Positions 1 to 48,519 of a stretch of 48,519 nt of DNA are shown here, in pieces. This DNA is from a virus. The notes below the pieces were generated by a model. The model had not been told where the DNA came from. It saw nothing but the letters and a program-made list of their open reading frames with translations, and did not search any database. The number at the start of each line of letters is the position of its first letter. The first letter of the stretch is position 1. The DNA is taken from the IMG/VR virus record IMGVR_UViG_3300010397_000018, positions 1 through 48,519 of that record; one strand, written 5' to 3'. Both the position numbers and the translations under genes were made by a program.

Positions 1-123
1 GCGGCCCAATGATTCGTGCGTAGATATTCGGGATACGGGAGGGAGCGGAGCGCGAGAATGATGGTTGCCAGCCCGTGCTCGATATTCACGGCATCCCACG
101 AGTCGCCATCCCAAAACGGGTCC
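1..123. repeat. Terminal direct repeat, copy A (identical to 48397..48519); circular-closure overlap
   Basis: Bases 1-123 (gcggcccaatgattcgtgcg ... ccaaaacgggtcc) recur base-for-base as the last 123 bases of the window; implied unit length 48396 bp. Confidence 0.95.
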
Positions 124-191
124 AGCCACGCCTCTGCGCCCGAAAGGGTCGGGGCTGTGATAGGATCATCCTGGGGCTGTCTCGCGCTCAT
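1..191 (-). CDS. 5' part of the junction-spanning HNH/zinc-ribbon gene (continues at 48396 after circular wrap; same gene as 48195..48519)
   Basis: Minus-strand reading from ATG 191..189 gives MSARQPQDDPITAPTLSGAEAWLDPFWDGDSWDAVNIEHGLATIIL... It is open and in frame with ORF 48195..48485 through the repeat. The ATG overlaps (ATGA) the stop of a 13-codon mini-ORF. Confidence 0.6.
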   Translation of the reverse strand, partial: MSARQPQDDPITAPTLSGAEAWLDPFWDGDSWDAVNIEHGLATIILALRSLPYPEYLRTNHWA

Positions 192-225
192 TGCATTTCT
201 TCGGCAGGTTTACGGCTGGGGCGGT

Positions 226-963
226 TCATGGTTCGGTGTGTAAAATTCTCCATGCGAGCGCAGCCACTCTTGGAATTTGTCCATTCCCAATGGCGCTGAT
301 GCGGTCCACGTAGTTGGCCACCCCATTACTTCCTCTGCAAAGTCCGGATGCGTGTATTGAGGATCGGTTTCGCATAGCCTCAATCCCTCTGACATCTTCG
401 CCCCACGGAAATGGGGTGAACCGCGAAAGCGCGGCTTCGACGCCCCCTTGAACTCGTTTTTCCCAATGGTTGGCAGCGAGTATCCATAGCCTTTCACGCT
501 GGTGTCGTGCGCCAACATCTCCGCCTGAAAACACTCCCCATCTAGCATCATACCCCATTTCGGCCAAGTCCCACAAAACACGCCACAGCCCTCGGGAGGT
601 GAGTCGTGGGGAGTTTTCCACAAAAACAAATCGTGGCTGAACTTCGCGAACGATTCTGGCCTGTTCTCTCCATAGTGCGCTCCTGGGGTCCGATAGTCCG
701 GATGCGAAGGGATTTGCCTGGCTGATTCCTTGGCACGGAAATCCGCCGGCGACGACATCGACATGCCCGCGCCACGGCTTGCCGTCGAAGGTGGTAACAT
801 CATCCCAAATGGGAAACTTTGGGAGGATGCCGTCTCGTTGCCGCTGCAAGAGCACTTTTCGGCAGTAGGGTTCAATTTCCACAGCACAGACGCAGGTATG
901 TCCGAGAAGCATTCCGCCGAGGATTCCTCCCCCTGCTCCTGCAAAAAGGTGTAGCTCACGCAT
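226..963 (-). CDS. DNA (cytosine-5) methyltransferase, short target-recognition domain
   Basis: Motif I LFAGAGGG, motif IV GGFPCQ, motif VI FVFVENSP, motif VIII QRERLWILA, motif X GNGQIPRVA. AAGGAG lies 5-6 nt upstream of the ATG. Confidence 0.92.
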   Translation of the reverse strand: MRELHLFAGAGGGILGGMLLGHTCVCAVEIEPYCRKVLLQRQRDGILPKFPIWDDVTTFDGKPWRGHVDVVAGGFPCQGISQANPFASGLSDPRSALWREQARIVREVQPRFVFVENSPRLTSRGLWRVLWDLAEMGYDARWGVFSGGDVGARHQRERLWILAANHWEKRVQGGVEAALSRFTPFPWGEDVRGIEAMRNRSSIHASGLCRGSNGVANYVDRISAIGNGQIPRVAALAWRILHTEP

Positions 964-984
964 GCGCTCCTTTCATGTTTCGGT

Positions 985-1036
985 GTAAAAGAAAGCCCGC
1001 CGCGTTCTGGTCTTGCACTCCAGAGCCGCGACGGGC
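985..1036 (-). terminator. Possible intrinsic terminator (hairpin plus U-tract on the minus-strand RNA)
   Basis: Minus RNA GCCCGUCGCG...CGCGGCGGGC (995..1004 pairs with 1027..1036; the G.U pair forms only on the minus strand), followed by UUUCUUUUAC. It conflicts with an open 50-codon ORF (973..1125) covering the same stretch. Confidence 0.35.
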
Positions 1037-1141
1037 GAATCGAAATTTAAATGCATCGGTGCAAGCGATGTGTCGCACGGCCAAAAGCCACTGCTGGCGA
1101 CCCTGTGAAAATAGGCAAAGATCATGGTTCGGTCAAGCACA

Positions 1142-1768
1142 TCATGCTTCGGGGCTGTCGATTTTTGCGGGGTGGGTGGAGGCGTCGATGGCTTGGTTCA
1201 GCCGCTCCCGGTCCTTCCGCATCTCCGCCGCCTCTTTCTCCAGTTCGGCGATGCGGGCGCGGGCATCGGAGAGTTCACCTTTAAGGCGTTGCACGTGCCC
1301 GCTGACATTCTGGTATGCGGCCTCTTTATCGTCCACTTCTCTGCAAAGCTTGTGGACCTCATTTTCCAGATCGTCGCGTTGTTGAATGACCGGCACCCGT
1401 TGGCGGGTGACTTTTTCGGCGCGATCGCATAAACCACGAATCTCGTTCGCCATCGCACTATCGTTTCCAGTGAGCGCAGCTTTGATGCGCTGGAACTCGT
1501 CAATGTTCAGATCGAGATTGTCCGTAAGATGATCCACCTCCGCCAACAGCCCGAGGATGGTCTGTGGGTCGGCGGCGGCGATGTAGGAGGCGTCTTTTTG
1601 TGCCTGTTGTTCTGCGGGCTCTCCGGGTTCGCTGGTTTCGTCTTCTCCGATGGCGCAAGCCGGGCCAGTGGCGCGCCATTCGTCGCCATCGGTTTCAAGC
1701 CAAACGCCACTTGACCATTGTTTGCTCGCCCCTTCCGCCAGCCGCTTGAGTTCGGAGGGAGGGGTCAT
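1142..1768 (-). CDS. Hypothetical coiled-coil protein (possibly ead/Ea22-like)
   Basis: 208-aa ORF; the ATG overlaps the upstream stop (ATGA). Acidic N-terminal half, heptad-like C-terminal half. AADPQTILGLLAEV resembles the Ea22-like N-terminal motif, from memory only. Confidence 0.55.
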   Translation of the reverse strand: MTPPSELKRLAEGASKQWSSGVWLETDGDEWRATGPACAIGEDETSEPGEPAEQQAQKDASYIAAADPQTILGLLAEVDHLTDNLDLNIDEFQRIKAALTGNDSAMANEIRGLCDRAEKVTRQRVPVIQQRDDLENEVHKLCREVDDKEAAYQNVSGHVQRLKGELSDARARIAELEKEAAEMRKDRERLNQAIDASTHPAKIDSPEA

Positions 1769-1941
1769 GGCTGAACTACAGTGCAGGTTTCTTTTTCGGT
1801 ATCAATTTCAACCGTGATGATTTCTCCATACTTTATGAATTTCTTCGCAATGGGCTCCACTAACTCGCGGTCGTCTGGAGAAAGATCTTGGATTGCGTAG
1901 AATAGCGCGTCTGGCGTTTTGAATGTAATTTTGGTCTTCAT
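1765..1941 (-). CDS. Small conserved hypothetical protein, paralog of 45299..45535
   Basis: MKTKITFKTPDALFYAIQ...KYGEIITVEIDTEKETCTVVQP aligns with MKYRITMKDPDGPYEAIQ...EYGEYVTLEIDTEANTCVVVPRK. Start trimmed to the internal ATG because the longer ORF overlaps the upstream gene. Confidence 0.7.
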   Translation of the reverse strand: MKTKITFKTPDALFYAIQDLSPDDRELVEPIAKKFIKYGEIITVEIDTEKETCTVVQP

Positions 1942-1960
1942 TTGTTCGTGTATTTGAAAT

Positions 1961-2797
1961 TCACTTGGCCGGTGGAGGGGTCGCTCCTCCGCAGCCACAG
2001 CCTCCCCAGTCGTGCTTATCCATAAGCTCCCCGGCTTCGATGCGCTGGCGGAGTTGCCAGAGGTAAAGGTTGTTATGCACCCCACCGCGCCGGTCCTTCA
2101 ACATCGACCAGGGCGTTCCGCCATCGTTTGTGATTTGTTGAGCCGTAAATCGCTCTTCCTCTTCCCACTCGGCGAAAGCTGGCTCGTCCACGTGGTAGAG
2201 ATGCACCCAATGGGAGATGCCGGCGCGGACGCATCGACCTCCGCAGTTGTTGTGCGGAAAGCCAAGCGTGTAAAGGCGCGGGATCTTCAACCCCAGCTTC
2301 TCCGCCTCGGCCTGCATTTTGCACTTATCCCAATACGGGGCCTCGGTCATCGGCGCTTCAATCCGCCAAGAGGGCAGCTCGCGCCGCAAATCGTCCAGGC
2401 GCTTTCCTTCCGTCCAGTCGAAGCCCATGTAGAGCACCGAGGAAAGCTCCATGCAGTTTTCGCGGCGCCAGCGGTCCAGCGGTTCGCGCTTGAGGTAGAT
2501 GGAGCAAATCGGGAAGCGAGCGTTCCCGATGATTCCTTTCTCGCGGAAGAGCTGCCACGGCGTGCGCCCATCGGCGATGCGGGTAATCGGAACGCCGAGG
2601 AGACGCGCGGCTTGCTCGTTGAATGTGTAAAGCTCTTCGTCCTCGATGAGCGTATCCGCGAACAGCAAAACGGTGTCCTTGGCGCCATGCTCTGCGACCA
2701 CGCGATGAGCCGCCCAAAAGGAGCAGAGCCCGCCGGAGAAATTGACGACGTGTTTCACGCGAGCTCCTTTCCAGCCTCCAAAACCTCCCTGCGCCAC
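1961..2797 (-). CDS. PP-loop ATP pyrophosphatase, PAPS reductase/DndC-like family
   Basis: PP-loop VVNFSGGLCS; PICSIYLKREPLDRW resembles the CC..K..PL motif of the PAPS reductase family; C-terminal Cys clusters NCGGRCVRAG and GGCGCGG. Confidence 0.7.
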   Translation of the reverse strand: MAQGGFGGWKGARVKHVVNFSGGLCSFWAAHRVVAEHGAKDTVLLFADTLIEDEELYTFNEQAARLLGVPITRIADGRTPWQLFREKGIIGNARFPICSIYLKREPLDRWRRENCMELSSVLYMGFDWTEGKRLDDLRRELPSWRIEAPMTEAPYWDKCKMQAEAEKLGLKIPRLYTLGFPHNNCGGRCVRAGISHWVHLYHVDEPAFAEWEEEERFTAQQITNDGGTPWSMLKDRRGGVHNNLYLWQLRQRIEAGELMDKHDWGGCGCGGATPPPAK

Positions 2798-3027
2798 CGC
2801 TCGATCTGCGGTCTGCCGACCTCGCGGAGATCCACGGGGAGCTTGGTGTTGCCGACGATCAGCGTCGCGGCGAGCAGTTCAACGTCCGGCTCGCTCGGCT
2901 CTTCCAGCGGCTCGCCGAAGCTGCCGCACGCGCCCGGCGATCCAGGCACAACCGCATACCGAATCCGGACCGTCAGCCAGTCCGTCAGCTCGGAGTCGTG
3001 CTCGTGGGTGGGGAGGGGCATGGTCAT
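2755..3027 (-). CDS. Hypothetical protein (90 aa)
   Basis: ATG 3027 forms an ATGA overlap with the upstream stop; no recognisable motif. Confidence 0.55.
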   Translation of the reverse strand: MTMPLPTHEHDSELTDWLTVRIRYAVVPGSPGACGSFGEPLEEPSEPDVELLAATLIVGNTKLPVDLREVGRPQIERWRREVLEAGKELA

Positions 3028-3533
3028 ACGCTCCAATCCTCGATGGGTTCGACGGCGAGCGTTGCGCGGCAAAGGCTGTCCATCGTGTAGACCTTGACGC
3101 TGATGCCCTTTTCGCACTTCGGCGCTACGCGGCGCAGGGCGCTCACTAATAATCCGACCTCATGGCTGGCTGAATGCTCTCCAATCCACTGCGGCTTTGC
3201 GGTCTCGCGCAAGATGGTGGCGCCCAACTCAAGGAGACCCCAATTCTCGGGCAGTTCGCTTGGTTTGAGGAGCCCAGCCGGAGCGCAGTAGTAACGCCAT
3301 CCGCCCATTCCCCGCTCTGGCATCCTGCGAAACATCTTATGCCGGTCGGCAAAGAAGTCTGCGCGGCTGGCTTTGCACTCGATCAGCGTCGAGATGCCGC
3401 CACGCCAACCAATGGCGTCCGCCGTCTCGCCGCCGCCGTGGCTCATTTCGGTGATGACCACCGAGTGTCCTTTGCGGGCCAGCCAGCGCGCGGCTTGGTC
3501 AACGAGCAGAGAGTGGGTGAATTGGGCGCTCAT
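3024..3533 (-). CDS. PD-(D/E)xK nuclease, MmcB-like
   Basis: ETADAIGWRGGISTLIECKASRADFFAD matches the E..D-(n)-E.K.SraDf signature of MmcB-family proteins; ATGA coupling at both ends. Confidence 0.65.
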   Translation of the reverse strand: MSAQFTHSLLVDQAARWLARKGHSVVITEMSHGGGETADAIGWRGGISTLIECKASRADFFADRHKMFRRMPERGMGGWRYYCAPAGLLKPSELPENWGLLELGATILRETAKPQWIGEHSASHEVGLLVSALRRVAPKCEKGISVKVYTMDSLCRATLAVEPIEDWSV

Positions 3534-3949
3534 AGATTTTCGAGAGCTTCAACACACACCGTGATCCCCGGCTTATCCGCCCACCGCTTCGACAGCCGCA
3601 CGTCGCACACCTGCGCGTCGTCGTTCCAAAAGCGGAGCGTGGTCATGCAGTCCTCGAGGAGCTTGATCATATTGCTCAAGTCAGGGCGCACGTCGCACCA
3701 GCGGGCGCCAGCGGCGCGGTTGCGCTTCGTCTCACTCTTCCGCCACGGCATGCGCCAATCGACCGTGAGGCGCAGCGGACCGGCGAGCGGAGCGGCGGGC
3801 GCGTGAGGCTGAAGCAGCGCCAATAGCGAGTTCTCGGCCTGCGCCACGGGCTTCTTTTTGAAGAAGCGGATTCCCATTGGCGTGCGGCACGCGCCCTTTT
3901 GCTGCGCCGTCACTTTCGGGGGCACGCAGGGGATGGTGAAGAGGATCAT
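3530..3949 (-). CDS. rusA: RusA-family Holliday junction resolvase
   Basis: RPDLSNMIKLLEDCMTTLRFWNDDAQVCDVRLSKRW matches the RusA core (pDlDNl.K...D.L....w.DD.qv); start trimmed to MILFTIP (ATGA overlap with the dnaN stop). Confidence 0.8.
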   Translation of the reverse strand: MILFTIPCVPPKVTAQQKGACRTPMGIRFFKKKPVAQAENSLLALLQPHAPAAPLAGPLRLTVDWRMPWRKSETKRNRAAGARWCDVRPDLSNMIKLLEDCMTTLRFWNDDAQVCDVRLSKRWADKPGITVCVEALENL

Positions 3950-5052
3950 TGGATGCGATAGGGCATCAGGACCGCGGTTGCGTCCCCGTTTCGGATCAAG
4001 CATGGGTCGGAAGCGCTCTGAAGGTTGATCGTGCACTCTTCGCCGCCGACCAGAGCCAAGGCCTGACGAAGTTGATCTGGCGCATACGCAACCTCGGTAG
4101 GCTTTCGGTCCTTCTTGCTGCCCAGCCTCTCCACCGGCGCGACGCCATCACACTGGCCGGGAGTGTTGCTGGAAATGGTGATCTCGCTCTCACTGGCGGC
4201 CACTTTTACCGAGGGCGCAGTTTCACTGACGCACAGGCCAGCGAAAGCGAGCGCTGCGAGCATTTCAGAGCGAGCGAAAGTGATGTTGAATTTTCCCTCG
4301 GCGGGAATGATGGGCGCGTAATTGGGGTATTCGCCTTCGATCAGCTTCGAGCAAAGCGTCCAATCGTGACCACGCGCACGAATGCCGCTCTCGCCAATCG
4401 CAAAGGAGGTCACCGAGTCTTGCGGAGCGTCTGCCCCATCCAGCGCCACCAGAATCTTTACCGATGCATTTGGAATGATCGCCTCCGCTGGCAGCTTTGG
4501 CATTGATTCCACCAACTTCAGGCCAAGAACCTTCCCCGTGGTCGCCACAGCAGCCATGGATCTCAGGTCTTTGCGATAGTGCATGCAGACGCCGCAAACC
4601 CGCTCCCTGGAAGGGTCATTGCTGGCGAATGGAGCTACAGCGGCGATGGTGGTACCCAGCAGTCCAGCGGGGATTTCCACGGCTCCATCAAGAGTGGCGG
4701 GAATTTTCGGAAATTCTTCAACCGGGAGCGTGAAGAGATTCATCACACGCTCGCCGCCGGTGACGGTCAGCTTGCCCTTCTCGTGCACGAGGTTGACATC
4801 CAGGGAGTCCATTTTTTGGAGCGCCGCGCCGAGACGCGAAGCCGAGACCGCGCACGAGCCCTCGGTATCCACGGTGGCCTCGGATTGAATGGAAAGATAG
4901 CGATCCAGGTCCGAGCATGTCGCCGTAAGCACGCCCGTCTTGGCGTCCAGAAGCACGCACAGCAGCGCGGGCAGCGAGAGTCGGCCAACGATAACCTTGC
5001 TGGCCTTGGTGACGCACTCGATGAGTTTGGTTCGATTGATGGTGAGTTTCAT
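3946..5052 (-). CDS. dnaN: DNA polymerase III beta sliding clamp
   Basis: 368 aa. MKLTINRTKLIECV start, LIEGEYPNY (clamp ...dg.FPdY motif), C-terminal LMPYRIQ, three-domain length. Confidence 0.85.
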   Translation of the reverse strand: MKLTINRTKLIECVTKASKVIVGRLSLPALLCVLLDAKTGVLTATCSDLDRYLSIQSEATVDTEGSCAVSASRLGAALQKMDSLDVNLVHEKGKLTVTGGERVMNLFTLPVEEFPKIPATLDGAVEIPAGLLGTTIAAVAPFASNDPSRERVCGVCMHYRKDLRSMAAVATTGKVLGLKLVESMPKLPAEAIIPNASVKILVALDGADAPQDSVTSFAIGESGIRARGHDWTLCSKLIEGEYPNYAPIIPAEGKFNITFARSEMLAALAFAGLCVSETAPSVKVAASESEITISSNTPGQCDGVAPVERLGSKKDRKPTEVAYAPDQLRQALALVGGEECTINLQSASDPCLIRNGDATAVLMPYRIQ

Positions 5053-5064
5053 TTGGTGGGTAAA

Positions 5065-5382
5065 TTACTTGGCGTTCGCGGCGGCCACTTGGCGGCGCTC
5101 CTCGGCGTAGATCCACGCGATGCACTCGCGGAGGCTCGTGATGTAATCGAGGTGATCGGGGGAGATGCCGTTCAGTTGGTCTTTAAGCTTCTGGCCCCAG
5201 TGGGTCAGGCTTGCGGACCATCCCTCCTCCGCATTGCAGATGGATTCGGTGACGGACTTTGCCTTTTTGGAGTCCTCGATTTGCTCAAGGTCATCGCAGA
5301 GCATTCCGGCGAGCCGGTCGCGCGTGGCGCGGGCCTGAGTCAGGCAGGTGAATTTTGGTTCGGGTGTGGCGTGGGTTTTCAT
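5065..5382 (-). CDS. Hypothetical protein (105 aa)
   Basis: Clean ORF in operon orientation; no motif recognised. Confidence 0.6.
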   Translation of the reverse strand: MKTHATPEPKFTCLTQARATRDRLAGMLCDDLEQIEDSKKAKSVTESICNAEEGWSASLTHWGQKLKDQLNGISPDHLDYITSLRECIAWIYAEERRQVAAANAK

Positions 5383-5404
5383 GGTCTTGTTTCGGTCAGG
5401 GTTT

Positions 5405-5442
5405 CCGTCCCGAGGCTCCTCGACTCCTCAGCCCCGGGACGG
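5405..5442 (-). other. Stable intergenic hairpin (13 bp; better paired on the minus-strand RNA)
   Basis: ccgtcccg (5405-5412) pairs with cgggacgg (5435-5442), plus an inner 5-bp extension whose A/C position becomes G.U on the minus-strand transcript. There is no U-tract, so it is not a classical terminator. Confidence 0.5.
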
Positions 5443-5464
5443 ATTTCCCCCTATCGCACAAATC

Positions 5465-6271
5465 TTACGCGACTTTTTCGGCCTCCTTTTGCATCCAGGG
5501 CGGCAGTCCAATCCACATTGGGTCCTCGGAATACCCGGGCCAGTGGTTGGAGGCTAAGCACTCGCGGTAAATCGTGAGATCGCGCTGGTAGAGCGAGCGG
5601 CCAAGGCTCAGCGCCGTGTCGTCCAGCGTGTAGACGGCCACTGCGTACGGCGGGCGCTTCTCCACGGCGATGAACGCAAACATTTCAAACTCACGCCCGG
5701 CCAGCTTGCAGCCGTCGATGTAGTAGGCCGCTTGGCAGAAGTAGCCATAGGTCGCGATCGAGCGCGCGAAGTCTTCATCCGCCGCGCTTTCGCACGTCTT
5801 CAGGTCGGGCAGGATGTTCCCGGCCTTCGGCAGCACGTCGGGGCGCAGCTTGCGCAGGGTGCCGTGCGAATCGTTCACGAACAGGCTCCGCTCATATTCG
5901 GCGTTTTTGAGCAGACGCGACGCGGTTTTGTGCCGGTGGACGGCGGTCTTCATGGCGTCGATGCTCGCGGCGTCATCGGCGCTCACGGCGGGCTTGTCCT
6001 GGTGCGTTGCCGCCCATTCTTTTCCGGCCTTGGTCCGCATGTCCAAGTCACGGGGCTTGACGTGGAAGAGTAGAGAATCGGGCGTGAGGATCGCTGCATG
6101 GACGAGCGTCCCGAACTCCTGCGCCGGCGTTGGCTCGGGTGGGTTCTGCATCTGCCACCACAAATGCAGCGGCGTGCTTTCGCGGATGACCTTCAGCATG
6201 GAGGCGCTGACGCCTTTCGCCGCGAGGTATTGCGCGTGCGACAGTTCTTGAATGGCAGTGTGTTCGCTCAT
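5465..6271 (-). CDS. PD-(D/E)xK exonuclease (RecE/DUF3799-like), partner of RecT
   Basis: RPDVLPKAGNILPDLKT and CQAAYYIDG (D...D.K plus QxxxY) motifs; sits immediately downstream of recT; start trimmed to MSEHTAIQ (ATG 6271, 2 nt after the recT stop). Confidence 0.75.
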   Translation of the reverse strand: MSEHTAIQELSHAQYLAAKGVSASMLKVIRESTPLHLWWQMQNPPEPTPAQEFGTLVHAAILTPDSLLFHVKPRDLDMRTKAGKEWAATHQDKPAVSADDAASIDAMKTAVHRHKTASRLLKNAEYERSLFVNDSHGTLRKLRPDVLPKAGNILPDLKTCESAADEDFARSIATYGYFCQAAYYIDGCKLAGREFEMFAFIAVEKRPPYAVAVYTLDDTALSLGRSLYQRDLTIYRECLASNHWPGYSEDPMWIGLPPWMQKEAEKVA

Positions 6272-6272
6272 G

Positions 6273-6941
6273 TTACCAGGTCTGCTCGGGCGCTTTGTCC
6301 AGGTCGTTGTCGCTCGGCTCACGTTCCGGCAGCGCCGGGACGGCAGCGGGCTCCGGCAACGTGTCGGCGAATTTGATGCCAGTCACTTCGCGGGCGTTGG
6401 CGGCTTTGGTGGGCGTGTAATCCTCCACTTCCTCGCGAACTCCGACGCCCTTCAGCGCATCGGGAAATGCGTCGCGAATCGCCCAGGAGCGCGCCCGCAT
6501 GGCCATCATGCGCCGCGGATATTTCTTCCACACCGGCCCATCCAGCAATCCGGCACGAACGGCATCCCTGACGCTGAAGGTGCGCGTGACTGGCTCCTTG
6601 CCCGTGCGCTTCACCACACAGCGGGCGAGCTTCTTTTCCTCGTCTTCGCTGTCCTCAAAGGTTTCGATCACATCCTCGCATTCGGGATGCGCTTTGACGA
6701 CGGCCAGCGCACCATCGCCCCAAATCACAGGACGGTTGTTGATGACGGCGACCGATTGAAGGGCCTGCATGGGCGACAGCCCAAGCTCCATACCGTATTG
6801 CATCGCCACCATGATCGCCTCGGGCGACTTCAGGTCCTTTGGCGCGAGCTGCGAGGCGTGAATGGTTTGCGCGAACTGCGCCATGTCGGCGAGCGAGCGG
6901 AGCTGTACGGGCGCGGATGTGGTAGCGAGTTGGGAGTCCAT
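6273..6941 (-). CDS. recT: RecT-family single-strand annealing recombinase
   Basis: AIMVAMQYGMELGLSPMQALQSVAVINNRPVIWGDGALAVV and KKYPRRMMAMRARSWAIRDAFPD match the RecT core; the R/P-rich N-terminal extension of the long ORF was rejected. Confidence 0.85.
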   Translation of the reverse strand: MDSQLATTSAPVQLRSLADMAQFAQTIHASQLAPKDLKSPEAIMVAMQYGMELGLSPMQALQSVAVINNRPVIWGDGALAVVKAHPECEDVIETFEDSEDEEKKLARCVVKRTGKEPVTRTFSVRDAVRAGLLDGPVWKKYPRRMMAMRARSWAIRDAFPDALKGVGVREEVEDYTPTKAANAREVTGIKFADTLPEPAAVPALPEREPSDNDLDKAPEQTW

Positions 6942-6943
6942 GT

Positions 6944-7213
6944 TTAAAAGTCGGTGGTGCTTCGGCGGGGTTGCTGTTGCTGTTGGGATTCGGAGTGCTG
7001 TCCGCCCTTCTTGGTCTTGGCCTTCACGCGGACGCTGAGGAATTGTTTGCCGGCGCCCGTCTTCTTCAGCCACCCGTCGAGGAAAGCTTCCCACTGCGCC
7101 TGGCACGCAGGGCACTCCAGCATGATCGTGCCGGTGCGGTCGGGGTGCTTGTCTTCGGTCTTCTTGTCGTTCTGCCACAAGGAGCCGGAATTTGGTTTTT
7201 GTTCGTAGGCCAT
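6944..7213 (-). CDS. Small basic protein with a CxxC motif and a Q-rich tail ending in DF (possible ssDNA-binding accessory protein)
   Basis: 89 aa. KPNSGSLWQNDKKTEDKHPDRTG N-terminus, CPACQ, QQQQQPRRSTTDF tail; positioned directly upstream of recT. Confidence 0.45.
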   Translation of the reverse strand: MAYEQKPNSGSLWQNDKKTEDKHPDRTGTIMLECPACQAQWEAFLDGWLKKTGAGKQFLSVRVKAKTKKGGQHSESQQQQQPRRSTTDF

Positions 7214-7216
7214 AAA

Positions 7217-7402
7217 CTATTCGCGTTCGAGGAGGACGTAGCGGGTGCCGATGCGGGGCGTGACGATTCTCATGCCTTCGATTTCCAAGGGCGGCTTGGG
7301 CATTTCACCTGGAGGCTGTTTCTCCATCATGCGCACGGGGATTTCTCCGCCTTGCTTTGTGCGATGCTTTTCCAATTCGATAATCAGGTCTTCGAGGCTC
7401 AT
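7217..7402 (-). CDS. Hypothetical protein (61 aa)
   Basis: Internal ATG of ORF 7217..7807; the upstream part of that ORF is R/P-rich and overlaps other genes. Confidence 0.45.
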   Translation of the reverse strand: MSLEDLIIELEKHRTKQGGEIPVRMMEKQPPGEMPKPPLEIEGMRIVTPRIGTRYVLLERE

Positions 7403-7404
7403 GG

Positions 7405-7500
7405 CTATTTCCGTTTGGATTTGCGCTTCAGGACCCACGCGAGCCCGACGACCGAGAGCGTGCCGACGATCGCGAGTCCGGCTTTGAGGTTGTCGGTCAT
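7405..7500 (-). CDS. Mini membrane protein (31 aa)
   Basis: Hand translation gives MTDNLKAGLAIVGTLSVVGLAWVLKRKSKRK: one TM helix plus a basic tail. It fits exactly between neighbouring genes and is below the ORF-track length cut-off. Confidence 0.45.
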   Translation of the reverse strand: MTDNLKAGLAIVGTLSVVGLAWVLKRKSKRK

Positions 7501-7502
7501 GG

Positions 7503-7862
7503 CTAGGCGGCTTTGGTGGCGGCCTCGACGGCAGCGGCGGGGACTTCAGATTGAGAGGACGCAACCTCTTCACATTCACTGATGCGCAGCCGAACGCCTT
7601 CCTCGGTACGTTTGACCCAATCGAAGTGCGTCGGCCCCGAGGCTTCGCGGTTCCAGCCCTCCTTTCCGAAAAGTTGACACAGCCGAGGAAGGGCAGGGCG
7701 AGTAAATACGATCTCAGCCTGCCGGGCATGCACATACATGTATGCCGGAAGCGTTGCCCGCGCCGCGCACAGGCGGTCGCAGAAGACTTGCAGCCGCTGT
7801 GCGGCATGCGCGATCTGATCGGTGTCCTTCTGGAGATTTGGATTGGTCTGTGGTGTGTTCAT
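7503..7862 (-). CDS. Hypothetical protein (119 aa)
   Basis: Start trimmed to MNTPQTNPN (ATG 7862); no motif recognised. Confidence 0.55.
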   Translation of the reverse strand: MNTPQTNPNLQKDTDQIAHAAQRLQVFCDRLCAARATLPAYMYVHARQAEIVFTRPALPRLCQLFGKEGWNREASGPTHFDWVKRTEEGVRLRISECEEVASSQSEVPAAAVEAATKAA

Positions 7863-7881
7863 GGTGTCGGTGATGGGTCGG

Positions 7882-8112
7882 TTACTCAGAAAAAGGATTG
7901 CTGGGCGTCCGTGGATTGGGACGGCTGGCCAGCGCAGCCGCCAATGAGACGCCAGCGGAATGCACACCGCTGACTCGGCGCGGCGAACCACGCCTCCCCG
8001 TGCTCTCACGGCTTACAAATTTGCGAAGGAATCGACCAATCCGCTCCGCCGCGATCCCGCCCGCGAACGAGCCCGCAGCGACGATCCAGACGATTGGCTC
8101 GGGGTAGGTCAT
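7882..8112 (-). CDS. Hypothetical small protein with an N-terminal hydrophobic helix
   Basis: ATGA overlap with the stop of 8109..8576; PIVWIVAAGSFAGGIAA segment. Confidence 0.45.
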   Translation of the reverse strand: MTYPEPIVWIVAAGSFAGGIAAERIGRFLRKFVSRESTGRRGSPRRVSGVHSAGVSLAAALASRPNPRTPSNPFSE

Positions 8113-8576
8113 GGGGCGGTAGCGGCCTCCTGGTGGAGTGGAAGCACCCGCTTGGCGGCAGCCTCAATTTCGGACTCTGGGACTTCGAAATAGTTCGCCA
8201 GTCGGAGCGCATGATCTGCGCGGAGCCGAGGAAGCCCAGCCTCGTAATCGTTAATGTCAGAAGCGGAGATGCCGACCGCTTCTGAAAAGTCTTTCAGCTT
8301 CATCAGATTTTCCGCGCGATGCTCGCGGATCATTTGAGAAAGCGCATTGAGGCCAAGCGGCTTCCCCTCAAGCTGGGCAAGAAGCAGGTAACCCAGCGCG
8401 CCCTCCGACGCACGACGCACGCCGACGCGCCGCCGAATCTTCTCCAGTTGCTCCTTGTAGTGGGCCACGCACTTCCCAGCAAAAAACAGAGGTTCAGAGC
8501 AGGCGCCGCAAAGGCCCTGGTTCACATGCTGGATTTGAAAGAGCCGCTGACGGGAGACAGTTTGAGAATCGGGCAT
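8109..8576 (-). CDS. XRE-family helix-turn-helix transcriptional regulator with an N-terminal Cys-rich region
   Basis: LMKLKDFSEAVGISASDINDYEAGLPRLRADHALRLANYF is a typical HTH_3/XRE domain; N-terminal CGAC...C..H. Confidence 0.75.
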   Translation of the reverse strand: MPDSQTVSRQRLFQIQHVNQGLCGACSEPLFFAGKCVAHYKEQLEKIRRRVGVRRASEGALGYLLLAQLEGKPLGLNALSQMIREHRAENLMKLKDFSEAVGISASDINDYEAGLPRLRADHALRLANYFEVPESEIEAAAKRVLPLHQEAATAP

Positions 8577-8638
8577 AATTCGGAGTTGGTTAAATCGCTC
8601 GCCAGACCGTCGCGCTTTGGCCGCTGGCGTTGGGGGTT

Positions 8639-8914
8639 TCAGTTCGGGCGCAGCGTCGAAAGCTGCGGCTGCGGGTTGCGGTCGGCCGGCAGGACGAAAA
8701 GTGGTGCGTTCGTCTCAAAGTCCTTGATGGTCATCCGCTCGATGCGCCGGGCCAGCAAAGCCAGTTGCGCACTCATAGCCTTCTTAGCCTCGCGTTCATC
8801 GCTCCAGCGTTGCTTCCAGATGACGCCGAGCTTGTTCGCGGTTCCGCGCTGGATGCGCTCTTTCAGCCAGAGGGCGGCGAAGAGAAGGGTGGAGATGGTG
8901 AGGATGTAGTTCAC
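8639..8914 (-). CDS. Hypothetical membrane-anchored protein (91 aa)
   Basis: GTG start in a GTGA overlap with the upstream stop; N-terminal TM ILTISTLLFAALWL. Confidence 0.5.
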   Translation of the reverse strand: MNYILTISTLLFAALWLKERIQRGTANKLGVIWKQRWSDEREAKKAMSAQLALLARRIERMTIKDFETNAPLFVLPADRNPQPQLSTLRPN

Positions 8915-9198
8915 GAAAGGAACGTGGCCGGGGTTGGATTGGTATCGCGAAAGCGACGCTGGGCCTTCCCCGTAAGCGCAGCCTCAAAGGCGACACGGGG
9001 ACCAGAGTAGGCGGCGCGATGATCGCGTGGGCCGTCGATATGGCGGCTGTAGACGGCCTTCGGGCCATTGCAGGCAATGCCGCGCATCGGGTTCTTTCGC
9101 AGCGGAGACAGATGCGTTGGCGGCTCCGGCTCTTTCGGTTCCTGTTTCGGTCGGGTGAAGATCGCCTTGAGAAAGGCGAAGGGATTTTGGAGTTTCAT
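8911..9198 (-). CDS. Hypothetical protein (95 aa)
   Basis: ORF in operon orientation with an ATG start. Confidence 0.5.
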   Translation of the reverse strand: MKLQNPFAFLKAIFTRPKQEPKEPEPPTHLSPLRKNPMRGIACNGPKAVYSRHIDGPRDHRAAYSGPRVAFEAALTGKAQRRFRDTNPTPATFLS

Positions 9199-9201
9199 GG
9201 T

Positions 9202-9432
9202 TCAGAGTTTCTTATTCCTCGCGCACAGATCCGCCTGGATGACGGCGTGGACGCAGGTCTTTTCGTATTGCTTCAGCCTCTCGGCATTGCAGCGAACGCG
9301 CTCGGCCTGCGCCTTGCGGTTCATGTTGAGGAGGATCGCGCCCAGCAGCCCGAGATTGCGCTGCATGGCGCGCCAGGTGTTCGCGAAGGCTGCGCGGGTC
9401 TCGCGCTTTTGTTTGCGGGCGGCGGCGCTCAT
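9202..9432 (-). CDS. Hypothetical basic protein (76 aa)
   Basis: ATG 9432 forms an ATGA overlap with the stop of 9429..10739. Confidence 0.5.
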   Translation of the reverse strand: MSAAARKQKRETRAAFANTWRAMQRNLGLLGAILLNMNRKAQAERVRCNAERLKQYEKTCVHAVIQADLCARNKKL

Positions 9433-10739
9433 TCGACCACCTCGCATTTCTGCCAGGTCTTCCGGTCGAGGGAGTATTCGTAGAACTCAGCGAGTGTCGC
9501 CCACGGGATACGGTGAGTATCCCTTTCCCAGTAAATCTGGATTCCAGACTGATGAATATTGACCGGTGCATACATCACACCGTCCGCGCTAATGTGGCGG
9601 ACCCAGAAGTTTACCGGAACGTCCTCCGGCTTGCTCCACGGCCTCGTGCGCGGAACGGAGGGGAGCGGGCGGCGCGAACGTCGTTTACAGCAATGCTCGC
9701 GGGAAATATCGCCATAGTCTTTCGAGACAACAGTATTCCACACTCCATTAAGTTCCCATTCGTCTCCACGACGCTGAGGTTCCCCCTTCAGCAACGGCCT
9801 CCACCCCTCCGGCAAGTCGGCCTCGGTGAAGTCGTCGCGATGGTTCTGCTCGGTCGGGAGCAGCGGACGGAAGCCGGGGAGGTCGCGGGGGTTGAAGACG
9901 GGGAGGGGACGAGTGGTCCTGAAAAGTGCCTGATAATCGGCGTTGATAGGCGTGCTACCCCACTCTTTTTGCCAAGTCGTCCAATTTCCGTCTGCAATAT
10001 CGTATCTTTCATCGCCCTGTTGCACCTTTTCCCCTTGCAAGAAGGGTCGGTATCCAAAGGGAAGATACTCCTCCTTCCAGTCTCCCTCCCGATGCCACCG
10101 CTTCCCCGCTGGCGGGTCGGGGAGACGCCATGCGGGCTTGGCGAAGCGCGAGGGGACGTAATGCCCCCGCTGGCATGTCGAGCGCGATGCCTTGGCGTTG
10201 AACTCCGCGCGAGTCAGCGGAATCATCCAATCAGTCTCGAAGTTCTTACGATCCCAGCCGTCCGGATCGCGAACGGTGATGTTCAGTTCTCGCGACCAGT
10301 CCTCGGGCAGTTTCTTTTCCTCGGGCTTGTCCAGCGCGGCGAGGGCTTCGACGCTGAGGCGGGTGCGGTAGGTGATGGTTTCCGAGTTCCCGAAACGGGG
10401 TTCGCCTTCCCAGCGAGGGTCATTTTCGTCATATCCTCCCCAACTTTGAATCTCGGCCTTAGCACTCTTTCGAGTGTTGATGATCTCGGCTTCGTTCAGC
10501 AGCCGCCATCCTTCCCCGACTTGGGAGACTTTCACGCCTGCCGGGTTGTGTCCCGGTGCGATGGGGTCGGGAGCGATGCGGAAGAGACTGGGATGCTGAT
10601 GCACAAAGTAGCGAACTGCTTCGTGGAACGGATCGACTTCTTTCCATTCGTCGATTCCGATGCATCGCTCAATCACCTTCCCCTCACTGGCGGCGGTGAA
10701 GATGGCGGCGGCTTGGCGTTTTTGTTCGGGCGTGGGCAT
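9429..10739 (-). CDS. Trp-rich repeat protein of unknown function (436 aa)
   Basis: Repeated modules: VGEGWRLLNEAEI, LPFGYRPFLQGEKVQQGDERYDIADGNWTTW, LPEGWRPLLKGEPQRRGDEWELNGVWNTV. Confidence 0.7.
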   Translation of the reverse strand: MPTPEQKRQAAAIFTAASEGKVIERCIGIDEWKEVDPFHEAVRYFVHQHPSLFRIAPDPIAPGHNPAGVKVSQVGEGWRLLNEAEIINTRKSAKAEIQSWGGYDENDPRWEGEPRFGNSETITYRTRLSVEALAALDKPEEKKLPEDWSRELNITVRDPDGWDRKNFETDWMIPLTRAEFNAKASRSTCQRGHYVPSRFAKPAWRLPDPPAGKRWHREGDWKEEYLPFGYRPFLQGEKVQQGDERYDIADGNWTTWQKEWGSTPINADYQALFRTTRPLPVFNPRDLPGFRPLLPTEQNHRDDFTEADLPEGWRPLLKGEPQRRGDEWELNGVWNTVVSKDYGDISREHCCKRRSRRPLPSVPRTRPWSKPEDVPVNFWVRHISADGVMYAPVNIHQSGIQIYWERDTHRIPWATLAEFYEYSLDRKTWQKCEVVE

Positions 10740-10758
10740 GTTCGCGTTTCGGTGAGGG

Positions 10759-11169
10759 TTAGAGGAGGTGTTTCCAGGTGAGTCCTCGGCGGATTCCTGA
10801 GATCGTCGCGTGACTGACGCCGAATCGACCAGCGAGGTTGGCGTTCGGCTCGGTGCTGCTTCGGATGAAAATCACATCGGAATCCGTCAGCTTCGCCGTG
10901 CTGCTGTTCTGGCCCTGTTGATGCATCCGCGTGTGTTCCGCCAAGTGCATCACCTGAAGATTCTCGGGCCGGTTGTCGTATTTATCGCCGTTGATGTGGT
11001 GGACGACTTCCTCTCGCAAGAGTCGGCGCCCGAGTTTCTGCTCCATCACCAGCCGGTGCTCGTCCCGCATAATCCCGCCCCGCTTTATCTTTCGGTATTC
11101 AGCCCTCGCGGGCTTGCCCCACTTGGTCAATCGGTGAGGCGGGATTGATTCGGAGACAAGGGAGCCCAT
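10759..11169 (-). CDS. HNH homing endonuclease with a C-terminal HTH-like module
   Basis: VVHHINGDKYDNRPENLQVMHLAEH (HNH_3 signature), followed by AKLTDSDVIFIR...LAGRFGVSHATISGIRRGLTWKH. Confidence 0.85.
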   Translation of the reverse strand: MGSLVSESIPPHRLTKWGKPARAEYRKIKRGGIMRDEHRLVMEQKLGRRLLREEVVHHINGDKYDNRPENLQVMHLAEHTRMHQQGQNSSTAKLTDSDVIFIRSSTEPNANLAGRFGVSHATISGIRRGLTWKHLL

Positions 11170-11178
11170 GGCGGTGGT

Positions 11179-11448
11179 TTATTTGGTGTTGGCGATCGCG
11201 ATGCCCTCGCGGATCTCGTCGTGCAGCTCAGGCGCCAGCTTGAACAACTCACGCTTGAGCTTTGGCGAGAGGTCACGCACGCAGCGCTTCATCACCTCCT
11301 CAATCCACTCGCTGGTGGAGTGCTGCCGAATGAGCCCGAGCTTCACGGCCGCCTGATGCGCCGTAAGGATGCAGGGGTTACGCAACGTAATATTAGTGCG
11401 CCCCTTCGGGGTCTTGAATTTCGGAACTCTGGATTGGGTCTTACTCAT
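11179..11448 (-). CDS. Ribbon-helix-helix DNA-binding protein (first gene of the leftward early operon; Cro-like position)
   Basis: PKGRTNITLRNPCILTAHQAAVKLG...SEWIEEVMKRCVRDL fits a beta-alpha-alpha RHH fold; shares PKxRTNI(T/S)L with the divergent gene 11584..11856. Confidence 0.55.
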   Translation of the reverse strand: MSKTQSRVPKFKTPKGRTNITLRNPCILTAHQAAVKLGLIRQHSTSEWIEEVMKRCVRDLSPKLKRELFKLAPELHDEIREGIAIANTK

Positions 11449-11490
11449 ATTGGCTCGGGGTTGAGGTGGTGTCCGTTTTGTGTTTCATAG

Positions 11491-11505
11491 GTGTATTGCT
11501 TACAC
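11491..11505. promoter_or_regulatory. Operator-like site 1, GTGTATTGCTTACAC
   Basis: GTGTA-N5-TACAC inverted repeat. One of three copies of GTGTAT-NNN-TTACAC, located in the divergent intergenic region. Confidence 0.6.
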
Positions 11506-11566
11506 ATCATTATGGCAAATGAAATCCTTTCGTTTCCGATTTTTCGCTTTTCATCAGATTAATCGT

Positions 11567-11581
11567 GTGTATAAGTTACAC
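11567..11581. promoter_or_regulatory. Operator-like site 2, GTGTATAAGTTACAC (overlaps a TATAAG -10-like hexamer and ends 2 nt before ATG 11584)
   Basis: Same 12 fixed bases as sites 1 and 3; shares the extended ATCGTGTGTAT left flank with site 3. Confidence 0.6.
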
Positions 11582-11583
11582 GC

Positions 11584-11856
11584 ATGACACACCAAAAACG
11601 CGGTCGGAAGACCCCGCACCCGCCGAAGCTTCGAACAAATATCTCCCTGTCTGCTGGCCTGATGAAGGCGGCGACGTTTCTAGGAGAGAAGCTTTTTGGA
11701 AATCGTAATGCATACGTAGAATACGCTTTGCTGAACGATCTCCGCGCCCAAGGCTTATCTGTGGATAAGATAATCGAATTGGCGAGAGGAGAACAAGAAG
11801 AGGCAATCAAAACCGGGGGCGATGAGCAATCAGGAAATACCCCTAAAACGCCGTGA
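11584..11856 (+). CDS. Ribbon-helix-helix DNA-binding protein (repressor-like position upstream of the integrase)
   Basis: PKLRTNISLSAGLMKAATFLGEKLFGNRNAYVEYALLNDL fits the RHH pattern; acidic C-terminal tail. Confidence 0.55.
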   Translation: MTHQKRGRKTPHPPKLRTNISLSAGLMKAATFLGEKLFGNRNAYVEYALLNDLRAQGLSVDKIIELARGEQEEAIKTGGDEQSGNTPKTP

Positions 11857-11950
11857 ATTTTTACCATGTTCAGACTTTATCCTGACCCGCTGGATGCGTC
11901 TATAGGGTGCCCTGCTGCACCGTGATGCGCTGGCCGCAAAGTTGTTCACA

Positions 11951-13066
11951 ATGCCTGAGAAAAAGACCGTTCGTTTCGGGCCGATTTTCTTCGAGGTCCA
12001 GAGGTATGCTGACGGTAGATTTGGCTTCGATTACAAGAATCCAGACAACGACCGGATAAAGGTCCGCCTCCACAGCCAGGATGAAGCATGCGAGCGCGCC
12101 TTGGAGATTCTGAAGGCGGCCAGGGGTGGCACGCTGGACCGGAGCCTAATCGACGATGATCTGTTTTTATCCTTCCTTCGGTGGCGCTCCGAGCAGGCTT
12201 TGGGCGCTGAGATTCCGAAGGTGAAAAAGGAATACATGGACATCAAAAAGCGGGCCGGGCTGGCGCCCCCAACCATCTCGGAGCTTGAAAGCACCCTCCG
12301 GCCGTTTGCGGAACGATTCACGGGCAATATCGCCCACGTAAAACGCGAGCAGGTGGCCGCCTTTTTGGATGAGCGCTCCCCTTCCCCGCGCCGATGGAAT
12401 AACATGCGCAACGCAATCGTCGGGATGTGGCGCTTTGCCCGGCGTGAGGGATACCTGCCAGCGACCCTGACGAGCGTTGAAACCATGGAACTGCGCAAGG
12501 TTTCGCTTACAGTTCACACCTACAGCAAGGAAGAGCTTTTGCGGCTCTTGGCGGTCGTGGAAAAGGAGTGGTTGCCGCTCATTGTCCTAGGTGCCTTCTG
12601 CGGGCTCAGGCCCGAGGAGATTCAGCCGAACCCCCGACACAAGGGCTACAAGCCCGGGCTTCAGTGGCAGAATATAAACTGGAACAAGGGCATCGTGGAT
12701 GTTCCGGCCGGCGTTGCAAAGGATCGGCGCCGCAGATTTGCCCCGCTAACAGATGCCGCGCGCGCGTTTCTGTCCGATTGGAAATCGGAGAAAGGATTCG
12801 TCGTGCCAGCTCGGGCAACCGACAAGCCGCGCGCCCGATGGGTAAAGGATTCCGGGGTTACGTGGCGAAAGGACGCCCTCCGGCACAGCTTCGCGAGCTA
12901 TCGTCTGGCAGTTCGCAAAAACATGCCGGAGCTGACGCTGGAGATGGGCAATTCCGCCGCGATGGTTCATCGTCACTACTTGGACCTAAAGCACGAAGAA
13001 GACGGGGTATCATGGTTCGGTATCCGACCCGAAGAAGTTCCAAAAGTTCCACTGCCTCCCCTCTAA
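11951..13066 (+). CDS. int: Tyrosine recombinase / phage integrase
   Basis: Catalytic signature FCGLRPEE (Arg I), ALRHSFASY (H-x-x-R), MVHRHYLD (Tyr). The ORF opens with TTG at 11942; ATG 11951 (MPEKKT) is preferred. Confidence 0.88.
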   Translation: MPEKKTVRFGPIFFEVQRYADGRFGFDYKNPDNDRIKVRLHSQDEACERALEILKAARGGTLDRSLIDDDLFLSFLRWRSEQALGAEIPKVKKEYMDIKKRAGLAPPTISELESTLRPFAERFTGNIAHVKREQVAAFLDERSPSPRRWNNMRNAIVGMWRFARREGYLPATLTSVETMELRKVSLTVHTYSKEELLRLLAVVEKEWLPLIVLGAFCGLRPEEIQPNPRHKGYKPGLQWQNINWNKGIVDVPAGVAKDRRRRFAPLTDAARAFLSDWKSEKGFVVPARATDKPRARWVKDSGVTWRKDALRHSFASYRLAVRKNMPELTLEMGNSAAMVHRHYLDLKHEEDGVSWFGIRPEEVPKVPLPPL

Positions 13067-13102
13067 AACCCGGTGCCGTGATGTAGCTTACAGTCCTATC
13101 GT

Positions 13103-13117
13103 GTGTATCATTTACAC
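13103..13117. promoter_or_regulatory. Operator-like site 3, GTGTATCATTTACAC
   Basis: Third copy of GTGTAT-NNN-TTACAC, 37 nt after the integrase stop and about 110 nt upstream of lipoprotein gene start 13229. Confidence 0.55.
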
Positions 13118-13228
13118 CAAAAGAGGAATTTTTGGGTGCAACTCCCATCTTTCGTCCCTGTTGTCGTGCCGAAAAGTTCCAAACAGTTCCAAGGGACAAT
13201 CTACACACCCGCAAGTAAACTTCCGCCC

Positions 13229-13735
13229 ATGAAAACCCTCCTCTGCCTGATGCTGATGGCGTGCGCGTGCTGTGGCCAAACGATCAAATGGGAGAACGCT
13301 GTGCCCGATCCTGGCATCTCGTTTGAAAAAAGCTATGAGGCTGGCGGCAAGACCGATGCCATTGGGACAATGGCCGCCATCATTGGCTACCAAGATGCCG
13401 GCTTGCAGTTCATCGGCTCCCAAGTGCTGTGGTATACGAATACAGGCAAGCTCATTAAATCGGATGTCCTCGGCTCGAATGACGGCGTTTGGGTCGTCTT
13501 CGTGAGCCCCGCAATCCTTGTGATACAGGTCACAAATGGAAATGATTCCTATTTCCGAAAGTACGTCCGAAAGGGTGTTTCGGTTGTTTCTAAAGACACG
13601 CCACTAACGGGCGGAGCAGCCGAATACTCTCCATCTAGTGGCACGTTCGACAACTCGGACAAGCTGGGATTTTTTGTGTTTAGTCGGTCGCAGTCCTTGA
13701 AAACTGTGACCGGAATCAAGCGCTACTTGCGCTGA
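13229..13735 (+). CDS. Secreted/lipoprotein moron candidate (168 aa)
   Basis: MKTLLCLMLMACACCGQ signal peptide with a lipobox-like LMAC; visibly AT-richer than its surroundings; next to int on the plus strand. Confidence 0.6.
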   Translation: MKTLLCLMLMACACCGQTIKWENAVPDPGISFEKSYEAGGKTDAIGTMAAIIGYQDAGLQFIGSQVLWYTNTGKLIKSDVLGSNDGVWVVFVSPAILVIQVTNGNDSYFRKYVRKGVSVVSKDTPLTGGAAEYSPSSGTFDNSDKLGFFVFSRSQSLKTVTGIKRYLR

Positions 13736-16700
13736 AGCAGCCGCCGCCGCGTCTCCACGAACTCCTGACGCGCCTCTTCCTTGGCCGCATCGTTCACGTC
13801 GCTGCGCAGGATGCGCCGTAGATTCGACTGCGCTGCGTCCAGTTGATCCTTCTGCTCCATCTGCTGGCGCTGAAGCAGCTTTCGCGGGTTCATCTGCGCC
13901 ACGCTCACGCCGAACAGGCTGCCCACAGCGGACAGAGGAGTCTCGCGCCGGCCGCTCGCATCCGTCACACCCAGCTCGCCTTCGGCGTTGCGCGTGAATC
14001 CCTTCACCAGCTTGTCAGCGGTGTAGTTGCCCGGGACCCAGCCTGGGAGCATGTTCTGGCGCATGCTTTGCAGGAAGCTTGTTGGCTGCCCAGTGGCGGT
14101 GTCCTTGCCAGTGGAGGTCTCGGTGTAGACGTTGAGCAGCGGGTTGCGCTCGAGTCCCGCAACGGGGTTCGTGTCGGCGAGCGCGTCCCAGTCACCATTT
14201 GCGATGTTCTTCGCCGTCTGGATGAAGTCCTCGGCGGGGAGCCATGGATTGGCGTTGAAAAGGTTCGTATTCCCGCCCTTCGGATTTCCGACCATGAACT
14301 GCGTGCGGCTCCGCATGTAAGGCGGCAGGAGTGGAATAAGGGACTGAAGCTTTTCCTTGTCCTCGGTGCTGCGCGCGCTGTTGACCAGCGCGGCGATTCC
14401 AGAGCCGAGCCCGAGATACGTCGTCAGCGCGGCAGCCGATGCCCAGCGGCGCCCGTTGGCGTTCGTCACTACGTCGCTCGCGAGGTTCTTGATTACGCGC
14501 AGCATCTCCGCGCTGTAGCTGATGAATGGATTGACGAGCGGGACGTTGCGCAGGAGCCCGACACCAGACGCCACGTTGCTGTAGTTCTGGGTGTATCGGT
14601 TCGTCATCTCGACGGCGTAGCGCCGGGCCGCAGCCTCTCCCATGCCCTTGTTTAGGCCCTCATCGATGAACTTGTTATACGCCGCCCCGCGTGCCCATTG
14701 GTCTGGCTTTCCGTACAGGCCCTTCACGGCTTCATGAACCCCAGAGATAGCGCGCCCTGGAAGGTTTGACCACGTTTCCGGGGTCATCAGCTTCTCGAAA
14801 TTATCGGCAGCGCGGCGAAACTCACCCGCGCCCAAATGCGCATCAAGAACGCCGTCCTGCTTAGCCCACTCAAGGCGCTTAGGGTCCGCGAAGAAGCGGC
14901 GCACCTGTCCAACAAACGTCAGCGGGTTTATGCCAGCGGCAATGGCCTGAAGCGGCGCCTGCACGACGTTGTGAATGTGCGTCGATGGGTTGTAGAGCGT
15001 GTGCGATGCCTTCGCGATCCGGTTGAGCATCGGGAATAGGCCCGTCTCCCAGCTCAGCGTTTGATGGCCCGGCCCAATTTGCAGCGCGTCCATGACCTGC
15101 CGCTGCGCCATCATGCCGCCCGGCTCCTGCGAGAGCTTGCCGAGGCCCGGGAGGGTGTTCGGAACCGGCTCGTAGTTGCTTTGCAGGAATGCTGCCTCAT
15201 CCGCTTTGCCGCCAGCCTTGGCCGCATCGATAGCGGTCTGCCAGTCCGCCTTCGTCATCGTCAGCCTGCGCCCGGATTCGTCCACAGCGTGCGGCTGCGT
15301 CAGCTCGCCCACGAGCTTCGCGGTATTCGCGCTCTTGGCCAGCTTGGCGACCGTCAGGACTTCGCGCTCGATGGGGTCTTCAATGTGACCAAGGATCTTG
15401 CGGACGGAAGGACGCAGCGCCTTGCGTTCCGTGAACAGGCTCTTGCTCATCCGGCTCGTTCCCTCGTTGGCGAAGCGGTCGAAGTCACCGCCGAAATTCG
15501 TTACATCATTTTTGATCCAATCCTCTACGTCTGCACGAATTTTCTCGGGGGTCATCCCGGCGTATTGCGGCAGCTTCTGGTTCTCGGCCACCACTTGATC
15601 CACGAGCGCTGGATCAACGCCCCGTTTCTGCCATTCCTTCGGGTTCACGTACGCCCGGTACGGCTCGGTGACGTAGTTGCCGAGGGTGTCTTGAATCAGC
15701 TTTTTCTTCTCGGGATCGGATTGCGCTTCGCCCACGATGCGCTGAAGCTCGGCTTTGTTGGACGTGATATTGGTGACGAAATCAGAGACCTCTTTCGGAA
15801 GTCCAGCGGTGGCAAGCAATGCCTGCGCTCCCGCGCCTCGATCGCTGCCCATGAAAATCTTGAGGGCATCTCGCTGGGGCGGCGTCAACTCCTGAAGGGC
15901 TGGGAGTGCCGTGCGCAAGTCTCCGGCCACTTTGCTTTCGATGTTCGAAACGGTCCCGCGTGCCTGTTCCTGCGCGGTCTTCAGCGCCTCGGACTTGCCA
16001 ACGTTCAGATACTGCTCGCCCACGCGGCGGAGAAAGCCCTTGGTTGTCTTGCCTTCGCCGATGCCGGTCAGTTGTTGGCGCGCCAGCCGCTCGCCCTCAG
16101 CGCCACTCAGATCGCGAAACAGCCTGCGGCCACCAGCCGCCCCTGCGCCAAGGACGCCCATCATGATAGCGCGGTTCCGCTTCTCCTCGTCCGTGCCCGG
16201 AAGCGCGTAGCCAACTCCCGCGCCCAGCGCTCCACCTGCGAGCGATTGCAGGAGCGGCTGCGACACCTCGCCGGACTTGCCTTTGCGCAGCGGACGCAGC
16301 CGTTTGGCGGGAGCCTGCGGGGCCTCCGTCGTGGCACTCGCAGACTCCGCGCCGTTCGGCTCGACGGAAATCGTGGGTTCACCTCCTTCTATCGCTGGTT
16401 GCGAATTTCTGAGCAGCTTGCGCCCCTGGTTGATGATGACATCAGGAGTGGGCGTGAATGGCTCTCGGCCTTCGCCCATTGTGAAACCTGCTTCGCCTGG
16501 AATAAATGGGCGTCCCTCCAATTGCGGCGTGCCCGGAACGGCGGTGCCGCGATTAGTATTCTCGGGAGCCATGAGCCGCCGAGGCGGCACGGGCTCAACC
16601 GTGAATTGCCCTTCAATGGTGGATTCGGGACCAGTCTCGGCGTTGAATTGCTGAAGTAGCTTACGGCGTGGCGATGGGCGTTCGATGCCGTACGGATTGC

Positions 16701-17586
16701 CCACCATCTGGAAGCTGGGGTCTGACACTTCGCCAAGTGGCGACTCGTGCGTGACGCGTTGTTCTCCCTGCGGAGTGTCGAATACGTGCTCGTAGCGACC
16801 CTCTGGCGTCTCGGTAACGCTGCGCAGTTTCCAGTCGGCCGGCAGAGTGGGCGTCGTGGATGCTGGCGCGTTGGTGGCTGTAGGCGCCATGGATGGCTCT
16901 GCGCGACGCAGCAAACTGCGCCCTCCCTGCATCACTAACGGCAGCGCCGCCTGTGCGCCAGCGTTTGCCAGTCCCTCCCTGCTGAATGGTTCATTCCCTC
17001 GAAGCGCTTGATCGCCAAGATTGATCGCGGCGCCAGATAGCCCCTCGGCGGCGGCGCGGAATAGCGGAGACCACCTACGCGGCAGCACGGCTCCGATGGC
17101 GCCCATGGCTCCAAATTCTCCGCCTTGAATTGCGGCTTCTTCAGGGCTGTTGCGCAAACCGGATGCGGCGCCAGCGGCAACATCCCCAATGACGGGGGCG
17201 AGACGAGCGCCAGCCCCGAGAGCGCCAGCAGCGGAAGCTCCAGCGCCTGCGGTGGCGGCTAATACTGGAAGCTCAGGAGTGATCTTATTCAGCACCACAT
17301 CGGCAGCCGAACCCCAAAACCCTGGAGGCGCTTTCGGCATCGTGGTATCGGCGGCATCCTCTTGCTGCTGCCGTTCACGATCGAAATACTGCAACTCGGG
17401 AGCGCCGCCAGATGTGGCATCCGCCAGGGCTCCAAATGTTCCCGTGAACGAGCGGGCCACATTGGGCGTGAAATGCGTAGCCGAATTGCGCAGGAACTCT
17501 CCCCAGCCTTGCGGTGCTGGCGGTGTCGCCACCGGCTGTGGCGCGATGACCGAATGATAATAATCCCAGTCGCTGGAATCGAGCAT
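13723..17586 (-). CDS. Very large virion protein, candidate DNA-ejection/internal core protein (T7 gp16-like by size and position)
   Basis: 1287 aa; last gene of the late operon. Gly/Ala-rich hydrophobic segments (LAATAGAGASAAGALGAGARLAPVIGDVAAGAASGL; GGALGAGVGYALPG; MGVLGAGAAGG). No enzymatic motif recognised. Confidence 0.45.
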   Translation of the reverse strand: MLDSSDWDYYHSVIAPQPVATPPAPQGWGEFLRNSATHFTPNVARSFTGTFGALADATSGGAPELQYFDRERQQQEDAADTTMPKAPPGFWGSAADVVLNKITPELPVLAATAGAGASAAGALGAGARLAPVIGDVAAGAASGLRNSPEEAAIQGGEFGAMGAIGAVLPRRWSPLFRAAAEGLSGAAINLGDQALRGNEPFSREGLANAGAQAALPLVMQGGRSLLRRAEPSMAPTATNAPASTTPTLPADWKLRSVTETPEGRYEHVFDTPQGEQRVTHESPLGEVSDPSFQMVGNPYGIERPSPRRKLLQQFNAETGPESTIEGQFTVEPVPPRRLMAPENTNRGTAVPGTPQLEGRPFIPGEAGFTMGEGREPFTPTPDVIINQGRKLLRNSQPAIEGGEPTISVEPNGAESASATTEAPQAPAKRLRPLRKGKSGEVSQPLLQSLAGGALGAGVGYALPGTDEEKRNRAIMMGVLGAGAAGGRRLFRDLSGAEGERLARQQLTGIGEGKTTKGFLRRVGEQYLNVGKSEALKTAQEQARGTVSNIESKVAGDLRTALPALQELTPPQRDALKIFMGSDRGAGAQALLATAGLPKEVSDFVTNITSNKAELQRIVGEAQSDPEKKKLIQDTLGNYVTEPYRAYVNPKEWQKRGVDPALVDQVVAENQKLPQYAGMTPEKIRADVEDWIKNDVTNFGGDFDRFANEGTSRMSKSLFTERKALRPSVRKILGHIEDPIEREVLTVAKLAKSANTAKLVGELTQPHAVDESGRRLTMTKADWQTAIDAAKAGGKADEAAFLQSNYEPVPNTLPGLGKLSQEPGGMMAQRQVMDALQIGPGHQTLSWETGLFPMLNRIAKASHTLYNPSTHIHNVVQAPLQAIAAGINPLTFVGQVRRFFADPKRLEWAKQDGVLDAHLGAGEFRRAADNFEKLMTPETWSNLPGRAISGVHEAVKGLYGKPDQWARGAAYNKFIDEGLNKGMGEAAARRYAVEMTNRYTQNYSNVASGVGLLRNVPLVNPFISYSAEMLRVIKNLASDVVTNANGRRWASAAALTTYLGLGSGIAALVNSARSTEDKEKLQSLIPLLPPYMRSRTQFMVGNPKGGNTNLFNANPWLPAEDFIQTAKNIANGDWDALADTNPVAGLERNPLLNVYTETSTGKDTATGQPTSFLQSMRQNMLPGWVPGNYTADKLVKGFTRNAEGELGVTDASGRRETPLSAVGSLFGVSVAQMNPRKLLQRQQMEQKDQLDAAQSNLRRILRSDVNDAAKEEARQEFVETRRRLLQRK

Positions 17587-17589
17587 AGC

Positions 17590-18765
17590 TTAGAAGGCCC
17601 AACCCCCGGAATCAGGGACGGTTTCCGTTCCTCCAAAAATGGAATGATTCGCGAGATCCTGAACGCCTTGCGCACGTTGATTGCGAAGCGCTTGCTGGGT
17701 AATACCACCAATTCCGCCAGCCATGGCGTTGGTCTGCGCTGACCTGTTGATCATGCGCGCCGCCGCCACGAGCTGCTCCTCCGTGAATTGCTTGCCGTTG
17801 GCAAAGCTGGTGGCCAGCTCCATGACGGATGGCAGTTGATCCGGCGAAACCACTTCGCCATTCCGGCGCAGGGCGTCCTGCGACTTGATCGCCGCCTGTT
17901 GGAATTTCGCGTCGCGCACTGGGTCTCTCGCCGGAGGCGCAAAGCCGAACTTCTGTGCCATTCCATGAAACGAGAATGGATCAGGTTGCTGCGGCATTGG
18001 CGCAGGCGGCGCGTAAAACTCATCCCCGCGGTTAAGCGCCATCCTGCGACGGGCCTCCAGGATGTCGCGCGCATCAATCGGAATATCCATGCCCGGCTTC
18101 TGCACAGGCGACTCGGTTCCAGTGATCGGATCGCGCTCCATGACCCATGCGCCCGGGAGATGGGAAACGCCGGTCTGGTCATTGTATCCCGACACTAAAA
18201 GCCCCGCGTGAGAGCCGTACTGCGATCCGAAGTTGTTCAGCCAATCGGCATTGGTCTTTTGGATCTGCGGGAGCTGGTTGAGCCTGCGGACATCGGCGAT
18301 CGTGTGAGCGCCGCCAAGATGGTCGGCATGGATGTCCTCCGCGAGCGTGTTGCCGTACGCGCGCTGATACACCGCATCCTGATCCGGCTGCGCCATGCGC
18401 ATAAACTGCGGGTCGGTCAAAAGCGTGCGCCCTGCGGTGCCTGCCGAGTAGTCCCCGGACCGACGGGCGATCATGCTCTGCGCAGCCTGCTGCCGGGCCT
18501 GCGCGAATTGGTGTTGCGCTGCCGCCTCGGCATCCGGTCCCTCGAATCCCTGCGGAGCTTGGAACGGTTCGCCGTTGATGAAGTAATGTCCGTTGACGTT
18601 CGCGTAGCTCGGCGGCTTGGGCGCGTAGCGCTGCGCGAGCGACTGCGCGGCCATCATGCGCGGATCAGCGTCCGGCTCGGCGTATCGGTCACGCAATACG
18701 GCGGCGTTGTAGTCAGCCGCGTGATTGTTCCATGCGTTCTGAAATTCGAAATCGTCGCCGTACAT
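17590..18765 (-). CDS. Candidate internal virion/ejection protein (391 aa)
   Basis: Position between the 258-aa and 1287-aa genes; Q/A-rich with a G-rich C-terminus. Confidence 0.35.
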   Translation of the reverse strand: MYGDDFEFQNAWNNHAADYNAAVLRDRYAEPDADPRMMAAQSLAQRYAPKPPSYANVNGHYFINGEPFQAPQGFEGPDAEAAAQHQFAQARQQAAQSMIARRSGDYSAGTAGRTLLTDPQFMRMAQPDQDAVYQRAYGNTLAEDIHADHLGGAHTIADVRRLNQLPQIQKTNADWLNNFGSQYGSHAGLLVSGYNDQTGVSHLPGAWVMERDPITGTESPVQKPGMDIPIDARDILEARRRMALNRGDEFYAPPAPMPQQPDPFSFHGMAQKFGFAPPARDPVRDAKFQQAAIKSQDALRRNGEVVSPDQLPSVMELATSFANGKQFTEEQLVAAARMINRSAQTNAMAGGIGGITQQALRNQRAQGVQDLANHSIFGGTETVPDSGGWAF

Positions 18766-18768
18766 AGG

Positions 18769-19545
18769 TTAGTAAGCTCCGGTAATGGTGTTGCTGTACC
18801 CGCCAGTTGATCCCGTTCCGAAGACTGGCGTGTTTTCGAAGCCGCCACCGCGTGCCGCCGCCCCGGTCTGCTGCCAGAAGTTGGCCGCGCGCCCCTGCCC
18901 GAGGGCCGCATTCTGCGCGCCCATGATGGCCGCGACGTTCGCCCACGACGGGAGCGAGCTTCCGCCACCCCCATAGCCCCCGCCGTATCGCTGGCTCGTG
19001 CGCAAGCCCAGCATGTCGCTGTATTGCCGTTCGGAAAAGTCCTGTTGGCGCAGCCGGAGCGCCTGCTGGGCGTTGAACTGAGCCGCCTGTTGGGCGAGAT
19101 TCTTGTCGAACTGGCCGCCCTGTTGCAGCCGGTTCTGTGACGCTTGATCGTAGTCGGCGAGCATTCCGGCGCCCCGCAGGCCGTAACCGGCGATGGAATC
19201 CGCGAGCCCGGCTTGAGCCTGAAGCCGGGACTGCGCCGCGCGAAGCTTGTAGTCCGCAAGGCTGGCCATCTGCTGCTCGTTCTCCTGAAGGTAGGGGAGC
19301 ATGGACTGCGCGCCTGCGAAGCTCGCCGCGACTTTGCCGCCACCGCGAAAGGCCCGGTTCTCCGCCGCGCGCACGTCGTTGGACGCCATGGATCGCCCCT
19401 GCGCGAGGTTCATCGCGGCCATGTTTCGGACGCTGTTCTCGTAGCCGCTGGTGTCGAATGCGGCAGGCGCTTGCCGATAGAGGCTCTGGAGCTGGCCGGT
19501 CTGCGGCTGGCTCGTGAGGTACGATGGAAACGCGGTCGGCGTCAT
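18769..19545 (-). CDS. Candidate internal virion/ejection protein, Q/G-rich (258 aa)
   Basis: Low-complexity Q/A/G composition (QRYGGGYGGGGSSLP); position after the tail fibre gene. Confidence 0.35.
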   Translation of the reverse strand: MTPTAFPSYLTSQPQTGQLQSLYRQAPAAFDTSGYENSVRNMAAMNLAQGRSMASNDVRAAENRAFRGGGKVAASFAGAQSMLPYLQENEQQMASLADYKLRAAQSRLQAQAGLADSIAGYGLRGAGMLADYDQASQNRLQQGGQFDKNLAQQAAQFNAQQALRLRQQDFSERQYSDMLGLRTSQRYGGGYGGGGSSLPSWANVAAIMGAQNAALGQGRAANFWQQTGAAARGGGFENTPVFGTGSTGGYSNTITGAY

Positions 19546-19580
19546 GGTTCGGAGAGTTTAACGGGTTAAGTTCGGATTGT

Positions 19581-20552
19581 CTAGAAGTTGATCATCAGCC
19601 ACGCCACGGTGCTAATATCGTCAGTTTCCGTTCCGCCCGCTGGGCGCATCGCGGTAATTGTAAATGATGAGCCATTCGCCCTGAATACACTGTAGCTGGG
19701 TCCGTAGTGATGGCTCCCTGGCTCGGAATATCTATTGACCCAGATAAGGGTATTATTTGTGACGGACGTATTCGCCACGGTGACGGTGCCCAAAACCAAG
19801 GTCGCTAATCCAAATTGGATACTTGCTATCGTATCTCCATTCGATCCAACCGTTGTCGCGCCCCCGCTGATATTTACCGAACCGCTGGCGGTTATCGCCG
19901 CCGCCGCCAGCGTGCCGCCAAAGCTCGCCCCGGCCGTTCCGTTCCTGCGCACCAATTGATTAGCGGTAGCCGCCGAGGTCGCCGCCGCCAGGTCTGCCGT
20001 ATTGGCGTCGAGGTTGGTCTTGTCCGCCGCCGACTCGAAGCCCGCGACACTGGTGGTGGCGTTCGGGTGCAGGTTTCCGCCCGCTCGGCTGCCGTGCTGC
20101 GTATCCGAGATCGTTCCGCTGACGCTGACGAAATCGGGATAGATCAACACGCCGTTGTAATTGCGCGGCACCCACAACTTGCTGGTAGTTGTGTTGTAGT
20201 ACCAGCCCCAATCGCCATCGAGCGGGAAATTGGCTACGCCTGGGTCCGCGGTTCCGGTCTGGAATTTCAGGAGGTGCGCTAGGTCGTCTGCGAGCCCGGG
20301 CGGGATCGTGGCCTCGACGTAATTGTTTTTGGCGTCGTAGACCGCGAGCGCCACATTGCCGCCTGGAGTGAGGCGCGTCGTGGTGTCCCCGTCCTTCGTG
20401 CCCGTTGGGCGCTGATTCGTGATGCCCTGCTGCTGCGTCGAGCGCTGGCTTTGGGCGTCGATATCGTACAGGATCTTGCGGACGGCCACGTAGAGATCCT
20501 GCCCGCTCTGCGTCGTCGTGCTCTTCTTGGTATTGAGTCCGCGGGGGTTCAT
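19581..20552 (-). CDS. Tail fibre protein
   Basis: HGSRAGGNLHPNATTSVAGFESAADKTNLD matches the conserved tail-fibre motif (H..R..GG..H..At...aGf.s..dk.kld); T/S/A/G-rich beta-type C-terminus; ATGA overlap at start 20552. Confidence 0.7.
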   Translation of the reverse strand: MNPRGLNTKKSTTTQSGQDLYVAVRKILYDIDAQSQRSTQQQGITNQRPTGTKDGDTTTRLTPGGNVALAVYDAKNNYVEATIPPGLADDLAHLLKFQTGTADPGVANFPLDGDWGWYYNTTTSKLWVPRNYNGVLIYPDFVSVSGTISDTQHGSRAGGNLHPNATTSVAGFESAADKTNLDANTADLAAATSAATANQLVRRNGTAGASFGGTLAAAAITASGSVNISGGATTVGSNGDTIASIQFGLATLVLGTVTVANTSVTNNTLIWVNRYSEPGSHHYGPSYSVFRANGSSFTITAMRPAGGTETDDISTVAWLMINF

Positions 20553-22990
20553 GCCTTCGATGCCTTGATGGTGAAGTCCATGAACTGGACGGACTGATAC
20601 CCGCACTCGTAGGCCTCGTAGCCAAAGCTGCGACTGAGATCGCTCGGGGGGGTTTTGTCGAAGTAGACGGGTGCGGTGATGTCGGCGTTAATCGTGTCCT
20701 GCTCCAGCGTGCCGCGAACGGACTCGGCCTGCGTGCCTTGGTACGCGTAGTAGTAGGCCACGTAGAGCTTTTGCACGTCGCCATCCACATTGACGATCGT
20801 CGTCCAGAACTCGGTATTCTGCTTATCGGTTCCCGGGCTCTTGGCGGTGAAATAGCGGCGGATGAGACACGGCGTTGCGCCCACGTAAGCATCGTAGGGC
20901 GTGACGTTGGAATCCGGTGTCACGGATGCCCCGGTTTGCAGATCAATCGCGCCGGCCAAAGTCGCCGTGGAGGAAACGGTGTCACTCGTCACGAGCTGGA
21001 TGGAGAGATCCGTGATGCGCGTGAGGTAGGCTCGGGTGCTGGAATACCAGACGCCCCAGCAAAAGTGCGATGGCTCGAAGATGTATAGCCCCCCGAGCGG
21101 ATCTCCGCTGTCGTCGAAATACGGGAGATCCACCTCAAAGGTCACGGTGTCGGAGACGCTGGAGACGCGGTAGATTCCTGGCGCTCCTGAGGTGCCAACG
21201 GCGATCAAGTCGCCCACGGCGAAATCGTTGTCGGTCTCCGTGATAACGAGCGCCGTCGCGCCCTGCCGGATGGAAAACGTGATGGTGGCCAGTAGCGGCT
21301 GCTGAACGACCACAGTGCCCCCGTTGTAGCTCATCGTGGTCCCGGTGCGGACTGGGTTCATCCAACTGCGGTAAACATCGGGCGAAAAAGCGCGCCCAAG
21401 CAGCCCATCATCGCTGCCAACAAAGGTCATGTTTTGGCGCGTGGCGGCGTCGTAGATCATACCGCTCGCAGTGATGCCCGGCCAAAAGACGAGGCCCCAC
21501 GTGCTGGTTGGCGCGTGCTGGAAAAGCAGGGTGTCGCACAGGTGATCCAAGTCCGTCGTTTTGACGATCCAGCAGTTCAGTTCGGACCGGTAGTCGAATG
21601 CCCCGTGGAAGAAGTCCGCATTTGTTCCCTCGGGCTCAATCTTACGCAGGCTGCGGATGACGTTGTTGCCAATCGGGATCTGGCTTTGGGCGTCCGCTGC
21701 CACGATCTGATTGGCCTTGGCGTTGATGGCCGAGCCTACGGTAGCGCCGTTGGCCTGCCGCATGGCGAACTGGCTGAAGTTGCTGCTCACGCTCTGCGCC
21801 TCGTCCAGCGTGCGCAGGGTTTGGAGAAATGTGGTTTGATCCGCCGCGTTCAGGTCGAGCGCGTAGCTCTTGGTGGGGGCCTCGGTGTCCAGCTTTAGGA
21901 TGCGCTCGTTGGGAATGAGTGAAAGCGCGGTGCCCGTGCCGCCGCCGATCTTCTCCGCCCAAAGTTGCGGCACGTCAATCGGTTGACCGTTGCTGATGAC
22001 CTGTGGCGTCCAGCCCCAACTGAATGGGTTGTTGGGCTTGCTGCGGTAGAGCGTTGTCCCGGGCGCGCTGAGAAATGCGGTGGTCGTTCCGGTGGCCGGA
22101 ATCGCAACTGGGGTCGTGATAGCTGGAGCATTGTAGGCGTGCCCGGTGGTCGTGGAAGCCGTCTTGAAATAGAAGGTGCCGCGATTGTCGTAGCCGCCGG
22201 TCGTGATGCCGATGAACGTGATATTCGTCGGCCCAGGAACTTCCGAGAGGTTGAATCCCGTCGGGGTCGTATCGCGGCCTGAGAACCACGTTGGAACGTC
22301 ACTGAAAGCTGAGATGGTGAAAGTGTCCGTGCTATTAAGGTCCACCACCACGGCAATCGTGTCGTTGCCAAATCCCCACCAGTAAGTCCCATCGTAAACC
22401 GTGTAGCGAAAGAGCGGGCATTCGAAGTTGTCCAACTCGACTTTCTCGCCGGTATCCGTGGCGCTGTTGTCCTGAAATACGACGGAGCCGCCGTCTGTGT
22501 TGTTGGCGACTGATCCGACGTAGAACAGGATGCCAGCCTCGTCTTCGGCGGTGGCGAGATCCGATGTCGTTTGGCCGACGGTGCGATAGACCCAGATCCA
22601 ATCGATGTCGCTGCGTGTGGTGCAGGCGCAGGTGACGTTCACCTTTTTCGCCCCGCCCGTGACTTGGAAAACGCTAGAAGCTGGCGAAGGATTGCTCCGC
22701 GGCCACTGCTCGCCGCCGCCCGTCACGGCGTTCTCGACAAATGGATACGCCGAAGAGGCGTAGACATAGCGGTAAACGTAGTATCCCTCGGGAACATTTC
22801 CAGCGCCGCCGCTGGCGCAAGTCGGCGCCACGGTGGGCGCATTGATGCCCGCTGGGACGACGGCCATTAGGGGTGTAATGATCGCCCCAGTTTCCTCGCC
22901 ATTAACGCGCAGGGTCAGCTTTACGTCCGCGCTGCTGGCGTAGCAGTTCGGGACGCGGGTTTGACCATTTTCAGAAACGGTGAATGGCAT
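20549..22990 (-). CDS. Large tail protein, candidate nozzle (T7 gp12-like by size and synteny)
   Basis: 813 aa, downstream of the adaptor-like genes and upstream of the fibre gene; no motif-level evidence. Confidence 0.4.
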   Translation of the reverse strand: MPFTVSENGQTRVPNCYASSADVKLTLRVNGEETGAIITPLMAVVPAGINAPTVAPTCASGGAGNVPEGYYVYRYVYASSAYPFVENAVTGGGEQWPRSNPSPASSVFQVTGGAKKVNVTCACTTRSDIDWIWVYRTVGQTTSDLATAEDEAGILFYVGSVANNTDGGSVVFQDNSATDTGEKVELDNFECPLFRYTVYDGTYWWGFGNDTIAVVVDLNSTDTFTISAFSDVPTWFSGRDTTPTGFNLSEVPGPTNITFIGITTGGYDNRGTFYFKTASTTTGHAYNAPAITTPVAIPATGTTTAFLSAPGTTLYRSKPNNPFSWGWTPQVISNGQPIDVPQLWAEKIGGGTGTALSLIPNERILKLDTEAPTKSYALDLNAADQTTFLQTLRTLDEAQSVSSNFSQFAMRQANGATVGSAINAKANQIVAADAQSQIPIGNNVIRSLRKIEPEGTNADFFHGAFDYRSELNCWIVKTTDLDHLCDTLLFQHAPTSTWGLVFWPGITASGMIYDAATRQNMTFVGSDDGLLGRAFSPDVYRSWMNPVRTGTTMSYNGGTVVVQQPLLATITFSIRQGATALVITETDNDFAVGDLIAVGTSGAPGIYRVSSVSDTVTFEVDLPYFDDSGDPLGGLYIFEPSHFCWGVWYSSTRAYLTRITDLSIQLVTSDTVSSTATLAGAIDLQTGASVTPDSNVTPYDAYVGATPCLIRRYFTAKSPGTDKQNTEFWTTIVNVDGDVQKLYVAYYYAYQGTQAESVRGTLEQDTINADITAPVYFDKTPPSDLSRSFGYEAYECGYQSVQFMDFTIKASKA

Positions 22991-23931
22991 TACGTGACCT
23001 TGGAGAGGACAACGAGCGTGTAGGGTTGCGTGAGCGCAGCGCCGTTCAGCGCAGTGGTGATGCCGGCCGCTTTGCCGCCCGTGACGCTCACGGTGGCAAC
23101 AGCGGTGCCAGTGGCCGTGACCGCCGTGAAAAAGGCGTTGTCGATTTGCAGCACAGCGTTGACGCCTGTGATGATGAAGGAGGCATCAAACTCGGACCGC
23201 ATCTCCATCGGGCCAAAGGTCTGATTTTGCGTGATGAGATCGCTCTTGATGTAGTCCGGGGAGCCGATGGCCAGCGTGACGCTATTGGTGGTATCCACCA
23301 CGGCGGCCTGGAAGCCAGCCGAGCCCGTGGTTGATCCTGTTCCCGCCGCAACACTCACGGACATCGCCGCGGTGGTGTAGCCGCGGATGCGGTACGTGCC
23401 CGGGGCCACGGTGAACTGATTTCCGCTGAACGCCACCACGATGCTGCTCTCGTTGAGCGTATTCGCGGTGAGTGGGCGTTGATACCACGTGTTGGCGGAT
23501 GACCCGCCGATGGTGGAAAGGTCGGCGCCGTTGGCGGCGCTTTGAACTAGGATGGCGGTAGGCATACTTTCTTCGTCCGGGTTTGGGTCGTAAATCAGCG
23601 AGGAGATGACGGGTCGGTGGAAAAGCTCATCGAGGGTGAAAATGGTCTCCGCGCCGTCGGCGGTCTGCACCATGACGTTGTTGGTGCCGTCCGTGAGCTG
23701 GTAGATGCGCCAGATCCCCGGGCCGAAAGCGAAGTGCTGCGCCTCTGTGGGGCGCAGGGTCGCCAGCCATTCCGTGCCCTCGACGCGCTGAAGTGCGCCG
23801 GCCTTGGATTGGTAGAGTCCATGGCACAGATCGAAGTTGGGCGATTCCAGCGCGTTTTGCGCTGGGCGCTCGTCCAGTCCGCCCAGCGTATCGAATTTGA
23901 TTTCTGAGTCTCTGGCGTCACGTGTCGGCAT
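22990..23931 (-). CDS. Tail/virion protein with a T/A/S-rich C-terminal half (313 aa)
   Basis: Position in the tail module; TAATG overlap with the next gene; C-terminal TAAMSVSVAAGTGSTTGSAGFQAAVVDTTNSVT-type beta-rich sequence. Confidence 0.4.
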   Translation of the reverse strand: MPTRDARDSEIKFDTLGGLDERPAQNALESPNFDLCHGLYQSKAGALQRVEGTEWLATLRPTEAQHFAFGPGIWRIYQLTDGTNNVMVQTADGAETIFTLDELFHRPVISSLIYDPNPDEESMPTAILVQSAANGADLSTIGGSSANTWYQRPLTANTLNESSIVVAFSGNQFTVAPGTYRIRGYTTAAMSVSVAAGTGSTTGSAGFQAAVVDTTNSVTLAIGSPDYIKSDLITQNQTFGPMEMRSEFDASFIITGVNAVLQIDNAFFTAVTATGTAVATVSVTGGKAAGITTALNGAALTQPYTLVVLSKVT

Positions 23932-23934
23932 TGG

Positions 23935-24546
23935 TTACGAAAAGTTCGCACTCCGCGCGGCCTTGAGGGCGTCGCGATACATCCCGTTGTAATCTGTGTT
24001 GGCGAAGTCCTGATCCCGGCTCCAATCCTTGTCCAAGGCGAGCACGCCGTAGGCGATGGCGTCGCAGATCAGCGGGTCGCCAGCCACATCGCTCCCGGCC
24101 AGCGTGGGCGGCTGCTTGTAGTAGGCGAAAGAGATCGTCTGCCCGATGGCCGTAAACTGCGGCAGCAGGCGGATGCTTCGGAGTCCGAGCGTTGAGCCAG
24201 CAACGATCGTGAATGCCTGCGGTAGATACGAGGACGTGAACGACTCCCACAGTTCGGAGTCGGGAGGGTAAACCTGCTCCAGTGGCTGTGATGGCGTGAG
24301 CGCCCCGGTAATGTTGATGCTGACGCCTTCGCTAGCGATCCGCTCGTAGTCCGCGGGCAGCGCGTAGTTCTGCGTCCCGCCTGTGACGGCGATGGTGTAG
24401 GGGACGCGCAGGAACGGCCAGTAATCGGTGCCAATTACCTTTCGGTAGACGACGTTAATGGCCTGCCCGAGCCGGGCATCCTGAGACGTGCCGTTGATGC
24501 GGGCCTGCGTCTTTACGAAGTCCAGAATTTCCGTGAACGTGGTCAT
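23935..24546 (-). CDS. Candidate head-tail adaptor (T7 gp11-like by size and position)
   Basis: 203 aa, immediately upstream of the tail genes; no motif-level evidence. Confidence 0.35.
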   Translation of the reverse strand: MTTFTEILDFVKTQARINGTSQDARLGQAINVVYRKVIGTDYWPFLRVPYTIAVTGGTQNYALPADYERIASEGVSINITGALTPSQPLEQVYPPDSELWESFTSSYLPQAFTIVAGSTLGLRSIRLLPQFTAIGQTISFAYYKQPPTLAGSDVAGDPLICDAIAYGVLALDKDWSRDQDFANTDYNGMYRDALKAARSANFS

Positions 24547-24549
24547 GTT

Positions 24550-24807
24550 TCATGGGCGCGAGAAGTGCGCTTCCAGCCGCTCCATAATGGATGCGCATCG
24601 GGAGAGCGCGGCGGTGTTCGCGTTCAGCGTGGAAATCCCTGTGGTTGCCGCCCACCAAACACCAGCGACATTCACCGCCATGCTGAAGAGCATGAACATC
24701 ACGAGCAGCGAGCGGTCGGGGACCTTGCCGAGATTCTTGGCGACGGAGATTCCGCTATCGGCGGCTCGCTCTACGGAATGGAGTGGGATGGCTTGTTCGC
24801 GGGGCAT
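24550..24807 (-). CDS. Small single-pass membrane protein (85 aa)
   Basis: Central TM SLLVMFMLFSMAVNVAGVWWAA; located inside the structural operon. Confidence 0.45.
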   Translation of the reverse strand: MPREQAIPLHSVERAADSGISVAKNLGKVPDRSLLVMFMLFSMAVNVAGVWWAATTGISTLNANTAALSRCASIMERLEAHFSRP

Positions 24808-24810
24808 GGG

Positions 24811-25236
24811 TTATGGGTTTTGAGAGGTAAATGGGCCAACCGATTGAATTTCGCTGCCGTTTCCATCCCGCTCGACAAAGCGGAATGTGCCATTCGCCTC
24901 CGTATCCACCGTTACCGCCCCGGCGTGATTATCGAATGGCGAGTTGATGCCCATCGAAGTCCATTGGCCGATATCGCCGATGCTGGCGACTATCCAGTAG
25001 GTCGAGCCCTCCCGCTGAACGAAGGCGGGAACAGAGATCCGATAATCAGCCACATTGCCGCCGTTGCCGTCTGGATGAGGATACGATCCGTCATCGTGAA
25101 TCTCGAGTGTTGGCAGTGCAAAAAACGCCGCCTGATCGGGCGGTAAGTCCAACGCCGTGAGCGCGTCTTGCGTAAACGGCACTTGCTGGGCTTCCCCGGT
25201 GAGAGCGTCCGTGATGGTGATGTAGGCGAGTTTCAT
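24811..25236 (-). CDS. Hypothetical virion-module protein (141 aa)
   Basis: Start trimmed to MKLAYITITD (ATG 25236). Confidence 0.5.
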   Translation of the reverse strand: MKLAYITITDALTGEAQQVPFTQDALTALDLPPDQAAFFALPTLEIHDDGSYPHPDGNGGNVADYRISVPAFVQREGSTYWIVASIGDIGQWTSMGINSPFDNHAGAVTVDTEANGTFRFVERDGNGSEIQSVGPFTSQNP

Positions 25237-25246
25237 ATTGAAGGTC

Positions 25247-25465
25247 TTAGCCCAGGTCCGTAAGGACGCCGTTTTGTGCTCCTGCGGAGGTGACCGGAGA
25301 CACCACGCCCATTGTGGTAATGCCCGCAATCACCTGCACTGTGCCTGCGTTGAGTGTGACAGGGCCAGTGACCGCGCTATCTAGCGTGATCAGCTGCCGC
25401 CCGATGGCTGTAGCGTCCGTAATCTGCGCCGCCGTAACCGCCGTGTATGAAGTGCGGGCACTCAT
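25247..25465 (-). CDS. Small T/A/V-rich virion-module protein (72 aa)
   Basis: MSARTSYTAVTAAQITDATAIG...; ATG 25465 lies 3 nt after the upstream stop. Confidence 0.45.
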   Translation of the reverse strand: MSARTSYTAVTAAQITDATAIGRQLITLDSAVTGPVTLNAGTVQVIAGITTMGVVSPVTSAGAQNGVLTDLG

Positions 25466-25467
25466 GA

Positions 25468-25854
25468 TTAGTTGTCGTAGCTGATCAGCGCAGAGCCACC
25501 GGAGACAGTGTATGCTACCTGGGTAAGCGACGTTGCTCCGCCATAGCCTCCACCGCCCACGGATGCGCCCACGGGCAGCGATTGGCCGCCAACGGTTACA
25601 GTTCCAGAAATGGCCGTGATGGACCATCCGTAGACGCCGCTGGGCACGTTCCCGTTCGAGGTAGCCGTGACGATGTTGCTGGTGTAGTTGCTCGCGCCAC
25701 TGCCGCCCGCAATATCGATGACCTTTAGGCCCACTTCGCCGCTTCCGGTCTTGCCGTAAATCAGATCCGAAAGGACCTGAACGACAATACTCTGAATCGT
25801 GGCGCTCGTCGCATTGTTGGATGCGTCGAGTATCCTGTTTGGTCCTGTGGGCAT
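25468..25854 (-). CDS. S/T/G-rich virion-module protein (128 aa)
   Basis: GGSGASNYTSNIVTATSNGNVPSGVYGW...VGGGGYGGATSLTQ composition. Confidence 0.5.
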   Translation of the reverse strand: MPTGPNRILDASNNATSATIQSIVVQVLSDLIYGKTGSGEVGLKVIDIAGGSGASNYTSNIVTATSNGNVPSGVYGWSITAISGTVTVGGQSLPVGASVGGGGYGGATSLTQVAYTVSGGSALISYDN

Positions 25855-25859
25855 GGCCG

Positions 25860-26294
25860 TTAGTTGATGCCGGTCTGCGTGCTGGTGTTGACGCTGTAGA
25901 TTTTCAGCAGGATGTAGGTCACGCCGTCACCCGCGGGCGTGCCGCCCTGCTTGTAGACGAGATCCGTGTCCGTCGTGAGGATCTTCTTTCCAACCGCGTT
26001 GCTGGCCGGGAGGAAGGTGCCACCCGTGGCAGCGGTCGCGGTGCTCGCGGCATTGATGAGGTCCGTGTAGCCGGAGGCGGTGTAGCCGACGCTCAGCGTC
26101 GGCGACGTGCCGCCATCAGCGGTCAGGACCACGATCTGCGCCTCGATGACCACCGGGGCGTACGTGCTGGCCTGCACCCGCATGAACGTCGTGGCGGTCG
26201 TGCTGGTGTTGCTGACGATGGGATAGGATTGCGTCGGGATGACGCTGCCCTGCCGGTCTCCGTAGATGCAGCCTGTGATGTTGGAATCGGCCAT
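25860..26294 (-). CDS. S/T-rich virion-module protein (144 aa), possible head fibre/decoration protein
   Basis: Directly downstream of the capsid gene; NTSTTATTF, AASTATAATGGTF stretches; start ATG 26294 is preceded by CCGAACC. Confidence 0.5.
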   Translation of the reverse strand: MADSNITGCIYGDRQGSVIPTQSYPIVSNTSTTATTFMRVQASTYAPVVIEAQIVVLTADGGTSPTLSVGYTASGYTDLINAASTATAATGGTFLPASNAVGKKILTTDTDLVYKQGGTPAGDGVTYILLKIYSVNTSTQTGIN

Positions 26295-26307
26295 GGTTCG
26301 GTGGTGG

Positions 26308-27267
26308 TTAGGAGCCGATCGACACGGCGCCGCGGTAGTCACGCACAAAGCCGACCCCGAAGCTGGTCGTGCAGCTCGTGTAGTAGGCGCGGGGGTTGAC
26401 CGGGCCAGCCGGGGCCAGCGGGTCCACCTCGTAGGGGATGCGCTCCAGCATGGAGACCGGGAACTTCTGCCCGTTCGGCGGCGCGAGGATGTACCACTTC
26501 GTCGAGCTGGTGAGCCAGTTGAGCGAGCGGTGGCGCAGCTTAAAGCTGGTGAGCACGTTGGTCGCGCGGTCCGCCGTGTTGGGCTTGTCCTGCGACTTCA
26601 CGATCTCATCGGCTGCCATGCCGAAGGACGGCGTGAGCGTCGGCGTGATGATCAGGAACTCCATGCCCCACGGCACGAAGCTGACCTTCGCGTAGTCCTG
26701 AAGACGCTTGAAGTAGCTGTTGATGATCAGCCACACGACCTCGGGGGTTGGCGGGACGCCCACGGCGTAGAGGTTGCTCCATGTGCCGGCGCCGTTCTCG
26801 TATTGGTGAACGGTCGAAAAGAACCGGCGCGCGGTGCCGTCGAGTTCCACGATGTTCTGCGTGAGGCCGTCGGTGTAGCCGTTGTTGTAGATGTCCGCCA
26901 CCACCTTGTCTTTCAGGCTGTTGACGGAACGCATCATGTCTCGGGCATTGTCGAGCGGCGCCCGGAAATACATGGTCTCGATGGCGGTCTTTTCCACCGT
27001 CACCTGCGATCGGTAGTTCGCGGTGCGGATGACCGACTTGTAGCCGGTGACGGGACTGACCTGCGGGAGCGGGTTCAGATCCTGCACCTGCGACGGAAAC
27101 GCGAGGCCCTGGATGCCCTGCATTTCGTTGGTGAGCTTCTGCGTGGTGTCCTGGCGCGCGAGATCAATCCATTCCCGCTCGGGGTCGAGGAAGATGTTTC
27201 GCTCCAACGACAGCAGGTTTTGGTTGTATGCCGCGAGGTAATTGACTGTATCGACTGGTGAAGGCAT
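26308..27267 (-). CDS. Major capsid protein (presumed HK97 fold)
   Basis: 319 aa, in the canonical position after the scaffold-like genes and before the connector/tail genes. The call rests on size and synteny only. Confidence 0.6.
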   Translation of the reverse strand: MPSPVDTVNYLAAYNQNLLSLERNIFLDPEREWIDLARQDTTQKLTNEMQGIQGLAFPSQVQDLNPLPQVSPVTGYKSVIRTANYRSQVTVEKTAIETMYFRAPLDNARDMMRSVNSLKDKVVADIYNNGYTDGLTQNIVELDGTARRFFSTVHQYENGAGTWSNLYAVGVPPTPEVVWLIINSYFKRLQDYAKVSFVPWGMEFLIITPTLTPSFGMAADEIVKSQDKPNTADRATNVLTSFKLRHRSLNWLTSSTKWYILAPPNGQKFPVSMLERIPYEVDPLAPAGPVNPRAYYTSCTTSFGVGFVRDYRGAVSIGS

Positions 27268-27288
27268 GGCCGGTGTGGGTTGGGTTGG

Positions 27289-27837
27289 TTACTGAATGGC
27301 GGAGCCGAGGATGCGGACGATCACGCGTCCGTTGTAATCGTCGGTGGCGTCACCGCCGACGAACGTCGGGGCTTGGACCTTGGCGACGACCTCGAAGATG
27401 TGCTTGGTCGCCGTGCCGGTGTCGCTGGCGTCGATGGCGAGAATCGCGGTGTTGGAACTGGCGAGGTAGCGGGCGCTGTAGAACGACCCGATCGTGACAT
27501 CGTTGATGGTCGTACTTCCGCTGCCGACGTTGCCGCTGCCATCCGTGATGTTCATCATGAACTCCTGGCCGCGCGGGTCCAGGGGCGCATGGTAAAGCCC
27601 ATTCGGAGACAGATACGGCTCCGTGGTCGAGGAGGTGGCCGCGTCCGTCATGAGGCCGTAAACGGTGGTGTCGTCCGCGACGTAAGCCGCGAGAACGCCG
27701 CTGGACACCTTCACCCAGGTTTGAGCCGGAATGGTGGTGTTACTGCCGTTGCTGAGTTGCGCGCGCTTCATCGCCGGGAAACCTGTTCCGGGCGAGTCGA
27801 AGAGGGCTGGGAATCCGAGTGGTGCTTGAGCTGCCAT
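27289..27837 (-). CDS. Candidate capsid decoration/auxiliary head protein (182 aa)
   Basis: Immediately upstream of the capsid gene; beta-rich, T/S/D-rich. Confidence 0.3.
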   Translation of the reverse strand: MAAQAPLGFPALFDSPGTGFPAMKRAQLSNGSNTTIPAQTWVKVSSGVLAAYVADDTTVYGLMTDAATSSTTEPYLSPNGLYHAPLDPRGQEFMMNITDGSGNVGSGSTTINDVTIGSFYSARYLASSNTAILAIDASDTGTATKHIFEVVAKVQAPTFVGGDATDDYNGRVIVRILGSAIQ

Positions 27838-27843
27838 GATGAG

Positions 27844-28434
27844 TTATTGGGTTGCTGGTTGAGATTTCTTGGCCGCGCGCGCGGCAGCCATCCGGACGCC
27901 TGCGGCGGCCCGACGTTCCGGCGTCCATCCCGAGGAGCGCGCCTTCTGCTCCGGCATCTGCTCGTGCTCGGTCGGCGTTCGGACGATTTCCTGCTCGCTG
28001 ATGGTGAGTTCTTCGATCTGGCGGCTGGCGTACTGGTCGGCCATGTTTCGGGCTTTCAGTTGCTCGTCGTTGAGCAGCTTCTCGCGCCGGCACATTTCGG
28101 TGCTGTCCTGCGATTCCATCTGCGTCTTCTTCTCCACGTCTGCGATTGGGCAGATGAGCTGGCGAACCACGGCGCCGCTGGGCAGCGTGACATCGTTCGG
28201 CTTGCCGTCCCGGTCGTGAAACTCGTCCCACTTCAGGCGGTGCTGGCCGTGCTGGCCAAAGGCGATGCCGTTATTAACGGCCTGCCCCAGGTGCGGGAAG
28301 TGCGAGCCGCTGCTTCCGCCCACGGCGGCGAACATCACGCCATACCGTTTGGTGTCGGTGTCGGAGTGGGGTGCGAACATCCCGTGCGCGGTTTGCGCTC
28401 GGGGAGCTACATCGGTAATGAGATGCGAGGGCAT
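27844..28434 (-). CDS. Head-assembly protein with a charged coiled-coil C-terminal half (196 aa)
   Basis: ATG 28434 preceded by CACCGAAAC (the ORF track opens at TTG 28446); C-terminal EKLLNDEQLKARNMADQYASRQIEELTISEQE. Confidence 0.4.
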   Translation of the reverse strand: MPSHLITDVAPRAQTAHGMFAPHSDTDTKRYGVMFAAVGGSSGSHFPHLGQAVNNGIAFGQHGQHRLKWDEFHDRDGKPNDVTLPSGAVVRQLICPIADVEKKTQMESQDSTEMCRREKLLNDEQLKARNMADQYASRQIEELTISEQEIVRTPTEHEQMPEQKARSSGWTPERRAAAGVRMAAARAAKKSQPATQ

Positions 28435-28450
28435 GTTTCGGTGCAAATGG

Positions 28451-29269
28451 TTAAGGTTGAGGAGCGTTCAGTGGCAGCTTCAGGTAGGAAGCCATTTCGG
28501 CGGCCAGCGCGGTCTGTTGCGGGCTCGGCGTGTTGTGCTGAACTGGTGGCGGCGGATACTGGCCGGGCGAGCCCCCAAAGCTGATGGGCGGCATCCCTGC
28601 GGGCCGGAATCCTGGCATCGGCTGCGGAGCGGGCGGCGTTGGATTGGCCGCTTTCCACGGTTCATGTTTCAGTGCCCACGCTTGAGCGCCGAGGAACTTC
28701 GCGTATTCGGGAGTCAGTGCCCGCAAATTGCCCTGTTGGGCCGTCTGCTGGATGCTGTCCCAGACTTCGCGGGCGATGTTCTGATCGGCGAAAAGCTCCG
28801 GGTTCGCGTCGGCCGCGGCCTGCATGACCTGTTGAGCGAGCGAAGAGCCCTGAAGCTGCGCCTGAAGCTGCTGGTTGTGCTGCATCAGCGGCGCATTCTC
28901 GGCCTGCATCATCGCCACAAAGACGCGGGCGTCTTCGATGTTGATGTTGAACTGCTTCGCGTATGCGGCGGCTTTGGTTTCAACCGGGTCTACTTGTGGC
29001 ATCACTCCGGCCATGGCTCGCAGCCGGGCCTCGGCTTGGTCCTTTTGGGACTGAAGCGCTCGGGCATGGAGTTGAGCCTGCTCAAGTTCCCGCTGAAGCT
29101 TGGTAGCGTCGGGTGCGGGAGGTGTCGGTGGCGCTGGCGGCGGAGTTGCGGCTGGCGTGTTCGCGGGCGCCGGATTCGGCGTAGGCGATGGTTGAGGTTG
29201 TCCCGGTTGTGGGCTGATGCCTTGCGGTTGACCAGCGGGAGCCGGAAGCCCCGGATTTGTTTCGCTCAT
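28451..29269 (-). CDS. Scaffolding protein candidate
   Basis: P/Q-rich termini flank a long helical, Q/A/E-rich core (LQRELEQAQLHARALQSQKDQAEARL...). Position between portal and capsid. ATG 29269 has the CCGAAGT context; alternative TTG at 29293. Confidence 0.55.
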   Translation of the reverse strand: MSETNPGLPAPAGQPQGISPQPGQPQPSPTPNPAPANTPAATPPPAPPTPPAPDATKLQRELEQAQLHARALQSQKDQAEARLRAMAGVMPQVDPVETKAAAYAKQFNINIEDARVFVAMMQAENAPLMQHNQQLQAQLQGSSLAQQVMQAAADANPELFADQNIAREVWDSIQQTAQQGNLRALTPEYAKFLGAQAWALKHEPWKAANPTPPAPQPMPGFRPAGMPPISFGGSPGQYPPPPVQHNTPSPQQTALAAEMASYLKLPLNAPQP

Positions 29270-29289
29270 ACTTCGGTGTGTGTTATATG

Positions 29290-29547
29290 TCAACCACTAT
29301 TTTCGCCAGTGGCTGGCGGCGTTTGTTGCTCTCGCAAAAATTCGTTCACGTCCTGCGCGATGGAGGGGATGTCTTTCCCGTAGGTTTCCGCCGCGGCTTG
29401 CGCCTTGGCGATTCGCACCGCATCAAGGGGATCAGTGGTTCGCAGGAGCTTTTCAGCCAGCTTCATGCGTCTCTCGCACACCTGCGCGAGACCTTCCTGC
29501 CATCCTTGGTTTACGAATACTGCGCACTCTTCACGGGAGAGATTCAA
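29290..29547 (-). CDS. Hypothetical protein (85 aa)
   Basis: TTG 29547 forms a TTGA overlap with the upstream stop. The start is uncertain; an internal ATG (MKLAEKLL) is also possible. Confidence 0.4.
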   Translation of the reverse strand: MNLSREECAVFVNQGWQEGLAQVCERRMKLAEKLLRTTDPLDAVRIAKAQAAAETYGKDIPSIAQDVNEFLREQQTPPATGENSG

Positions 29548-29891
29548 GCGGCGTCCTCCTTGGGAATGTAGAGTTCCACTTCGTTGCGCTTCACGCGATG
29601 CAGCGTGCGGCCCTCGATCTCGAAGTGGCCGGCGCCATTGCCGAAAAAGACAATCTCGGTTCCGGTGGGCAAATACCCCTCGCGACTCGCGCGCTGGCAA
29701 TTCCCATCGTTCACCATCATGGCGTTATAGCTAATGGCGTTCGGTTGGATGATGCGCCCGCGGTTGCCGATGGGGCCAAACTCCACAATCGCAAATCCTG
29801 GCATGGCCTTGATGGCCGTTTGCGGCGGCGTCCAGTTCTTGCGCCACTCCTCGTACTCGGCATCGGCTACGGCTCCCTGTGGAAAATTCAT
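29544..29891 (-). CDS. GroES/Cpn10-like small beta protein (115 aa)
   Basis: PGFAIVEFGPIGNRGRIIQP...LPTGTEIVFFGNGAGHFEIEGRTLHRVKRNEVELYIP resembles the Cpn10 layout (mobile-loop region plus GD.V.f...g..v..dG.ey.i....di.a); ATGA overlap with the portal stop. Confidence 0.35.
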   Translation of the reverse strand: MNFPQGAVADAEYEEWRKNWTPPQTAIKAMPGFAIVEFGPIGNRGRIIQPNAISYNAMMVNDGNCQRASREGYLPTGTEIVFFGNGAGHFEIEGRTLHRVKRNEVELYIPKEDAA

Positions 29892-32281
29892 GCGGCGGCT
29901 CCCTCTGGCGCTTGTTGCTGTTGCATAAATTGGCCGTGACCCTGCGGGGGCTGCTTTCCTTTCGCTGGGGGTGCAGAGCGTGGCGGATTGAGGGCCTGTT
30001 GCTGCGCAAGCTGCTGCTGAAATTGCATGGCCTGCTGCTGCGCGAAAAGTTGCTGTTGCTGCATGAGGCGCTGGTAAAGCAGGGGGATGTAGGTCGGATA
30101 CTGCTGAGCCCAATACGGATCTTGCAGCGCGGCCTCGAAAGCGCCGATGAACACCTCGTGCGGATCGCTCGGAAGGGCCGGGTCAGGAATGCCGTAGGCG
30201 AGGATCTTGTTGATGATGTTCAACGCCTTCGCCTGCGCGATACGCATCCCGTTGTCGGGCACCTTGGCGTCAATGCCCGCGAGCTTGAAATACTGGTTCC
30301 AGAGATCGGCGCGGATCGGCGCGAGCGTTGGGTCCATGGCGCTGGTTTGCAGGAGCGTCAAAAGCCCCTGCGCCATCGCCATCTTTTTCAGGAACTCTTT
30401 CGCAACGGCGGTGAAGATGCGGCAGGCTCCAAAGTAGGTGCGGCCGGTCAGTCGCATCACGTAATCGCGATCCCCGAAATGCTCGGTGTTCCACTGGATG
30501 AGCCGCGCGTATCCGCCTGAAATGTGGTGGTTGAAACGATCCACCATGATCACGAGCGGATTTTTCGCGGCATCGGTGGCCTCCCCGACTTCCAGCGCGG
30601 AGCGCCGCCCCTGCGCCAGTTCGCCGAGAAGCGTGTCTGTGGCGCCAAAGATGGATTGGATCTTCGCGTCGCAGCGGTCGATGTAGGGAATCAGCGTGAC
30701 CGAATCGTCGTAGCTACTCTGCTCGCACCGCTGGGCCTCGCGTGGGTCGGTCTCCCACGGGATCTTTACGCCGGCCGCGTTGAAGTTCTGCACCTTGTAG
30801 GCCGGGCTGTCGATCTGCACCTTCCACCCACGATTGATAGTTTGCTCCTTCGACTGCTCAAATTGGCATTCCGCCCGGGTAACCTGCTCGCACGCCAAGA
30901 GCATGATCTCGCTCTTACTCATCGGAATTGTCGCCGCGTCGTCCTCCACGAGATCCGCGCCGAAGAGGATCGGGATCGGCATTCCTTCCGGCATCTCCTG
31001 AATGCGGAGACACGTGGTTTGCAGCGTCAGGTCGCCGTAGAGATTGACGACGTAGCGCTTCTGCGGCGGGTGAACCTTTCCAGTGCCCTGGCACGTCGGG
31101 CAAGAAACTGGCCCGCTCGATACGCTGCTTCCATCGGGAGCCGTGGTGGCCGGTGGCGTGATTTGCCGCTGCCCCATGCATTGCGGACACTGGACGCCTT
31201 CTCCGGTGTCGAGATTTCCCTGCTCGTCGATGGCGAGCAAGGGATACATCGTCCACCGCTTGTGCGCCCGATCCCGGTTGAGGCCGCCGCCCACTTGGTC
31301 ATTCAGGTTGTAGCGCAGGCGCAGCCGGTCGCGCATTGGCTGCATGTCCACGTCGTTCAGACAAAAGTGGCCCTTGTCCGTTGTGATCGCGAGATCCACG
31401 TTGAGGTAGCCGAATGGGTTGGATTTCGCGTCGTAGCGGTTGCCGTCCAGGTCTGCGTTGGTGACGAACTCGCGCACCATCGGGCATGGCTGCGATTCAA
31501 TCGGGAACATCCGCACGAACGGATCGATCATGATGTCGTCGTAGTGCAGCGGGTTAAACGCTGTGGTGAGCTGCTGGCGCGTCTCGTGGAAGGCGATTCC
31601 TGGCCCCTGCGGCGTTTGCGCGATCTGCGGCTGCATGTCTTGGTGCTGGGCCAAGAGTTGCGCTAGCTCCATCTGGCTCCGAACGGGGACGGGCGGATGG
31701 ACGTAATCCACGTACCGCAATTCGAACGGGCAATGGACGGCGTTGTAGCCGTACTTCGCGAAGCACCCGAACGCCTGGCGGTGCTTGTCTCGAAAGCCGA
31801 CCTTCTCGCAATTCTGCCGGATGATGGAGTTGAGGGCCTTCGCCGATTGCGCCGTGGGCTGATAAAAAAACTCTTCATCCACATCCTCGGGGACCTCGGC
31901 GCGCATCGGCAGCCCGTCCTCGAAGCTCAGAATCTCGCCGATGTCCGTCACGGCTTTGATCTGCTTGAAGGGCATCACGGACTGCCCCTTGGCGCTTTGG
32001 CCGTCCTGCGGAATAGGTGTGGTGGCTTTTTGGGACGCCTGCGTTACCGCCGTGGTGTTGATGTCCGCGACCGAACTGCGGACACGCCACGCGTAATCAA
32101 TGCGGCGATTGGCATTCCAGAAACGCTGCTGCATCAGCTCGTACGGCCACCAGTATTCTTGCGATAGATACTGCGTGACCGCTTTGCACAGCTTCTCGTT
32201 CCCGGCCAAATTCGGGCCGATGATGGGCGGATGCTCATCGATGGCCGAGCTTGTTTCGTTTCCAGTCCATGGAGAAATCAT
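29888..32281 (-). CDS. Portal protein (797 aa) with an internal zinc-finger insertion and a Q-rich tail
   Basis: Largest head-module gene, between TerL and the scaffold. The call rests on size and synteny. Contains CPQCMGQR...CPTCQGTGK and a C-terminal QQRLMQQQQLFAQQQAMQFQQQLAQQQ. Confidence 0.6.
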   Translation of the reverse strand: MISPWTGNETSSAIDEHPPIIGPNLAGNEKLCKAVTQYLSQEYWWPYELMQQRFWNANRRIDYAWRVRSSVADINTTAVTQASQKATTPIPQDGQSAKGQSVMPFKQIKAVTDIGEILSFEDGLPMRAEVPEDVDEEFFYQPTAQSAKALNSIIRQNCEKVGFRDKHRQAFGCFAKYGYNAVHCPFELRYVDYVHPPVPVRSQMELAQLLAQHQDMQPQIAQTPQGPGIAFHETRQQLTTAFNPLHYDDIMIDPFVRMFPIESQPCPMVREFVTNADLDGNRYDAKSNPFGYLNVDLAITTDKGHFCLNDVDMQPMRDRLRLRYNLNDQVGGGLNRDRAHKRWTMYPLLAIDEQGNLDTGEGVQCPQCMGQRQITPPATTAPDGSSVSSGPVSCPTCQGTGKVHPPQKRYVVNLYGDLTLQTTCLRIQEMPEGMPIPILFGADLVEDDAATIPMSKSEIMLLACEQVTRAECQFEQSKEQTINRGWKVQIDSPAYKVQNFNAAGVKIPWETDPREAQRCEQSSYDDSVTLIPYIDRCDAKIQSIFGATDTLLGELAQGRRSALEVGEATDAAKNPLVIMVDRFNHHISGGYARLIQWNTEHFGDRDYVMRLTGRTYFGACRIFTAVAKEFLKKMAMAQGLLTLLQTSAMDPTLAPIRADLWNQYFKLAGIDAKVPDNGMRIAQAKALNIINKILAYGIPDPALPSDPHEVFIGAFEAALQDPYWAQQYPTYIPLLYQRLMQQQQLFAQQQAMQFQQQLAQQQALNPPRSAPPAKGKQPPQGHGQFMQQQQAPEGAAA

Positions 32282-32318
32282 GCTTCGGTATCGCTACTAA
32301 ACCCGTTGAGCTGGAGTG

Positions 32319-33017
32319 TCAATGCCATTCATGGCCATGTTTCGGAAGATCCGCGTGCAGCGCCACCGTGTAAGTGTCGATTCCAACCTTGAGTCCGCAC
32401 TCGCGCGCCAGCTTGCAGACGCCGTACCAGCCAGTGAACGCGGGGTGATCAGGAACGCCAGCCATGGAGAAGATGTCAGCCGGCGCGAGGAACATCATGC
32501 CCACCACGTCCATCTCCACAAAGCGCTCCTGTTGGGGCAGCGGATGGCCGTCGAAGTCATGCCAGTAGGGCGCGTCATGCTTCAGGTTCCGGCCAGCGAT
32601 GTTACCCGGCGTGTTGGGCGCCACACCGTCGGTGCCCTTCTGGATGCACGCGGCGGTGTCGTAGAGCCGCGGCGTGCCTTCGATGAGCGGCAGCGGCGCG
32701 GTGATCCCCGTGGGGTTCACGCTCAGCAGGCGGCTGCACACGTCGGCTGGGTAATCGATCACGTCGGCGTCCACCCAGAGAACGAAGTCCCACTGTCCCA
32801 GGTCCACGGCGCGCACGCACCGGTCCGCCACGCGGCAAAGGCGGCTCCATGGGCTCGCCTCGTTCGGCAGGCTCTCGCCCTCGCGGAAGTCCAGCCAGAG
32901 CCCAAACTCGTGCTCTTTATCCGAGGCAATCGCGCGGTGCGCAAGCCCCATGGCTCGGCATTGGAGCGCGTAGTTTAGCTTCCGATGTATCGGCGAACAG
33001 ATGAGGATTCTTGCCAT
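32319..33017 (-). CDS. GT-A fold glycosyltransferase (DxD)
   Basis: ILICSPIH N-terminal strand, FVLWVDADVIDYP DxD motif, MDVVGMMFLAP; start trimmed to MARILIC (ATG 33017, overlapping the upstream gene by 43 nt). Confidence 0.6.
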   Translation of the reverse strand: MARILICSPIHRKLNYALQCRAMGLAHRAIASDKEHEFGLWLDFREGESLPNEASPWSRLCRVADRCVRAVDLGQWDFVLWVDADVIDYPADVCSRLLSVNPTGITAPLPLIEGTPRLYDTAACIQKGTDGVAPNTPGNIAGRNLKHDAPYWHDFDGHPLPQQERFVEMDVVGMMFLAPADIFSMAGVPDHPAFTGWYGVCKLARECGLKVGIDTYTVALHADLPKHGHEWH

Positions 33018-33580
33018 ATGGTCATGAGTTGGCGGCGGTTCGGGACATTGGCCCAATGCCGGATCAGGGTGTGCGGCCCTGCGTTGTGCTCGAAAGCGTT
33101 CCACGTGCTGCGGTCGAGGTAATGCACGTCGAGATCGTCGATGAACGTGTTGAGGACGCCCTGCTCGTTCCACGGCGTCTGCGCATATTTCGGATCTTTG
33201 TATCCGGCGTAAACGCGATCCAGCGCCGCGAACGCCTCGGGGCACTGGCGCCAGCACATCACGCCAGAGTTGGCGTGCCCTTCGTCGCGAGTGATGGCCA
33301 GCGTGTAATCGCCCAGCAGTTCCCAAGTCTCAGCCTGCGTGGGCGGCCGCAGCATCACGGCGTCGGCGTCGATGCACAGGACGTAGGGGTGCGATTCTAG
33401 TAGGCGGCGGATGATCTGGATCTTGGCCCAGTACGGCGGCCGGTCGTAATCATCCTTGATGTATTCGAAATCGTAGGCGAACGCCGGGAGCCCGCGAATC
33501 GCGCGCTTGATGGACTCCCCGGAAATGATGGCCTCGCCCATCATCTTGTAGTTGGCCGAGCCGGAAATCAGGATAGGCAC
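32975..33580 (-). CDS. Nucleotide-diphospho-sugar glycosyltransferase (GT34/GT8-like)
   Basis: PILISGSANY, PPYWAKIQIIRRLLESHPYVLCIDADAVML (DxD), HANSGVMCWRQC, WNEQGVLN; GTG 33580 overlaps the 3' end of the upstream gene. Confidence 0.65.
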   Translation of the reverse strand: MPILISGSANYKMMGEAIISGESIKRAIRGLPAFAYDFEYIKDDYDRPPYWAKIQIIRRLLESHPYVLCIDADAVMLRPPTQAETWELLGDYTLAITRDEGHANSGVMCWRQCPEAFAALDRVYAGYKDPKYAQTPWNEQGVLNTFIDDLDVHYLDRSTWNAFEHNAGPHTLIRHWANVPNRRQLMTIWQESSSVRRYIGS

Positions 33581-34611
33581 AGCAGCTCCTTTGCTTTGGC
33601 GACGACGACCTCGGGGGAAATTGCCGCGAGGGCAGCGCACGATTTACCATCAAAGCTTGGCGCGTCCTTACACTGATGCGGCAGGACGAAGAGATGACTG
33701 CGGCAGGGAGCGTGCGGACAGGCGCGGAAGCCGACAATCGGGTGGTGATTGCGGTAATAGCGGATGCGGTCGCCGGGATGGAAGAGACCCCATAGCGAAA
33801 TCACAGGCACATGCGGGAATGCGGCCGCGAGGTGGCCAATGCTGCTGTCTGGGCAAATGACGATGGAGGCAAATTTCACGTATGGAATCATCGCGCGGAA
33901 GGTGCGCCACTTTTGCTTTTCTCCGGCCTCAACGACGAAGATTCCCTCTAGTTGGAGACGGAGAATTAGTTCCTTCGTATGGGGCCAATCTCGATTGCCA
34001 TTGCTGCATCCGTTCTGGATGAAAACGTACTGGCCTTCGATTGGGGGCTTCCCATCAAAGATGTTGTCGTCGTCCTTTTCCACCACCACCGGAATCTTCC
34101 GGTCGCTCGGCACACTCGCCGGATCGATGCCCGCGAAGGCCAGCATGTTATCGATCGCGCATCGCTGGTCCGGCTCGCTGTCCGACTCCAGCATGTTCTC
34201 GTAAAACAAATGCTGGTCACCGCGGACCTCATCGAGCACCGGAAATCCGGGGCGGACGTTCACGCCCAGCCCATGCCACAGGTCCACGTTGCTCGGCCGG
34301 CAGTAGAGATCAATCTGCGCCTCGGGATTTCGCCGGCGGATCTCTGCCACGACGGCCGTCGCCATCAGGGTGTCGCCGATGGCGCCGTGGCGATAGATTG
34401 CCAGCCGTCCGCTGCCGAGCGGCTGGCCATGGTATCGGTTCTCGTACGAGTTGAAATGCGAGAGCCGATACTCCACTTCGGCGCCGAGCCTTTCGATGAG
34501 CCCCGATTCTAGCGTGCGCGCCATGCCCGTCGGCACGACGTAGCGCACGCCAGGCTGAAAGACGGTGCCGTCCTTAGTGTCGATCTGATGCGGGCTGGAA
34601 AAGATGTGCAT
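33568..34611 (-). CDS. GT9-family glycosyltransferase (heptosyltransferase-like)
   Basis: RLAIYRHGAIGDTLMATAVVAEIRRRNPEAQIDL (GT9 N-terminal signature) and ICPDSSIGHLAAAFPHVPVISLWG (DSGpmHLAAA...P.v.lfG); ATG 34611 lies 5 nt after the TerL stop. Confidence 0.75.
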   Translation of the reverse strand: MHIFSSPHQIDTKDGTVFQPGVRYVVPTGMARTLESGLIERLGAEVEYRLSHFNSYENRYHGQPLGSGRLAIYRHGAIGDTLMATAVVAEIRRRNPEAQIDLYCRPSNVDLWHGLGVNVRPGFPVLDEVRGDQHLFYENMLESDSEPDQRCAIDNMLAFAGIDPASVPSDRKIPVVVEKDDDNIFDGKPPIEGQYVFIQNGCSNGNRDWPHTKELILRLQLEGIFVVEAGEKQKWRTFRAMIPYVKFASIVICPDSSIGHLAAAFPHVPVISLWGLFHPGDRIRYYRNHHPIVGFRACPHAPCRSHLFVLPHQCKDAPSFDGKSCAALAAISPEVVVAKAKELLCLS

Positions 34612-34615
34612 GGAA

Positions 34616-36592
34616 TCAAGCGGCTTCGGCGTAGTCTGTGCGGCGGGACCGGATCTCTTCGTTGGGAACCCAGCGCAGGCTGTGGTTCGTGGCGTAGCAC
34701 AGGCCGTCAATTTCATCGTCCCCGGTCTTCTCCGGGTCGCCCGTGAAAGCGCCCGTGTTCGTCATCCCCCAAAGGTAGTGCTCCAGTCGTTCGATGAGAT
34801 TGGACTTCGGATTGCCGTGGTCGTGGCAATCGCTGACGACGTAGAGATCGTAGCCGTACGGATGCTTGTCGGTTTCCTGGTCGGGGTTGAGATGCTGCCG
34901 CGACGGGTTGGGGCGGAACATGCCATTGGTGTGCGTGCAGCGTTCCCGAGGGGAGCGAGTGCTGGCGCGCTCCAGCTTCAACCCCGAGCGGGCGTATTCG
35001 TGCCCCCAGTTGTCCATGAGATATTTTGGATCGGCTTTGAAGAGCTTGGAGTCGCCGAAGGTCTTTCGGATGGTTTCCGTTTTCTCCACCTCTCGAAAGC
35101 GAACGATGCGCTCCCCAGTCTTTTCCTCGCGCTCGCGGTCCTTAGCCAACTCGGGAGCGAACATCATCGTTGCCTGGATCTGCTTTTCGTCGGCGGCGGT
35201 GAAATCCCGCTGCACCTGCTGAAGCTCGTTGCCCGACATCTTCACGATCAATTCGCAGCGCTCCTTGATGGAGGTGGCGGTGCGTCCAAAGAGCCGGAAG
35301 GCGACTTTCTCGCCGGTCTTAAGCATCGCAATCCAGACGCAGGTTGCGCGGTGAACAAAGCCCTCGTCGTAGCCGCGCACGATGTTGGCGTCTTCGAATT
35401 TGGATAGCCATGGGTAGCGCGTTTTTTCCTCGGGTGTGGACTTTCCGTAGATCGCGCTCGACACCATTTCCCCAGTCACGGGGAGGACGTGACGATCGCG
35501 GTCGAAGAGATCAAACACGCGCGGGCTGCTGTCGAAGAACCCGCCACCCATCGCGACCTCGCCTTCCTCTCCGCGGGTCGAGAGCGTGGCGATACGCGCA
35601 TCCAAGACCTTCTTGGGCGTGATGCGCTCCGGCATCTTGCGCATGTCGGATTTCATCACGTAGGTCTTGCCGATGAGCTGCATCTTTCCGTCCCACACCT
35701 CGCGCGCCACCTGCACGCGGTCCTTGGTGTTGGCCGCCTCGGCTGGCGTGTAGCTCCAACTGATGTAGAGGCTGCGCGCCACGATCTCATCGACCACGGC
35801 CCGCGGAGGTCCCTCATCAAAGACCGTCATAAAAAGCTCCTCGCCGCCCCACGCCTGGATGTCCGACTTGTAGAGCATCCCCACGAGATCGACGCCCCAC
35901 TGGGTCTTGAAGTAGCGTTCGCTCAGATTCCAGACGTAGCTCTTGCCGTCCGGGTGCCGCTGCACGTAACGCATGGGCACGCGGTCGCGATAATGTCGCT
36001 CAATTTTGCGCTTCCAGTGCTGCTCATCGACGCACCCGTGCCAGATGATCCGCCCTTGCACCGGGGGCTCATCGCGCTCGTAGGCCATGCGCTGCTTGCG
36101 CTGCCAGTAGTCGAACATCGGGCGGCGGAAGATTTGGTATCCACGGCCCAAGTGATCGCGTTGCGGCTGATACATCTGCCACTCGGGATCGTTGGGGAAG
36201 ATCCACAGAAGGGCGTTCAAGACCGTGCCGAGCGTCTTGCCGCTGCGCTTTCCCCCGAAATTCACGACGCTGTTGTATCCCTCCTCGGCCTTGTCGGGCT
36301 CAAACTCCGGGCTCCATGCGTTCAGGAATTGCGCCTGCTCGTACGTCGGCACGAAGAAGGCGAGGGGATTCTCGCGCTCCCCGGCCTTGATCAGCCGATC
36401 ACGCAGGACATCCACGCGGTCGTCGTATTCCTCCAGAATCTTCAAATCCTCGTTCACCTGCTGGGGATTCGCGACCACCATGTCCTCCCACCATTGGCGC
36501 TCCTGCTCCAGTTGCATCAGGCTCTTCTGCGGAAAGTTGGCTTTCCACGAGGCCCTGAACTCGTGCATAGTGTGGGCGTCGGCGGCGCTCAT
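34616..36592 (-). CDS. terL: Terminase large subunit
   Basis: Walker A NFGGKRSGKT, Walker B-like ELFMTVFDEG, 658 aa with a C-terminal nuclease-sized domain. Confidence 0.85.
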   Translation of the reverse strand: MSAADAHTMHEFRASWKANFPQKSLMQLEQERQWWEDMVVANPQQVNEDLKILEEYDDRVDVLRDRLIKAGERENPLAFFVPTYEQAQFLNAWSPEFEPDKAEEGYNSVVNFGGKRSGKTLGTVLNALLWIFPNDPEWQMYQPQRDHLGRGYQIFRRPMFDYWQRKQRMAYERDEPPVQGRIIWHGCVDEQHWKRKIERHYRDRVPMRYVQRHPDGKSYVWNLSERYFKTQWGVDLVGMLYKSDIQAWGGEELFMTVFDEGPPRAVVDEIVARSLYISWSYTPAEAANTKDRVQVAREVWDGKMQLIGKTYVMKSDMRKMPERITPKKVLDARIATLSTRGEEGEVAMGGGFFDSSPRVFDLFDRDRHVLPVTGEMVSSAIYGKSTPEEKTRYPWLSKFEDANIVRGYDEGFVHRATCVWIAMLKTGEKVAFRLFGRTATSIKERCELIVKMSGNELQQVQRDFTAADEKQIQATMMFAPELAKDREREEKTGERIVRFREVEKTETIRKTFGDSKLFKADPKYLMDNWGHEYARSGLKLERASTRSPRERCTHTNGMFRPNPSRQHLNPDQETDKHPYGYDLYVVSDCHDHGNPKSNLIERLEHYLWGMTNTGAFTGDPEKTGDDEIDGLCYATNHSLRWVPNEEIRSRRTDYAEAA

Positions 36593-36894
36593 GGTGTCCG
36601 CGCCTTCAGCTTCTCGTTCTCTTCTCGGAGACGGCGAATCTCATTCCGCAATGCCGCTGGGGAGCTTTCGATGGGCAGGTGCTCGGGCTTGTCTTTATTC
36701 CAGCGCGCAATTTGCCGCAAAGCTATATCGCTGCGCTTGTAGTATTCTGGATCGCCGCAATTCCATGGCAGCCCAATATTGTCATGCACCACGCAAACCC
36801 CATTCGGATCATAAAGCCGAGTGTGGGTGTGACTGTTTTCGATCCTCCAGCCGTCTGGCAGATAGTCCCCTTTTTGCTCTGGAATATGATTCAT
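36589..36894 (-). CDS. Hypothetical protein (101 aa), positional candidate for the small terminase
   Basis: ATGA overlaps at both ends (with TerL at 36589-36592); LPDGWRIENS motif; C-terminal coiled coil LRNEIRRLREENEKLKA. Confidence 0.3.
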   Translation of the reverse strand: MNHIPEQKGDYLPDGWRIENSHTHTRLYDPNGVCVVHDNIGLPWNCGDPEYYKRSDIALRQIARWNKDKPEHLPIESSPAALRNEIRRLREENEKLKARTP

Positions 36895-37658
36895 GGCTGC
36901 CACCGCTGAAGCTCGTAGCCCTCCATGGGCTTGCCGCAAAAGATCGTGAACTGGAAGGGGTGGTCGCTGCTCTCGGAACTACCCATGCCGAGGCGGTCCC
37001 AAATGTATTTTGATACGCCTCCACCCCCGTGTAGATCCACATCGCCCACCACGGCCATGAAGCGGTCGCCCCGGGAGCGGTCCCAAACGCTGGCAGCGCT
37101 GCCAAGCACAAGCGGCCATTCATCGCGCCAGTGCAGCATTAGCTCCAGCGGAACGGAAATATAGGGCACCGTGGACGCGTTCAGATACCGGCGCGGGTCG
37201 GTCTCCTCATGCTTCAAATGTTGGTAGGCCGTACGGCTCACTAGATGGCCGGGAACCGGGTCGCCAGCGCCTTGTTGGACGCAGTATTCCCCGCGGCGAA
37301 CGATGGCTGTAAAGCCCCGCGCGCGCTGCTCCTCAATCTCGCCCAGGGCGTTCTGATTGAACGGGTGGTATGCCGTGGGCGCTCCGTTGATCACGCGGTG
37401 TGCGCGACCAATCCAATCAACGCTGCCGTCCTCGAATCGGTAGAGGAGCGAGCCATGCGCCTTGCAGACGATGCGCGGCCACAACTTGGCCTTTGGCGCA
37501 TGAGTCGGCAGTGCTTTCGGCAGGATGCCCGGGCGCAAGGTCGTCTTTCGGATGATCTTCTCCCGGCCAATCGGAGCCAGCCCGAGCCCATGCGCGCGCT
37601 GCTGGCGCTGGAGATCCGCGGTGGCGGTGTGGTCTTCGATGGGGAGGTAGTCGCTCAT
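36891..37658 (-). CDS. Candidate cell-wall hydrolase, GH75 chitosanase-like
   Basis: YLNASTVPYISVPLEL...LVLGSAASVWDRSRGDRFMAVVGDVDLHGGGGVSKYIWDRLG resembles the GH75 core (ld.n.ipYvVlp ... aavv...gk.vyaivgD.g....iGE.S...a..lG). Comparison is from memory only. Confidence 0.3.
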   Translation of the reverse strand: MSDYLPIEDHTATADLQRQQRAHGLGLAPIGREKIIRKTTLRPGILPKALPTHAPKAKLWPRIVCKAHGSLLYRFEDGSVDWIGRAHRVINGAPTAYHPFNQNALGEIEEQRARGFTAIVRRGEYCVQQGAGDPVPGHLVSRTAYQHLKHEETDPRRYLNASTVPYISVPLELMLHWRDEWPLVLGSAASVWDRSRGDRFMAVVGDVDLHGGGGVSKYIWDRLGMGSSESSDHPFQFTIFCGKPMEGYELQRWQP

Positions 37659-37924
37659 GCGAACACTGGCGGAATGGCCATGCGAGAGTTTTCCCGAATG
37701 CGCTGCAATTCCGAGGCCATCATTTGTCTTTCCTCGCCAGTCTCCTCACAGCGCAACCAAACGCGGTCTCCTTCGCGTTTGAACTGAACGAATTTGTATC
37801 CCACCACAGGTGTCACCCGTGGAATCGCGCGGACGCCCCAAGCGAATGGATTGGTGGGTTTTGAAATCGCCTTTGGGGCGGAAATTAGTGCGCCAAACAG
37901 CGCGAGGAAGGATCGTCTGTCCAT
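37655..37924 (-). CDS. Small exported protein with a twin-arginine (Tat) signal peptide
   Basis: MDRRSFLALFGALISAPKA matches the RRxFL Tat consensus, with an h-region and an AxA-like cleavage site. Confidence 0.6.
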   Translation of the reverse strand: MDRRSFLALFGALISAPKAISKPTNPFAWGVRAIPRVTPVVGYKFVQFKREGDRVWLRCEETGEERQMMASELQRIRENSRMAIPPVFA

Positions 37925-37926
37925 GC

Positions 37927-38430
37927 TTAGGCAGTAATTTGCAGTCGTTGTTTCAGGCGCTCAGCGGCCGGCGCCTCGGTCTCGCGCATGGCTTTCAGGG
38001 CCATGATCTCTTGGATGCTTCCGCCGATGATGTTGATCGTGTTTCCGCCGCCCATCATGGACGCCGGGGTCTCTTTGATCTGCGAGATGCCGATGTCGTT
38101 CTGCTGCTTGGCGATGGTGGAAAGCTCCTTGGGCTCCATGAGTGCCAGACGAGCGGGATCGGAAAGCTGCTGCGCCAGCCCCTTCTGGGCCATCGCGCAC
38201 AGCATGAATCCCTGTTGCGCAATGCCCTTGCCGATGGCGTTGAGGTCTCGCGGGCGCATCTCGGCCAGCCGTTGCAGTTCTGGCCAGCCCACGCCCCACG
38301 TCTGGCAAAGCTGAAGCATCTGCGCGCGGTCGGGGTTCTTCGCCAGCTCGGAGCAGACGCCGACCACGACAGCCGGGGCGAGCCCCGTGTCCGCGGCGAG
38401 ATCGGCGATTAGTTCTTCTTTGTCAGTCAT
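37927..38430 (-). CDS. Hypothetical protein (167 aa); a small-terminase role is possible
   Basis: Helical protein in the packaging/lysis-proximal cluster; no motif recognised. Confidence 0.3.
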   Translation of the reverse strand: MTDKEELIADLAADTGLAPAVVVGVCSELAKNPDRAQMLQLCQTWGVGWPELQRLAEMRPRDLNAIGKGIAQQGFMLCAMAQKGLAQQLSDPARLALMEPKELSTIAKQQNDIGISQIKETPASMMGGGNTINIIGGSIQEIMALKAMRETEAPAAERLKQRLQITA

Positions 38431-38705
38431 TTGAGAAGTGCCGCTGCTCCCATCGCGCCAATGACGCCACCGATGCCGTTGGCGCGAGCGGTGATAGTGC
38501 GCCCAATAGCGTCCTGCTCAGTCGAATGCCGGACGCCGGTCATGGCCAGCGATCCATCGGCCCCAAGGTTCAGCGAATCGCAGTCGGCGTTGGTGACGAG
38601 CTTGGGCTTGCCGTTGGGGTAGAAGACCATGGTGTGCGCCGCGCAGCCGGAAAGCGTCAGCGCAAAGCCGAGAGCGAGGAGGAGAATTAGGAGTGCCAGT
38701 TTCAT
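38427..38705 (-). CDS. Lipoprotein with a C-terminal transmembrane segment (unimolecular-spanin-like)
   Basis: MKLALLILLLALGFALTLSGC lipobox (LSGC) plus a C-terminal glycine-zipper TM GIGGVIGAMGAAALLK; ATGA overlaps on both sides. Confidence 0.5.
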   Translation of the reverse strand: MKLALLILLLALGFALTLSGCAAHTMVFYPNGKPKLVTNADCDSLNLGADGSLAMTGVRHSTEQDAIGRTITARANGIGGVIGAMGAAALLK

Positions 38706-38998
38706 GGTTCGGAAATGTGCGCGGCAGCCCCGCCCAAGGAAACCGCCGCGCGGGGCGAGTGCCCGAAAGGCTTGCTCCCGCAAATCGTGATCAGGTTCGG
38801 CTCAATAGGAGACGGCGCCCCTGGAATCACGTACATCACGGATGGCTTTGGGCGCTTTGTTTCGGCCCAGATAAGGTCGAAAAGGTGCGCCATTGCTGCC
38901 TCCCGCCGCTCCTCATCCCTCAACGGCGTATCCAGCCCGCTCGGGCCGTAGTTTGGGCCAGCGGGGTTGAAGCGGCGGACTAGGGGATCGGTGGTCAT
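38702..38998 (-). CDS. Hypothetical protein (98 aa)
   Basis: ATG 38998 forms an ATGA overlap with the upstream stop. Confidence 0.5.
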   Translation of the reverse strand: MTTDPLVRRFNPAGPNYGPSGLDTPLRDEERREAAMAHLFDLIWAETKRPKPSVMYVIPGAPSPIEPNLITICGSKPFGHSPRAAVSLGGAAAHISEP

Positions 38999-39183
38999 TG
39001 AGGTAGCGTTTCCCATTTCTTCCCAGTCTTTATTCCTGCTTTCTCCAGTTCTTCGCGACCATCCAAGGAATTATGGATCACGACCACTTCCGGAGAATCC
39101 CAATCCACAGTTGGATCGCACCAGCAACATGTACCCTCAAGGTCATGTTCCCGCTGATCGTTTAATGGATGAACCTGTATCAT
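38995..39183 (-). CDS. Small Cys/His-rich protein (62 aa)
   Basis: HPLNDQREHDLEGTCCWCDPTV...VIHNSLDGRE. Confidence 0.5.
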   Translation of the reverse strand: MIQVHPLNDQREHDLEGTCCWCDPTVDWDSPEVVVIHNSLDGREELEKAGIKTGKKWETLPQ

Positions 39184-39223
39184 GGAATGATGGTTTAAGG
39201 CGCCAACACCATCCGGGACTGGC

Positions 39224-39556
39224 TCACAGTGCGATGCGAGAAAGGATGTCGCGGAGGCGAGTAATGCAGCCTTCGTTGCCGCCCTGAATCTGGAGTAGCG
39301 CCTCAGCCAAAGGGCACTCCTGCGGGCGCGGTCCGTCCTTCCCGGTGCCTTGCGCGCCGGGGACGGGAATCAGGATGGGTTGCAATCGCTGCTCAAGCGC
39401 GGTCATGGCATTGTTGAGGTCGCTGGACTGCTGCGCCAGCGAGACGATCCGCTCGTCAATTTGTGAGCGTGGAAGCTGCGGCTCCGGTGCGTTGCTGATA
39501 TTCCGTGGTGCGAAGCTCGACTGAGCCGCCTGGTTGGATGCAGATGCCGTCATCAT
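39224..39556 (-). CDS. Hypothetical protein (110 aa)
   Basis: ORF with tandem ATG ATG, directly downstream of a sigma70-like promoter. Confidence 0.55.
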   Translation of the reverse strand: MMTASASNQAAQSSFAPRNISNAPEPQLPRSQIDERIVSLAQQSSDLNNAMTALEQRLQPILIPVPGAQGTGKDGPRPQECPLAEALLQIQGGNEGCITRLRDILSRIAL

Positions 39557-39562
39557 ATTTCG

Positions 39563-39591
39563 GTATTAGTCCTCGCCTACCCCGTTGTCAA
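39563..39591 (-). promoter_or_regulatory. Sigma70-like promoter, TTGACA-N17-TAATAC
   Basis: Minus strand: TTGACA (39591..39586), 17-nt spacer, TAATAC (39568..39563). The ATG at 39556 lies 7 nt after the -10 element, which predicts a leaderless or near-leaderless mRNA. Confidence 0.45.
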
Positions 39592-39600
39592 GGGTGGCGT

Positions 39601-39807
39601 TCATGGTTCGGAGGGTGCAGGAGGTGGGAAGTATTTCCCAAACTCCTCCGGCCTTACTCCGGGCGGCATTTCAAACCAAATATCCCGCGCTTCTGGCCCG
39701 AATTGACCAGCTCCAGTGCATTTGAATCCAGCCTGCTCCAGAAAGTGCTGAATCATGTCAGCATGCGAGCCGGGTTTTACAGTGAGGAAAACTTCCCGAT
39801 GGTTCAT
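39601..39807 (-). CDS. Hypothetical protein (68 aa)
   Basis: The ATG lies 7 nt downstream of the tRNA-Gly 3' end. Confidence 0.5.
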   Translation of the reverse strand: MNHREVFLTVKPGSHADMIQHFLEQAGFKCTGAGQFGPEARDIWFEMPPGVRPEEFGKYFPPPAPSEP

Positions 39808-39814
39808 AAAACTT

Positions 39815-39888
39815 TGGAGCGCCGCCTCAGATTCGAACTGAGATTGCGGGCGTGGAAGGCCCGTGGTCTGCCGTTGACGTAGTGGCGC
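39815..39888 (-). tRNA. tRNA-Gly (anticodon UCC), CCA encoded
   Basis: Hand fold of GCGCCAC-TA-CGTC-AACGGCA-GACC-A-CGGGC-CTTCCAC-GCCCG-CAAT-CTCAG-TTCGAAT-CTGAG-GCGGCGC-T-CCA. Canonical T-loop, U33, A37, U73 discriminator typical of tRNA-Gly; one A6.C67 mismatch. Confidence 0.85.
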
Positions 39889-40083
39889 AGAAATGTCGCA
39901 TCACCACCAATTCCAGCGCCCGCTCAGATCCTCCAGCCGTTCGCCGCAGGTAGCTAGCCCGCAACACGCACTGAATTTGCAACGCCGTTTGCCTTGGTTT
40001 ATCCTCGCTTCATTCGCGACTTCCACGAGGACAGGTGGCTAAACCGTCGAAGAATAGGGCTTTTGCCCGATGCGACAAATTAA

Positions 40084-40152
40084 TTGCAGCTTGCGGACTT
40101 GCACCGCCTCCTCTGGTTATGAGCCAGATGTGACCTCGTTCACTTAGCTGCG
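40084..40152 (-). tRNA. tRNA-like element, anticodon CAU (Met/initiator-like); possibly degenerate
   Basis: CGCAGCT-AA-GTGA-ACGAGG-TCAC-A-TCTGG-CTCATAA-CCAGA-GGA-GGCGG-TGCAAGT-CCGCA-AGCTGCA-A. Features: C1.A72 mismatch and A73 as in bacterial initiators, a CUCAUAA loop, an odd T-loop (G55), a 3-nt variable region, no CCA. Confidence 0.35.
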
Positions 40153-40209
40153 TTTTTGAAAGAACACCCGGGATTCATCGTTGAGAGGAGTTGTTCCGGG
40201 ACGGTAAAT

Positions 40210-40285
40210 TGGTCGCGCGCGCCGGATTTTAACCAGCGGCCTCTCGGTCCCAGGCCGAGCGCTCTGAACACTGAGCTAGCGCGCG
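40210..40285 (-). tRNA. tRNA-Pro (anticodon UGG), CCA encoded, non-canonical loops
   Basis: CGCGCGC-TA-GCTC-AGTGTTCA-GAGC-G-CTCGG-CCTGGGA-CCGAG-AGGCC-GCTGG-TTAAAAT-CCGGC-GCGCGCG-A-CCA. Perfect 7-bp acceptor stem; C1-G72/A73 and G37 fit Pro identity. However it has C33 instead of U33, A56 in the T-loop, and no GG in the D-loop. Confidence 0.7.
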
Positions 40286-40757
40286 ATGTAAATCATTCAT
40301 CGGGCCGGGCGCTACTCCGGCTAAGGTTCTCGGAAGTAACTCCGATGCCATCCTTGCTCTCAGTCTTCGCCAGCGTCGGACGTTTACAAGGCGCCTCGCT
40401 GGCCTCTGACTGAGCCGTATCAGCCAGTCGTGAGTCGGTAGCTACTCCGCCTCTCAACTGTGACCCTCGGACCCTTCCCCTTCGATGGGCGTGTCTGCTT
40501 TCCACGCCGCCGATGAAAATGAATCACCAGCGACAAGTGGTCGGAGTCGTTTCCAAATGTAGACTCCTGGGCATTCGCTGGTGAAGATGTGAAAGAACTG
40601 GAAATTGGTGCCGCAGCCTTTCGGGTTGCACGCCTACTCAGCCACGGCAAAGCACCTACGGTTGACCGTTGCTGATGACGGGCCGCACGTGCAGTGGCAT
40701 TCTCCCCAATCATGCTTCGGAGTCAATCAGATTTCGGAGGCTCGACCCTGAAACGCA

Positions 40758-40800
40758 CCGAACGGTAGTTGACCTTTAAGGGGCCAATGCTACCGTTCGG
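40758..40800. promoter_or_regulatory. 11-bp perfect inverted repeat abutting the start of the plus-strand operon
   Basis: CCGAACGGTAG (40758-40768) - 21 nt - CTACCGTTCGG (40790-40800); ATG 40803 follows 2 nt after the right arm. Confidence 0.55.
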
Positions 40801-40802
40801 GC

Positions 40803-41129
40803 ATGATTCGGACTAAGCAAACGAACCAAACCACGCGCCGCAGTTCGCGTCAAGCGGAAGCCATCAGGAAATGTATGCGTGAATGGCAATTCGCGACTGG
40901 CCACCTATCGGTTCTAAGCCAGCGCTATCGGCATCCGGCTTATCTGCGGTTGCTCGAATTTGGAAGCGCGGCGGTCCCAGTTATCCTGAAGCGCATGAAG
41001 CGCAATTTCGGATGGTGGTTTGATGCGCTACGTAGACTGACCGGAGAGGACCCAGCAAAAGGAGCGGAGTCATTCGATGATGGCAATAGATGCTGGCTTC
41101 GGTGGGGCAAAGAAAAGGGGCTGATTTAA
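40803..41129 (+). CDS. Hypothetical basic protein (108 aa)
   Basis: First gene of a three-gene plus-strand operon; TAATG overlap with the next gene. Confidence 0.55.
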   Translation: MIRTKQTNQTTRRSSRQAEAIRKCMREWQFATGHLSVLSQRYRHPAYLRLLEFGSAAVPVILKRMKRNFGWWFDALRRLTGEDPAKGAESFDDGNRCWLRWGKEKGLI

Positions 41130-41581
41130 TGAGCGCCGAGGCATTGCGCGCAGTAATGAAGCACTCGACGGCCTGTGGGCCCGAATTACTCGTCCAGCTC
41201 GCCATTGCCCACCTCAGCGACTCGCGGAACGGGTATTACCCAAAGGCCACAGCGAAATACGAGGACATCGCCGCGGCCGCCCGAATGAGCGTGGAGCACA
41301 TGCGCCACATCCTAAAGAGGCTGGTCAGTAGTGGACGACTTTCGATCGTGGAGAAGCCGCATGGGCAGACCCCGGGCACCTACGAATTGCCGATCCGAGG
41401 GTGGTCGAATCGTAACGGTCAAGGGTGGTCGGATTCAGCCACCCTTATCAGAGAAGATCCCTATACGCAAAACTCGTGCGCAGGATCTACGGCCGAAGGC
41501 GATACTTCGGCTGCGCCATCTCAGCCCTCGAATATCGTCCTGTACCCGACCAAAAAGAAGCTCCGAAAGGGAATCGCATGA
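41129..41581 (+). CDS. Winged-helix DNA-binding protein
   Basis: YEDIAAAARMSVEHMRHILKRLVSSGRLSIVEKPHG is a MarR/DnaD-type wHTH pattern; start trimmed to MSAEALRAV. Confidence 0.5.
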   Translation: MSAEALRAVMKHSTACGPELLVQLAIAHLSDSRNGYYPKATAKYEDIAAAARMSVEHMRHILKRLVSSGRLSIVEKPHGQTPGTYELPIRGWSNRNGQGWSDSATLIREDPYTQNSCAGSTAEGDTSAAPSQPSNIVLYPTKKKLRKGIA

Positions 41582-41871
41582 ACGACCAAGAACCCATCCA
41601 ATTACCCTCCCGGTACGCCATCGGCCAGAAGGTGCTCTTTTGCCTCCACGGCGGCCCCAATGACGGAATCGAGATCGTGTGCTACGTCCGCGCCATCCGG
41701 TTTACCAACATCAAGGTTCGGTACGACCTACTCATCCCATCAGGAGATCCACCTGAGACAACTCTGGTTACTCGCGGCATCGGAACCACGATCCGCGACG
41801 TGGATAGCGCCAATGTTCAGGACGCCCAAGGAGAGCCCGAGTTCATCGAATGGGACCCAGACTGGCGGTAG
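41578..41871 (+). CDS. Hypothetical protein (97 aa)
   Basis: ATGA overlap with the upstream stop; start trimmed to MNDQEPIQ. Confidence 0.5.
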   Translation: MNDQEPIQLPSRYAIGQKVLFCLHGGPNDGIEIVCYVRAIRFTNIKVRYDLLIPSGDPPETTLVTRGIGTTIRDVDSANVQDAQGEPEFIEWDPDWR

Positions 41872-42285
41872 GCTGAGGAAACCACCGCCAGCGGGGCTCA
41901 CAGCGCGTTGGCGGGGCGGATCTGGGGGAGGACCAGCGGCGTTGCTCCCGATGCGTGGAGTGCCCTACGGCAGGATTGTTCCGATCCTGCTATCGCAAGC
42001 CGCTGAACGGCGGCCCAACGCTCGCTGGCAATGGTAGGAATAGCTCAATGAGCATGTTTCGGCAAGCCTCCCGTGCGCGAACCTGAGGCTGGTGGTGCTA
42101 GATGATGAACCTTTTCCCCGCCGGCCTGGGCAAAAGGGTGGCGGGTGGGTGGGCCTGGTGGTGCGCAGGTGCGGGCTGTTGTCATGCGACAAGCGCACCT
42201 ATTCGTCGGCTCCAACAGGTAAGAACTTTTGTGATCTGGTAACCCATCCAAAACCGCTATCTCAACATACTGGTGGGCAATAGGT

Positions 42286-42300
42286 TGTGATAACATCACA
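42286..42300. repeat. Perfect palindrome TGTGAT-AAC-ATCACA
   Basis: 6-bp arms with a 3-nt spacer, in the 545-bp non-coding region between convergent transcription units. Confidence 0.6.
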
Positions 42301-42370
42301 CATTAAAGAATCGGATCGAATAGGAATTTGGAGTTACGCTGGCGTAATGCCGACACGCAGCACGGATATA

Positions 42371-42384
42371 CGCGCACGTGCGCG
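42371..42384. repeat. Perfect 14-bp palindrome CGCGCACGTGCGCG
   Basis: Self-complementary 14-mer, 33 nt from the 3' end of the HNH gene 42417..42917. Confidence 0.6.
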
Positions 42385-42416
42385 AGGGGCGGATGATGCC
42401 CTTTTATGGACTGACA

Positions 42417-42917
42417 CTAGCCAACTGCACATTCAGCCTCTCGTCTCATCCTCTCCTCCCAAGAAACTGGCTTAGCTCGATGCACTGCGCCATTCCACTT
42501 GGCGCCCTTCTGAAGATTCTCAGTTGCCCAAAGCGGCTGGAAGTTTGAGAAATGGAAGCACTCTTGGATTTGCGCCGGGTCGTTGAGATCGAACGATGCG
42601 CATGGGCGCTTATGGTCGGCGTGCCATTTGCCGTAGTTCTGCCATCTCATCCCTGGCAACCAAAGCGATTGCAGATGCTTCCTGAAGTCGTGAATGGAGC
42701 AGCCGATTAACGCTCTGAGCCTTTTGTGCTGTGAGTGGCCATGAGCCTTGATGGCTAGCGGGATCATGGCTCGCAAGCGCAGCACGTGGCGGAAATACGG
42801 ATCTTGGCGCTTCCTGAGCGCTCTGTAGTCGTGCTTGGGCTTCCTGGTTTCCGATGGTGCTGGCGCGAACGATTTCGCCCACTTCAGCGCATTCCCAAGT
42901 CGGTCATTTTCAGGCAT
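42417..42917 (-). CDS. HNH endonuclease
   Basis: GKWHADHKRPCASF ... NFQPLWATENLQKG (H-N-H core with the conserved N..K). Confidence 0.75.
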   Translation of the reverse strand: MPENDRLGNALKWAKSFAPAPSETRKPKHDYRALRKRQDPYFRHVLRLRAMIPLAIKAHGHSQHKRLRALIGCSIHDFRKHLQSLWLPGMRWQNYGKWHADHKRPCASFDLNDPAQIQECFHFSNFQPLWATENLQKGAKWNGAVHRAKPVSWEERMRREAECAVG

Positions 42918-43146
42918 GCGAAATCATACCCAAAATCATGTTTCGGACAAGCGTTTACCCCACGCTGCCGCGCTTCGCTTGGCGGGCTGTCCAGTCGCCA
43001 AAGAGTGCTTCGCAACTCGCTGCGCTCGCCCTGCGGGCCTTCGACTCTTCGCCAGCCTTTTGGACTCTCCACTGCACGCACTTCGTGCTCCTTTGGTTGT
43101 TGGTCTCGAATTGGTTTGGACTGAAGGGCGTACGCTTTGCGTACTG

Positions 43147-43560
43147 TCACCGAAGCAGCGCGCGCAGATCCGCCAGGCGCTTGCGAAGGTCCGGATCGTT
43201 GGCGCAGCGATGCTCTACGGCGCCGATGGCGTGGACAACCGTGCTGTGATCGCGCCAGCCGAAGGCGACGCCGATGTCTACCATCGAAAGCATCGTCAAT
43301 TCGTGCGCGAGCACCATGGCGATTTGCCGGGCCTCGGCCTGCTCACGCTTGCCGCGGCCCTTGGTCTTCATGGTCCGGAGCTCGACGCCAAACTCGTCCG
43401 CAACGGCCTTCTGGACGCGCCAGAGCCTCGCCAGCTCGCGATCCATCTGCGGCTTGGTCAAGAGAGCGCTCAGCCGGGCGTAGCCGCGCCGGCGAAGCTC
43501 TTGGAGTAGTTCGCGATCATCGCACTCCCCCAGGCACGCGGTTGGGGTTGGGGTGGTCAT
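43147..43560 (-). CDS. Stand-alone DnaA domain IV (DnaA-box-binding HTH) protein
   Basis: RQIAMVLAHELTMLSMVDIGVAFGWRDHSTVVHAIGAVEHRCANDPDLRKRLADL matches Bac_DnaA_C (aRqiAMyL.re.t..S...IG..FG.rDHsTV.ha); only 137 aa, with no AAA+ domain. Confidence 0.75.
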   Translation of the reverse strand: MTTPTPTACLGECDDRELLQELRRRGYARLSALLTKPQMDRELARLWRVQKAVADEFGVELRTMKTKGRGKREQAEARQIAMVLAHELTMLSMVDIGVAFGWRDHSTVVHAIGAVEHRCANDPDLRKRLADLRALLR

Positions 43561-43766
43561 GGCTTGCGGACTGAGAATTTCAGCGTGTGGATGTCATATC
43601 CACGGCGCTGGAGTTCCGGTAGCAGATCGCCAAAGACGCGATCCAACAGGCGAGCGTCGCTCTTGTCGCATTCCTCGCCCCACGAGAAACACAGATCCTC
43701 AACGTGACCCCTAATCTTGCCGTAGCCGGCCTGAAGGGTCTTCGGTTTGATCCTTGGAACGCCCAC
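43557..43766 (-). CDS. Hypothetical protein (69 aa)
   Basis: ATGA overlap with the downstream gene. Confidence 0.5.
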   Translation of the reverse strand: MGVPRIKPKTLQAGYGKIRGHVEDLCFSWGEECDKSDARLLDRVFGDLLPELQRRGYDIHTLKFSVRKP

Positions 43767-43768
43767 GG

Positions 43769-44695
43769 CTATACCCCCTCCTCTCGTGCGGGCGGCTCGG
43801 GGAGCGCGGGGACTGGTTGCCAGTGCGTGGGCTGATTCTCTGGCCTACGACTCCATGTAGCGCCCGCTCCTCGCATATGCCAATGAGGGCGACCAAAGCG
43901 AATGCGATCGTCTTCGGTCCATTGGGCAATGTAAGGCAGCGCAAAATGAGCAGCCCATGCGATGATGAGCCTGTCCTTCGGTGCATCCGCGATAACCCGC
44001 CACGCCGGCGGCGCGGGTGAGGCGGCGAGGGCTTGGTATGCTGCTTCACGAATCAAGACGGATTGGTTTTGCGTGGCTCTGGTCTCGATGAATGCCAGCG
44101 CCTCCCGCAACCGCGCGTTCTCGGCTTCGCTGGCGGCGAGTTTATCCCGACAAGAATCGCACTGGGTGGCCAGTGTCATTTTAAGGATCCGATCTTGTTC
44201 CTCCTGCCATTTCAGCATCGCAATTTTCTCGGATGATTTGAGCAGTTTTAGTGGTAGCTGCTGAGGATCTGTAAGCGAAAGCCCTACACAAAACTCTACG
44301 CATCGCTCTTCGGATTTGATGGCGGCTTCGCTTTTCGCCTTCAGCTCCGCAAGCTCCGCCTCCAGCTTGGCCACGTCGGGGGCGGGCCTGTCTAGCAACG
44401 CGCGTATTTTGCGATAATCACCCCAGCTGATTTCACAGCAGCACCATTGGTCGCCCTGTGACGGGTCATCCTCAACTCCATCGATGCAATCACGCAGCAC
44501 CTTCGCCGCCTCCCGCATCCAGTCGCTCGGCGCGGGGGCTTTCTCTTCGTCTTCGGGTGGCCACTCAGCTTTGCCGCAATCAGCACAGATCCAATACGAA
44601 ACAGGAGCGCCAGTAACCCGTCGAATGGGTCGCATTTCCCTGCGGCACTCGGGGCACAGCTTCACTTCCGGCGCTGGGTCAGGGGTTGGGGTCAT
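43769..44695 (-). CDS. Zinc-ribbon / coiled-coil / DUF551-like protein
   Basis: N-terminal CPECRREM...CADCG zinc ribbon, central coiled coil, C-terminal WRVIADAPKDRLIIAW...PTHWQPVPALPEPP resembling DUF551. Confidence 0.55.
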   Translation of the reverse strand: MTPTPDPAPEVKLCPECRREMRPIRRVTGAPVSYWICADCGKAEWPPEDEEKAPAPSDWMREAAKVLRDCIDGVEDDPSQGDQWCCCEISWGDYRKIRALLDRPAPDVAKLEAELAELKAKSEAAIKSEERCVEFCVGLSLTDPQQLPLKLLKSSEKIAMLKWQEEQDRILKMTLATQCDSCRDKLAASEAENARLREALAFIETRATQNQSVLIREAAYQALAASPAPPAWRVIADAPKDRLIIAWAAHFALPYIAQWTEDDRIRFGRPHWHMRGAGATWSRRPENQPTHWQPVPALPEPPAREEGV

Positions 44696-44949
44696 GGCTG
44701 GAATGCGATGACTCCATCGCCGTTACACCGCTTGCATGTTTCTTCCTGCTCTCCGATGACGCAGGCCCCTTTGCATTCCGGGCACTCCACGGGCTCGTCT
44801 TCGAAATCGTAGTAGCCCTGATGCTCCACATCTCCTCCAAATTCACAATCATGGACGAGTTCCATCAGCTTCGCATTTGCCTCCTCGGCAGAGCGCGCTT
44901 GAATCTCAAAATGGCGTTCGAATTTAACGGTTTGTTTGTACGTGTTCAT
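44692..44949 (-). CDS. Small protein with DnaJ-type CxxCxGxG zinc-finger motifs
   Basis: CPECKGACVIGEQEETCKRCNGDG. Confidence 0.55.
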   Translation of the reverse strand: MNTYKQTVKFERHFEIQARSAEEANAKLMELVHDCEFGGDVEHQGYYDFEDEPVECPECKGACVIGEQEETCKRCNGDGVIAFQP

Positions 44950-45287
44950 TTCTTCTCCGGTTGAGGTTGAGGGGTCAGGGCGCGGTCGCAGGCGTCAGAA
45001 ATACGGTTGGCGCAATTTACGGCCCCGCAGTCGCCATCGTATCCCCAACGGGTCTGTTCGATTTGCTCGGCCTCATAGGCGCAGATTCGCAGCGCCTTGC
45101 GCAGCTCGGCGCATTCGCGTTCGAGGGCGCGGGCGACCTGCCATCCGGATTCAGGACGCGGGTCGTTTATTAGCGCGTCAAGACGCTGCTCTTGGGTGTC
45201 ATCATTGTGCCGAGCGCACCATTGCAATGTCGCGAGGTAGGCCGCTTCGGTTTCCGGCGTGGGCGTTGGTTGGTCGGTGGTGGTCAT
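44946..45287 (-). CDS. Hypothetical protein (113 aa)
   Basis: Start trimmed to MTTTDQP (ATG 45287, CCGACCT context); the ORF track opens at GTG 45323. Confidence 0.5.
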   Translation of the reverse strand: MTTTDQPTPTPETEAAYLATLQWCARHNDDTQEQRLDALINDPRPESGWQVARALERECAELRKALRICAYEAEQIEQTRWGYDGDCGAVNCANRISDACDRALTPQPQPEKK

Positions 45288-45298
45288 AGGTCGGTTGG

Positions 45299-45535
45299 CT
45301 ATTTTCGCGGGACCACGACACACGTGTTCGCCTCAGTATCGATTTCGAGGGTGACGTATTCGCCGTATTCCAGCCACTTGAGCGCCTGATCTCGCAGGGT
45401 GGTGTGTCGGCCATCGATCAGGCTTTCACGCTCTTCGTCGGTCAGCCCGGGAACTCCCGCGAGCTGCTGCTTTGCTGCCTCTTGGATAGCCTCGTATGGG
45501 CCATCCGGGTCTTTCATGGTGATGCGGTATTTCAT
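45299..45535 (-). CDS. Small conserved hypothetical protein, paralog of 1765..1941
   Basis: Shared MK.(K/R)IT.K.PD..(F/Y).AIQ and YGE..T.EIDTE..TC.VV blocks. Confidence 0.65.
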   Translation of the reverse strand: MKYRITMKDPDGPYEAIQEAAKQQLAGVPGLTDEERESLIDGRHTTLRDQALKWLEYGEYVTLEIDTEANTCVVVPRK

Positions 45536-45580
45536 AGCTGTATGCTCCGGCAAAGCTCGCCGAAGCGGGAGGTGGTGGGG

Positions 45581-47368
45581 TTATTCATCGCCCCTCCGGT
45601 TGGAGTTTGGCGCCGGGTCCTTCCACGGCGTGAAGCGGTAATTGAAGCGATTGAACGCCAGCTTAAATTCGCGGTACGTGCCTTCTTCGCGGTCCTTCTC
45701 CACCTTGAGGATCGCATCGGGCATCTTGTCCGTGCCTGGTTTCTTCTCCTCCATCATCTTCTCCTTCTCCCGGTTCCGCCAGACGACGAGGATGTTGTCG
45801 GCGTTGTCGCGGATGTGGCCGCTGCCCTTGATGTCGTGGGCCTCGGGGGAGTTGTGGCCAGGCGCCTTGCGCGGGTGGGTGACGAGGTGAACATGGACGC
45901 CCGTCTCGTGCGCGAACGTGGCGAGATCCGTGACGAACTCGTTCTGCGCCGGGTAATTTTCCTCCAGCCCGCGGATGCGCATCAGGCTGTCTACGCAGAC
46001 GTGCGAAATGCCGTAGCGGGCAAAGGCATAGTTCATCAACTCGAACAACTCCGCACGCTCTATGCTGCCCTCCTTGTCGCAGAAGAGCAGCCACGCTTTC
46101 AGGAAGTCCACCGCATCGCGCACGTCCTTTTGGTTTTCCACCACCATGCCAGACGACAGGATGAGCCGGCGCAGGACCTTTGCGGGCTGCATTTCGAAGC
46201 TGATAATCAACACCGGCCGCTGGGTTTTGTTGGCCAGCTTCAGCATCAGGTTGTTGAGCAGCGTGCTTTTGCCGTGCGAGCTGACCCCGGTCCACAGCGT
46301 AAGCTCGGCGGGGCGGAAGCGAAAGGTCAGTTCGGCGTTTTCGTGCGTCGTCTCGTTGGTGGCATGCCCCTGCTTTTCGGCGCTTGGGAAAAACACGTCC
46401 ACCGTTTGCTCCGTGTAGTGCGCCGCGTTGACGAGGTGCGCCACGGTCGCGTATTCCGCTGTCTCCACCCATCCCCGCGCCTCGGGCGCCCGCACACCCG
46501 CCTGGAGCGCCGCGTTGGCGTCTTTGTGCGGCATCCGAACCACTCGGCACCGGTGTTTGCCGAGACGGCCGCAAACCTCCTCCAAATTCTTCCGCCCGGC
46601 GCCGTCCTCGTCGAACGACAGGTAGATGGTTTTGAAACTCTCCAGATTCTGCCACTCGTACTCCAGCCACGTCTTTCCGCTGCCGTTGGGGATGGAGATG
46701 GCCGGCACACCCCACAGCGCCCAAGTCATGGCGTCGATCTGGCCTTCGCAAATGAGGATCTCGCGGGTGGCGTAATCCTCCTTGCTGAGCGCGTGCCAGC
46801 CGAAGAGGCAGGGCGCCGCTTCCTTGTCCTGCCAGACCTTCTTCTCGGCATCCAAGGTGCGCCAGGACCGGTTCACGAGCGCTCCCGACGGCGAGTAGCA
46901 GGGGAACACGATGGCGCGCGCGGCCTTATCTCCCTGCACCCGGTAGCGGTTCACGATGGCCGGGGTGAGGCAACGTTTGGACACGAGCCAATTCATGGCC
47001 GTGCCGTTGATGTCGAGAACCGGCCGGTCGTCGGCGGGTTTCTTCCACGAGCGATCGGGTAGCGCGGGCTCGTGGATGCCGAGCCATTGCTTGGCCTCAC
47101 GGAGCGCGTCGGGCAGCGGAATGCCCTTGGATTGCGACCACAGGTCCAGGGCGTCGCCTTTGTGCTCCTGCCCGTTCCAGTCCACCCAATGCCCGCGGTG
47201 CTGGCCTCCAAGATTCACCTTCAGCGTTTTCCCGGGCTCACCGAAGATGCTGCCGACTTCGTAGGTGGCGCCGTGCCGCTTGCCCGCCGGCAGCAGGTGC
47301 ATGCACAGGTTTTCGATGTTGTCCGCGAGGCGGGTAGCCACCTCCTGAATGCCGATGCGCCCTCTCAT
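45581..47368 (-). CDS. Bifunctional DNA primase/helicase (TOPRIM plus DnaB/gp4-like helicase)
   Basis: TOPRIM ILICEGQIDAMT and LSFDEDGAGR; helicase Walker A GVSSHGKST, Walker B HVCVDSL, HLVTHPRK. Confidence 0.85.
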   Translation of the reverse strand: MRGRIGIQEVATRLADNIENLCMHLLPAGKRHGATYEVGSIFGEPGKTLKVNLGGQHRGHWVDWNGQEHKGDALDLWSQSKGIPLPDALREAKQWLGIHEPALPDRSWKKPADDRPVLDINGTAMNWLVSKRCLTPAIVNRYRVQGDKAARAIVFPCYSPSGALVNRSWRTLDAEKKVWQDKEAAPCLFGWHALSKEDYATREILICEGQIDAMTWALWGVPAISIPNGSGKTWLEYEWQNLESFKTIYLSFDEDGAGRKNLEEVCGRLGKHRCRVVRMPHKDANAALQAGVRAPEARGWVETAEYATVAHLVNAAHYTEQTVDVFFPSAEKQGHATNETTHENAELTFRFRPAELTLWTGVSSHGKSTLLNNLMLKLANKTQRPVLIISFEMQPAKVLRRLILSSGMVVENQKDVRDAVDFLKAWLLFCDKEGSIERAELFELMNYAFARYGISHVCVDSLMRIRGLEENYPAQNEFVTDLATFAHETGVHVHLVTHPRKAPGHNSPEAHDIKGSGHIRDNADNILVVWRNREKEKMMEEKKPGTDKMPDAILKVEKDREEGTYREFKLAFNRFNYRFTPWKDPAPNSNRRGDE

Positions 47369-48198
47369 TGCCGCCCCCTTTTCAGGCCCGCTTGCAGCTC
47401 GGCGATCTCCGCGGCCTCAACTTCGCTGCGGCGGGCGATCTCTGCCGCCCGCTCGGCTTCGAATGCCGCAACATCTGGGGGCGCATTCTTGGCCTCGTGC
47501 TCGGCCTTGGCGCTGCGGAAGTAGCCGAGAAAGGAATCCTGGTGGATGCACCAGTCCTTGATTTCGCGGCCACCACGCATCCGCCATTGTGCCTTCGCCT
47601 CCCGCTGCCAGACCTTAGTCCACCAATCGGATTCCCAATCGTCGGCTGGAGTTGCCCTCGCCAGCCAAGTTTCGAGATTGGGCATAACGGTATTGGAAAA
47701 AGAAATTGGCGGCGAAGCTGCCCTATTCCTTTCCTTTCCATTCCCTTCCTCTTCCTTTCCATTCCCTTCCGTTGGGTTATGGCTTGGGTTTTCTTCGCTC
47801 ATGGCTTGGGTTATGGCTTGGGTTTTCGGTCTTCCTCCTTTTGATCCGTTTTGTCGGGAGGCTTCGGTTTTGGCTTGGGTTTTGGAAGATCCGCCGCGTC
47901 TGCCTCCCTCTCGCTCCGACTGTACCTCCATCTCCTTCTCTGCTGGGTAGTTCCACACGATCAAATCGTCGCCATCCCACATCAGCAACGGCATAGCGGC
48001 GTCGATTTCCGCCCGTGTGACGCCGCACATTTGCTGCCATTGCCGCGATCCCCAGAGCTTCCCGCCAGCCACGCGACCCCCGTTTTCCTGCGTAGCGCAC
48101 CACATGGAAACGCTGAGCCACGTCGCACGCGAAACGGGCTTGCAGCCGATAAACTCGGGAGAATGTAGGATTTTTGTTTCGAGATTGAGCCAGTTCAT
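47365..48198 (-). CDS. Replisome-organizer-like protein with a low-complexity repeat linker
   Basis: N-terminal MNWLNLETKILHSPEFIG...ATWLSVSMWCA resembles phage replication-initiator N-domains; central KTQAKT/KTQAITQA/GNGKEEE x2 linker; helical C-terminus. ATGA overlaps at both ends. Confidence 0.45.
   Translation of the reverse strand: MNWLNLETKILHSPEFIGCKPVSRATWLSVSMWCATQENGGRVAGGKLWGSRQWQQMCGVTRAEIDAAMPLLMWDGDDLIVWNYPAEKEMEVQSEREGGRRGGSSKTQAKTEASRQNGSKGGRPKTQAITQAMSEENPSHNPTEGNGKEEEGNGKERNRAASPPISFSNTVMPNLETWLARATPADDWESDWWTKVWQREAKAQWRMRGGREIKDWCIHQDSFLGYFRSAKAEHEAKNAPPDVAAFEAERAAEIARRSEVEAAEIAELQAGLKRGRQ
47731..47770. repeat. Tandem 21-bp repeat, 2 copies (TTCCTTTCCATTCCCTTCC)
   Basis: 47731-47749 and 47752-47770 are identical 19-mers with a 21-bp period; they encode GNGKEEE x2 on the minus strand. 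Confidence 0.85.
47771..47885. repeat. Cluster of GGCTTGGGTT iteron-like repeats (4 exact copies, 2 degenerate)
   Basis: Exact GGCTTGGGTT at 47781, 47803, 47815 and 47872. Variants: gttgggtt at 47771 and ggcttcggtt at 47860. Copies 2 and 3 are a direct 12-bp tandem, ATGGCTTGGGTT. Confidence 0.8.
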
Positions 48199-48519
48199 TG
48201 CAGATTTTGGAAGGCCGCGCGGCACTTCGCGGTGAAATTTCGGTGTTTGGTTTCGTGGCATTCACGGCACAAAGCCATGACATCCTCGGGCCGCTCAAAG
48301 CCGCGCCGCTCGTACGTGAGGTGGTCAACATCCACAGCGTTTCGCGAGCATACTTGGCATATCCAACGCGCGCGCTTCATGGCTCGGTAGCGGACAGCGG
48401 CCCAATGATTCGTGCGTAGATATTCGGGATACGGGAGGGAGCGGAGCGCGAGAATGATGGTTGCCAGCCCGTGCTCGATATTCACGGCATCCCACGAGTC
48501 GCCATCCCAAAACGGGTCC
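48195..48519 (-). CDS. HNH/zinc-ribbon-type small nuclease-like protein, truncated by the window edge (continues at 124..191 after the wrap)
   Basis: CQVCSRNAVDVDHLTYERRGFERPEDVMALCRECHETKH (CxxC ... H ... CxxCH). The frame stays open to the window end; the track start at 48485 is an internal GTG. Confidence 0.6.
   Translation of the reverse strand, partial: DPFWDGDSWDAVNIEHGLATIILALRSLPYPEYLRTNHWAAVRYRAMKRARWICQVCSRNAVDVDHLTYERRGFERPEDVMALCRECHETKHRNFTAKCRAAFQNLQ
48397..48519. repeat. Terminal direct repeat, copy B (identical to 1..123)
   Basis: See copy A. Confidence 0.95.

Follow-up and report, generated by a model that had tools for sequence, protein, structure and literature searches.

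What is the short CCGAA word that abuts so many start codons in an uncultivated phage whose genes mostly lack a Shine-Dalgarno (SD) sequence, and at which level is it read? The window, 48,519 nt of phage DNA, holds 23 exact copies of (A/T)CCGAA-N-C-ATG on the same strand, mostly at or adjoining gene starts. The full pattern, CCGAANNATG, is found 23 times on the minus strand and 0 times on the plus strand, against 1.76 copies expected from pentamer and ATG frequencies (Poisson tail 3e-18), and the genome's two most frequent 10-mers are CCGAAACATG and CCGAACCATG. Equally, the pattern CATNKTTCGG has 17 matches against 0.96 expected, with 17 or more reached in 0/100 shuffles. The ATG is counted as integral to the word since it follows CCGAANN 23 times, compared with five times for the runner-up triplet. 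In a genome-wide count, other CCGAA-to-ATG spacings are at background, the 2-nt spacing being fixed, and one-mismatch variants show no enrichment over background in the genome; the word is all-or-none.

All 14 coordinates listed in the original prediction hold, 11 of them matching CATNKTTCGG directly and those at 1143, 32279 and 29267 reading CATGCTTCGG, CATGCTTCGG and CATACTTCGG, that is, CCGAAGCATG, CCGAAGCATG and CCGAAGTATG on the minus strand. Nine copies had been missed (13011, 19420, 28042, 28191, 33184, 39554, 40711, 40802 and 8574), and the observation is confirmed to be stronger than had been stated. Among the variants thought to be displaced, those at 5380 and 10737 do carry CCGAA 8 nt before ATG, a spacing seen four times overall and barely above background, whereas the one at 8574 is actually in register. 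The copies span both early and late/structural regions in a single orientation, as follows.

42937-42946, minus: CCGAAACATG in a 229-nt gap; ATG opens a 9-codon ORF overlapping ATG 42917 of an HNH-like gene; overlaps the sigma70-like match TTGTCC-N16-TATGAT; homology to the related phage L112 stops at 42952.
42053-42062, minus: CCGAAACATG, non-coding, directed into the plus-strand repressor block at its 3' end; ORF of 21 codons in the window and 45 in L112, peptide not conserved.
40802-40811, minus: CCGAATCATG in the switch region, opening a 4-codon ORF, within the inverted repeat CCGAACGGTAG...CTACCGTTCGG; the analogous L112 copy lies ~60 nt upstream of L112's 40720-type site.
40711-40720, minus: CCGAAGCATG in the spacer of sigma70-like TTGACT-N16-GAGAAT, ahead of an RNA-gene cluster, not a protein start; a 35-nt island shows 97% conservation in L112, whose version of the site is CCGAAGCGTG (GTG).
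39602-39611, minus: CCGAACCATGA; TGA ends an uncalled 68-aa ORF (39601-39807), ATG opens a 12-codon ORF.
39554-39563, minus: CCGAAATATG at the first ATG of a 110-aa gene; the public gene call takes the next ATG.
38703-38712, minus: CCGAACCATGA, where a 92-aa lipoprotein-like gene begins (signal peptide MKLALLILLLALGF...C); gene 38702-38998 has its stop overlapping the ATGA.
33184-33193, minus: CCGAAATATG, out of frame within a 201-aa glycosyltransferase-like gene; kept in L112 as CCGAAGTATG.
32336-32345, minus: CCGAAACATG at the end of gene 32319-32951; a 13-codon ORF stops 16 nt before the portal ATG; L112 homology stops at 32349.
32279-32288, minus: CCGAAGCATG, where the portal gene (797 aa) begins; conserved in L112.
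29267-29276, minus: CCGAAGTATG, where a 272-aa scaffold-like gene truly begins, part of TTGACA-N11-CCGAAGTATGAGCG; the protein's N-terminus MSE... is conserved in four phages; word kept in L112 and L029, ACACAGTATG in L030.
28432-28441, minus: CCGAAACATG, opening a 196-aa gene that follows a gap of 16 nt; conserved in L112.
28191-28200, minus: CCGAACGATG, internal, out of frame, the sole copy with G at -1; L112 has CCGCACGATG; probably a chance match (~1.8 chance copies expected; not conserved in L112).
28042-28051, minus: CCGAAACATG within the 196-aa gene, in frame at Met131.
26292-26301, minus: CCGAACCATG at the start of a 144-aa gene, 13 nt past the capsid gene stop.
19543-19552, minus: CCGAACCATG, opening a 258-aa gene that follows a gap of 35 nt; CCGAATCATG in the L029 orthologue; sigma70-like TAGACA-N17-TAAACT directly upstream.
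19420-19429, minus: CCGAAACATG within the 258-aa gene, in frame at Met42.
13011-13020, minus: CCGAACCATG on the strand opposite the integrase gene, within its 3' part; perhaps an antisense element, perhaps a match by chance.
8574-8583, minus: CCGAATTATG, opening a 155-aa HTH_3 gene that follows a gap of 62 nt.
1143-1152, minus: CCGAAGCATGA; TGA is the stop of gene 1142-1768, ATG opens a 7-codon ORF.
1123-1132, minus: CCGAACCATGA; ATG overlaps the 7-codon ORF stop and opens a 50-codon ORF; within the sigma70-like match TTGACC-N17-TATTTT.
974-983, minus: CCGAAACATGA; opens a 6-codon ORF covering the AAGGAG and ATG of the C5-methyltransferase gene.
227-236, minus: CCGAACCATGA; TGA is the methyltransferase stop; a 13-codon ORF ends in the next gene's ATGA (HNH, start 191).

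The word is present at 8/57 real starts and 10/73 junction or intergenic ATGs against 4/553 deep-internal ATGs (p about 1e-6), a 20-fold difference, and at least eight genes truly begin at its ATG, including the scaffold-like gene and the lipoprotein-like gene, whose signal peptide begins at the word's Met. The claim that it tracks translation starts stands to this extent, but not for at least three conserved copies (42062, 40811-type and 40720), which lie within non-coding regulatory DNA. As had been proposed, first genes after gaps are marked: the word is preferred where a gap of 13 nt or more precedes the gene (7/19 vs 1/41), and even where the gap measures 35-274 nt its position is exactly that of the start codon. 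It is missing from the capsid gene and from most ATGA-coupled genes, and the suggested association with mini-ORFs and ATGA coupling is not supported, as a mini-ORF stop/start relay (3-5/10) is indistinguishable from the other junction ATGs of the same genome (13-18/63; p = 0.27-0.68) and not above the empirical null. The general context is A/C-rich and G-poor: of 65 starts, 39 have C at -1, 34 have C at -2, 30 have A at -4 and 61 (94%) use ATG. This context resembles the 3' part of the word. The word itself is not an SD and is tied to ATGs in a fixed register; a GGAG/GAGG/AGGA core at -18 to -5, found at 18% of starts vs 12.6% of random positions, bears out that SDs are mostly absent, and the AAGGAG before the methyltransferase gene is real.

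Could the word simply belong to the host? The host is probably a member of the Verrucomicrobiota; relatives of the integrase occur almost only in this phylum. Verrucomicrobiales are SD-less genome-wide (PMC10798248; PMC10783764), and in the phylum of the probable host a missing SD is nothing unusual (PMC10798248). A host-wide start context, the refutation considered at the outset, was not found: 80 Verrucomicrobiota loci (1.18 Mb, including 20 Chthoniobacterales loci) contain 34 copies against 48 expected, with no enrichment, and the orthologous starts of sister phages are without the word despite the same A/C-rich SD-less context. In L029, L030 and L031 it is absent from the portal orthologue starts, and the orthologues of the 196-aa gene have TAACCAATTTC... 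leaders without it; nor do the sister phages possess a dispersed word of their own. It is common only to a 96%-terminase relative and, weakly, to a 74% one. Since L112 keeps 7/8 alignable copies while the flanks vary, and since the internal copy at Met131 of the 196-aa gene arose in the window/L112 lineage by three substitutions (an Arg codon change, D to N and K/T/A to M), the word is counted as under selection. It is real and specific to the phage lineage, not to the host.

Conservation does not reach further upstream than -8, and every copy has C at -7, where T would be needed for a sigma70 -10 element; no conserved flanking -35/-10 element or hairpin was detected alongside the copies, and the idea of a compact leaderless promoter half with a TTACAC-like hexamer is not supported. 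Of five sigma70-like matches on the minus strand of the scanned 39 kb, four touch word copies; the total of such matches is not above shuffles. In three phages, two unrelated genes are preceded by the composite TTGACA-N11-CCGAAGTATGAGCG, and two predicted sigma70 promoters would begin transcription at a gene ATG or no more than about 2 nt from it (window 42917, L112 7425, L029 6918). In L112, the ORF behind the 40720-type site runs through tRNA genes.

We favour, tentatively and with a probability of only about 0.3, the reading of the word as an RNA-level start-codon operator recognized by a lineage-specific factor; the original interpretation is supported in part. (A/T)CCGAA-N-C-AUG would be a cis-acting 11-nt single-stranded RNA tag, including the initiation codon, on minus-strand transcripts, and its reader would be a trans-acting factor particular to the phage lineage rather than the generic host ribosome. 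Bound over -8 to +3, the factor would set whether 30S/70S initiates at the word's AUG. For this reading speak the exact word in its fixed register on the transcribed strand, the genuine starts at its ATG, its enrichment there and after gaps, the missing promoter elements and hairpins, its lack in host-phylum DNA and at sister-phage starts, the signs of selection, and an immunity repressor that is an unlikely reader. That the word acts on RNA and not on DNA, and that a factor binds it, we infer, as we would the sign of the effect, be it activation or repression. Against this reading count the conserved non-genic copies, one of them in a sigma70-like spacer and with GTG in L112, the contact of copies with most of the minus-strand sigma70-like matches, the lack of the word at the capsid gene and at most ATGA-coupled genes, and the mini-ORF relay at background. 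Furthermore, no RNA-binding or RegA-like protein was recognized among the phage proteins, and the lack of one-mismatch enrichment is sharper than usual for a protein-RNA operator.

Two close rivals have to be weighed. One, rather unlikely, is a DNA-level stoperator-like operator, an asymmetric 10-11-bp site of a phage DNA-binding protein used in one orientation in early and late operons, which would block or gate RNA polymerase, for example silencing lytic genes in the lysogen, with the ATG as part of the site; copies would arise most easily at starts because the ordinary context (A at -4/-3, C at -2/-1, ATG) supplies most of the word. The phage is temperate, with an integrase and an opposite-strand wHTH gene, and such an operator would suit the 23 copies per 48 kb in early and late regions, the conserved non-genic copies flanking the repressor block (42946/42062 and 40811/40720), the overlap with sigma70-like -35 elements or spacers (TTGTCC, TTGACT, TTGACC), copy 40720 preceding RNA genes, the TTGACA composite and a lineage specificity typical of immunity systems. 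The stoperators of mycobacteriophage L5/Cluster A (gp71 sites) are likewise asymmetric, present in tens of copies in one orientation relative to transcription, and located in the short spaces between genes in the early and late operons of a temperate phage and at early promoters. They are, however, bound by the immunity repressor, which is here an unlikely reader, since the wHTH part of the putative repressor differs between the window and L112 despite the identical word and the L029 repressor is unrelated. Neither the wordless sister phages nor a sigma70-like total at shuffle level fits well, and the exact start-codon position is kept even in long gaps, whereas we know of no fixed register of stoperators with start codons. 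The other rival, of comparably low probability, is a boundary generating AUG-first RNAs, either the recognition site of a sequence-specific endoribonuclease that cleaves right before the AUG, or a promoter compressed into about -8 to +1 and initiating at the A. Leaderless mRNAs require a 5' AUG but no SD, and leaderless expression is plausible here because of the two predicted sigma70 promoters starting at or next to a gene ATG. The integral ATG at protein starts, changed from A to G (purine kept) at the L112 copy preceding RNA genes, the 94% ATG usage, the all-or-none character as in phage-polymerase promoters or nuclease sites, and a density and orientation resembling phage-specific promoters speak for it. 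Yet the phage has no recognizable RNA polymerase, sigma-like factor or RNase, its large proteins of no recognized type lying in the tail/ejection module beside an SU10-adaptor homologue; an element that ends 2 nt from the start site and has C at -7 is unusable for an enzyme of the sigma70 family; three copies within 180 nt (1152, 1132, 983) are odd for promoters; and host-phylum DNA shows neither enrichment nor clear avoidance.

It is improbable that the word is an intrinsic, factor-free (re)initiation enhancer read by the ribosome of an SD-less host as an optimal Kozak-like context or rRNA pairing site. A at -3/-4 and C at -1, as in the general context of the phage, and the preference for genes after gaps agree with it, but host-phylum DNA lacks enrichment, sister phages and the capsid gene manage without the word, a graded series of near matches is missing, some copies are non-genic and a spacing of 2 nt does not permit pairing with the 3' tail of 16S rRNA. 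To our knowledge, UUCGG is not in the canonical tail either. As Verrucomicrobiales are SD-less (PMC10798248; PMC10783764), other contexts must tune initiation, and the Kozak-like contexts of SD-less Bacteroidia/Verrucomicrobiales share SD independence, an A-rich/unstructured leader and a purine at -3 (PMC6847099; PMC10798248); these are, however, weak, graded and genome-wide in the host, in contrast to an exact 8-10-nt word lacking in host-phylum DNA and sister phages. Equally, termination-reinitiation signals such as TURBS (caliciviruses/influenza B) and bacterial ATGA coupling resemble the copies on ATGA overlaps in placing a motif just upstream of the restart AUG, but most ATGA-coupled pairs here have no word and mini-ORF coupling is at background. 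A linker promoting modular recombination between related phages is highly improbable: window/L112 homology blocks do end at or next to copies (42952, 42052, 38702, 37922, 32349) and RecT-like, PDDEXK (DUF3799) and RusA proteins are encoded, but mosaic joints of phages are generally at gene boundaries, a word of 8-10 nt offers very little length for homology-driven exchange, and in-frame internal copies and the strict ATG register are left unexplained.

For the start-codon operator on RNA, phage T4 provides a precedent in RegA, whose operators overlap AUGs. RegA and RegB are phage factors acting on the initiation regions of many unrelated mRNAs; RegA sites are, however, degenerate and confined to early genes, RegB (GGAG) cleaves at the SD itself, and no homologue of either was found among the phage proteins. 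A second precedent, and the nearest known analogue, are the Start-Associated Sequences (SAS) of Cluster K mycobacteriophages (Pope et al., 2011; PMC3203893), contrasted there with stoperators and still unexplained in function in 2025 (PMC12699233). Both SAS and the CCGAA word are short, asymmetric, in one orientation and a few nt from starts with a strong ATG preference, occur before unrelated gene families in one cluster of temperate phages and are absent from the host genome, with 11-19 and 23 copies, respectively. In contrast to the CCGAA word, which is without SD core or associated inverted repeat, includes the ATG at fixed 2-nt spacing and extends over structural and early regions, SAS are 13 bp (GGGATAGGAGCCC) with an SD core AGGAG, lie at a variable 3-7 bp from the start, are often paired with 17-bp inverted repeats (ESAS) and are confined to the non-structural arm. 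The main use of a start-codon operator in this phage lineage would be de novo ribosome loading at genes after gaps, in a host with SD-independent translation.

The word, (A/T)CCGAA-N-C fused to ATG and cited here by its higher coordinate or by that of its ATG, occurs in the form CCGAANNATG 23 times on the minus strand of the window and not at all on the plus strand, with 1.76 copies expected, which rules out chance or composition as its source; every coordinate at which the original prediction had listed the motif holds. The two commonest 10-mers of the genome are CCGAAACATG and CCGAACCATG, with seven copies each. All 23 copies end in ATG, the triplet following CCGAANN being ATG 23 times and any other triplet at most five times, and spacings between CCGAA and ATG other than 2 nt are at background. 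Information in the aligned copies is found at -8 (A or T in 19 of 23), in CCGAA including the C at -7 (23 of 23), at -1 (C in 18 of 23), in the ATG and, weakly, at +4. Equally, CCGAA with one mismatch in the same register is not enriched (17 seen, about 16 expected), nor are wobble-type variants; the word is all-or-none. No hairpin is common to the copies, and their accessibility equals that of other starts (mean unpaired probability 0.556 at motif sites versus 0.565). Nothing resembling a -35 or -10 element is conserved, with information close to zero at -12 to -9 and around -35, and neither a Bacteroidetes-type TAnnTTTG nor any upstream promoter hexamer is conserved. The proposal of a compact leaderless promoter with a hexamer just upstream is thereby not supported, and a leaderless sigma70 promoter, whose TANNNT would end about 7 nt before the A of the ATG, is rejected by the invariable C at -7.

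The window spans an entire phage-type genome of about 48.4 kb. A direct repeat of 123 bp occupies its two ends (window 1-123 and 48397-48519), the genome being terminally redundant or circularly permuted, and one HNH gene (130 aa, start 191) crosses the terminal junction. The gene set, taken from two public assemblies containing the same contig and mapped onto the window, comprises 65 genes, nearly all on the minus strand, and the genome encodes:

Tyrosine integrase and an opposite-strand wHTH-like gene
Beta-clamp, primase-helicase, RecT-like protein, PDDEXK protein and RusA
C5 methyltransferase, three HNH proteins and an SU10-type adaptor
tRNA-Gly and tRNA-Pro

The phage has its own beta sliding clamp (window 3946-5052) and a DnaA-domain-IV protein (43147-43560), and no DNA polymerase is recognisable in the whole genome. 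Neither DNA nor protein comparison gave a related isolated phage, the family consisting of metagenomic genomes of 44-52 kb defined by their terminase. Among 185k species genomes, relatives of the integrase are found almost exclusively in Verrucomicrobiota, the best being a full-length match of 43% identity in a Chthoniobacteraceae MAG, so that this phylum is the probable host. No prophage relative was found by terminase among the same 185k genomes, the host search gave no tRNA-derived attP, and the beta-clamp is too divergent for host assignment. A hairpin CCGAAAGGGTGTTTCGG (13567-13583), followed by a T-rich run, separates the convergent late operon from the integrase block and looks like a terminator; its stem is made of the word-like CCGAAAC and its complement.

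The predicted scarcity of Shine-Dalgarno (SD) sequences was borne out, with SD-like cores at -18 to -5 in 18% of starts versus 12.6% of random positions, as was the AAGGAG exception, the methyltransferase gene being the only one with a strong SD. Starts in general have an A/C-rich context, C being frequent at -1/-2 and A at -4, and 94% of them are ATG. The word itself cannot be an SD, as CCGAA is not the purine-rich, GGAGG-like complement of the 16S 3' tail and its spacing is fixed at 2 nt versus about 5-10 nt. SD sequences are reported missing genome-wide in Verrucomicrobiales (PMC10798248), and Akkermansia has been termed 'SD-scarce' (PMC10783764); SD absence is thus ordinary for the candidate phylum, unlike the CCGAA word. 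Across 80 Verrucomicrobiota loci (1.18 Mb) the word occurs 34 times versus 48 expected, with at most two copies per locus, most of them internal, and crude start sets from these loci carry it at 0-1 of 200-900 candidate starts. A host-wide, Kozak-like start context, foreseen as an ordinary explanation, is rejected, for the candidate phylum only, on the lack of enrichment. An iterative start-site model of the host loci converged on codon periodicity and was discarded.

Most copies (18 of 23) stand at starts or junction ATGs, distributed as follows on the minus strand:

Real gene starts, eight copies (ATG coordinate): portal 32281, scaffold-like 29269, 28434, 26294, 19545, 8576, 39556 and lipoprotein-like 38705
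Junction or intergenic ATGs, ten copies: ORFs of 4-21 codons and two longer, doubtful ORFs
Deep inside genes, four copies: 28044 and 19422 in frame, 33186 out of frame but conserved, 28193 probably chance
Antisense to the integrase, one copy: 13013

The N-terminus of the scaffold-like protein starting at 29269 is conserved in four phages. The anticipated preference over internal ATGs is present, the word standing at 14% of ATGs in both the start and the junction class versus 0.7% of those deep inside genes (p ~1e-6). Behind a gap of 13 nt or more, 7 of 19 genes carry it, versus 1 of 41 tightly packed genes; portal, scaffold and tail-region genes have copies, the capsid gene and most ATGA-coupled genes none.

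Several observations on gene content arose beside this. The public call for the scaffold-like gene (window 28451-29293) appears wrong, the gene running from 29269 (272 aa) and not from 29014 (187 aa); the call on the plus strand at 29287-29571 is likely to be spurious. For the 110-aa gene the likely start is 39556, and the public calls lack a plausible 68-aa gene at 39601-39807. The C5 methyltransferase region (226-1152), bracketed by four copies, has a lower GC content (56%) and is followed by an HNH gene; it looks like a recently acquired cassette. The interval between terminase and portal (32319-34611) contains three putative glycosyltransferase-like genes, which may serve virion or DNA glycosylation: a GT9-like protein of 347 aa, a Nucleotid_trans-like protein of 201 aa, whose gene is confined to the window, L112 and L029, and one of 210 aa that matches Anp1 faintly.

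The word is enriched only in the window and two relatives, L112 (terminase 96% identical), with 11 copies in 22 kb versus 0.9 expected, and L029 with L144 (74%), with seven copies in 43 kb versus about 1.8 expected on the coding strand. It is not enriched in the sister phages L030, L113 and L031 (terminases 62-70% identical) or in the more distant L005, L028 and L145. Leaders in these sister and distant phages are SD-less too and A/C- or A/T-rich, and orthologous starts in the sister phages have unrelated leaders, for example ACACAGTATG versus CCGAAGTATG in the window. A search for dispersed private words in the sister phages returned only local tandem arrays or codon-level repeats. Looking for the word elsewhere among viral contigs, a tandem-pattern scan of IMG/VR gave nothing beyond tandem repeats and noise. 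L112 keeps seven of eight alignable copies with differing flanking bases, and the internal copy 28051 is a product of the window/L112 lineage, made by one synonymous change of an Arg codon and two amino-acid replacements at variable positions; comparison of the genomes argues that the word is under selection. Late genes of these two phages are 88-92% identical and their early regions mosaic, with an RNA cluster but not the early protein genes in common. Several of their homology blocks stop within a few nt of copies (42952, 42052, 38702, 37922 and 32349); that the word is a recombination linker is nevertheless very improbable. The otherwise unrelated L145 has the integrase module in common with the window (58%), and in L145 70-1442 CCGAA abuts ATG or lies 2 nt before it in three consecutive genes (CCGAAATG twice, CCGAATTATG once), too few to judge.

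That the motif tracks translation starts holds for the eight copies on real gene starts and fails for some conserved copies that are non-genic. Copy 40720 has no gene behind it; L112 reads CCGAAGCGTG and the ORF there runs through tRNA genes. The copy belongs to an island of 35 nt with 97% conservation and falls in the spacer of a sigma70-like TTGACT-N16-GAGAAT, upstream of RNA genes (YrlA-like stem, tRNA-Pro, tRNA-like cloverleaf and tRNA-Gly). Copy 42062 is conserved, its ORF is not. Copy 42946, like copy 1132, overlaps the -35 of a sigma70-like match, and copy 19552 comes directly after one; in the 39 kb scanned, four of five minus-strand sigma70-like matches touch the word, the total of matches not exceeding that in shuffles. 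A composite TTGACA-N11-CCGAAGTATGAGCG precedes the scaffold gene and, in relatives, also an Acb2/Tad1-like gene, whose own ATG lies 11-13 nt beyond that of the word and out of frame with it. Around the methyltransferase, mini-ORFs with overlapping stops and starts form a chain (1145 > 1125 > 976 > 963 ... 229 > 191). The argument from mini-ORF coupling lapses, coupling being seen in 3-5 of 10 cases versus 13-18 of 63 other junction ATGs (p = 0.27-0.68), and a ribosome relay via mini-ORFs is not significant against this empirical null of all other junction ATGs.

The Acb2/Tad1-hairpin-like gene (anti-CBASS/Thoeris sponge; L112 7425-7739, L029 6918-7232) stands directly behind TTGACA-N17-TATGAG, so that a leaderless or near-leaderless transcript is predicted. 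Furthermore, downstream of the repressor block several relatives have a stretch of conserved non-coding DNA, CACCCGCCACCCTTTTGCCCAGGCC...GTTCATCATCTAG (window 42052-42177, L112 5773-5898, L030 about 7440-7510); it stops at the word in the window and L112, not in L030.

As to what might read the word, no RNA polymerase is recognisable by Pfam, PHROGs and PDB sequence search, no sigma factor and no RegA/RegB-like, CsrA/Hfq-like or other RNA-binding domain is detectable, and in a Pfam scan of about 40 proteins no translational regulator was matched. Between the window and L112, the wHTH protein of the opposite strand has only 47% identity, and its L029 counterpart is unrelated; as its HTH part has diverged despite an identical word, the immunity repressor seems unlikely as the reader. 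In the interval covered in all relatives, one protein alone is restricted to the three phages with the word; encoded at 32975-33580 and nucleotide-sugar-transferase-like, it is an unlikely reader as well. A cloverleaf-folding tRNA-like RNA accompanies the word:

Window 40080-40152, minus strand, tRNA-like RNA
L112 about 7080-7150, tRNA-like RNA
L029 about 6716-6795, tRNA-like RNA, divergent and class-II-like with the same two loops

The RNA, missed by ARAGORN and Rfam, is non-canonical, with a CUCAUAA anticodon loop (CAU) and the unusual T-loop UGCAAGU (G at position 55), and the block around it has 95.6% conservation in L112. Related T-arm elements that lack the CAU loop occur in L030 and L031. 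Co-occurrence of the tRNA-like RNA (CAU) with the word in three related genomes may be taken as a lead only. By eye, no UUCGG is present in the RNA cluster of the window (39.8-40.7 kb) or in the L029 element, and direct pairing of the word with the tRNA-like RNA or the cluster is rejected for want of complementarity. Adjoining the tRNA genes, in a block that L112 shares at 94% conservation, a weak match to the YrlA Ro-binding stem (Y-RNA-like; 40524-40581, minus strand, 25 bits, E = 0.019, below gathering) could represent a Y-RNA-like or ncRNA module of the phage.

The word is exact, strand-locked, lineage-specific, fused to ATG in a fixed register, under selection, situated mainly at the 5' boundaries of cistrons and absent from DNA of the host phylum, properties which exclude chance, an SD, a leaderless sigma70 promoter and, for the candidate phylum, a host-wide context. 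Tentatively, with a probability of about 0.3, the word would be a start-codon operator acting at the RNA level, with a factor specific to the lineage as its reader; this reading is ranked first since neither the ATG register nor the coincidence with verified starts then calls for a further assumption. The non-genic, promoter-overlapping copies are better explained by two close rivals, a stoperator-like DNA operator and a boundary making AUG-first RNAs, be it a processing site or a compact promoter. The DNA operator is weakened by the repressor, whose HTH differs between the word-sharing window and L112, and is rather doubtful; the AUG-first boundary is likewise held with little confidence. An intrinsic ribosome enhancer is improbable. 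The RNA operator might, more speculatively, be part of a private 'start-codon code' of a lineage infecting an SD-less phylum, in which an exact 8-nt RNA tag fused to AUG and a phage-borne reader would set which AUGs are used, independently of host initiation rules; that reader could be an ncRNA of the conserved RNA cluster, for example the tRNA-like RNA with the CAU loop.

Among known systems, the closest kind is the Start-Associated Sequences (SAS) of Cluster K mycobacteriophages, which are asymmetric, in one orientation and immediately upstream of starts with ATG preference, follow the consensus GGGATAGGAGCCC with an SD core, are restricted to the non-structural half and in about half of cases have the inverted repeats of ESAS (PMC3203893); their function is still unexplained (PMC3203893; PMC12699233). 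The word resembles SAS in copy number, single orientation (23:0), ATG preference, cluster specificity and absence from host DNA, which in the case of the word means DNA of the candidate phylum. Unlike SAS, it has a different sequence without an AGGAG/SD core, keeps a fixed 2-nt register including the ATG, is present also in structural genes and has neither ESAS nor conserved flanks; it is not a member of the SAS family. The scatter of asymmetric sites over short intergenic spaces of both arms, all oriented alike to transcription, recalls the stoperators of L5-type/Cluster A phages. Stoperators are bound by the immunity repressor and co-vary with its specificity, whereas the word is identical in the window and L112 though the wHTH parts differ, and the L029 protein is unrelated, which speaks against this feature in the word. 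As with T4 RegA operators, the site overlaps the AUG of several unrelated genes, RNA action being putative here, but no RegA-family gene was found in the window (about 40 proteins, Pfam). T7-like or mitochondrial-type nonamer promoters pair a phage RNA polymerase with a near-identical promoter spanning the start site; the word is near-identical across copies, and no polymerase was recognised by Pfam, PHROGs and PDB sequence search.

How start codons are chosen without an SD is an open question for Bacteroidia and, since 2024, also for Verrucomicrobiales. Dispersed start-associated phage words have been unexplained since SAS in 2011, and the CCGAA word is an independent second case, in a phage of a different phylum, with no SD core and an exact AUG register. 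As it cannot act via the anti-SD, three possible mechanisms are left, an operator in RNA, an operator in DNA and a leaderless boundary, and close relatives with and without the word, together with lineage-specific gains in coding sequence, provide natural controls. If a DNA operator were true, stoperator-like genome-wide silencing would extend beyond actinobacteriophages; if a factor-dependent start-site tag were true, it would constitute a new layer of viral translation control and a portable tool for SD-less hosts.

Follow-up and report, generated by a model that had tools for sequence, protein, structure and literature searches.

A repeated start-codon motif and chained short reading frames upstream of a phage methyltransferase gene

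The gap upstream of the methyltransferase gene

The window analysed here is the whole 48,519-nucleotide stretch of viral DNA (IMG/VR record IMGVR_UViG_3300010397_000018). On its minus strand a gap of 178 nt separates the gene at 1142..1768 from a C5 cytosine methyltransferase gene, and the original prediction had this gap tiled by short overlapping open reading frames (mini-ORFs) linked through ATGA. Read on the minus strand, all the coordinates given for this chain are correct and the tiling is present as claimed. In the direction of reading, the features are:

1142..1152, minus strand: one-mismatch copy (CCGAAGC-ATG-A) of the motif described below; the TGA within it terminates gene 1142..1768
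1122..1145, minus strand: 7-codon frame MMCLTEP, opened by ATG 1145
1108..1136, minus strand: sigma-70-like promoter-like site TTGACC-17-TATTTT, whose -35/spacer contains the 1125 motif copy
1122..1132, minus strand: exact motif copy CCGAACC-ATG-A; its TGA (1124-1122) closes the 7-codon frame
973..1125, minus strand: 50-codon frame; its ATG 1125 lies within motif copy 1122..1132 and overlaps the TGA of the 7-codon frame
987..1036, minus strand: intrinsic terminator, a 10+5 bp GC-rich hairpin (1036..995) followed by TTTCTTTT at 994..987
973..983, minus strand: exact motif copy CCGAAAC-ATG-A, 3 nt past the terminator T tract; the 50-codon frame ends at its TGA
956..976, minus strand: 6-codon frame MKGAHA; its ATG 976 overlaps the TGA of the 50-codon frame, and its stop is at 958-956
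956..972, minus strand: methyltransferase start region with AAGGAG (972-967), a 3-nt spacer, ATG 963 and TGA 958-956; ATGCGTGA, 8-nt overlap
226..963, minus strand: C5 cytosine methyltransferase gene (Pfam DNA_methylase, 3.7e-28)

The upstream gene ends in GAA GCA TGA, a stop that is overlapped by ATG 1145, and every ATG within the gap falls in a frame of the chain. The last mini-ORF contains the AAGGAG Shine-Dalgarno sequence that had been assigned to it, and its stop covers codons 2-3 of the methyltransferase. The 50-codon frame has the terminator inside it, which at -28.7 kcal/mol (z -3.9) has the lowest dG among all coding-strand candidates. The codon score of this frame is neutral (0.8), another frame scoring 2.2; the frame is not among the called genes in the protein collection, has no Pfam match, and found no credible homologue among 1.84 billion representatives, where only junk repeat proteins matched. 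No known RNA family was detected in the gap (Rfam, E<=1), and no near homologues of the genes flanking it were found. From the promoter-like site at 1108..1136, transcription is predicted to start at about 1101, downstream of ATG 1125. The relay had been said to fall if the hairpin at 995..1036 terminated transcription and a promoter restarted it, and the terminator and promoter-like site go part of the way towards that case at the level of prediction.

Four further loci had been named as recurrences of the same design, with mini-ORFs at 229, 42939, 32338 and 39604, and these are all present in the sequence:

188..236, minus strand: exact motif copy and ATG 229, forming the last methyltransferase codons and opening a 13-codon frame
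42910..42950, minus strand: exact motif copy (42946-42940) and ATG 42939; its 9-codon frame stops over the HNH start, ATG 42917
39553..39611, minus strand: exact motif copy and ATG 39604; 12-codon frame with stop at 39568-39566
32278..32345, minus strand: exact motif copy and ATG 32338; 13-codon frame with stop at 32299-32297

ATG 229 overlaps the methyltransferase stop, and the TGA of its frame overlaps ATG 191 of the junction-spanning gene. The stop/start overlaps are thus ATGA at 1145, 1125, 976 and 191, and ATGCSTGA at 963 and 42917. At the other two loci the mini-ORF stops short of the next start, with spacers of 9 nt before ATG 39556 of the first late gene and 15 nt before ATG 32281 of a 797-aa portal candidate; each of these minus-strand starts is itself adjoined by a motif copy with one mismatch. 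The HNH gene has no Shine-Dalgarno sequence of its own, in contrast to the methyltransferase with AAGGAG 3 nt before its ATG. A promoter-like site, TTGTCC-16-TATGAT, shares letters with 42910..42950 and has its predicted transcription start on the HNH ATG 42917, and TTGACA-17-TAATAC lies inside the mini-ORF from ATG 39604. The mini-ORF heads 1125 and 42939 lie within sigma-70-like sites, as predicted from the consensus. Three motif copies stand at a fixed register in such sites where 0.03 are expected (P<1/3000), and these copies are not explained by a pure mRNA start signal.

The motif W-CCGAAMC-ATG-A and the statistics of the chain

The original prediction gave each mini-ORF start the context CCGAA(A/C)C. 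This context is real, with the exception of ATG 1145, where CCGAAGC has one mismatch, and it belongs to a phage-specific 10-base motif, W-CCGAAMC-ATG-A. There are 14 exact copies, all on the minus (coding) strand, and with up to one mismatch 27 copies, again all on one strand, against about 1.75 expected; none of 100 shuffles reached 27. An ATG follows at exactly zero spacing in 14 of the 25 coding-strand copies of CCGAAMC, and the base after the motif ATG is A in 18 of 29 copies (P 4e-6). The motif thereby holds an ATG and, one base later, a TGA in the preceding frame, so that, between neighbouring copies, one opens a frame and the other closes it. It occurs in all modules of the genome. Between 8 and 11 of the 29 copies adjoin the starts of long ORFs and 9 adjoin those of mini-ORFs; half of the exact copies head mini-ORFs and not genes. 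The motif ATG is the first possible start (at most 4 open codons upstream) of the long ORFs at 32281 (797 aa), 19545, 39556 and 9198, very nearly so at 28434, and a plausible start at 38705 and 26294. Counting against its being read in mRNA as a start are three near-copies in which the ATG is mutated (AAG, AGG and TTG) and the copies at 40804 and 40713, which lie in a stretch of poor coding score upstream of tRNAs.

The motif has a density of about 290 per Mb here and of at most about 9.5 per Mb, a background level, in 401 Verrucomicrobiota genomes (0-59 copies per 1-7 Mb), and a host-wide start context was rejected as its source for the Verrucomicrobiota sampled. Other phage loci, distant relatives included, yielded no coding-strand copy in 561 kb, and a two-copy pattern scan of IMG/VR for other phages with a dispersed motif returned only tandem-repeat arrays. 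Homologues of the terminase at 96, 74, 70 and 69% identity occur only in Logan assemblies; IMG/VR, JGI metagenomes and GTDB genomes gave relatives at 40-49% identity only, and the motif is absent from these.

Several more specific roles were rejected. The motif has no GGAG, the Shine-Dalgarno-like core, and pairing with 16S rRNA was dismissed on the assumption that the host is a member of the Verrucomicrobiota: their 16S has no complement to it, GKTTCGG being absent from 16 of 17 sequences from this phylum, whose 3' tails carry the canonical CCTCC. The missing complement counts against an mRNA start. An antisense small RNA (c4-like) directed at the motif was rejected, the coding strand lacking the motif complement at up to one mismatch, and in neither the gap nor the int 3' region did the plus strand fold better than shuffles. 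A -10-type promoter for leaderless mRNAs was rejected since there is no conservation upstream of -8; a -10-like hexamer stands at a suitable distance only at 39556, 19545 and the HNH gene. A conserved T at +16 was not accepted as part of the motif, being present in 10 of 14 exact copies but in 0 of 15 copies with one mismatch.

The chain was compared with three explicit nulls. Full shuffling of the gap gave a chain that arrives at the methyltransferase start, whatever its length, in 1.6% of trials, and one of three links in 0.3%. Random placement of the motif blocks within the gap brought the figure to 3-4.5%, and when the blocks kept their true positions while the remaining letters were shuffled, the three-step relay came up in 21%. 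Given the fixed TGA in codons 2-3 of the methyltransferase, this start is reachable only after a multiple of three links, and about 20 gaps in the genome could have drawn notice with such a chain. The chain is not clearly beyond chance, whereas the motif is far beyond it. The stops of the mini-ORFs headed by intergenic motif copies overlap the next start in 5 of 8 cases (P 0.007) and lie within -20..+8 nt of it in 7 of 8 (nominal P 0.0009), both for windows picked post hoc, as compared with only 3 of 17 non-motif intergenic ATGs with such a stop placement. Intergenic ATGs are not depleted (25 observed, 24 expected). Local RNA structure is as weak at mini-ORF starts (-7.3 kcal/mol) as at real starts (-7.4), compared with -12.0 for all ATGs; AT-richer intergenic DNA may be a simple cause of the weak structure.

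A proposed start element and its rivals

The explanation that we favour overall, and hold tentatively, is that the motif is a Shine-Dalgarno-independent start element, that each of its intergenic copies gives rise to a short upstream ORF, and that the long relay is incidental. The host would be one of the Shine-Dalgarno-scarce bacteria, probably of the Verrucomicrobiota; scarcity of this kind occurs in some Verrucomicrobia (PMC10783764), and Shine-Dalgarno sequences are found at few genes of the phage. The 178-nt gap may be a transcription boundary within a long leftward operon, with the strongest coding-strand terminator and a promoter-like site, and would lie upstream of a horizontally acquired methyltransferase gene with its own Shine-Dalgarno sequence. 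In the mRNA, W-CCGAAMC-AUG-A would act as the ribosome start site; the AUG of each intergenic copy would open a short frame and its UGA would close the frame of the previous copy, with the relay as a by-product. The functional part may be the last step only (976 to 963, 229 to 191, 42939 to 42917, 39604 to 39556 and 32338 to 32281), where a ribosome started at the motif would terminate at the real start, or a few bases short of it, and could reinitiate there. What the analysis shows is the sequence itself, the motif statistics, the terminator fold and the missing coding signal; recruitment of ribosomes by the motif, and the reinitiation, are inferred. A single-step hand-over at the junctions is plausible, and of the systematic termination-reinitiation coupling first proposed it is this weak local form that finds support: motif ATGs look like initiation sites and mini-ORF stops fall near the next start. 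If the motif is a start signal of this type, it would be a compact system for initiation in Shine-Dalgarno-scarce bacteria and would also show how short upstream ORFs feed ribosomes downstream.

A serious rival, if on balance a somewhat unlikely one, is that the motif is a DNA element recognised by a phage regulator, as an operator/stoperator-like docking site or a promoter-associated box, and that the mini-ORFs never function. The motif is asymmetric, about 10-11 bp long and present in 14-29 copies, all of which point in the direction of transcription; the phage is temperate. Copies lie in promoters (as predicted from the consensus, the three at fixed register) and in short intergenic spaces, as L5-type sites do (PMC9283540). 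The absence of the motif from the other phage loci, its background density in the Verrucomicrobiota genomes and the near-copies with a mutated ATG all suit a DNA site. Candidate helix-turn-helix proteins exist, an HTH_3 protein at 8109..8576 and a DnaA_C-like protein at 43147..43560, neither linked to the motif. Its position at gene junctions would follow from the CATGA core, which fits the usual overlapping stop/start. However, the zero-spacing ATG register would not be expected of a DNA site, nor would a motif ATG that several long genes have as their first start codon, and the mini-ORF stops are non-random relative to the next start. If the motif does prove to be a DNA operator, stoperator-style genome-wide silencing would extend beyond actinobacteriophages.

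The designed translational relay of the original prediction, keeping ribosomes on one long RNA, is unlikely. Its most specific form would be a pyrBI-type attenuator, in which ribosomes leaving 1142..1768 would reinitiate at 1145 and then at 1125 and translate through the hairpin, so that termination would be suppressed and transcription and ribosomes would reach the methyltransferase and the downstream replication genes. The geometry of the 50-codon frame, a short and putatively translated ORF over an intrinsic terminator before a gene, fits a leader-peptide attenuator: no stop interrupts the frame across the GC-rich hairpin, and 10 nt separate its end from the methyltransferase ATG. There are three ATGA links in succession, which take in all the ATGs of the gap and are rare when the motif positions are not fixed (the 0.3% above), and a terminator in mid-operon, upstream of replication genes, needs some mechanism of read-through. 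Against this, the chain arises in about a fifth of shuffles once the motif positions are given, and even the unconditioned chain becomes marginal once the roughly 20 gaps that could have shown one are counted. Furthermore, the 50-codon link shows no coding or conservation signal and no homologue, it spans the strongest coding-strand terminator, two of the mini-ORF heads lie in promoter-like sites with predicted transcription starts beyond the mini-ORF ATG (in the gap, beyond ATG 1125), and an AAGGAG of its own precedes the methyltransferase. The chain is mostly a side effect of three clustered motif copies in a control region that contains a terminator.

It is still less probable that the chain serves as a translation-driven antiterminator, in which two motif-started mini-ORFs would carry the ribosomes of a host largely indifferent to Shine-Dalgarno sequences from the last early gene across the terminator. 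Were this true, read-through into the methyltransferase and replication genes would depend on ongoing translation, and the same device would gate the HNH gene, the portal and the first late genes.

We consider it improbable, more so than either of these, that cassette insertion left the mini-ORF heads as scars. On this reading the methyltransferase and HNH genes would have recombined in at junction motifs, leaving a duplicated motif ATG together with foreign 5' sequence. The codon usage of the methyltransferase is indeed foreign (GC3 0.53, codon score -14), direct repeats TTTTACA(CA)CCGAAMCATGAA flank the gene, and the conserved core of its family stops at WRIL; the HTEP* tail seen here is the phage motif. 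Homologous methyltransferase cassettes have either an identical ATGCGTGAGCTACAC start behind GGAGG (L058, L061) or a ATGAAAGG upstream start, and related cassettes carry AAACATGAAAGG about 14 nt before the start, from which ATG 976 may be a vestigial cassette start. The neighbouring genes have no near homologues in relatives. Insertion would leave unexplained the copies at 39604 and 32338, beside core late genes, and the bias in stop positions; it is compatible with the other readings and not exclusive of them.

Finally, a real small protein gene at 973..1125 (or of 55 codons from GTG 1140) is disfavoured to the point of being barely credible: the ATG is in a strong context and the frame is open for 50 codons, but its codon score is neutral, it is not called as a gene, it has no Pfam match and only junk repeat matches, and the terminator lies inside it. 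Before transcripts and ribosomes have been mapped, ATGA-linked mini-ORFs that arise from a repeated motif should be annotated neither as genes nor as a relay.

Comparison with known systems

A close parallel is found in Cluster K mycobacteriophages, in the Start-Associated Sequences or SAS (Pope et al. 2011, PMC3203893; survey PMC12699233), the function of which is still untested. Like the SAS, which has about 10-20 copies nearly all in one orientation, the motif is a short asymmetric repeat with many copies in a single orientation that adjoin predicted gene starts; in both, these starts are mostly ATG, the stop of the upstream gene sometimes falls inside the repeat, and the host genome and other phages are essentially free of the repeat. 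The SAS differs in having an AGGAG core 3-7 bp upstream of the start and in serving non-structural genes only, whereas our motif has no Shine-Dalgarno core or 16S complement, abuts the ATG at zero spacing, occurs in all modules and has half of its exact copies on mini-ORFs.

With the L5-type operators/stoperators of Cluster A mycobacteriophages (PMC9283540) the motif shares the scatter of more than 20 asymmetric sites over a temperate genome, in promoters and short intergenic spaces, and an orientation that tracks transcription. The L5 sites are 13-mers with no fixed ATG register and a known repressor, while the register of our motif to the ATG is fixed and the helix-turn-helix proteins are only candidates, none tied to it.

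Two further systems invite comparison. In a pyrBI-type attenuator the leader ORF runs through a terminator, and here too a short ORF spans an intrinsic terminator and stops shortly before a gene; unlike that system, the 50-codon ORF shows no sign of regulatory pausing or conservation, and its start lies upstream of the only promoter-like site. Translational coupling via overlapping stop and start codons (ATGA, TAATG) is known from cases that join two real genes. The ATGA and 8-nt overlaps described here resemble these, with the downstream start within reach of the terminating ribosome, but the upstream partners are frames of 6-50 codons with no coding signal, and one of the steps crosses an intrinsic terminator.

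The gap and its reading frames

The whole window is the complete genome of an uncultured phage, with 48,396 bp and a further 123 bp of terminal repeat. Nearly all of its genes are on the minus strand; a lysogeny block (~11.5-13.7 kb) and a second, small block (40.8-41.9 kb) are the exceptions. The 178-nt gap separates a coiled-coil Ead/Ea22-like gene (1142..1768) from a C5 cytosine methyltransferase gene (226..963; Pfam 3.7e-28) in a long early operon, which runs from ~11.2 kb through the sliding clamp, RusA and a PAPS-reductase-like gene to the gap, and beyond it through the methyltransferase and the genome-junction-spanning gene to the replication genes (primase/helicase). The genome is poor in canonical Shine-Dalgarno sequences and its spacers are A/C-rich. 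This rarity fits the scarcity reported for some Verrucomicrobia (PMC10783764), the host phylum being assumed.

In the minus-strand reading, ATG 1145 overlaps the stop of 1142..1768 and starts a 7-codon frame, ATG 1125 overlaps the TGA of that frame and starts a 50-codon frame, and ATG 976 (MKGAHA) overlaps the TGA of the latter. The MKGAHA frame ends at 958-956, on codons 2 and 3 of the methyltransferase, whose ATG is at 963; AAGGAG is at 972-967 (-). These features, together with the further mini-ORFs at 229, 42939, 32338 and 39604, are as the original prediction described them. The methyltransferase and HNH start codons sit in the same 11-mer, CGCATGC(G/C)TGA (956-968 and 42910-42922, -), with ~0.06 such coincidences estimated over all gene pairs.

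The 50-codon frame (973..1125) has a neutral codon-usage score (0.8; overlapping frame 2.2) and no Pfam match, and its only hits in a full HMMER scan against 1.84 billion representatives were repeat-derived junk proteins. It is absent from the proteins called on this contig, where the methyltransferase is called with the start inferred here. The frame encloses a textbook intrinsic terminator, a hairpin at 1036..995 followed by TTTCTTTT (dG -28.7 kcal/mol, z -3.9), which is the strongest candidate of the coding strand. The gap matched no Rfam family.

A motif at start codons

The sequence CCGAAMCATGA occurs 27 times with at most one mismatch, always on the minus strand (expected 1.75). Exact CCGAAMC-ATG copies number 14 on this strand and none on the other, the ATG directly abutting 14 of the 25 CCGAAMC copies of the coding strand. 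The only robust flanks are A/T at -8 and A directly 3' of the ATG (18/29, P 4e-6).

Positions of motif copies
38705, 28434, 26294, 19545 (-): exact copies starting long genes (4/14)
In-frame internal Met codons: exact copies (2/14)
13011-13020: exact copy antisense within the integrase gene (1/14)
Heads of short frames: exact copies (7/14)
32281 (portal candidate), 39556, 9198, 40713 (-): one-mismatch copies abutting starts

The antisense copy lies within the integrase gene (plus strand), at its 3' end, so that the int mRNA bears a perfect complement of the motif. A T at +16 (from the A of ATG) is found in 10/14 exact copies versus 0/15 one-mismatch copies, and makes the sixth codon hydrophobic in both genes and mini-ORFs.

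Several long ORFs have the motif-ATG as their first possible start. The scarcity of Shine-Dalgarno sequences in this genome likewise speaks for real initiation at these ATGs. Predicted RNA folding at mini-ORF starts (-7.3 kcal/mol) resembles that at real gene starts (-7.4; all ATGs -12.0), to which lower intergenic GC may contribute. Furthermore, the eight intergenic mini-ORFs headed by motif copies have their stops at the next start more frequently than controls randomised in frame and sequence, overlapping it in five cases (P 0.007) and ending within -20..+8 nt of it in seven (P 0.0009; windows set post hoc), a behaviour shared by only 3/17 other intergenic ATGs. We therefore tentatively propose that the element acts as an mRNA-level start, with single-step hand-over from an upstream ORF.

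Among the Verrucomicrobiota sampled the motif is not a host-wide signal: 401 genomes carry 0-59 copies each (<=~9.5/Mb versus ~290/Mb in the phage). The motif does not pair with Verrucomicrobiota 16S rRNA, and no obvious antisense RNA against it was found. Distant relatives lack it, as do 80 other phages that carry a methyltransferase, and a two-copy scan of IMG/VR returned tandem arrays only. Tandem arrays in unrelated IMG/VR phages (L236:1214-1296, L261, L219/L226/L247; some with 28-37% GC) have units of 12 nt (CACCGAAACATG) or of 19 nt containing CCGAACCATG. The motif-encoded tail HISEP of the 98-aa protein 38702..38998 (-) is kept in one distant homologue, which hints that one junction is conserved. 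The 76-aa ENA protein P0068 is identical to this protein in its N- and C-terminal segments, including HISEP, and differs in the middle, a pattern that suggests a mosaic gene.

Promoter-like sites

The coding strand holds only six sigma-70-like promoter-like sites, which are consensus matches and not mapped promoters; three contain a motif copy in a fixed register.

Promoter-like sites with an embedded motif copy
1136-1108 (-): TTGACC-17-TATTTT
42950-42923 (-): TTGTCC-16-TATGAT
40726-40699 (-): TTGACT-16-GAGAAT

Local shuffling predicted 0.03 such coincidences, and three were reached in 0/3000 trials. Transcripts are predicted to start downstream of ATG 1125 from the first site and on the HNH ATG itself from the second. 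TTGACA-17-TAATAC (39563-39591, -) lies within the 39604 mini-ORF and is directed at ATG 39556. These sites offer a concrete alternative meaning for the letters of two mini-ORFs. TATGAT is followed after 5 nt by the HNH ATG 42917, and TAATAC after 6 nt by ATG 39556 (both -); this placement, with transcription predicted to begin on the start codon, suggests leaderless mRNAs.

The fixed register could also belong to a DNA operator or stoperator-like site, a reading that ranks second and that we consider unlikely beside the behaviour of the motif-ATGs as starts. Two proteins are candidate sequence-specific DNA binders, one of 137 aa with a DnaA C-terminal HTH domain (43147-43560, -; 1.8e-20) and a 155-aa HTH_3 protein (8109-8576, -). 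Between the HNH mini-ORF and the DnaA_C-like gene lies an uncalled 40-codon ORF (42955-43077, -), which has AGGAG, starts with GTG and scores mildly positive for coding. The ORF behind another motif copy (40420..40713, -) scores very poorly for coding (-19.5), and a 4-codon frame at 40804 (-) forms the 5' arm of a perfect inverted repeat of 11 bp (CCGAACGGTAG/CTACCGTTCGG); the stretch 40420-40860, which lies upstream of the tRNAs, may represent a structured non-coding RNA.

Origin of the mini-ORF chain

Since the element holds an ATG and, via the next A, a TGA in the preceding frame, neighbouring copies close and open frames by construction. When the gap was fully shuffled, 1.6% of trials gave an overlapping stop/start chain that arrived at the methyltransferase start, and 0.3% gave one of three links. 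The chain appeared in 3-4.5% with two exact motif blocks kept at random positions, and in 21% with the blocks at their true positions and the remainder shuffled. In a genome with roughly 20 intergenic gaps the chain as such is marginal, and conditional on the motif positions it is unremarkable. Every frame and link is present; of the proposed systematic termination-reinitiation coupling only single-step hand-over is retained, as a tentative reading, and a designed relay or attenuator is improbable.

Codon usage in the methyltransferase gene is foreign (GC3 0.53), and an imperfect 20-nt direct repeat, TTTTACA(CA)CCGAAMCATGAA, lies on both sides of the gene (971-990 and 224-243, -); the conserved core of the methyltransferase family stops at WRIL, the final four codons here (HTEP*) being the motif. 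In related cassettes GGAGG precedes the same ATGCGTGAGCTACAC start, or there is a ATGAAAGG start ~14 nt upstream, so that ATG 976 may be partly a cassette vestige. That mini-ORF heads are insertion scars is very doubtful as an explanation, though not exclusive of the others.

On the best reading, the three-step relay is a by-product of phage-specific start-abutting elements that cluster in a control region containing a terminator and promoter-like sites. The nearest known kind is the Start-Associated Sequences of Cluster K mycobacteriophages (PMC3203893), the function of which is itself unsolved.

Follow-up and report, generated by a model that had tools for sequence, protein, structure and literature searches.

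Two small, probably ribbon-helix-helix proteins flank a candidate lysis-lysogeny control region in a temperate phage with a probable Verrucomicrobiota host

To our knowledge, detailed studies of temperate-phage switches come almost exclusively from Proteobacteria and Firmicutes, and HTH repressors are used in nearly all of them; we know of no model of phage regulation for Verrucomicrobiota. In phage P22, two small ribbon-helix-helix (RHH) repressors, Mnt and Arc, are encoded divergently from a short operator-bearing region, immI, and the Arc operator consists of two short inverted boxes bound by two dimers. As a secondary immunity region, immI controls the antirepressor gene ant, and the Arc and Mnt operators differ. 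The lambda cI mRNA made from PRM is leaderless. For the RHH protein F55 of the archaeal fusellovirus SSV1, a role in maintaining lysogeny through binding to early promoters has reportedly been proposed. In P2/186-type systems similar sites occur at the switch and at att, with a spacing of 10-11 bp (PMC7498355). The RHH protein omega/ParB of plasmid pSM19035 binds as one dimer per 7-bp unit, and both direct and inverted arrays are functional (PMC9499535).

The stretch of DNA analyzed here (48,519 nucleotides, referred to as the window) is a circular contig and represents the complete genome of a temperate phage of ~48.4 kb, whose host is probably a member of Verrucomicrobiota. Two divergent genes, which we call L and R, face away from a 135-bp intergenic region (11449-11583). 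The rightward unit consists of R, int and an attP-like region, in that order. In the leftward unit, L is followed by genes for an HNH endonuclease, RecT, exonuclease VIII, a sliding clamp and RusA and, past the joined contig ends, for the primase/helicase. The preliminary description had held that the switch is not built on CI/Cro-type HTH proteins. This is true of the switch itself, where we found neither a CI/Cro-type HTH gene nor a CI-like peptidase domain, but the phage does have a Cro/CI-type HTH domain elsewhere, in the HTH_3 protein encoded within the leftward operon. The same description had labeled the partner protein an antirepressor, which was wrong: L opens the early operon and so occupies the position of the second repressor, that of Cro, Cox or Apl.

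Features of the switch region and the probable attP (positions in the window; promoters, operators, arm-type sites and attP segments are predictions)
Feature	Position	Strand	Sequence or remarks
HTH_3 protein	8109-8576		inside leftward operon, no promoter region of its own
L gene	11179..11448	-	89 aa, probable RHH, heads leftward early operon
Candidate leftward promoter	-35 11513-11518; -10 11490-11495	-	TTGCCA; TACACC
Site 1	11491..11505	.	GTGTATTGCTTACAC; putative L-proximal operator
Candidate rightward promoter	11548..11575	+	TTTTCA (11548-11553), 16 nt, TATAAG (11570-11575)
Site 2 region	11562..11592	.	ATCGTGTGTAT-AAG-TTACAC (11562-11581) plus unit CACAC (11588-11592)
R gene	11584..11856	+	90 aa, probable RHH, promoter-proximal in R-int unit, candidate lysogeny repressor
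Tyrosine integrase (int)	11942..13066	+	PHROG phrog_1 integrase, E = 3.5e-22
AGTTCCA x2, probable arm-type sites (P arm)	13036, 13045 (13036..13051)	+	within 3' end of int
Site 3	13098..13117	.	ATCGTGTGTAT-CAT-TTACAC; inside probable attP
Candidate attP core/identity segment	13127..13148	+	AATTTTTGGGTGCAACTCCCAT; 22-nt block, identical in window and L005 (alignment A7)
AGTTCCA x2, probable arm-type sites (P' arm)	13175, 13185 (13175..13191)	+	non-coding
"Site 4", extra single unit	13202..13206	.	TACAC; 23 nt upstream of lipoprotein ATG
Secreted/lipoprotein-like gene	13229..13735	+	MKTLLCLMLMACAC...; downstream of probable attP

In several respects the locus resembles the P2 C/Cox and 186 CI/Apl systems. 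In these a repressor gene and int form one unit read outward from the switch, attP follows int, the first early lytic gene encodes a small DNA-binding protein, and related sequences are found at the switch and at att, as they are here at sites 2 and 3 (18/20 nt) if the attP assignment is correct. However, Cox and Apl are HTH/winged-helix proteins that act as monomers on direct repeats, whereas both L and R resemble RHH proteins and this phage carries its units in inverted orientation. The P2 and 186 promoters are face-to-face, while those predicted here appear to be back-to-back; P2 C and 186 CI have no relationship to their partner proteins, whereas L and R have a common recognition strand; and neither the hosts nor the lineage of P2 and 186 are related to those of this phage. 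P22 immI is not a primary switch beside int, unlike the L/R region, which is flanked by the integrase gene on one side and by the HNH and early genes on the other; no ant-like gene is present among the genes downstream of the L/R pair. As with lambda CI and Cro, two divergently encoded repressors would vie for the same operators, which overlie back-to-back promoters, and the candidate R mRNA would be leaderless like that of cI, but the lambda proteins are of the HTH type, the lambda operators have three parts, and int closes the pL operon. The orientation of pSM19035 omega units is flexible, which matches the flipped units seen between relatives of this phage; however, omega binds contiguous heptads with a 7-bp period rather than units 10-11 bp apart, and it serves plasmid partition and copy control, not a phage switch. 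SSV1 F55 is a single regulator of an archaeal virus, with no divergent partner and another type of promoter.

The motif GTGTATNNNTTACAC occurs in three exact copies in the whole window, all on the + strand (11491-11505, 11567-11581 and 13103-13117), and none of 100 dinucleotide-preserving shuffles contained any match, in agreement with the three copies reported initially. Searching the genome for the core GTGTA-N5-TACAC with one mismatch returned the same three copies and no more, and two mismatches added only two sites (9566 and 40491), which is the chance level. As had been described, two of the copies lie in the AT-richer gap between L and R (40.0% GC versus 60.2% for the window), 76 bp apart centre to centre, and the left flank is common to sites 2 and 3, which match over a 20-nt stretch, ATCGTGTGTAT...TTACAC, with 90% identity. 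The CACAC unit of the site 2 region falls in codons 2-3 of R, and His3 (CAC) is invariant in the R alignment (A2), in which the N-terminal tail is otherwise variable.

We have looked for related loci by several approaches. No match was obtained by DNA similarity against 50,697 phage records. A scan of IMG/VR for CGTGTGTATNNNTTACA gave at least 120 single chance matches, and none of L, R and the integrase is encoded in the loci fetched from these. Scans of IMG/VR with the integrase alone and with the R-family alignment found none, the scan with the integrase alignment found one locus, and a metagenome scan added one new locus. In all ten loci with enough sequence, the L-family gene is divergent from the gene upstream of int, and six of the relatives (L001, L006, L020, L141, L142 and L143) have the same gene order as the window; in L020 the R-analogue gene overlaps the start of int. 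Across ten loci the 5-mers GTGT[AG]/[TC]ACAC have a density of 37 per kb between the gene pair versus 2.1 elsewhere, an ~18-fold enrichment. These GTGTA-type units pair at a distance of 10-11 bp directly upstream of each start codon; distant relatives have direct pairs, this phage inverted ones. The four close relatives (L001, L002, L004 and L005) retain the half-sites with altered spacers: the core of site 1 is GTGTA-N5-TACAC with another spacer in L005 and L002, and ATGTA-N5-TACAC in L001. This pattern suggests that the working element is a GTGTA-type unit of ~7 bp, (n)GTGTA(w), used in direct or inverted pairs, and that GTGTAT-N3-TTACAC is one inverted pair of such units, one arrangement among others. 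The 15-bp palindrome, at first taken for the functional unit, is corrected to this shorter element.

Site 2 overlaps TATAAG and stops 2 nt short of ATG 11584, and site 1 lies between and over the candidate leftward -35 and -10 hexamers, of which TTGCC is invariant in a five-locus alignment. The rightward promoter-like block is the most conserved non-coding block of alignment A6, and one of the hexamers TATAAG, TATATT, TATATC or TATGTT is found 6-9 nt before the start of R in the window, L001, L004, L005 and L141-L145. Since ATG 11584 follows only 8 nt after TATAAG, the mRNA of R would be leaderless. A sigma-70 scan with a strict rule found no promoter anywhere in the region, TTTTCA/TATAAG included, and the overlap of operators and promoters is therefore argued from conservation. 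The -10-like hexamer falls within the best-conserved unit, GTGTGTATA(A/T), so that the conservation of this unit may in part be that of a promoter and not of an operator. A search of Rfam with positions 11000-13400 returned no relevant known RNA. In support of the initial interpretation, the motif is non-random and overlies conserved promoter-like blocks beside both starts, and the pair is always divergent with an integrase gene as neighbour.

The JGI call for R (P0003, 64 aa) starts at Met27. R nevertheless starts at 11584: the block KLRTNISLS is identical in three relatives and 15 of 15 nucleotide differences within it are synonymous. Both ORFs flanking the region contain PK(G/L)RTNI(T/S)L, as first noted; this 9-mer is the sole part of L and R aligned by BLASTP, and it makes the putative recognition strands nearly identical (R-T-N-I-T-L in L and R-T-N-I-S-L in R). 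The R family has 14 representatives in 1.84 billion clustered proteins (alignment A8) and the L family has 10 members (A9). Neither family is annotated, and they always occur as a divergent pair; their profiles match each other weakly (25-30%). R follows the pattern RTNISL, SAGLMKAATFLGEKLF, GNRN, AYVEYALLNDL in A8, and L the pattern RTNITL, NPCILTAHQAAVKLG, STSEWIEEVM, with GRSASDRIEQLI in L relatives; A9 as a whole shows a strand R-x-N-[IV]-[YT]-x, a Pro, a helix, and then a helix S-x-S-E-[RW]-I-E. At the level of sequence pattern, L and R thus show the RHH order, in which an N-terminal beta-strand of alternating polar and hydrophobic residues leads into helix A and a G-x-(S/T/N) turn connects this to helix B.

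No RHH match was obtained for L or R in Pfam, PHROG or PDB sequence searches, whether with single sequences or with family profiles, and phmmer and hmmsearch against the PDB found no RHH chain. At E <= 1 no RHH family was matched by L, R, 13 R-family or 10 L-family members, with the single exception of the L020 L-analogue (RHH_5, E = 0.13). The AlphaFold model of R has a pLDDT of 69, an extended N-terminus and three helices (24-38, 43-55 and 60-80), and that of L is weak (pLDDT 58; helices 25-36 and 45-58). Both are monomers built from shallow alignments, in which the inter-chain ribbon of an obligate dimer cannot appear; the N-terminal strand region of R is coil, which a monomer would be expected to show and which is no proof of the fold. 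The model helices of both proteins coincide with the RHH pattern positions, but when the R model was compared with the PDB and BFVD by Foldseek, the best E values were 0.85-1.0, with none below 0.8. On the other hand, the R-analogue of L020, which is syntenic with R, clears Pfam RHH_1 (22.0 bits versus a cut-off of 20.5), and hhalign aligns both families to it in register over the strand and helices A and B, with probabilities of 75-78% for A8 and 66% for A9, below the 90-95% normally required. A8 reached 30% against NikR-N and 5-6% against CopG. Six HTH/Xis controls stayed at or below 0.4%, apart from one off-register match of 5.5% to a three-sequence profile. For A8 and A9 the values were at most 2.7% against Arc and Mnt, 1.4% against omega, and 0.5% against P2 Cox and lambda Xis, and no excisionase was matched in Pfam or PHROG. 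The RHH fold proposed at the outset is thus supported by sequence pattern, helix positions and the in-register alignment with the L020 R-analogue, and not by the Pfam, PDB and Foldseek searches, which makes it likely, not proven. We take L and R for two distantly related small DNA-binding proteins, most likely RHH dimers.

The integrase is assigned by its PHROG match, its matches to Pfam Phage_integrase and Phage_int_SAM_1 both being below the cut-offs; its alignment (A1) retains RHSFASYRL and HRHYLDLKH, and its nearest genomic relatives are in Verrucomicrobiota. The P-arm pair of AGTTCCA is kept in L001, L004 and L005 (A7). At the P' arm, four loci have AAAGTTCCAAAC(A/T)GTTCCA without variation and L143 carries it too, and L006 and L142 have TTTTGGCAC repeats in place of AGTTCCA. 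The centre of site 3 (13110) is close to the midpoint between the inner AGTTCCA ends at 13051 and 13175. This would place site 3 inside attP, and it is not simply the operator of a moron. The third copy had been correctly located after the integrase and before the lipoprotein gene; its reading as a moron operator is at odds with this mid-attP position between arm-type repeats and with the left half being flipped in two relatives. The counterparts of site 3 are GTGTATACTTTCCAC in L005 and TATACACACG(A/T)TTTACA(C/T), with the left unit flipped, in L001 and L004; at the place of "site 4", L005 has the reverse complement, AATCGTGTGTATA. Site 3 matches the region upstream of R with a score above that of all 500 shuffles. 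In each of six loci compared, the 45 nt upstream of R resemble a segment between the int stop codon and the next gene (0-13 of 500 shuffles reach the observed score per locus), while the sequence common to the two places varies between lineages.

The intervals between int and the next gene in L006, L020 and L142 contain fragments resembling tRNA 3' ends. In this phage ARAGORN found no tRNA near int, and the 20-nt candidate core had no exact match in IMG/VR. The interval after int resembles the L142 tRNA-like fragment just loosely. All relatives from the genome scan have at most 32% identity, and consequently no lysogen and no attB were found; attP and its core are assigned from sequence. Two other roles considered for site 3 were rejected: it is not terminator-like, and by eye it fits WATCAANNNNTTR poorly as an IHF site.

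With moderate confidence we propose that the region controls lysis and lysogeny through two repressors, one of which would also act at attP. R and L would both recognize GTGTA-type units paired about one helical turn apart. Site 1 would cover the candidate leftward promoter, and site 2 the -10 region and start point of the conserved rightward promoter, whose transcript would begin at the ATG. R, co-expressed with the integrase, would shut the early operon via site 1 and limit its own synthesis via site 2; L, as the first product of the early operon, would shut the R-int promoter at site 2. Since site 3 combines the ATCGTGTGTAT flank of site 2 with its position in the probable attP, L or R may bind there as well. 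By analogy with Cox and Apl, the protein influencing excision from attP would most simply be L; it is less likely that site 3 loops to the switch or governs the downstream gene. A narrower proposal, which we offer tentatively as possible and short of probable, is that one of the two, most simply L, is both an RHH recombination directionality factor and a switch repressor, a functional counterpart of Cox or Apl with another fold, so that two paralogue-like RHH proteins with one recognition strand in common would compete for the same GTGTA-type units in a bistable circuit of CI/Cro style made up of RHH proteins throughout. If L or R does direct excision, this would be a new fold among recombination directionality factors. 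The locus would be a small switch open to experiment, consisting of a pair of ~90-aa proteins, ~135 bp of regulatory DNA and a single additional site in the probable attP. It defines two protein families so far without annotation. Its practical value is modest and lies in better prophage annotation and small orthogonal repressor/operator pairs.

A different division of roles, which we regard as unlikely, would make R an Xis-like directionality factor that binds site 3 for excision and autoregulates R-int at site 2, with immunity provided by L or by another gene, for example that of the HTH_3 protein. The position directly upstream of int is a frequent one for xis, and in L020 the gene even overlaps the int start; yet the overlap leaves no space for a separate int promoter, and an excision factor obligately co-expressed with Int from one promoter would hinder integration. 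The long flank common to sites 2 and 3 and the location of site 3 between arm-type repeats would fit such a role. Immunity, however, would then need another source: L heads the early recombination/replication operon and is hardly the lysogenic repressor, and the HTH_3 gene that the phage does encode is internal to that operon, where it lacks a separate promoter region.

It is quite improbable that the element is mainly a promoter for the host RNA polymerase, with an extended -10 of the form GTGTG-TATAnn and leaderless transcripts. The palindrome would then be incidental, site 3 would be a third promoter, serving the lipoprotein gene, and L and R may bind elsewhere or nowhere. Tandem or inverted pairs at helical spacing are needless for a single -10 element, even though the hexamers upstream of R keep their distance of 6-9 nt in nine loci and the left half with its flank is better conserved than the right half. 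Site 3 does contain TATCAT, and its L005 counterpart TATACT; however, the asymmetric unit of site 3 is flipped in L001, L004 and L143, where the promoter would point into int, and the L-proximal units are oppositely oriented relative to their gene. By reading, no -35 was seen upstream of site 3, and the sigma-70 scan was empty. What is more, L006 and L020 share another sequence between the two places, despite related integrases and genomic relatives that are mainly Verrucomicrobiota. Strand residues and unit sequences show no clear-cut covariation: such different shared elements are found only in L006 and L020, whose strands differ strongly, and GTGTG units persist in some R relatives in which the central Asn of the strand is replaced by His.

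That the motif is an integrase site, with site 3 as the attP core and sites 1 and 2 as secondary Int sites, would suit the nearly central position of site 3 between the AGTTCCA clusters and its core-like inverted repeat but is highly improbable, because 5-bp arms with a 5-bp spacer are short for tyrosine-recombinase core sites, the left unit flipped in L001 and L004 gives a direct repeat incompatible with a core, the tRNA-like core fragment lies apart from the repeated element in L006, L020 and L142, L020 retains the AGTTCCA arm motif with a different shared element, so that the element does not track the arm-site motif, and there would be no reason for Int core sites to lie over both switch promoters.

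The lipoprotein-like gene beyond the probable attP has no Pfam or PHROG match; its product is 31% identical to that of the gene in the equivalent position in L001.

[quoted passage not shown] Switches of this type are known; the newer part is the use of these two families, in a phage whose probable host phylum has been little studied. The preliminary description had proposed an RHH repressor/antirepressor switch on three operators. We confirm the motif: the 48,519-base window contains three copies of GTGTATNNNTTACAC, all on the plus strand (site 1, 11491; site 2, 11567; site 3, 13103), and none of 100 dinucleotide-preserving shuffles contains any. The geometry it gave is also right, with sites 1 and 2 lying 76 bp apart centre to centre, and site 2 overlapping a TATAAG hexamer and ending 2 nt before the R start codon (ATG 11584). 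The interpretation holds in part, in that a switch on two probable RHH families is retained, but the third site falls in a probable attP and the binding unit appears to be about 7 bp.

A search of the window for GTGTA-N5-TACAC with one mismatch allowed gave no sites beyond these three, and two mismatches added only two, which is the chance level. Sites 2 and 3 have a 20-nt stretch in common, ATCGTGTGTAT...TTACAC. The 135-bp gap between L and R has a GC content of 40%, compared with 60% overall.

The first 123 nt of the contig (1-123) recur at its end (48397-48519) as an assembly overlap, so the phage genome in this record is circular and complete, with a length of about 48.4 kb. None of 50,697 deposited phages showed DNA similarity to it. 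The closest integrases in genomes are those of Verrucomicrobiota, which points to this phylum as the host. L is the first gene of the leftward, early recombination and replication operon, followed by genes for an HNH endonuclease, a 436-aa protein, an HTH_3 protein, RecT, exonuclease VIII, a sliding clamp, RusA, PAPS reductase and a methyltransferase; the operon then crosses the contig ends to reach a primase/helicase. The HTH_3 gene lies inside this operon without a promoter region of its own, and the PHROG matches of its product are to transcriptional regulator/repressor families. In the rightward unit, R is followed by the tyrosine integrase gene (int), 162 non-coding bases and a secreted/lipoprotein-like gene. 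The remaining genes are mostly on the minus strand and include a 1287-aa gene with a weak match to virion structural proteins. Two phage-encoded tRNA genes adjoin a short island of plus-strand genes (40.8-42.0 kb), among whose products is one with a weak match to a replication-initiator-O-like PHROG.

Positions of the genes and repeats discussed in the text
Feature	Position	Strand	Description
HTH_3 protein	8109-8576	-	155 aa; C-terminal Cro/C1-type HTH, Pfam HTH_3 33.4 bits
L	11179-11448	-	89 aa
R	11584-11856	+	90 aa
Tyrosine integrase	11942-13066	+	PHROG integrase, E = 3.5e-22
AGTTCCA x2	13036, 13045 (13036-13051)		in int 3' end; encodes VPKVP
22-nt block AATTTTTGGGTGCAACTCCCAT	13127-13148		candidate attP core/identity segment; identical in window and L005 despite diverged flanks
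AGTTCCA x2	13175, 13185 (13175-13191)		non-coding; invariant in four loci
tRNA-Gly(TCC)	39815-39888	-	phage-encoded
tRNA-Pro(TGG)	40210-40285	-	phage-encoded

Both L and R are rare proteins. In word-indexed searches of 5.8 billion proteins, L had a single relative and R had three; a complete HMMER search of 1.84 billion representatives returned 14 R-family members. The JGI call of R begins at Met27 (P0003, 64 aa) and so misses the conserved basic tail and the KLRTNISLS strand (11584-11661); the R gene call in L005, a close relative, is equally short. We take the longer reading frame to be real because the KLRTNISLS block is an identical protein sequence in three relatives, with 15/15 nucleotide differences synonymous.

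Neither L, R nor any of 23 family members matched the Pfam RHH models, and a sequence search of PDB chains with the same proteins found none. The AlphaFold models are monomers, in which an inter-chain ribbon cannot appear; that of R (pLDDT 69) has an extended N-terminus followed by helices at 24-38, 43-55 and 60-80, and found nothing with Foldseek, and that of L is weak (pLDDT 58). The family alignments of both proteins display the RHH pattern of a strand, helix A, a G-x-(S/T/N) turn and helix B. The relatives of L carry GRSASDRIEQLI, near GRS-x-NSE, the signature of Arc and Mnt. In locus L020, whose integrase is 45% identical, the product of the gene at the R position scores 22.0 bits with Pfam RHH_1, above the model's cut-off of 20.5. 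When aligned to this protein with hhalign, the R-family profile reached 75-78% probability and the L-family profile 66%, both in register, while HTH and Xis controls gave at most 0.4%, save one off-register alignment at 5.5%. The R family aligned with the NikR N-terminal domain at 30%, and L with R at 25-30%. On this indirect evidence, an RHH fold is likely for R and, with somewhat less assurance, for L.

In P2 and 186 the repressor gene is co-transcribed with int, which is followed by attP, and Cox or Apl, encoded by the gene that opens the early lytic operon, represses the lysogenic promoter, binds att repeats 10-11 bp apart and directs excision (PMC7498355). The arrangement of the switch in the window matches theirs, and we propose the roles of R and L on this ground. 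R would be the lysogeny repressor; it would act at site 1, which covers the candidate leftward promoter, and would keep its own synthesis in check through site 2. The counter-repressor would be L, acting at site 2 and also binding site 3 in the probable attP. Because their recognition strands are nearly the same, L and R probably recognise a common set of units and compete for it, as CI and Cro do. The two systems differ in the probable protein fold, in the units, which are inverted in this phage but direct in P2 and 186, and in the promoters, which appear to be back-to-back here rather than face-to-face; moreover, the two proteins resemble each other here. R could instead be an Xis-like factor, as its position upstream of int would allow. 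We regard this as unlikely, however, since obligate co-expression with Int fits such a role poorly and no obvious immunity gene would be left.

In the close relatives (L001, L002, L004 and L005) site 1 keeps GTGTA-N5-TACAC with differing spacers, and site 2 is identical or almost so. Their best conserved non-coding sequence is TTTTCA, 16 nt, TATAAG, and in nine loci the hexamer lies 6-9 nt upstream of the R start codon. This conservation fits a leaderless R transcript, which would explain why R has no ribosome-binding site. Because a strict sigma-70 scan found no promoter, we put forward the R promoter as a candidate from conservation. The divergent L-R pair is also present in L141-L145, five distant loci of the R family whose proteins are 30-44% identical, where GTGTG/GTGTA units form direct repeats 10-11 bp apart, clustered by each start codon. 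Over ten loci the density of the 5-mers GTGT[AG]/[TC]ACAC is 37 per kb in the L-R intergenic region and 2.1 per kb elsewhere, which argues for a unit of about 7 bp; the palindrome first described is thus a real motif, but one made of an inverted pair of such units. An extra unit, CACAC at 11588-11592, lies within R codons 2-3, where His3 is invariant. From one relative to another, units keep their place but may change orientation: L001 and L004 have the left unit of site 3 the other way round, as L005 has a single unit at 13202. Binding to 7-bp units of mixed orientation is a property of RHH proteins such as pSM19035 omega (PMC9499535), and the flipping therefore fits an RHH fold.

Both AGTTCCA pairs are conserved in relatives, and in L006 and L142 TTTTGGCAC repeats replace them in the same two places. 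The pairs are probably integrase arm-type sites marking attP, and site 3, whose centre (13110) is midway between them, would then probably lie inside attP. The 22-nt block has no exact match in IMG/VR. An attP core is usually recognised by a fragment resembling the 3' end of a tRNA gene. Fragments of this appearance (T-arm and acceptor strand) occur just after int in L006 (4275-4305), L020 (4077-4101) and L142 (5243-5266), in either orientation and separate from the repeated element, and these relatives probably integrate into tRNA genes; none is recognisable in the window.

In six loci we looked for sequence shared by the 45 nt that precede R and the stretch from the int stop codon to the next gene, with 500 shuffles each. 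In 6/6 the best shared segment beat nearly all shuffles (0 to 13 of 500 reached its score). The shared sequence is lineage-specific: AATCGTGTGTAT in the window group, TAAAT.TAC...ATGCGTA in L006 and TGTGAATATG.ATA in L020. That the R promoter and attP share a lineage-specific element, whichever way round it lies, points to a binding protein encoded by the phage and acting at both places. That the element is mainly promoter sequence is improbable, given its paired units, its flips at site 3 and these lineage-specific versions. Still less credible is an integrase core site, as the tRNA-like cores of relatives are separate from the element, L001 and L004 have a direct-repeat version, and core sites would have no reason to lie over switch promoters. 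In L141 (5238-6940) and L143 (3489-4439), both distant relatives, genes with a ParB_N domain follow the integrase where the window has the lipoprotein gene; the cargo beyond attP is thus variable.

Follow-up and report, generated by a model that had tools for sequence, protein, structure and literature searches.

To our knowledge, phage-encoded virion glycosylation has been shown experimentally only in mycobacteriophages, where it was reportedly treated by Freeman et al. in Cell Host Microbe in 2023. According to another account (PMC12619734), mycobacteriophages encode glycosyltransferases for which a role in decorating capsid and tail proteins, perhaps as a shield, has been proposed. The GT9 enzyme TibC, a BAHT (PDB 4RAP/4RB4), carries an N-terminal barrel of 97 aa, made of two four-stranded sheets, and a Cys4 iron finger with the spacing CX2C-X15-C-X11-C (PMC4358343, eLife 2014); the TibC/AAH class further has a beta-hairpin thumb and assembles into a dodecameric ring (PMC4358343). 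Other phage glycosyltransferases extend glycans on DNA; among them are GT-A enzymes for which A64R is the top PDB match, and some of these adjoin terminase genes (bioRxiv 10.1101/2023.12.21.572611). Here we compare with these systems a cassette of three glycosyltransferase genes situated between TerL-like and portal-like genes of an uncultured phage. We give about even odds (a probability of roughly 0.5) to the reading that it is a late-expressed, wholly cytoplasmic module glycosylating the phage's own virion proteins, which are the putative acceptor.

A glycosyltransferase cassette between TerL-like and portal-like genes

The cassette lies on the minus strand of IMGVR_UViG_3300010397_000018, an uncultured phage sequence of 48,519 nt that is referred to below as the window. 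The features discussed are as follows:

34616..36592, minus strand: TerL-like large terminase, 658 aa, named from motifs and position; upstream cassette boundary
33568..34611, minus strand: GT9-family GT-B glycosyltransferase, 347 aa, ATG at 34611; constant cassette member
32975..33580, minus strand: GT34/A64R-like retaining GT-A glycosyltransferase, 201 aa, GTG start at 33580 (middle glycosyltransferase)
32319..33017, minus strand: glycosyltransferase of 232 aa, GT62/GT25-like and putatively GT-A, with a DxD motif, ATG at 33017 (third glycosyltransferase)
29888..32281, minus strand: portal-like protein, 797 aa, ATG at 32281; downstream cassette boundary
11942-13066: integrase-like gene

The initial annotation had described three glycosyltransferase genes tightly packed between the large terminase and the portal; the packing is confirmed, and the sequence motifs that it quoted are all present in the minus-strand translations. 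The stop codon of the TerL-like gene (TGA, 34618-34616) is followed by a 4-nt spacer, TTCC, and then by the ATG of GT9. The middle gene overlaps GT9 by 13 nt, with an AAGGAG Shine-Dalgarno sequence upstream of its GTG, the third gene overlaps the middle one by 43 nt, and 37 nt separate the stop of the third gene from the portal-like ATG. The N-terminus that begins at the ATG at 33017 is kept in homologues of the third glycosyltransferase; one gene caller took an ATG 22 codons downstream. On the cassette strand, the TerL-portal interval contains no promoter-like and no convincing terminator-like site. The GC and GC3 of the three genes are typical of the genome, which argues against their being recent morons, and the cassette is ~19 kb away from the integrase-like gene. 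The placement first suggested, within the head-morphogenesis block and not as a moron by the integrase, therefore stands, and we propose that the cassette is expressed late with the head genes.

Both boundary genes are named conditionally. The TerL-like protein contains a Walker A motif (GGKRSGKT), a Walker B motif (LFMTVFDE) and nuclease-type GYDEG and DDEIDGLCYA motifs, all invariant among the aligned relatives, and we infer its identity from these motifs together with its position and synteny. The putative portal is so called from its size, its conservation and its position ahead of scaffold-like, capsid-like and SU10-type adaptor genes, and its gene is kept beside TerL in all relatives. 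Neither protein has a match in Pfam, PHROGs or NCBIfam, their family profiles find no credible solved structure among PDB sequences, and the TerL-like protein finds no match by tblastn in GenBank phages. One protein of the same phage is of the tailspike type and has a K1-lyase_C chaperone domain.

Identity of the three enzymes

The assignment of the first enzyme to GT9 is upheld by domain, profile and structural evidence that agree with one another. PF01075 reaches 28.6 bits, above its cut-off of 22, over residues 241-305 only, and is present in all 41 GT9 homologues. Searched against PDB sequences, the family profile matches WaaF best (1psw, 3e-13), has WaaC also among its best matches, and finds no TibC chain at E<=10. 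The AF2 model (pLDDT 95) has the two-lobe GT-B fold, and its top 23 Foldseek matches in the PDB are all GT9 enzymes (1psw WaaF, 4rap/4rb4 TibC, 3tov and WaaC entries). Residues G79-D80, K172, D255-S256, H260 and W274-G275, which align to WaaF motifs, are invariant in 40 sequences, as are four cysteines (C298, C303, C314 and C325) that form the motif CPHAPCRxH...C...C. In the model an N-terminal extension of ~65 aa, with several short strands and one helix, accompanies an N-lobe of four main strands. This acceptor lobe is net negative in 40/40 family members (median -6.4), which speaks against an anionic acceptor (e.g. Kdo-lipid A or DNA). NCBIfam equivalogs score far below cut-off (19 vs 185 bits), and the traces are all of LPS heptosyltransferases; in BFVD, a phage protein with the annotation Aah/TibC matches best.

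The middle glycosyltransferase alone scores 22.3 bits with PF03407 (cut-off 22) and 18.5 with PF05637 (GT34; cut-off 23). PF05637 is matched by 29/40 aligned sequences (the query and 39 homologues), at best with 8.7e-25. Its profile finds the GT34 enzymes XXT5, XXT2 and XXT1 at 2e-14 to 1.5e-11 and PBCV-1 A64R at 5e-6, and the model (pLDDT 95) has A64R (2p72) as its best Foldseek match, with a TM of 0.76. Residues D71-x-D73, N104, G106 and W51 are invariant and H175 is nearly so. The GT34 matches of the homologues, the XXT/A64R profile matches and the structural match support the GT34-like GT-A enzyme that had been proposed.

The third glycosyltransferase alone remains under the Pfam threshold (PF03452, Anp1, 14.1 bits vs 28.8), and 4 of 23 homologues carry that domain. 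Over the DxD half only, its profile matches Mnn9 (GT62, 4.8e-5) and COLGALT1 (GT25, ~4e-4), and D83-A-D85 and H221 are the same in all 21 sequences. The profile matches and the invariant DxD are consistent with the GT-A/DxD type originally suggested, for an enzyme that appears to resemble both GT62 and GT25 and is assigned to neither. The maximal 19-residue hydropathy of the three proteins is 0.9-1.5; the cassette enzymes are without transmembrane segments, and no cassette contains a flippase, polymerase, Gtr-type protein or priming phosphoglycosyltransferase.

Inheritance and neighborhood in relatives

Across relatives, GT9 identities of 66/53/58/43/36% stand beside TerL identities of 74/62/55/42/36%, and GT9 follows the identity of both TerL and the portal down to ~35%. 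This parallel indicates vertical inheritance, with GT9 as a core gene. TerL-based scans recovered two phage groups, a new contig (L018) and a microbial-mat group already known; GT9 is found near TerL on every TerL-relative contig with enough flanking sequence, and no GT9-less TerL relative was retrieved for a with/without comparison. The positions seen elsewhere are to be read with the fact that most loci were retrieved through GT9 itself. The microbial-mat group has the cassette 3' of the portal, as does a lambda-like phage whose GpA terminase and Phage_portal_2 are recognized by Pfam. In L009 the cassette directly precedes a TerL that tblastn confirmed, and in L027 it lies upstream of a putative TerL. 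In L006, L007, L008, L010 and L031 the retrieved flanks contain neither TerL nor portal, and the position rule is there either not universal or unscorable. Third-enzyme homologues occur inside structural modules of two unrelated phage types, L029 (Mu-F ... capsid E) and L030 (SPP1 portal/capsid ... tail), and a GT34-like gene lies between capsid and adaptor genes in L028. The survey of synteny that the initial annotation called for thus finds GT9 co-inherited with TerL and portal, and the cassette near one or the other in several unrelated lineages; these comparisons, with the third-enzyme homologues in structural modules, strengthen the case for a role connected with the virion.

The partners of GT9 differ from one relative to the next and include GT2 and GT4 enzymes, sugar O-methyltransferases, an acetyltransferase and a radical SAM enzyme; one relative, P0016, encodes a GT9::GT34 fusion. 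Such hypervariable partners around a constant GT9, together with the fusion, form a pattern typical of a surface glycan that is primed and then diversified.

Among 50,697 GenBank phage records, which include mycobacteriophages, no match was found to the 8-kb region by blastn or to any of the three glycosyltransferases by tblastn. The GT9 subfamily was not found in 185,579 GTDB species genomes by pattern scan and tblastn, which argues against a recently borrowed host LPS gene, and a scan of GTDB genomes with the TerL alignment retrieved no relative. The system had been called undescribed, which is borne out among cultured phages and in the literature that was searched; some proteins of uncultured phages, however, already carry GT9 and 'Aah/TibC' annotations.

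Acceptor, sugar and alternative explanations

In a virion glycosylation pathway, GT9 would act as the priming enzyme and attach the first sugar, probably heptose from host ADP-heptose, to a putative protein acceptor. Two further enzymes, one retaining and GT34/A64R-like, the other GT62/GT25-like with a DxD motif, would then lengthen the glycan, in what we infer to be this order. In relatives, the GT2, GT4, O-methyltransferase, acetyltransferase and radical SAM enzymes would replace or join the extension enzymes, and the glycan would thus differ from phage to phage. The observations beneath this pathway are the enzyme identities, the gene arrangement, the co-inheritance, the variability of the cassettes, the absence of membrane components and the acidic lobe; against it, the nearest characterized relatives of GT9 by sequence are LPS heptosyltransferases. 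A wider proposal, which we advance tentatively and consider rather unlikely, is that GT9-primed virion glycosylation may be an ancient core trait of several uncultured tailed-phage lineages, in which a TibC-like Cys4-finger enzyme heptosylates folded virion proteins (e.g. beta-helical tailspikes or head proteins) and hypervariable enzymes give each phage a coat of its own. Bacterial viruses would then have a counterpart of chlorovirus capsid glycosylation, and this would be the first system of protein heptosylation outside autotransporter adhesins.

The idea that S/T-rich virion proteins receive the glycan was not supported. The capsid protein has an ordinary C-terminus and a highest S/T fraction of 0.30 in a 30-residue window, and neither it nor the other virion proteins show an S/T-rich tail, a low-complexity acceptor or any striking S/T-rich tract. 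In a comparison of all GT9-bearing loci for a shared candidate acceptor gene, only GT9 itself was common. No heptose-pathway genes were detected among the window ORFs scanned. In L031, the cassette of a 34%-identical GT9 homologue includes a GmhB-like phosphatase, a suggestive match at 159 bits vs a cut-off of 178, and GT9 family membership together with this phosphatase points indirectly to heptose as the putative donor sugar. The L029 cassette, which is without GT9, contains a small nucleotidyltransferase weakly resembling rfaE_dom_II. An epimerase of L010 was considered as HldD and rejected, with better matches to TviC, LegB and GalE.

The main rival is late modification of a host envelope glycoconjugate, with the inner core of LPS, a host surface protein, or an O-unit or capsule precursor carried on Und-PP as candidates. 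Acceptors made by the host would be modified by the enzymes at the cytoplasmic face, and the outcome would be a block to superinfection or to adsorption of progeny to debris. We regard this as unlikely, with a chance well short of even. WaaF and WaaC head the sequence matches of the GT9 profile, and the NCBIfam traces are likewise all of LPS heptosyltransferases; WaaC, however, has basic residues in its acceptor lobe, and the acidic N-lobe of all GT9 family members fits anionic Kdo-lipid A poorly. LPS/O-antigen loci typically contain enzymes like the partners seen here, of the GT25, GT8 and GT2 types, along with O-methyltransferases and acetyltransferases, and the tailspike-type protein, through its K1-lyase_C chaperone domain, suggests a polysaccharide receptor. 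The GT9 subfamily was not found in the GTDB genomes, which counts against a host LPS gene borrowed recently. Soluble glycosyltransferases can use lipid-linked acceptors without membrane segments of their own, although no cassette has the priming phosphoglycosyltransferase, flippase or Gtr-type component. Late co-expression would suit modification of the host surface equally well; the cassette is nevertheless inside the late head operon and not beside int/att, without a promoter-like site of its own, and host-range or conversion genes are not usually co-inherited so stably with TerL and portal among phages that differ so much.

Improbable, in our estimation, is some other cytoplasmic acceptor, such as a non-structural phage protein, a host protein (e.g. 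a defence or translation factor that is inactivated), a small molecule or a free oligosaccharide. All cassette enzymes are soluble, and bacterial cytoplasmic protein glycosyltransferases with targets other than surface proteins exist. A glycan made by several enzymes, hypervariable and tailored, is nonetheless hard to square with a single regulatory modification, and the recurrent nesting of the genes among head and tail genes would then be without an obvious rationale.

Glycosylation of phage DNA, in which a hydroxylated base is hypermodified just before or during packaging, would explain the terminase neighborhood, and we consider it very improbable. The DNA-glycan enzymes with A64R as top PDB match and terminase genes as neighbors speak for it (bioRxiv 10.1101/2023.12.21.572611), as do some distant cassettes with radical SAM enzymes or with N6/N4 DNA methyltransferases nearby. 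The pathway to a hydroxymethylated pyrimidine is, however, missing from what was annotated: the window's larger ORFs, in a window where several ORFs remain unannotated, include no ThyS-like hydroxymethylase, TET/5mYOX or C5-methyltransferase, and none of these enzymes appears in the Pfam annotations of the relatives. T4 beta-GT is absent from the best 50 structural matches of GT9, whose acceptor lobe is acidic. The sugar O-methyl and acetyl tailoring enzymes in relatives' cassettes also count against DNA, and we know of no DNA hypermodification that features such enzymes. Seroconversion of the Gtr/Oac type was rejected on the combination of no membrane proteins, no promoter-like site belonging to the cassette and a distance of ~19 kb from the integrase-like gene.

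The cassette supplies a sequence marker, namely a GT9 that combines a beta-rich domain at its N-terminus with an acidic acceptor lobe and CPHAPCRxH...C...C and is encoded beside TerL or portal. The marker is inherited vertically in one phage clade, recurs in the same neighborhood in others, and is surrounded by an O-antigen-like variable tailoring set. If the virion is the acceptor, many environmental phages would wear glycan coats that differ from strain to strain, and this would bear on adsorption, stability, grazing, immune recognition and phage engineering. Heptosylation of proteins would then reach beyond autotransporter adhesins. If the host envelope is the acceptor, the cassette would represent a new class of late-expressed, soluble receptor-editing system.

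Relation to described glycosylation systems

DNA hypermodification (T4 alpha/beta-GT; 5hmC/5hmU) shares with this locus the clustering of GT-A and GT-B enzymes, sometimes near a terminase. Seroconverting phages (GtrABC, Oac) likewise encode enzymes for glycan modification, and an integrase-like gene is present here too, but the window's cassette has no membrane proteins, does not adjoin that gene and draws on other enzyme families. From the mycobacteriophage system it differs in that the three glycosyltransferases have no tblastn match there, the capsid is without a C-terminal S/T-rich extension, and the glycosyltransferase genes, a GT9 among them, are inside the head operon.

WaaC and WaaF (PDB 2GT1, 2H1H, 6DFE, 1PSW) are the best sequence-profile matches of the phage GT9 and have the same fold, and the GxGD catalytic-base motif and the C-lobe D-S...GxxH...WG nucleotide-sugar motifs are common to both. 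The phage enzyme differs from them in its extra N-terminal domain, its Cys4 insertion, its shorter acidic N-lobe and its head-operon location. The link to TibC/AAH drawn in the initial annotation survives as a partial structural resemblance and not as family membership. The phage GT9 has a GT9-type GT-B fold with TibC among its top structural matches (TMq 0.58-0.61), and in the model it appears to share an additional N-terminal beta-rich domain and a reduced, four-stranded N-lobe. Its four invariant C-lobe cysteines follow the conserved Trp at about the same distance as the TibC iron finger, an equivalence suggested by spacing only. Like TibC/AAH it is soluble and cytoplasmic, which makes a protein acceptor plausible. 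There is, however, no match at the sequence level, and the enzyme is structurally no closer to TibC than to WaaF. Its extension of ~65 aa contrasts with the 97-aa eight-stranded barrel of TibC and its cysteine spacing, CX4C-X10-C-X10-C, with CX2C-X15-C-X11-C; the model is without a beta-hairpin thumb, and the gene is phage-encoded and not next to an autotransporter.

An A64R-like match is also reported for glycosyltransferases that extend DNA glycans (bioRxiv 10.1101/2023.12.21.572611), and such a match therefore does not specify the acceptor. The middle glycosyltransferase matches domain 1 of PBCV-1 A064R (2P6W/2P72) with a TM of 0.75-0.76 and an rmsd of ~3.2 Å over ~207 columns. A64R is the capsid-glycosylating enzyme of PBCV-1, and the match to it counts toward the virion reading; we know of no counterpart there to a GT9 priming enzyme. 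The two systems differ in host, eukaryotic for PBCV-1 and bacterial here, and the sequence identity is ~15%. In concept they are alike, in that soluble glycosyltransferases, joined in relatives of the phage by sugar methyltransferases, are encoded by the virus and act independently of host machinery, here on a putative acceptor.

Genome and gene context

Exactly the same 123 nt open and close the window (1-123 and 48397-48519), which indicates a complete assembly, circular or circularly permuted, of about 48,396 bp (~48.4 kb). Its sequence is that of ENA contig k141_5899233 (48,537 bp; analysis ERZ27256655). Its GC content is ~60% and the minus strand carries nearly all genes, including a cassette of three glycosyltransferases (GTs). 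RecT with a PDDEXK exonuclease and RusA were also recognised, alongside the following features.

Features of the window
3946-5052, DNA polymerase III beta sliding clamp
11942-13066, plus strand, integrase-like gene
19581-20606, tail protein with K1-lyase_C chaperone domain
23935-24546, SU10-type adaptor
26308-27267, capsid-like protein
29888-32281, minus strand, portal-like gene
32319-33017, minus strand, third GT
32975-33580, minus strand, middle GT
33568-34611, minus strand, GT9
34616-36592, minus strand, large terminase (TerL)-like gene
39815-39888, minus strand, tRNA-Gly(TCC)
40210-40285, minus strand, tRNA-Pro(TGG)
43147-43560, DnaA C-terminal HTH-domain protein
45581-47368, primase-DnaB fusion

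The 48-kb phage encodes its own beta clamp, DnaA-C HTH protein and primase-DnaB fusion, and the region of the two tRNA genes is of lower GC (0.56). A 341-aa tail protein, whose ORF shares 58 nt with the preceding gene (813 aa), has the K1-lyase_C intramolecular-chaperone domain (19593-19814) at its C-terminus, which suggests a tailspike that binds or degrades polysaccharide. Among GenBank phages, none was related to the window at the DNA level and none gave a protein-level match to TerL or to a GT of the cassette; GTDB genomes yielded no related prophage.

Neither TerL nor portal matched any library searched. In TerL, the Walker A, Walker B and nuclease-type motifs are invariant, and the portal is inferred from its size and synteny. 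An insertion resembling a zinc ribbon (CxxC...CxxC), unusual in portals, lies at residues 363-404 of the portal-like protein (window 31070-31195); it gives weak DnaJ_CXXCXGXG and anti-TRAP matches and is kept in the consensus of relatives (portal alignment A5). Upstream of TerL, ~300 nt (within 36589-36939) separate its start from the conserved gene of a 255-aa protein (36891-37658); the only ORF there, of 116 aa with a TTG start, overlaps both neighbours. No small terminase was identified near TerL, the candidates being the 255-aa protein and one of 167 aa (37927-38430).

Arrangement and identity of the glycosyltransferases

The TerL stop (TGA, 34618-34616) is followed after 4 nt by the GT9 start (ATG at 34611). 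The middle GT, whose GTG start (33580) has AAGGAG upstream, shares 13 nt with GT9 and 43 nt with the third GT, and 37 nt lie between the third GT stop and the portal ATG (32281). The arrangement of three GT genes in the initial annotation stands, with its spacers corrected from 5 to 4 nt after TerL and from 38 to 37 nt before the portal. In the public annotation, the third GT begins 22 codons downstream (210 aa; window 32951-33017); the longer N-terminus (MxRILI...) is conserved among homologues and would be the first beta-strand of a GT-A fold. Consensus scans, which are weak evidence, returned no sigma-70-like promoter in 25-40 kb of the window and no convincing terminator on the coding strand at 32.3-36.6 kb. 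For the three genes, GC (0.60-0.64) and GC3 (0.74-0.80) both fall within the genome range (0.615±0.021 and 0.761±0.064).

All three proteins proved to be glycosyltransferases of the kind first proposed for each. GT9 matches Pfam PF01075 above threshold, its catalytic GxGD aspartate (D80) and C-lobe motifs are invariant, and the best structural matches of its AF2 model (pLDDT 95) are solely GT9 enzymes. Queried alone, the middle GT lies at threshold for PF03407 and below threshold for GT34; an exhaustive search found 211 relatives, and 29 of 40 aligned sequences match GT34. Its profile matches plant GT34 xylosyltransferases (2e-14) and the chlorovirus enzyme PBCV-1 A64R (5e-6). A64R is also the best match of its model (pLDDT 95; TM 0.76), followed by the retaining GT-A enzymes GlyE, glycogenin, LgtC and GT6. 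The third GT is sub-threshold in Pfam on its own; across its family (21 sequences) a DAD motif and a C-terminal His are invariant, and the family profile matches Mnn9 (GT62, 4.8e-5) and COLGALT1 (GT25, ~4e-4).

TibC/AAH and WaaC/WaaF had both been put forward as possible nearest relatives of GT9. Its 40-sequence family profile favours WaaF (3e-13, spanning both lobes) over WaaC (1e-3), and structure returns WaaF, TibC, 3tov and WaaC. In BFVD, the best match comes from an uncultured phage and carries the annotation 'Glycosyltransferase Aah/TibC'. Compared with WaaC/WaaF, the phage enzyme has an added 65-aa beta-rich N-terminal extension, an N-lobe with only four main strands, and a C-lobe insertion with four invariant cysteines (CPHAPCRxH...C...C). 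Three hallmarks distinguish the bacterial autotransporter heptosyltransferases, enzymes such as TibC that heptosylate proteins: a beta-barrel at the N-terminus, an N-lobe of four strands, and an iron finger formed by four cysteines (C339, C342, C358 and C370; PMC4358343). The phage model differs from TibC in lacking the hairpin thumb; with the thumb discounted, spacing from the Lys/Arg and Trp motifs, rather than superposition, would place the phage cysteine cluster at the position of the TibC finger.

A conserved GT9 gene with variable partners

GT9 homologues (n=41), many on 44-52 kb contigs, extend the comparison to related phages. In the clade of the window, GT9 is present in every TerL-portal gap, and its partners differ.

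Content of the TerL-portal gap and identity to the window (GT9, TerL, portal)
Window: GT9, GT34-like, GT62-like
L001: GT9, GT34-like, GT62-like; 66%, 74%, 85%
L028: GT9, GT62-like, with the GT34-like gene moved between the capsid and adaptor genes; 53%, 62%, 58%
L025 and L026: GT34-like, unknown, CmcI-type methyltransferase, GT2, hexapeptide acetyltransferase, GT9; 58%, 55%, 54% (L025)
L003: GT9::GT34 fusion, then methyltransferase, HNH, GT2, acetyltransferase; 43%, 42%, 51%
L014 (identity only): 36%, 36%, 31%

GT9 identity declines in step with that of TerL and portal, which argues that GT9 is a vertically inherited core gene. TerL-seeded searches recovered relatives that all carry GT9 (a microbial-mat group plus L018, a new contig), apart from one 1.3-kb fragment too short to include neighbours. 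The fusion in L003 (P0016, 10001-11692) is a natural 563-aa protein whose C-terminal portion shares 39% identity with the middle GT of the window, and it argues for both enzymes acting in one pathway. In L028, a close relative, the relocated GT34-like gene (19335-19931) is still inside the structural module; this genome also carries an IS1595-family transposase (DDE_Tnp_IS1595, 2681-3751).

Cassettes in other lineages
Microbial-mat group: TerL, portal, GT9, methyltransferase, GT2, methyltransferase, radical SAM ... capsid
Lambda-like phage with Pfam-recognised GpA terminase and Phage_portal_2: portal, GT9, methyltransferase, unknown, methyltransferase, radical SAM
L009: GT9, GT4 ... two methyltransferases, directly upstream of a terminase-matching protein
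L027: GT9, DUF5662, methyltransferase, upstream of putative TerL and portal, then an SU10-type capsid gene
L029: 4431-8789, in a Mu-F ... capsid E phage type
L030: 3502-10442, in an SPP1 portal/scaffold/capsid ... tail phage type

Annotated large terminases from 358 phage records match the downstream protein of L009. In L029 and L030, which belong to two unrelated types of phage, third-GT homologues lie in glycan cassettes within the structural module, together with a radical SAM enzyme, nucleotidyltransferase, FkbM and other methyltransferases, GT4 and epimerase. In five further loci (L006, L007, L008, L010, L031), GT9 lies within or beside long sugar-metabolism operons that include epimerase/dehydratase, GT2, FkbM and other methyltransferases, deacetylase and a GmhB-like phosphatase; neither TerL nor portal was seen in their fetched flanks. 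The window's three-GT order between TerL and portal recurs in L001.

Acceptor and sugar

The most economical reading, to which we assign a probability of about 0.5, is late cytoplasmic glycosylation of virion proteins: the conserved GT9 would prime a virion-protein acceptor, and the variable enzymes would then lengthen and tailor the glycan. Transmembrane-like segments are absent from the cassette enzymes of every locus (only two 59-aa ORFs in L003 have one), which indicates that the chemistry is cytoplasmic and has no export, flippase or Gtr-type step of its own. Two observations weigh against a protein acceptor: no gene besides GT9 itself is common to all GT9 loci, and obvious S/T-rich tracts are absent from the virion proteins, so the S/T-rich acceptors of the initial annotation were not borne out. 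Candidate acceptors include the capsid protein (26308-27267), two head-proximal proteins somewhat richer in S/T (25860-26348 and 25468-25854), the portal, and the tail and tailspike proteins (13723-17586, 19581-20606, 20549-22990 and 22990-23931).

Late editing of host envelope glycoconjugates is a doubtful, though the next most probable, alternative. The GT9 acceptor lobe is acidic in 40/40 family members (median net charge -6.4) and the donor lobe basic, which disfavours both Kdo-lipid A and DNA as acceptors. Some other cytoplasmic acceptor for these enzymes seems improbable. Glycosylation of DNA is very improbable given the acidic lobe and a scan of the window's larger ORFs that found no hydroxymethyl-pyrimidine route, even though the A64R-like match is compatible with it, since DNA-glycan phage GTs also match A64R (bioRxiv 10.1101/2023.12.21.572611).

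For virion glycosylation, GT9 family membership points to heptose as the first sugar. This is weakly backed by the distant L031 cassette (11659-12147 and 1349-2182), which encodes a GmhB-like heptose-1,7-bisphosphate phosphatase (159 bits, cut-off 178) and a PfkB-family kinase, with a polysaccharide deacetylase and an RGP/GT75-like protein; the gene set hints at phage-encoded heptose metabolism.

Comparison with known systems

A vertically inherited GT9 with TibC-like extras beside TerL or portal, accompanied by a hypervariable tailoring set, was not found in the searched literature or in cultured phages. To that extent the module is undescribed, as first proposed, but GT9 and 'Aah/TibC' annotations already exist on uncultured-phage proteins. 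Virion glycosylation by phage-encoded enzymes is known in mycobacteriophages, and capsid glycosylation by virus-encoded enzymes is known in chloroviruses.
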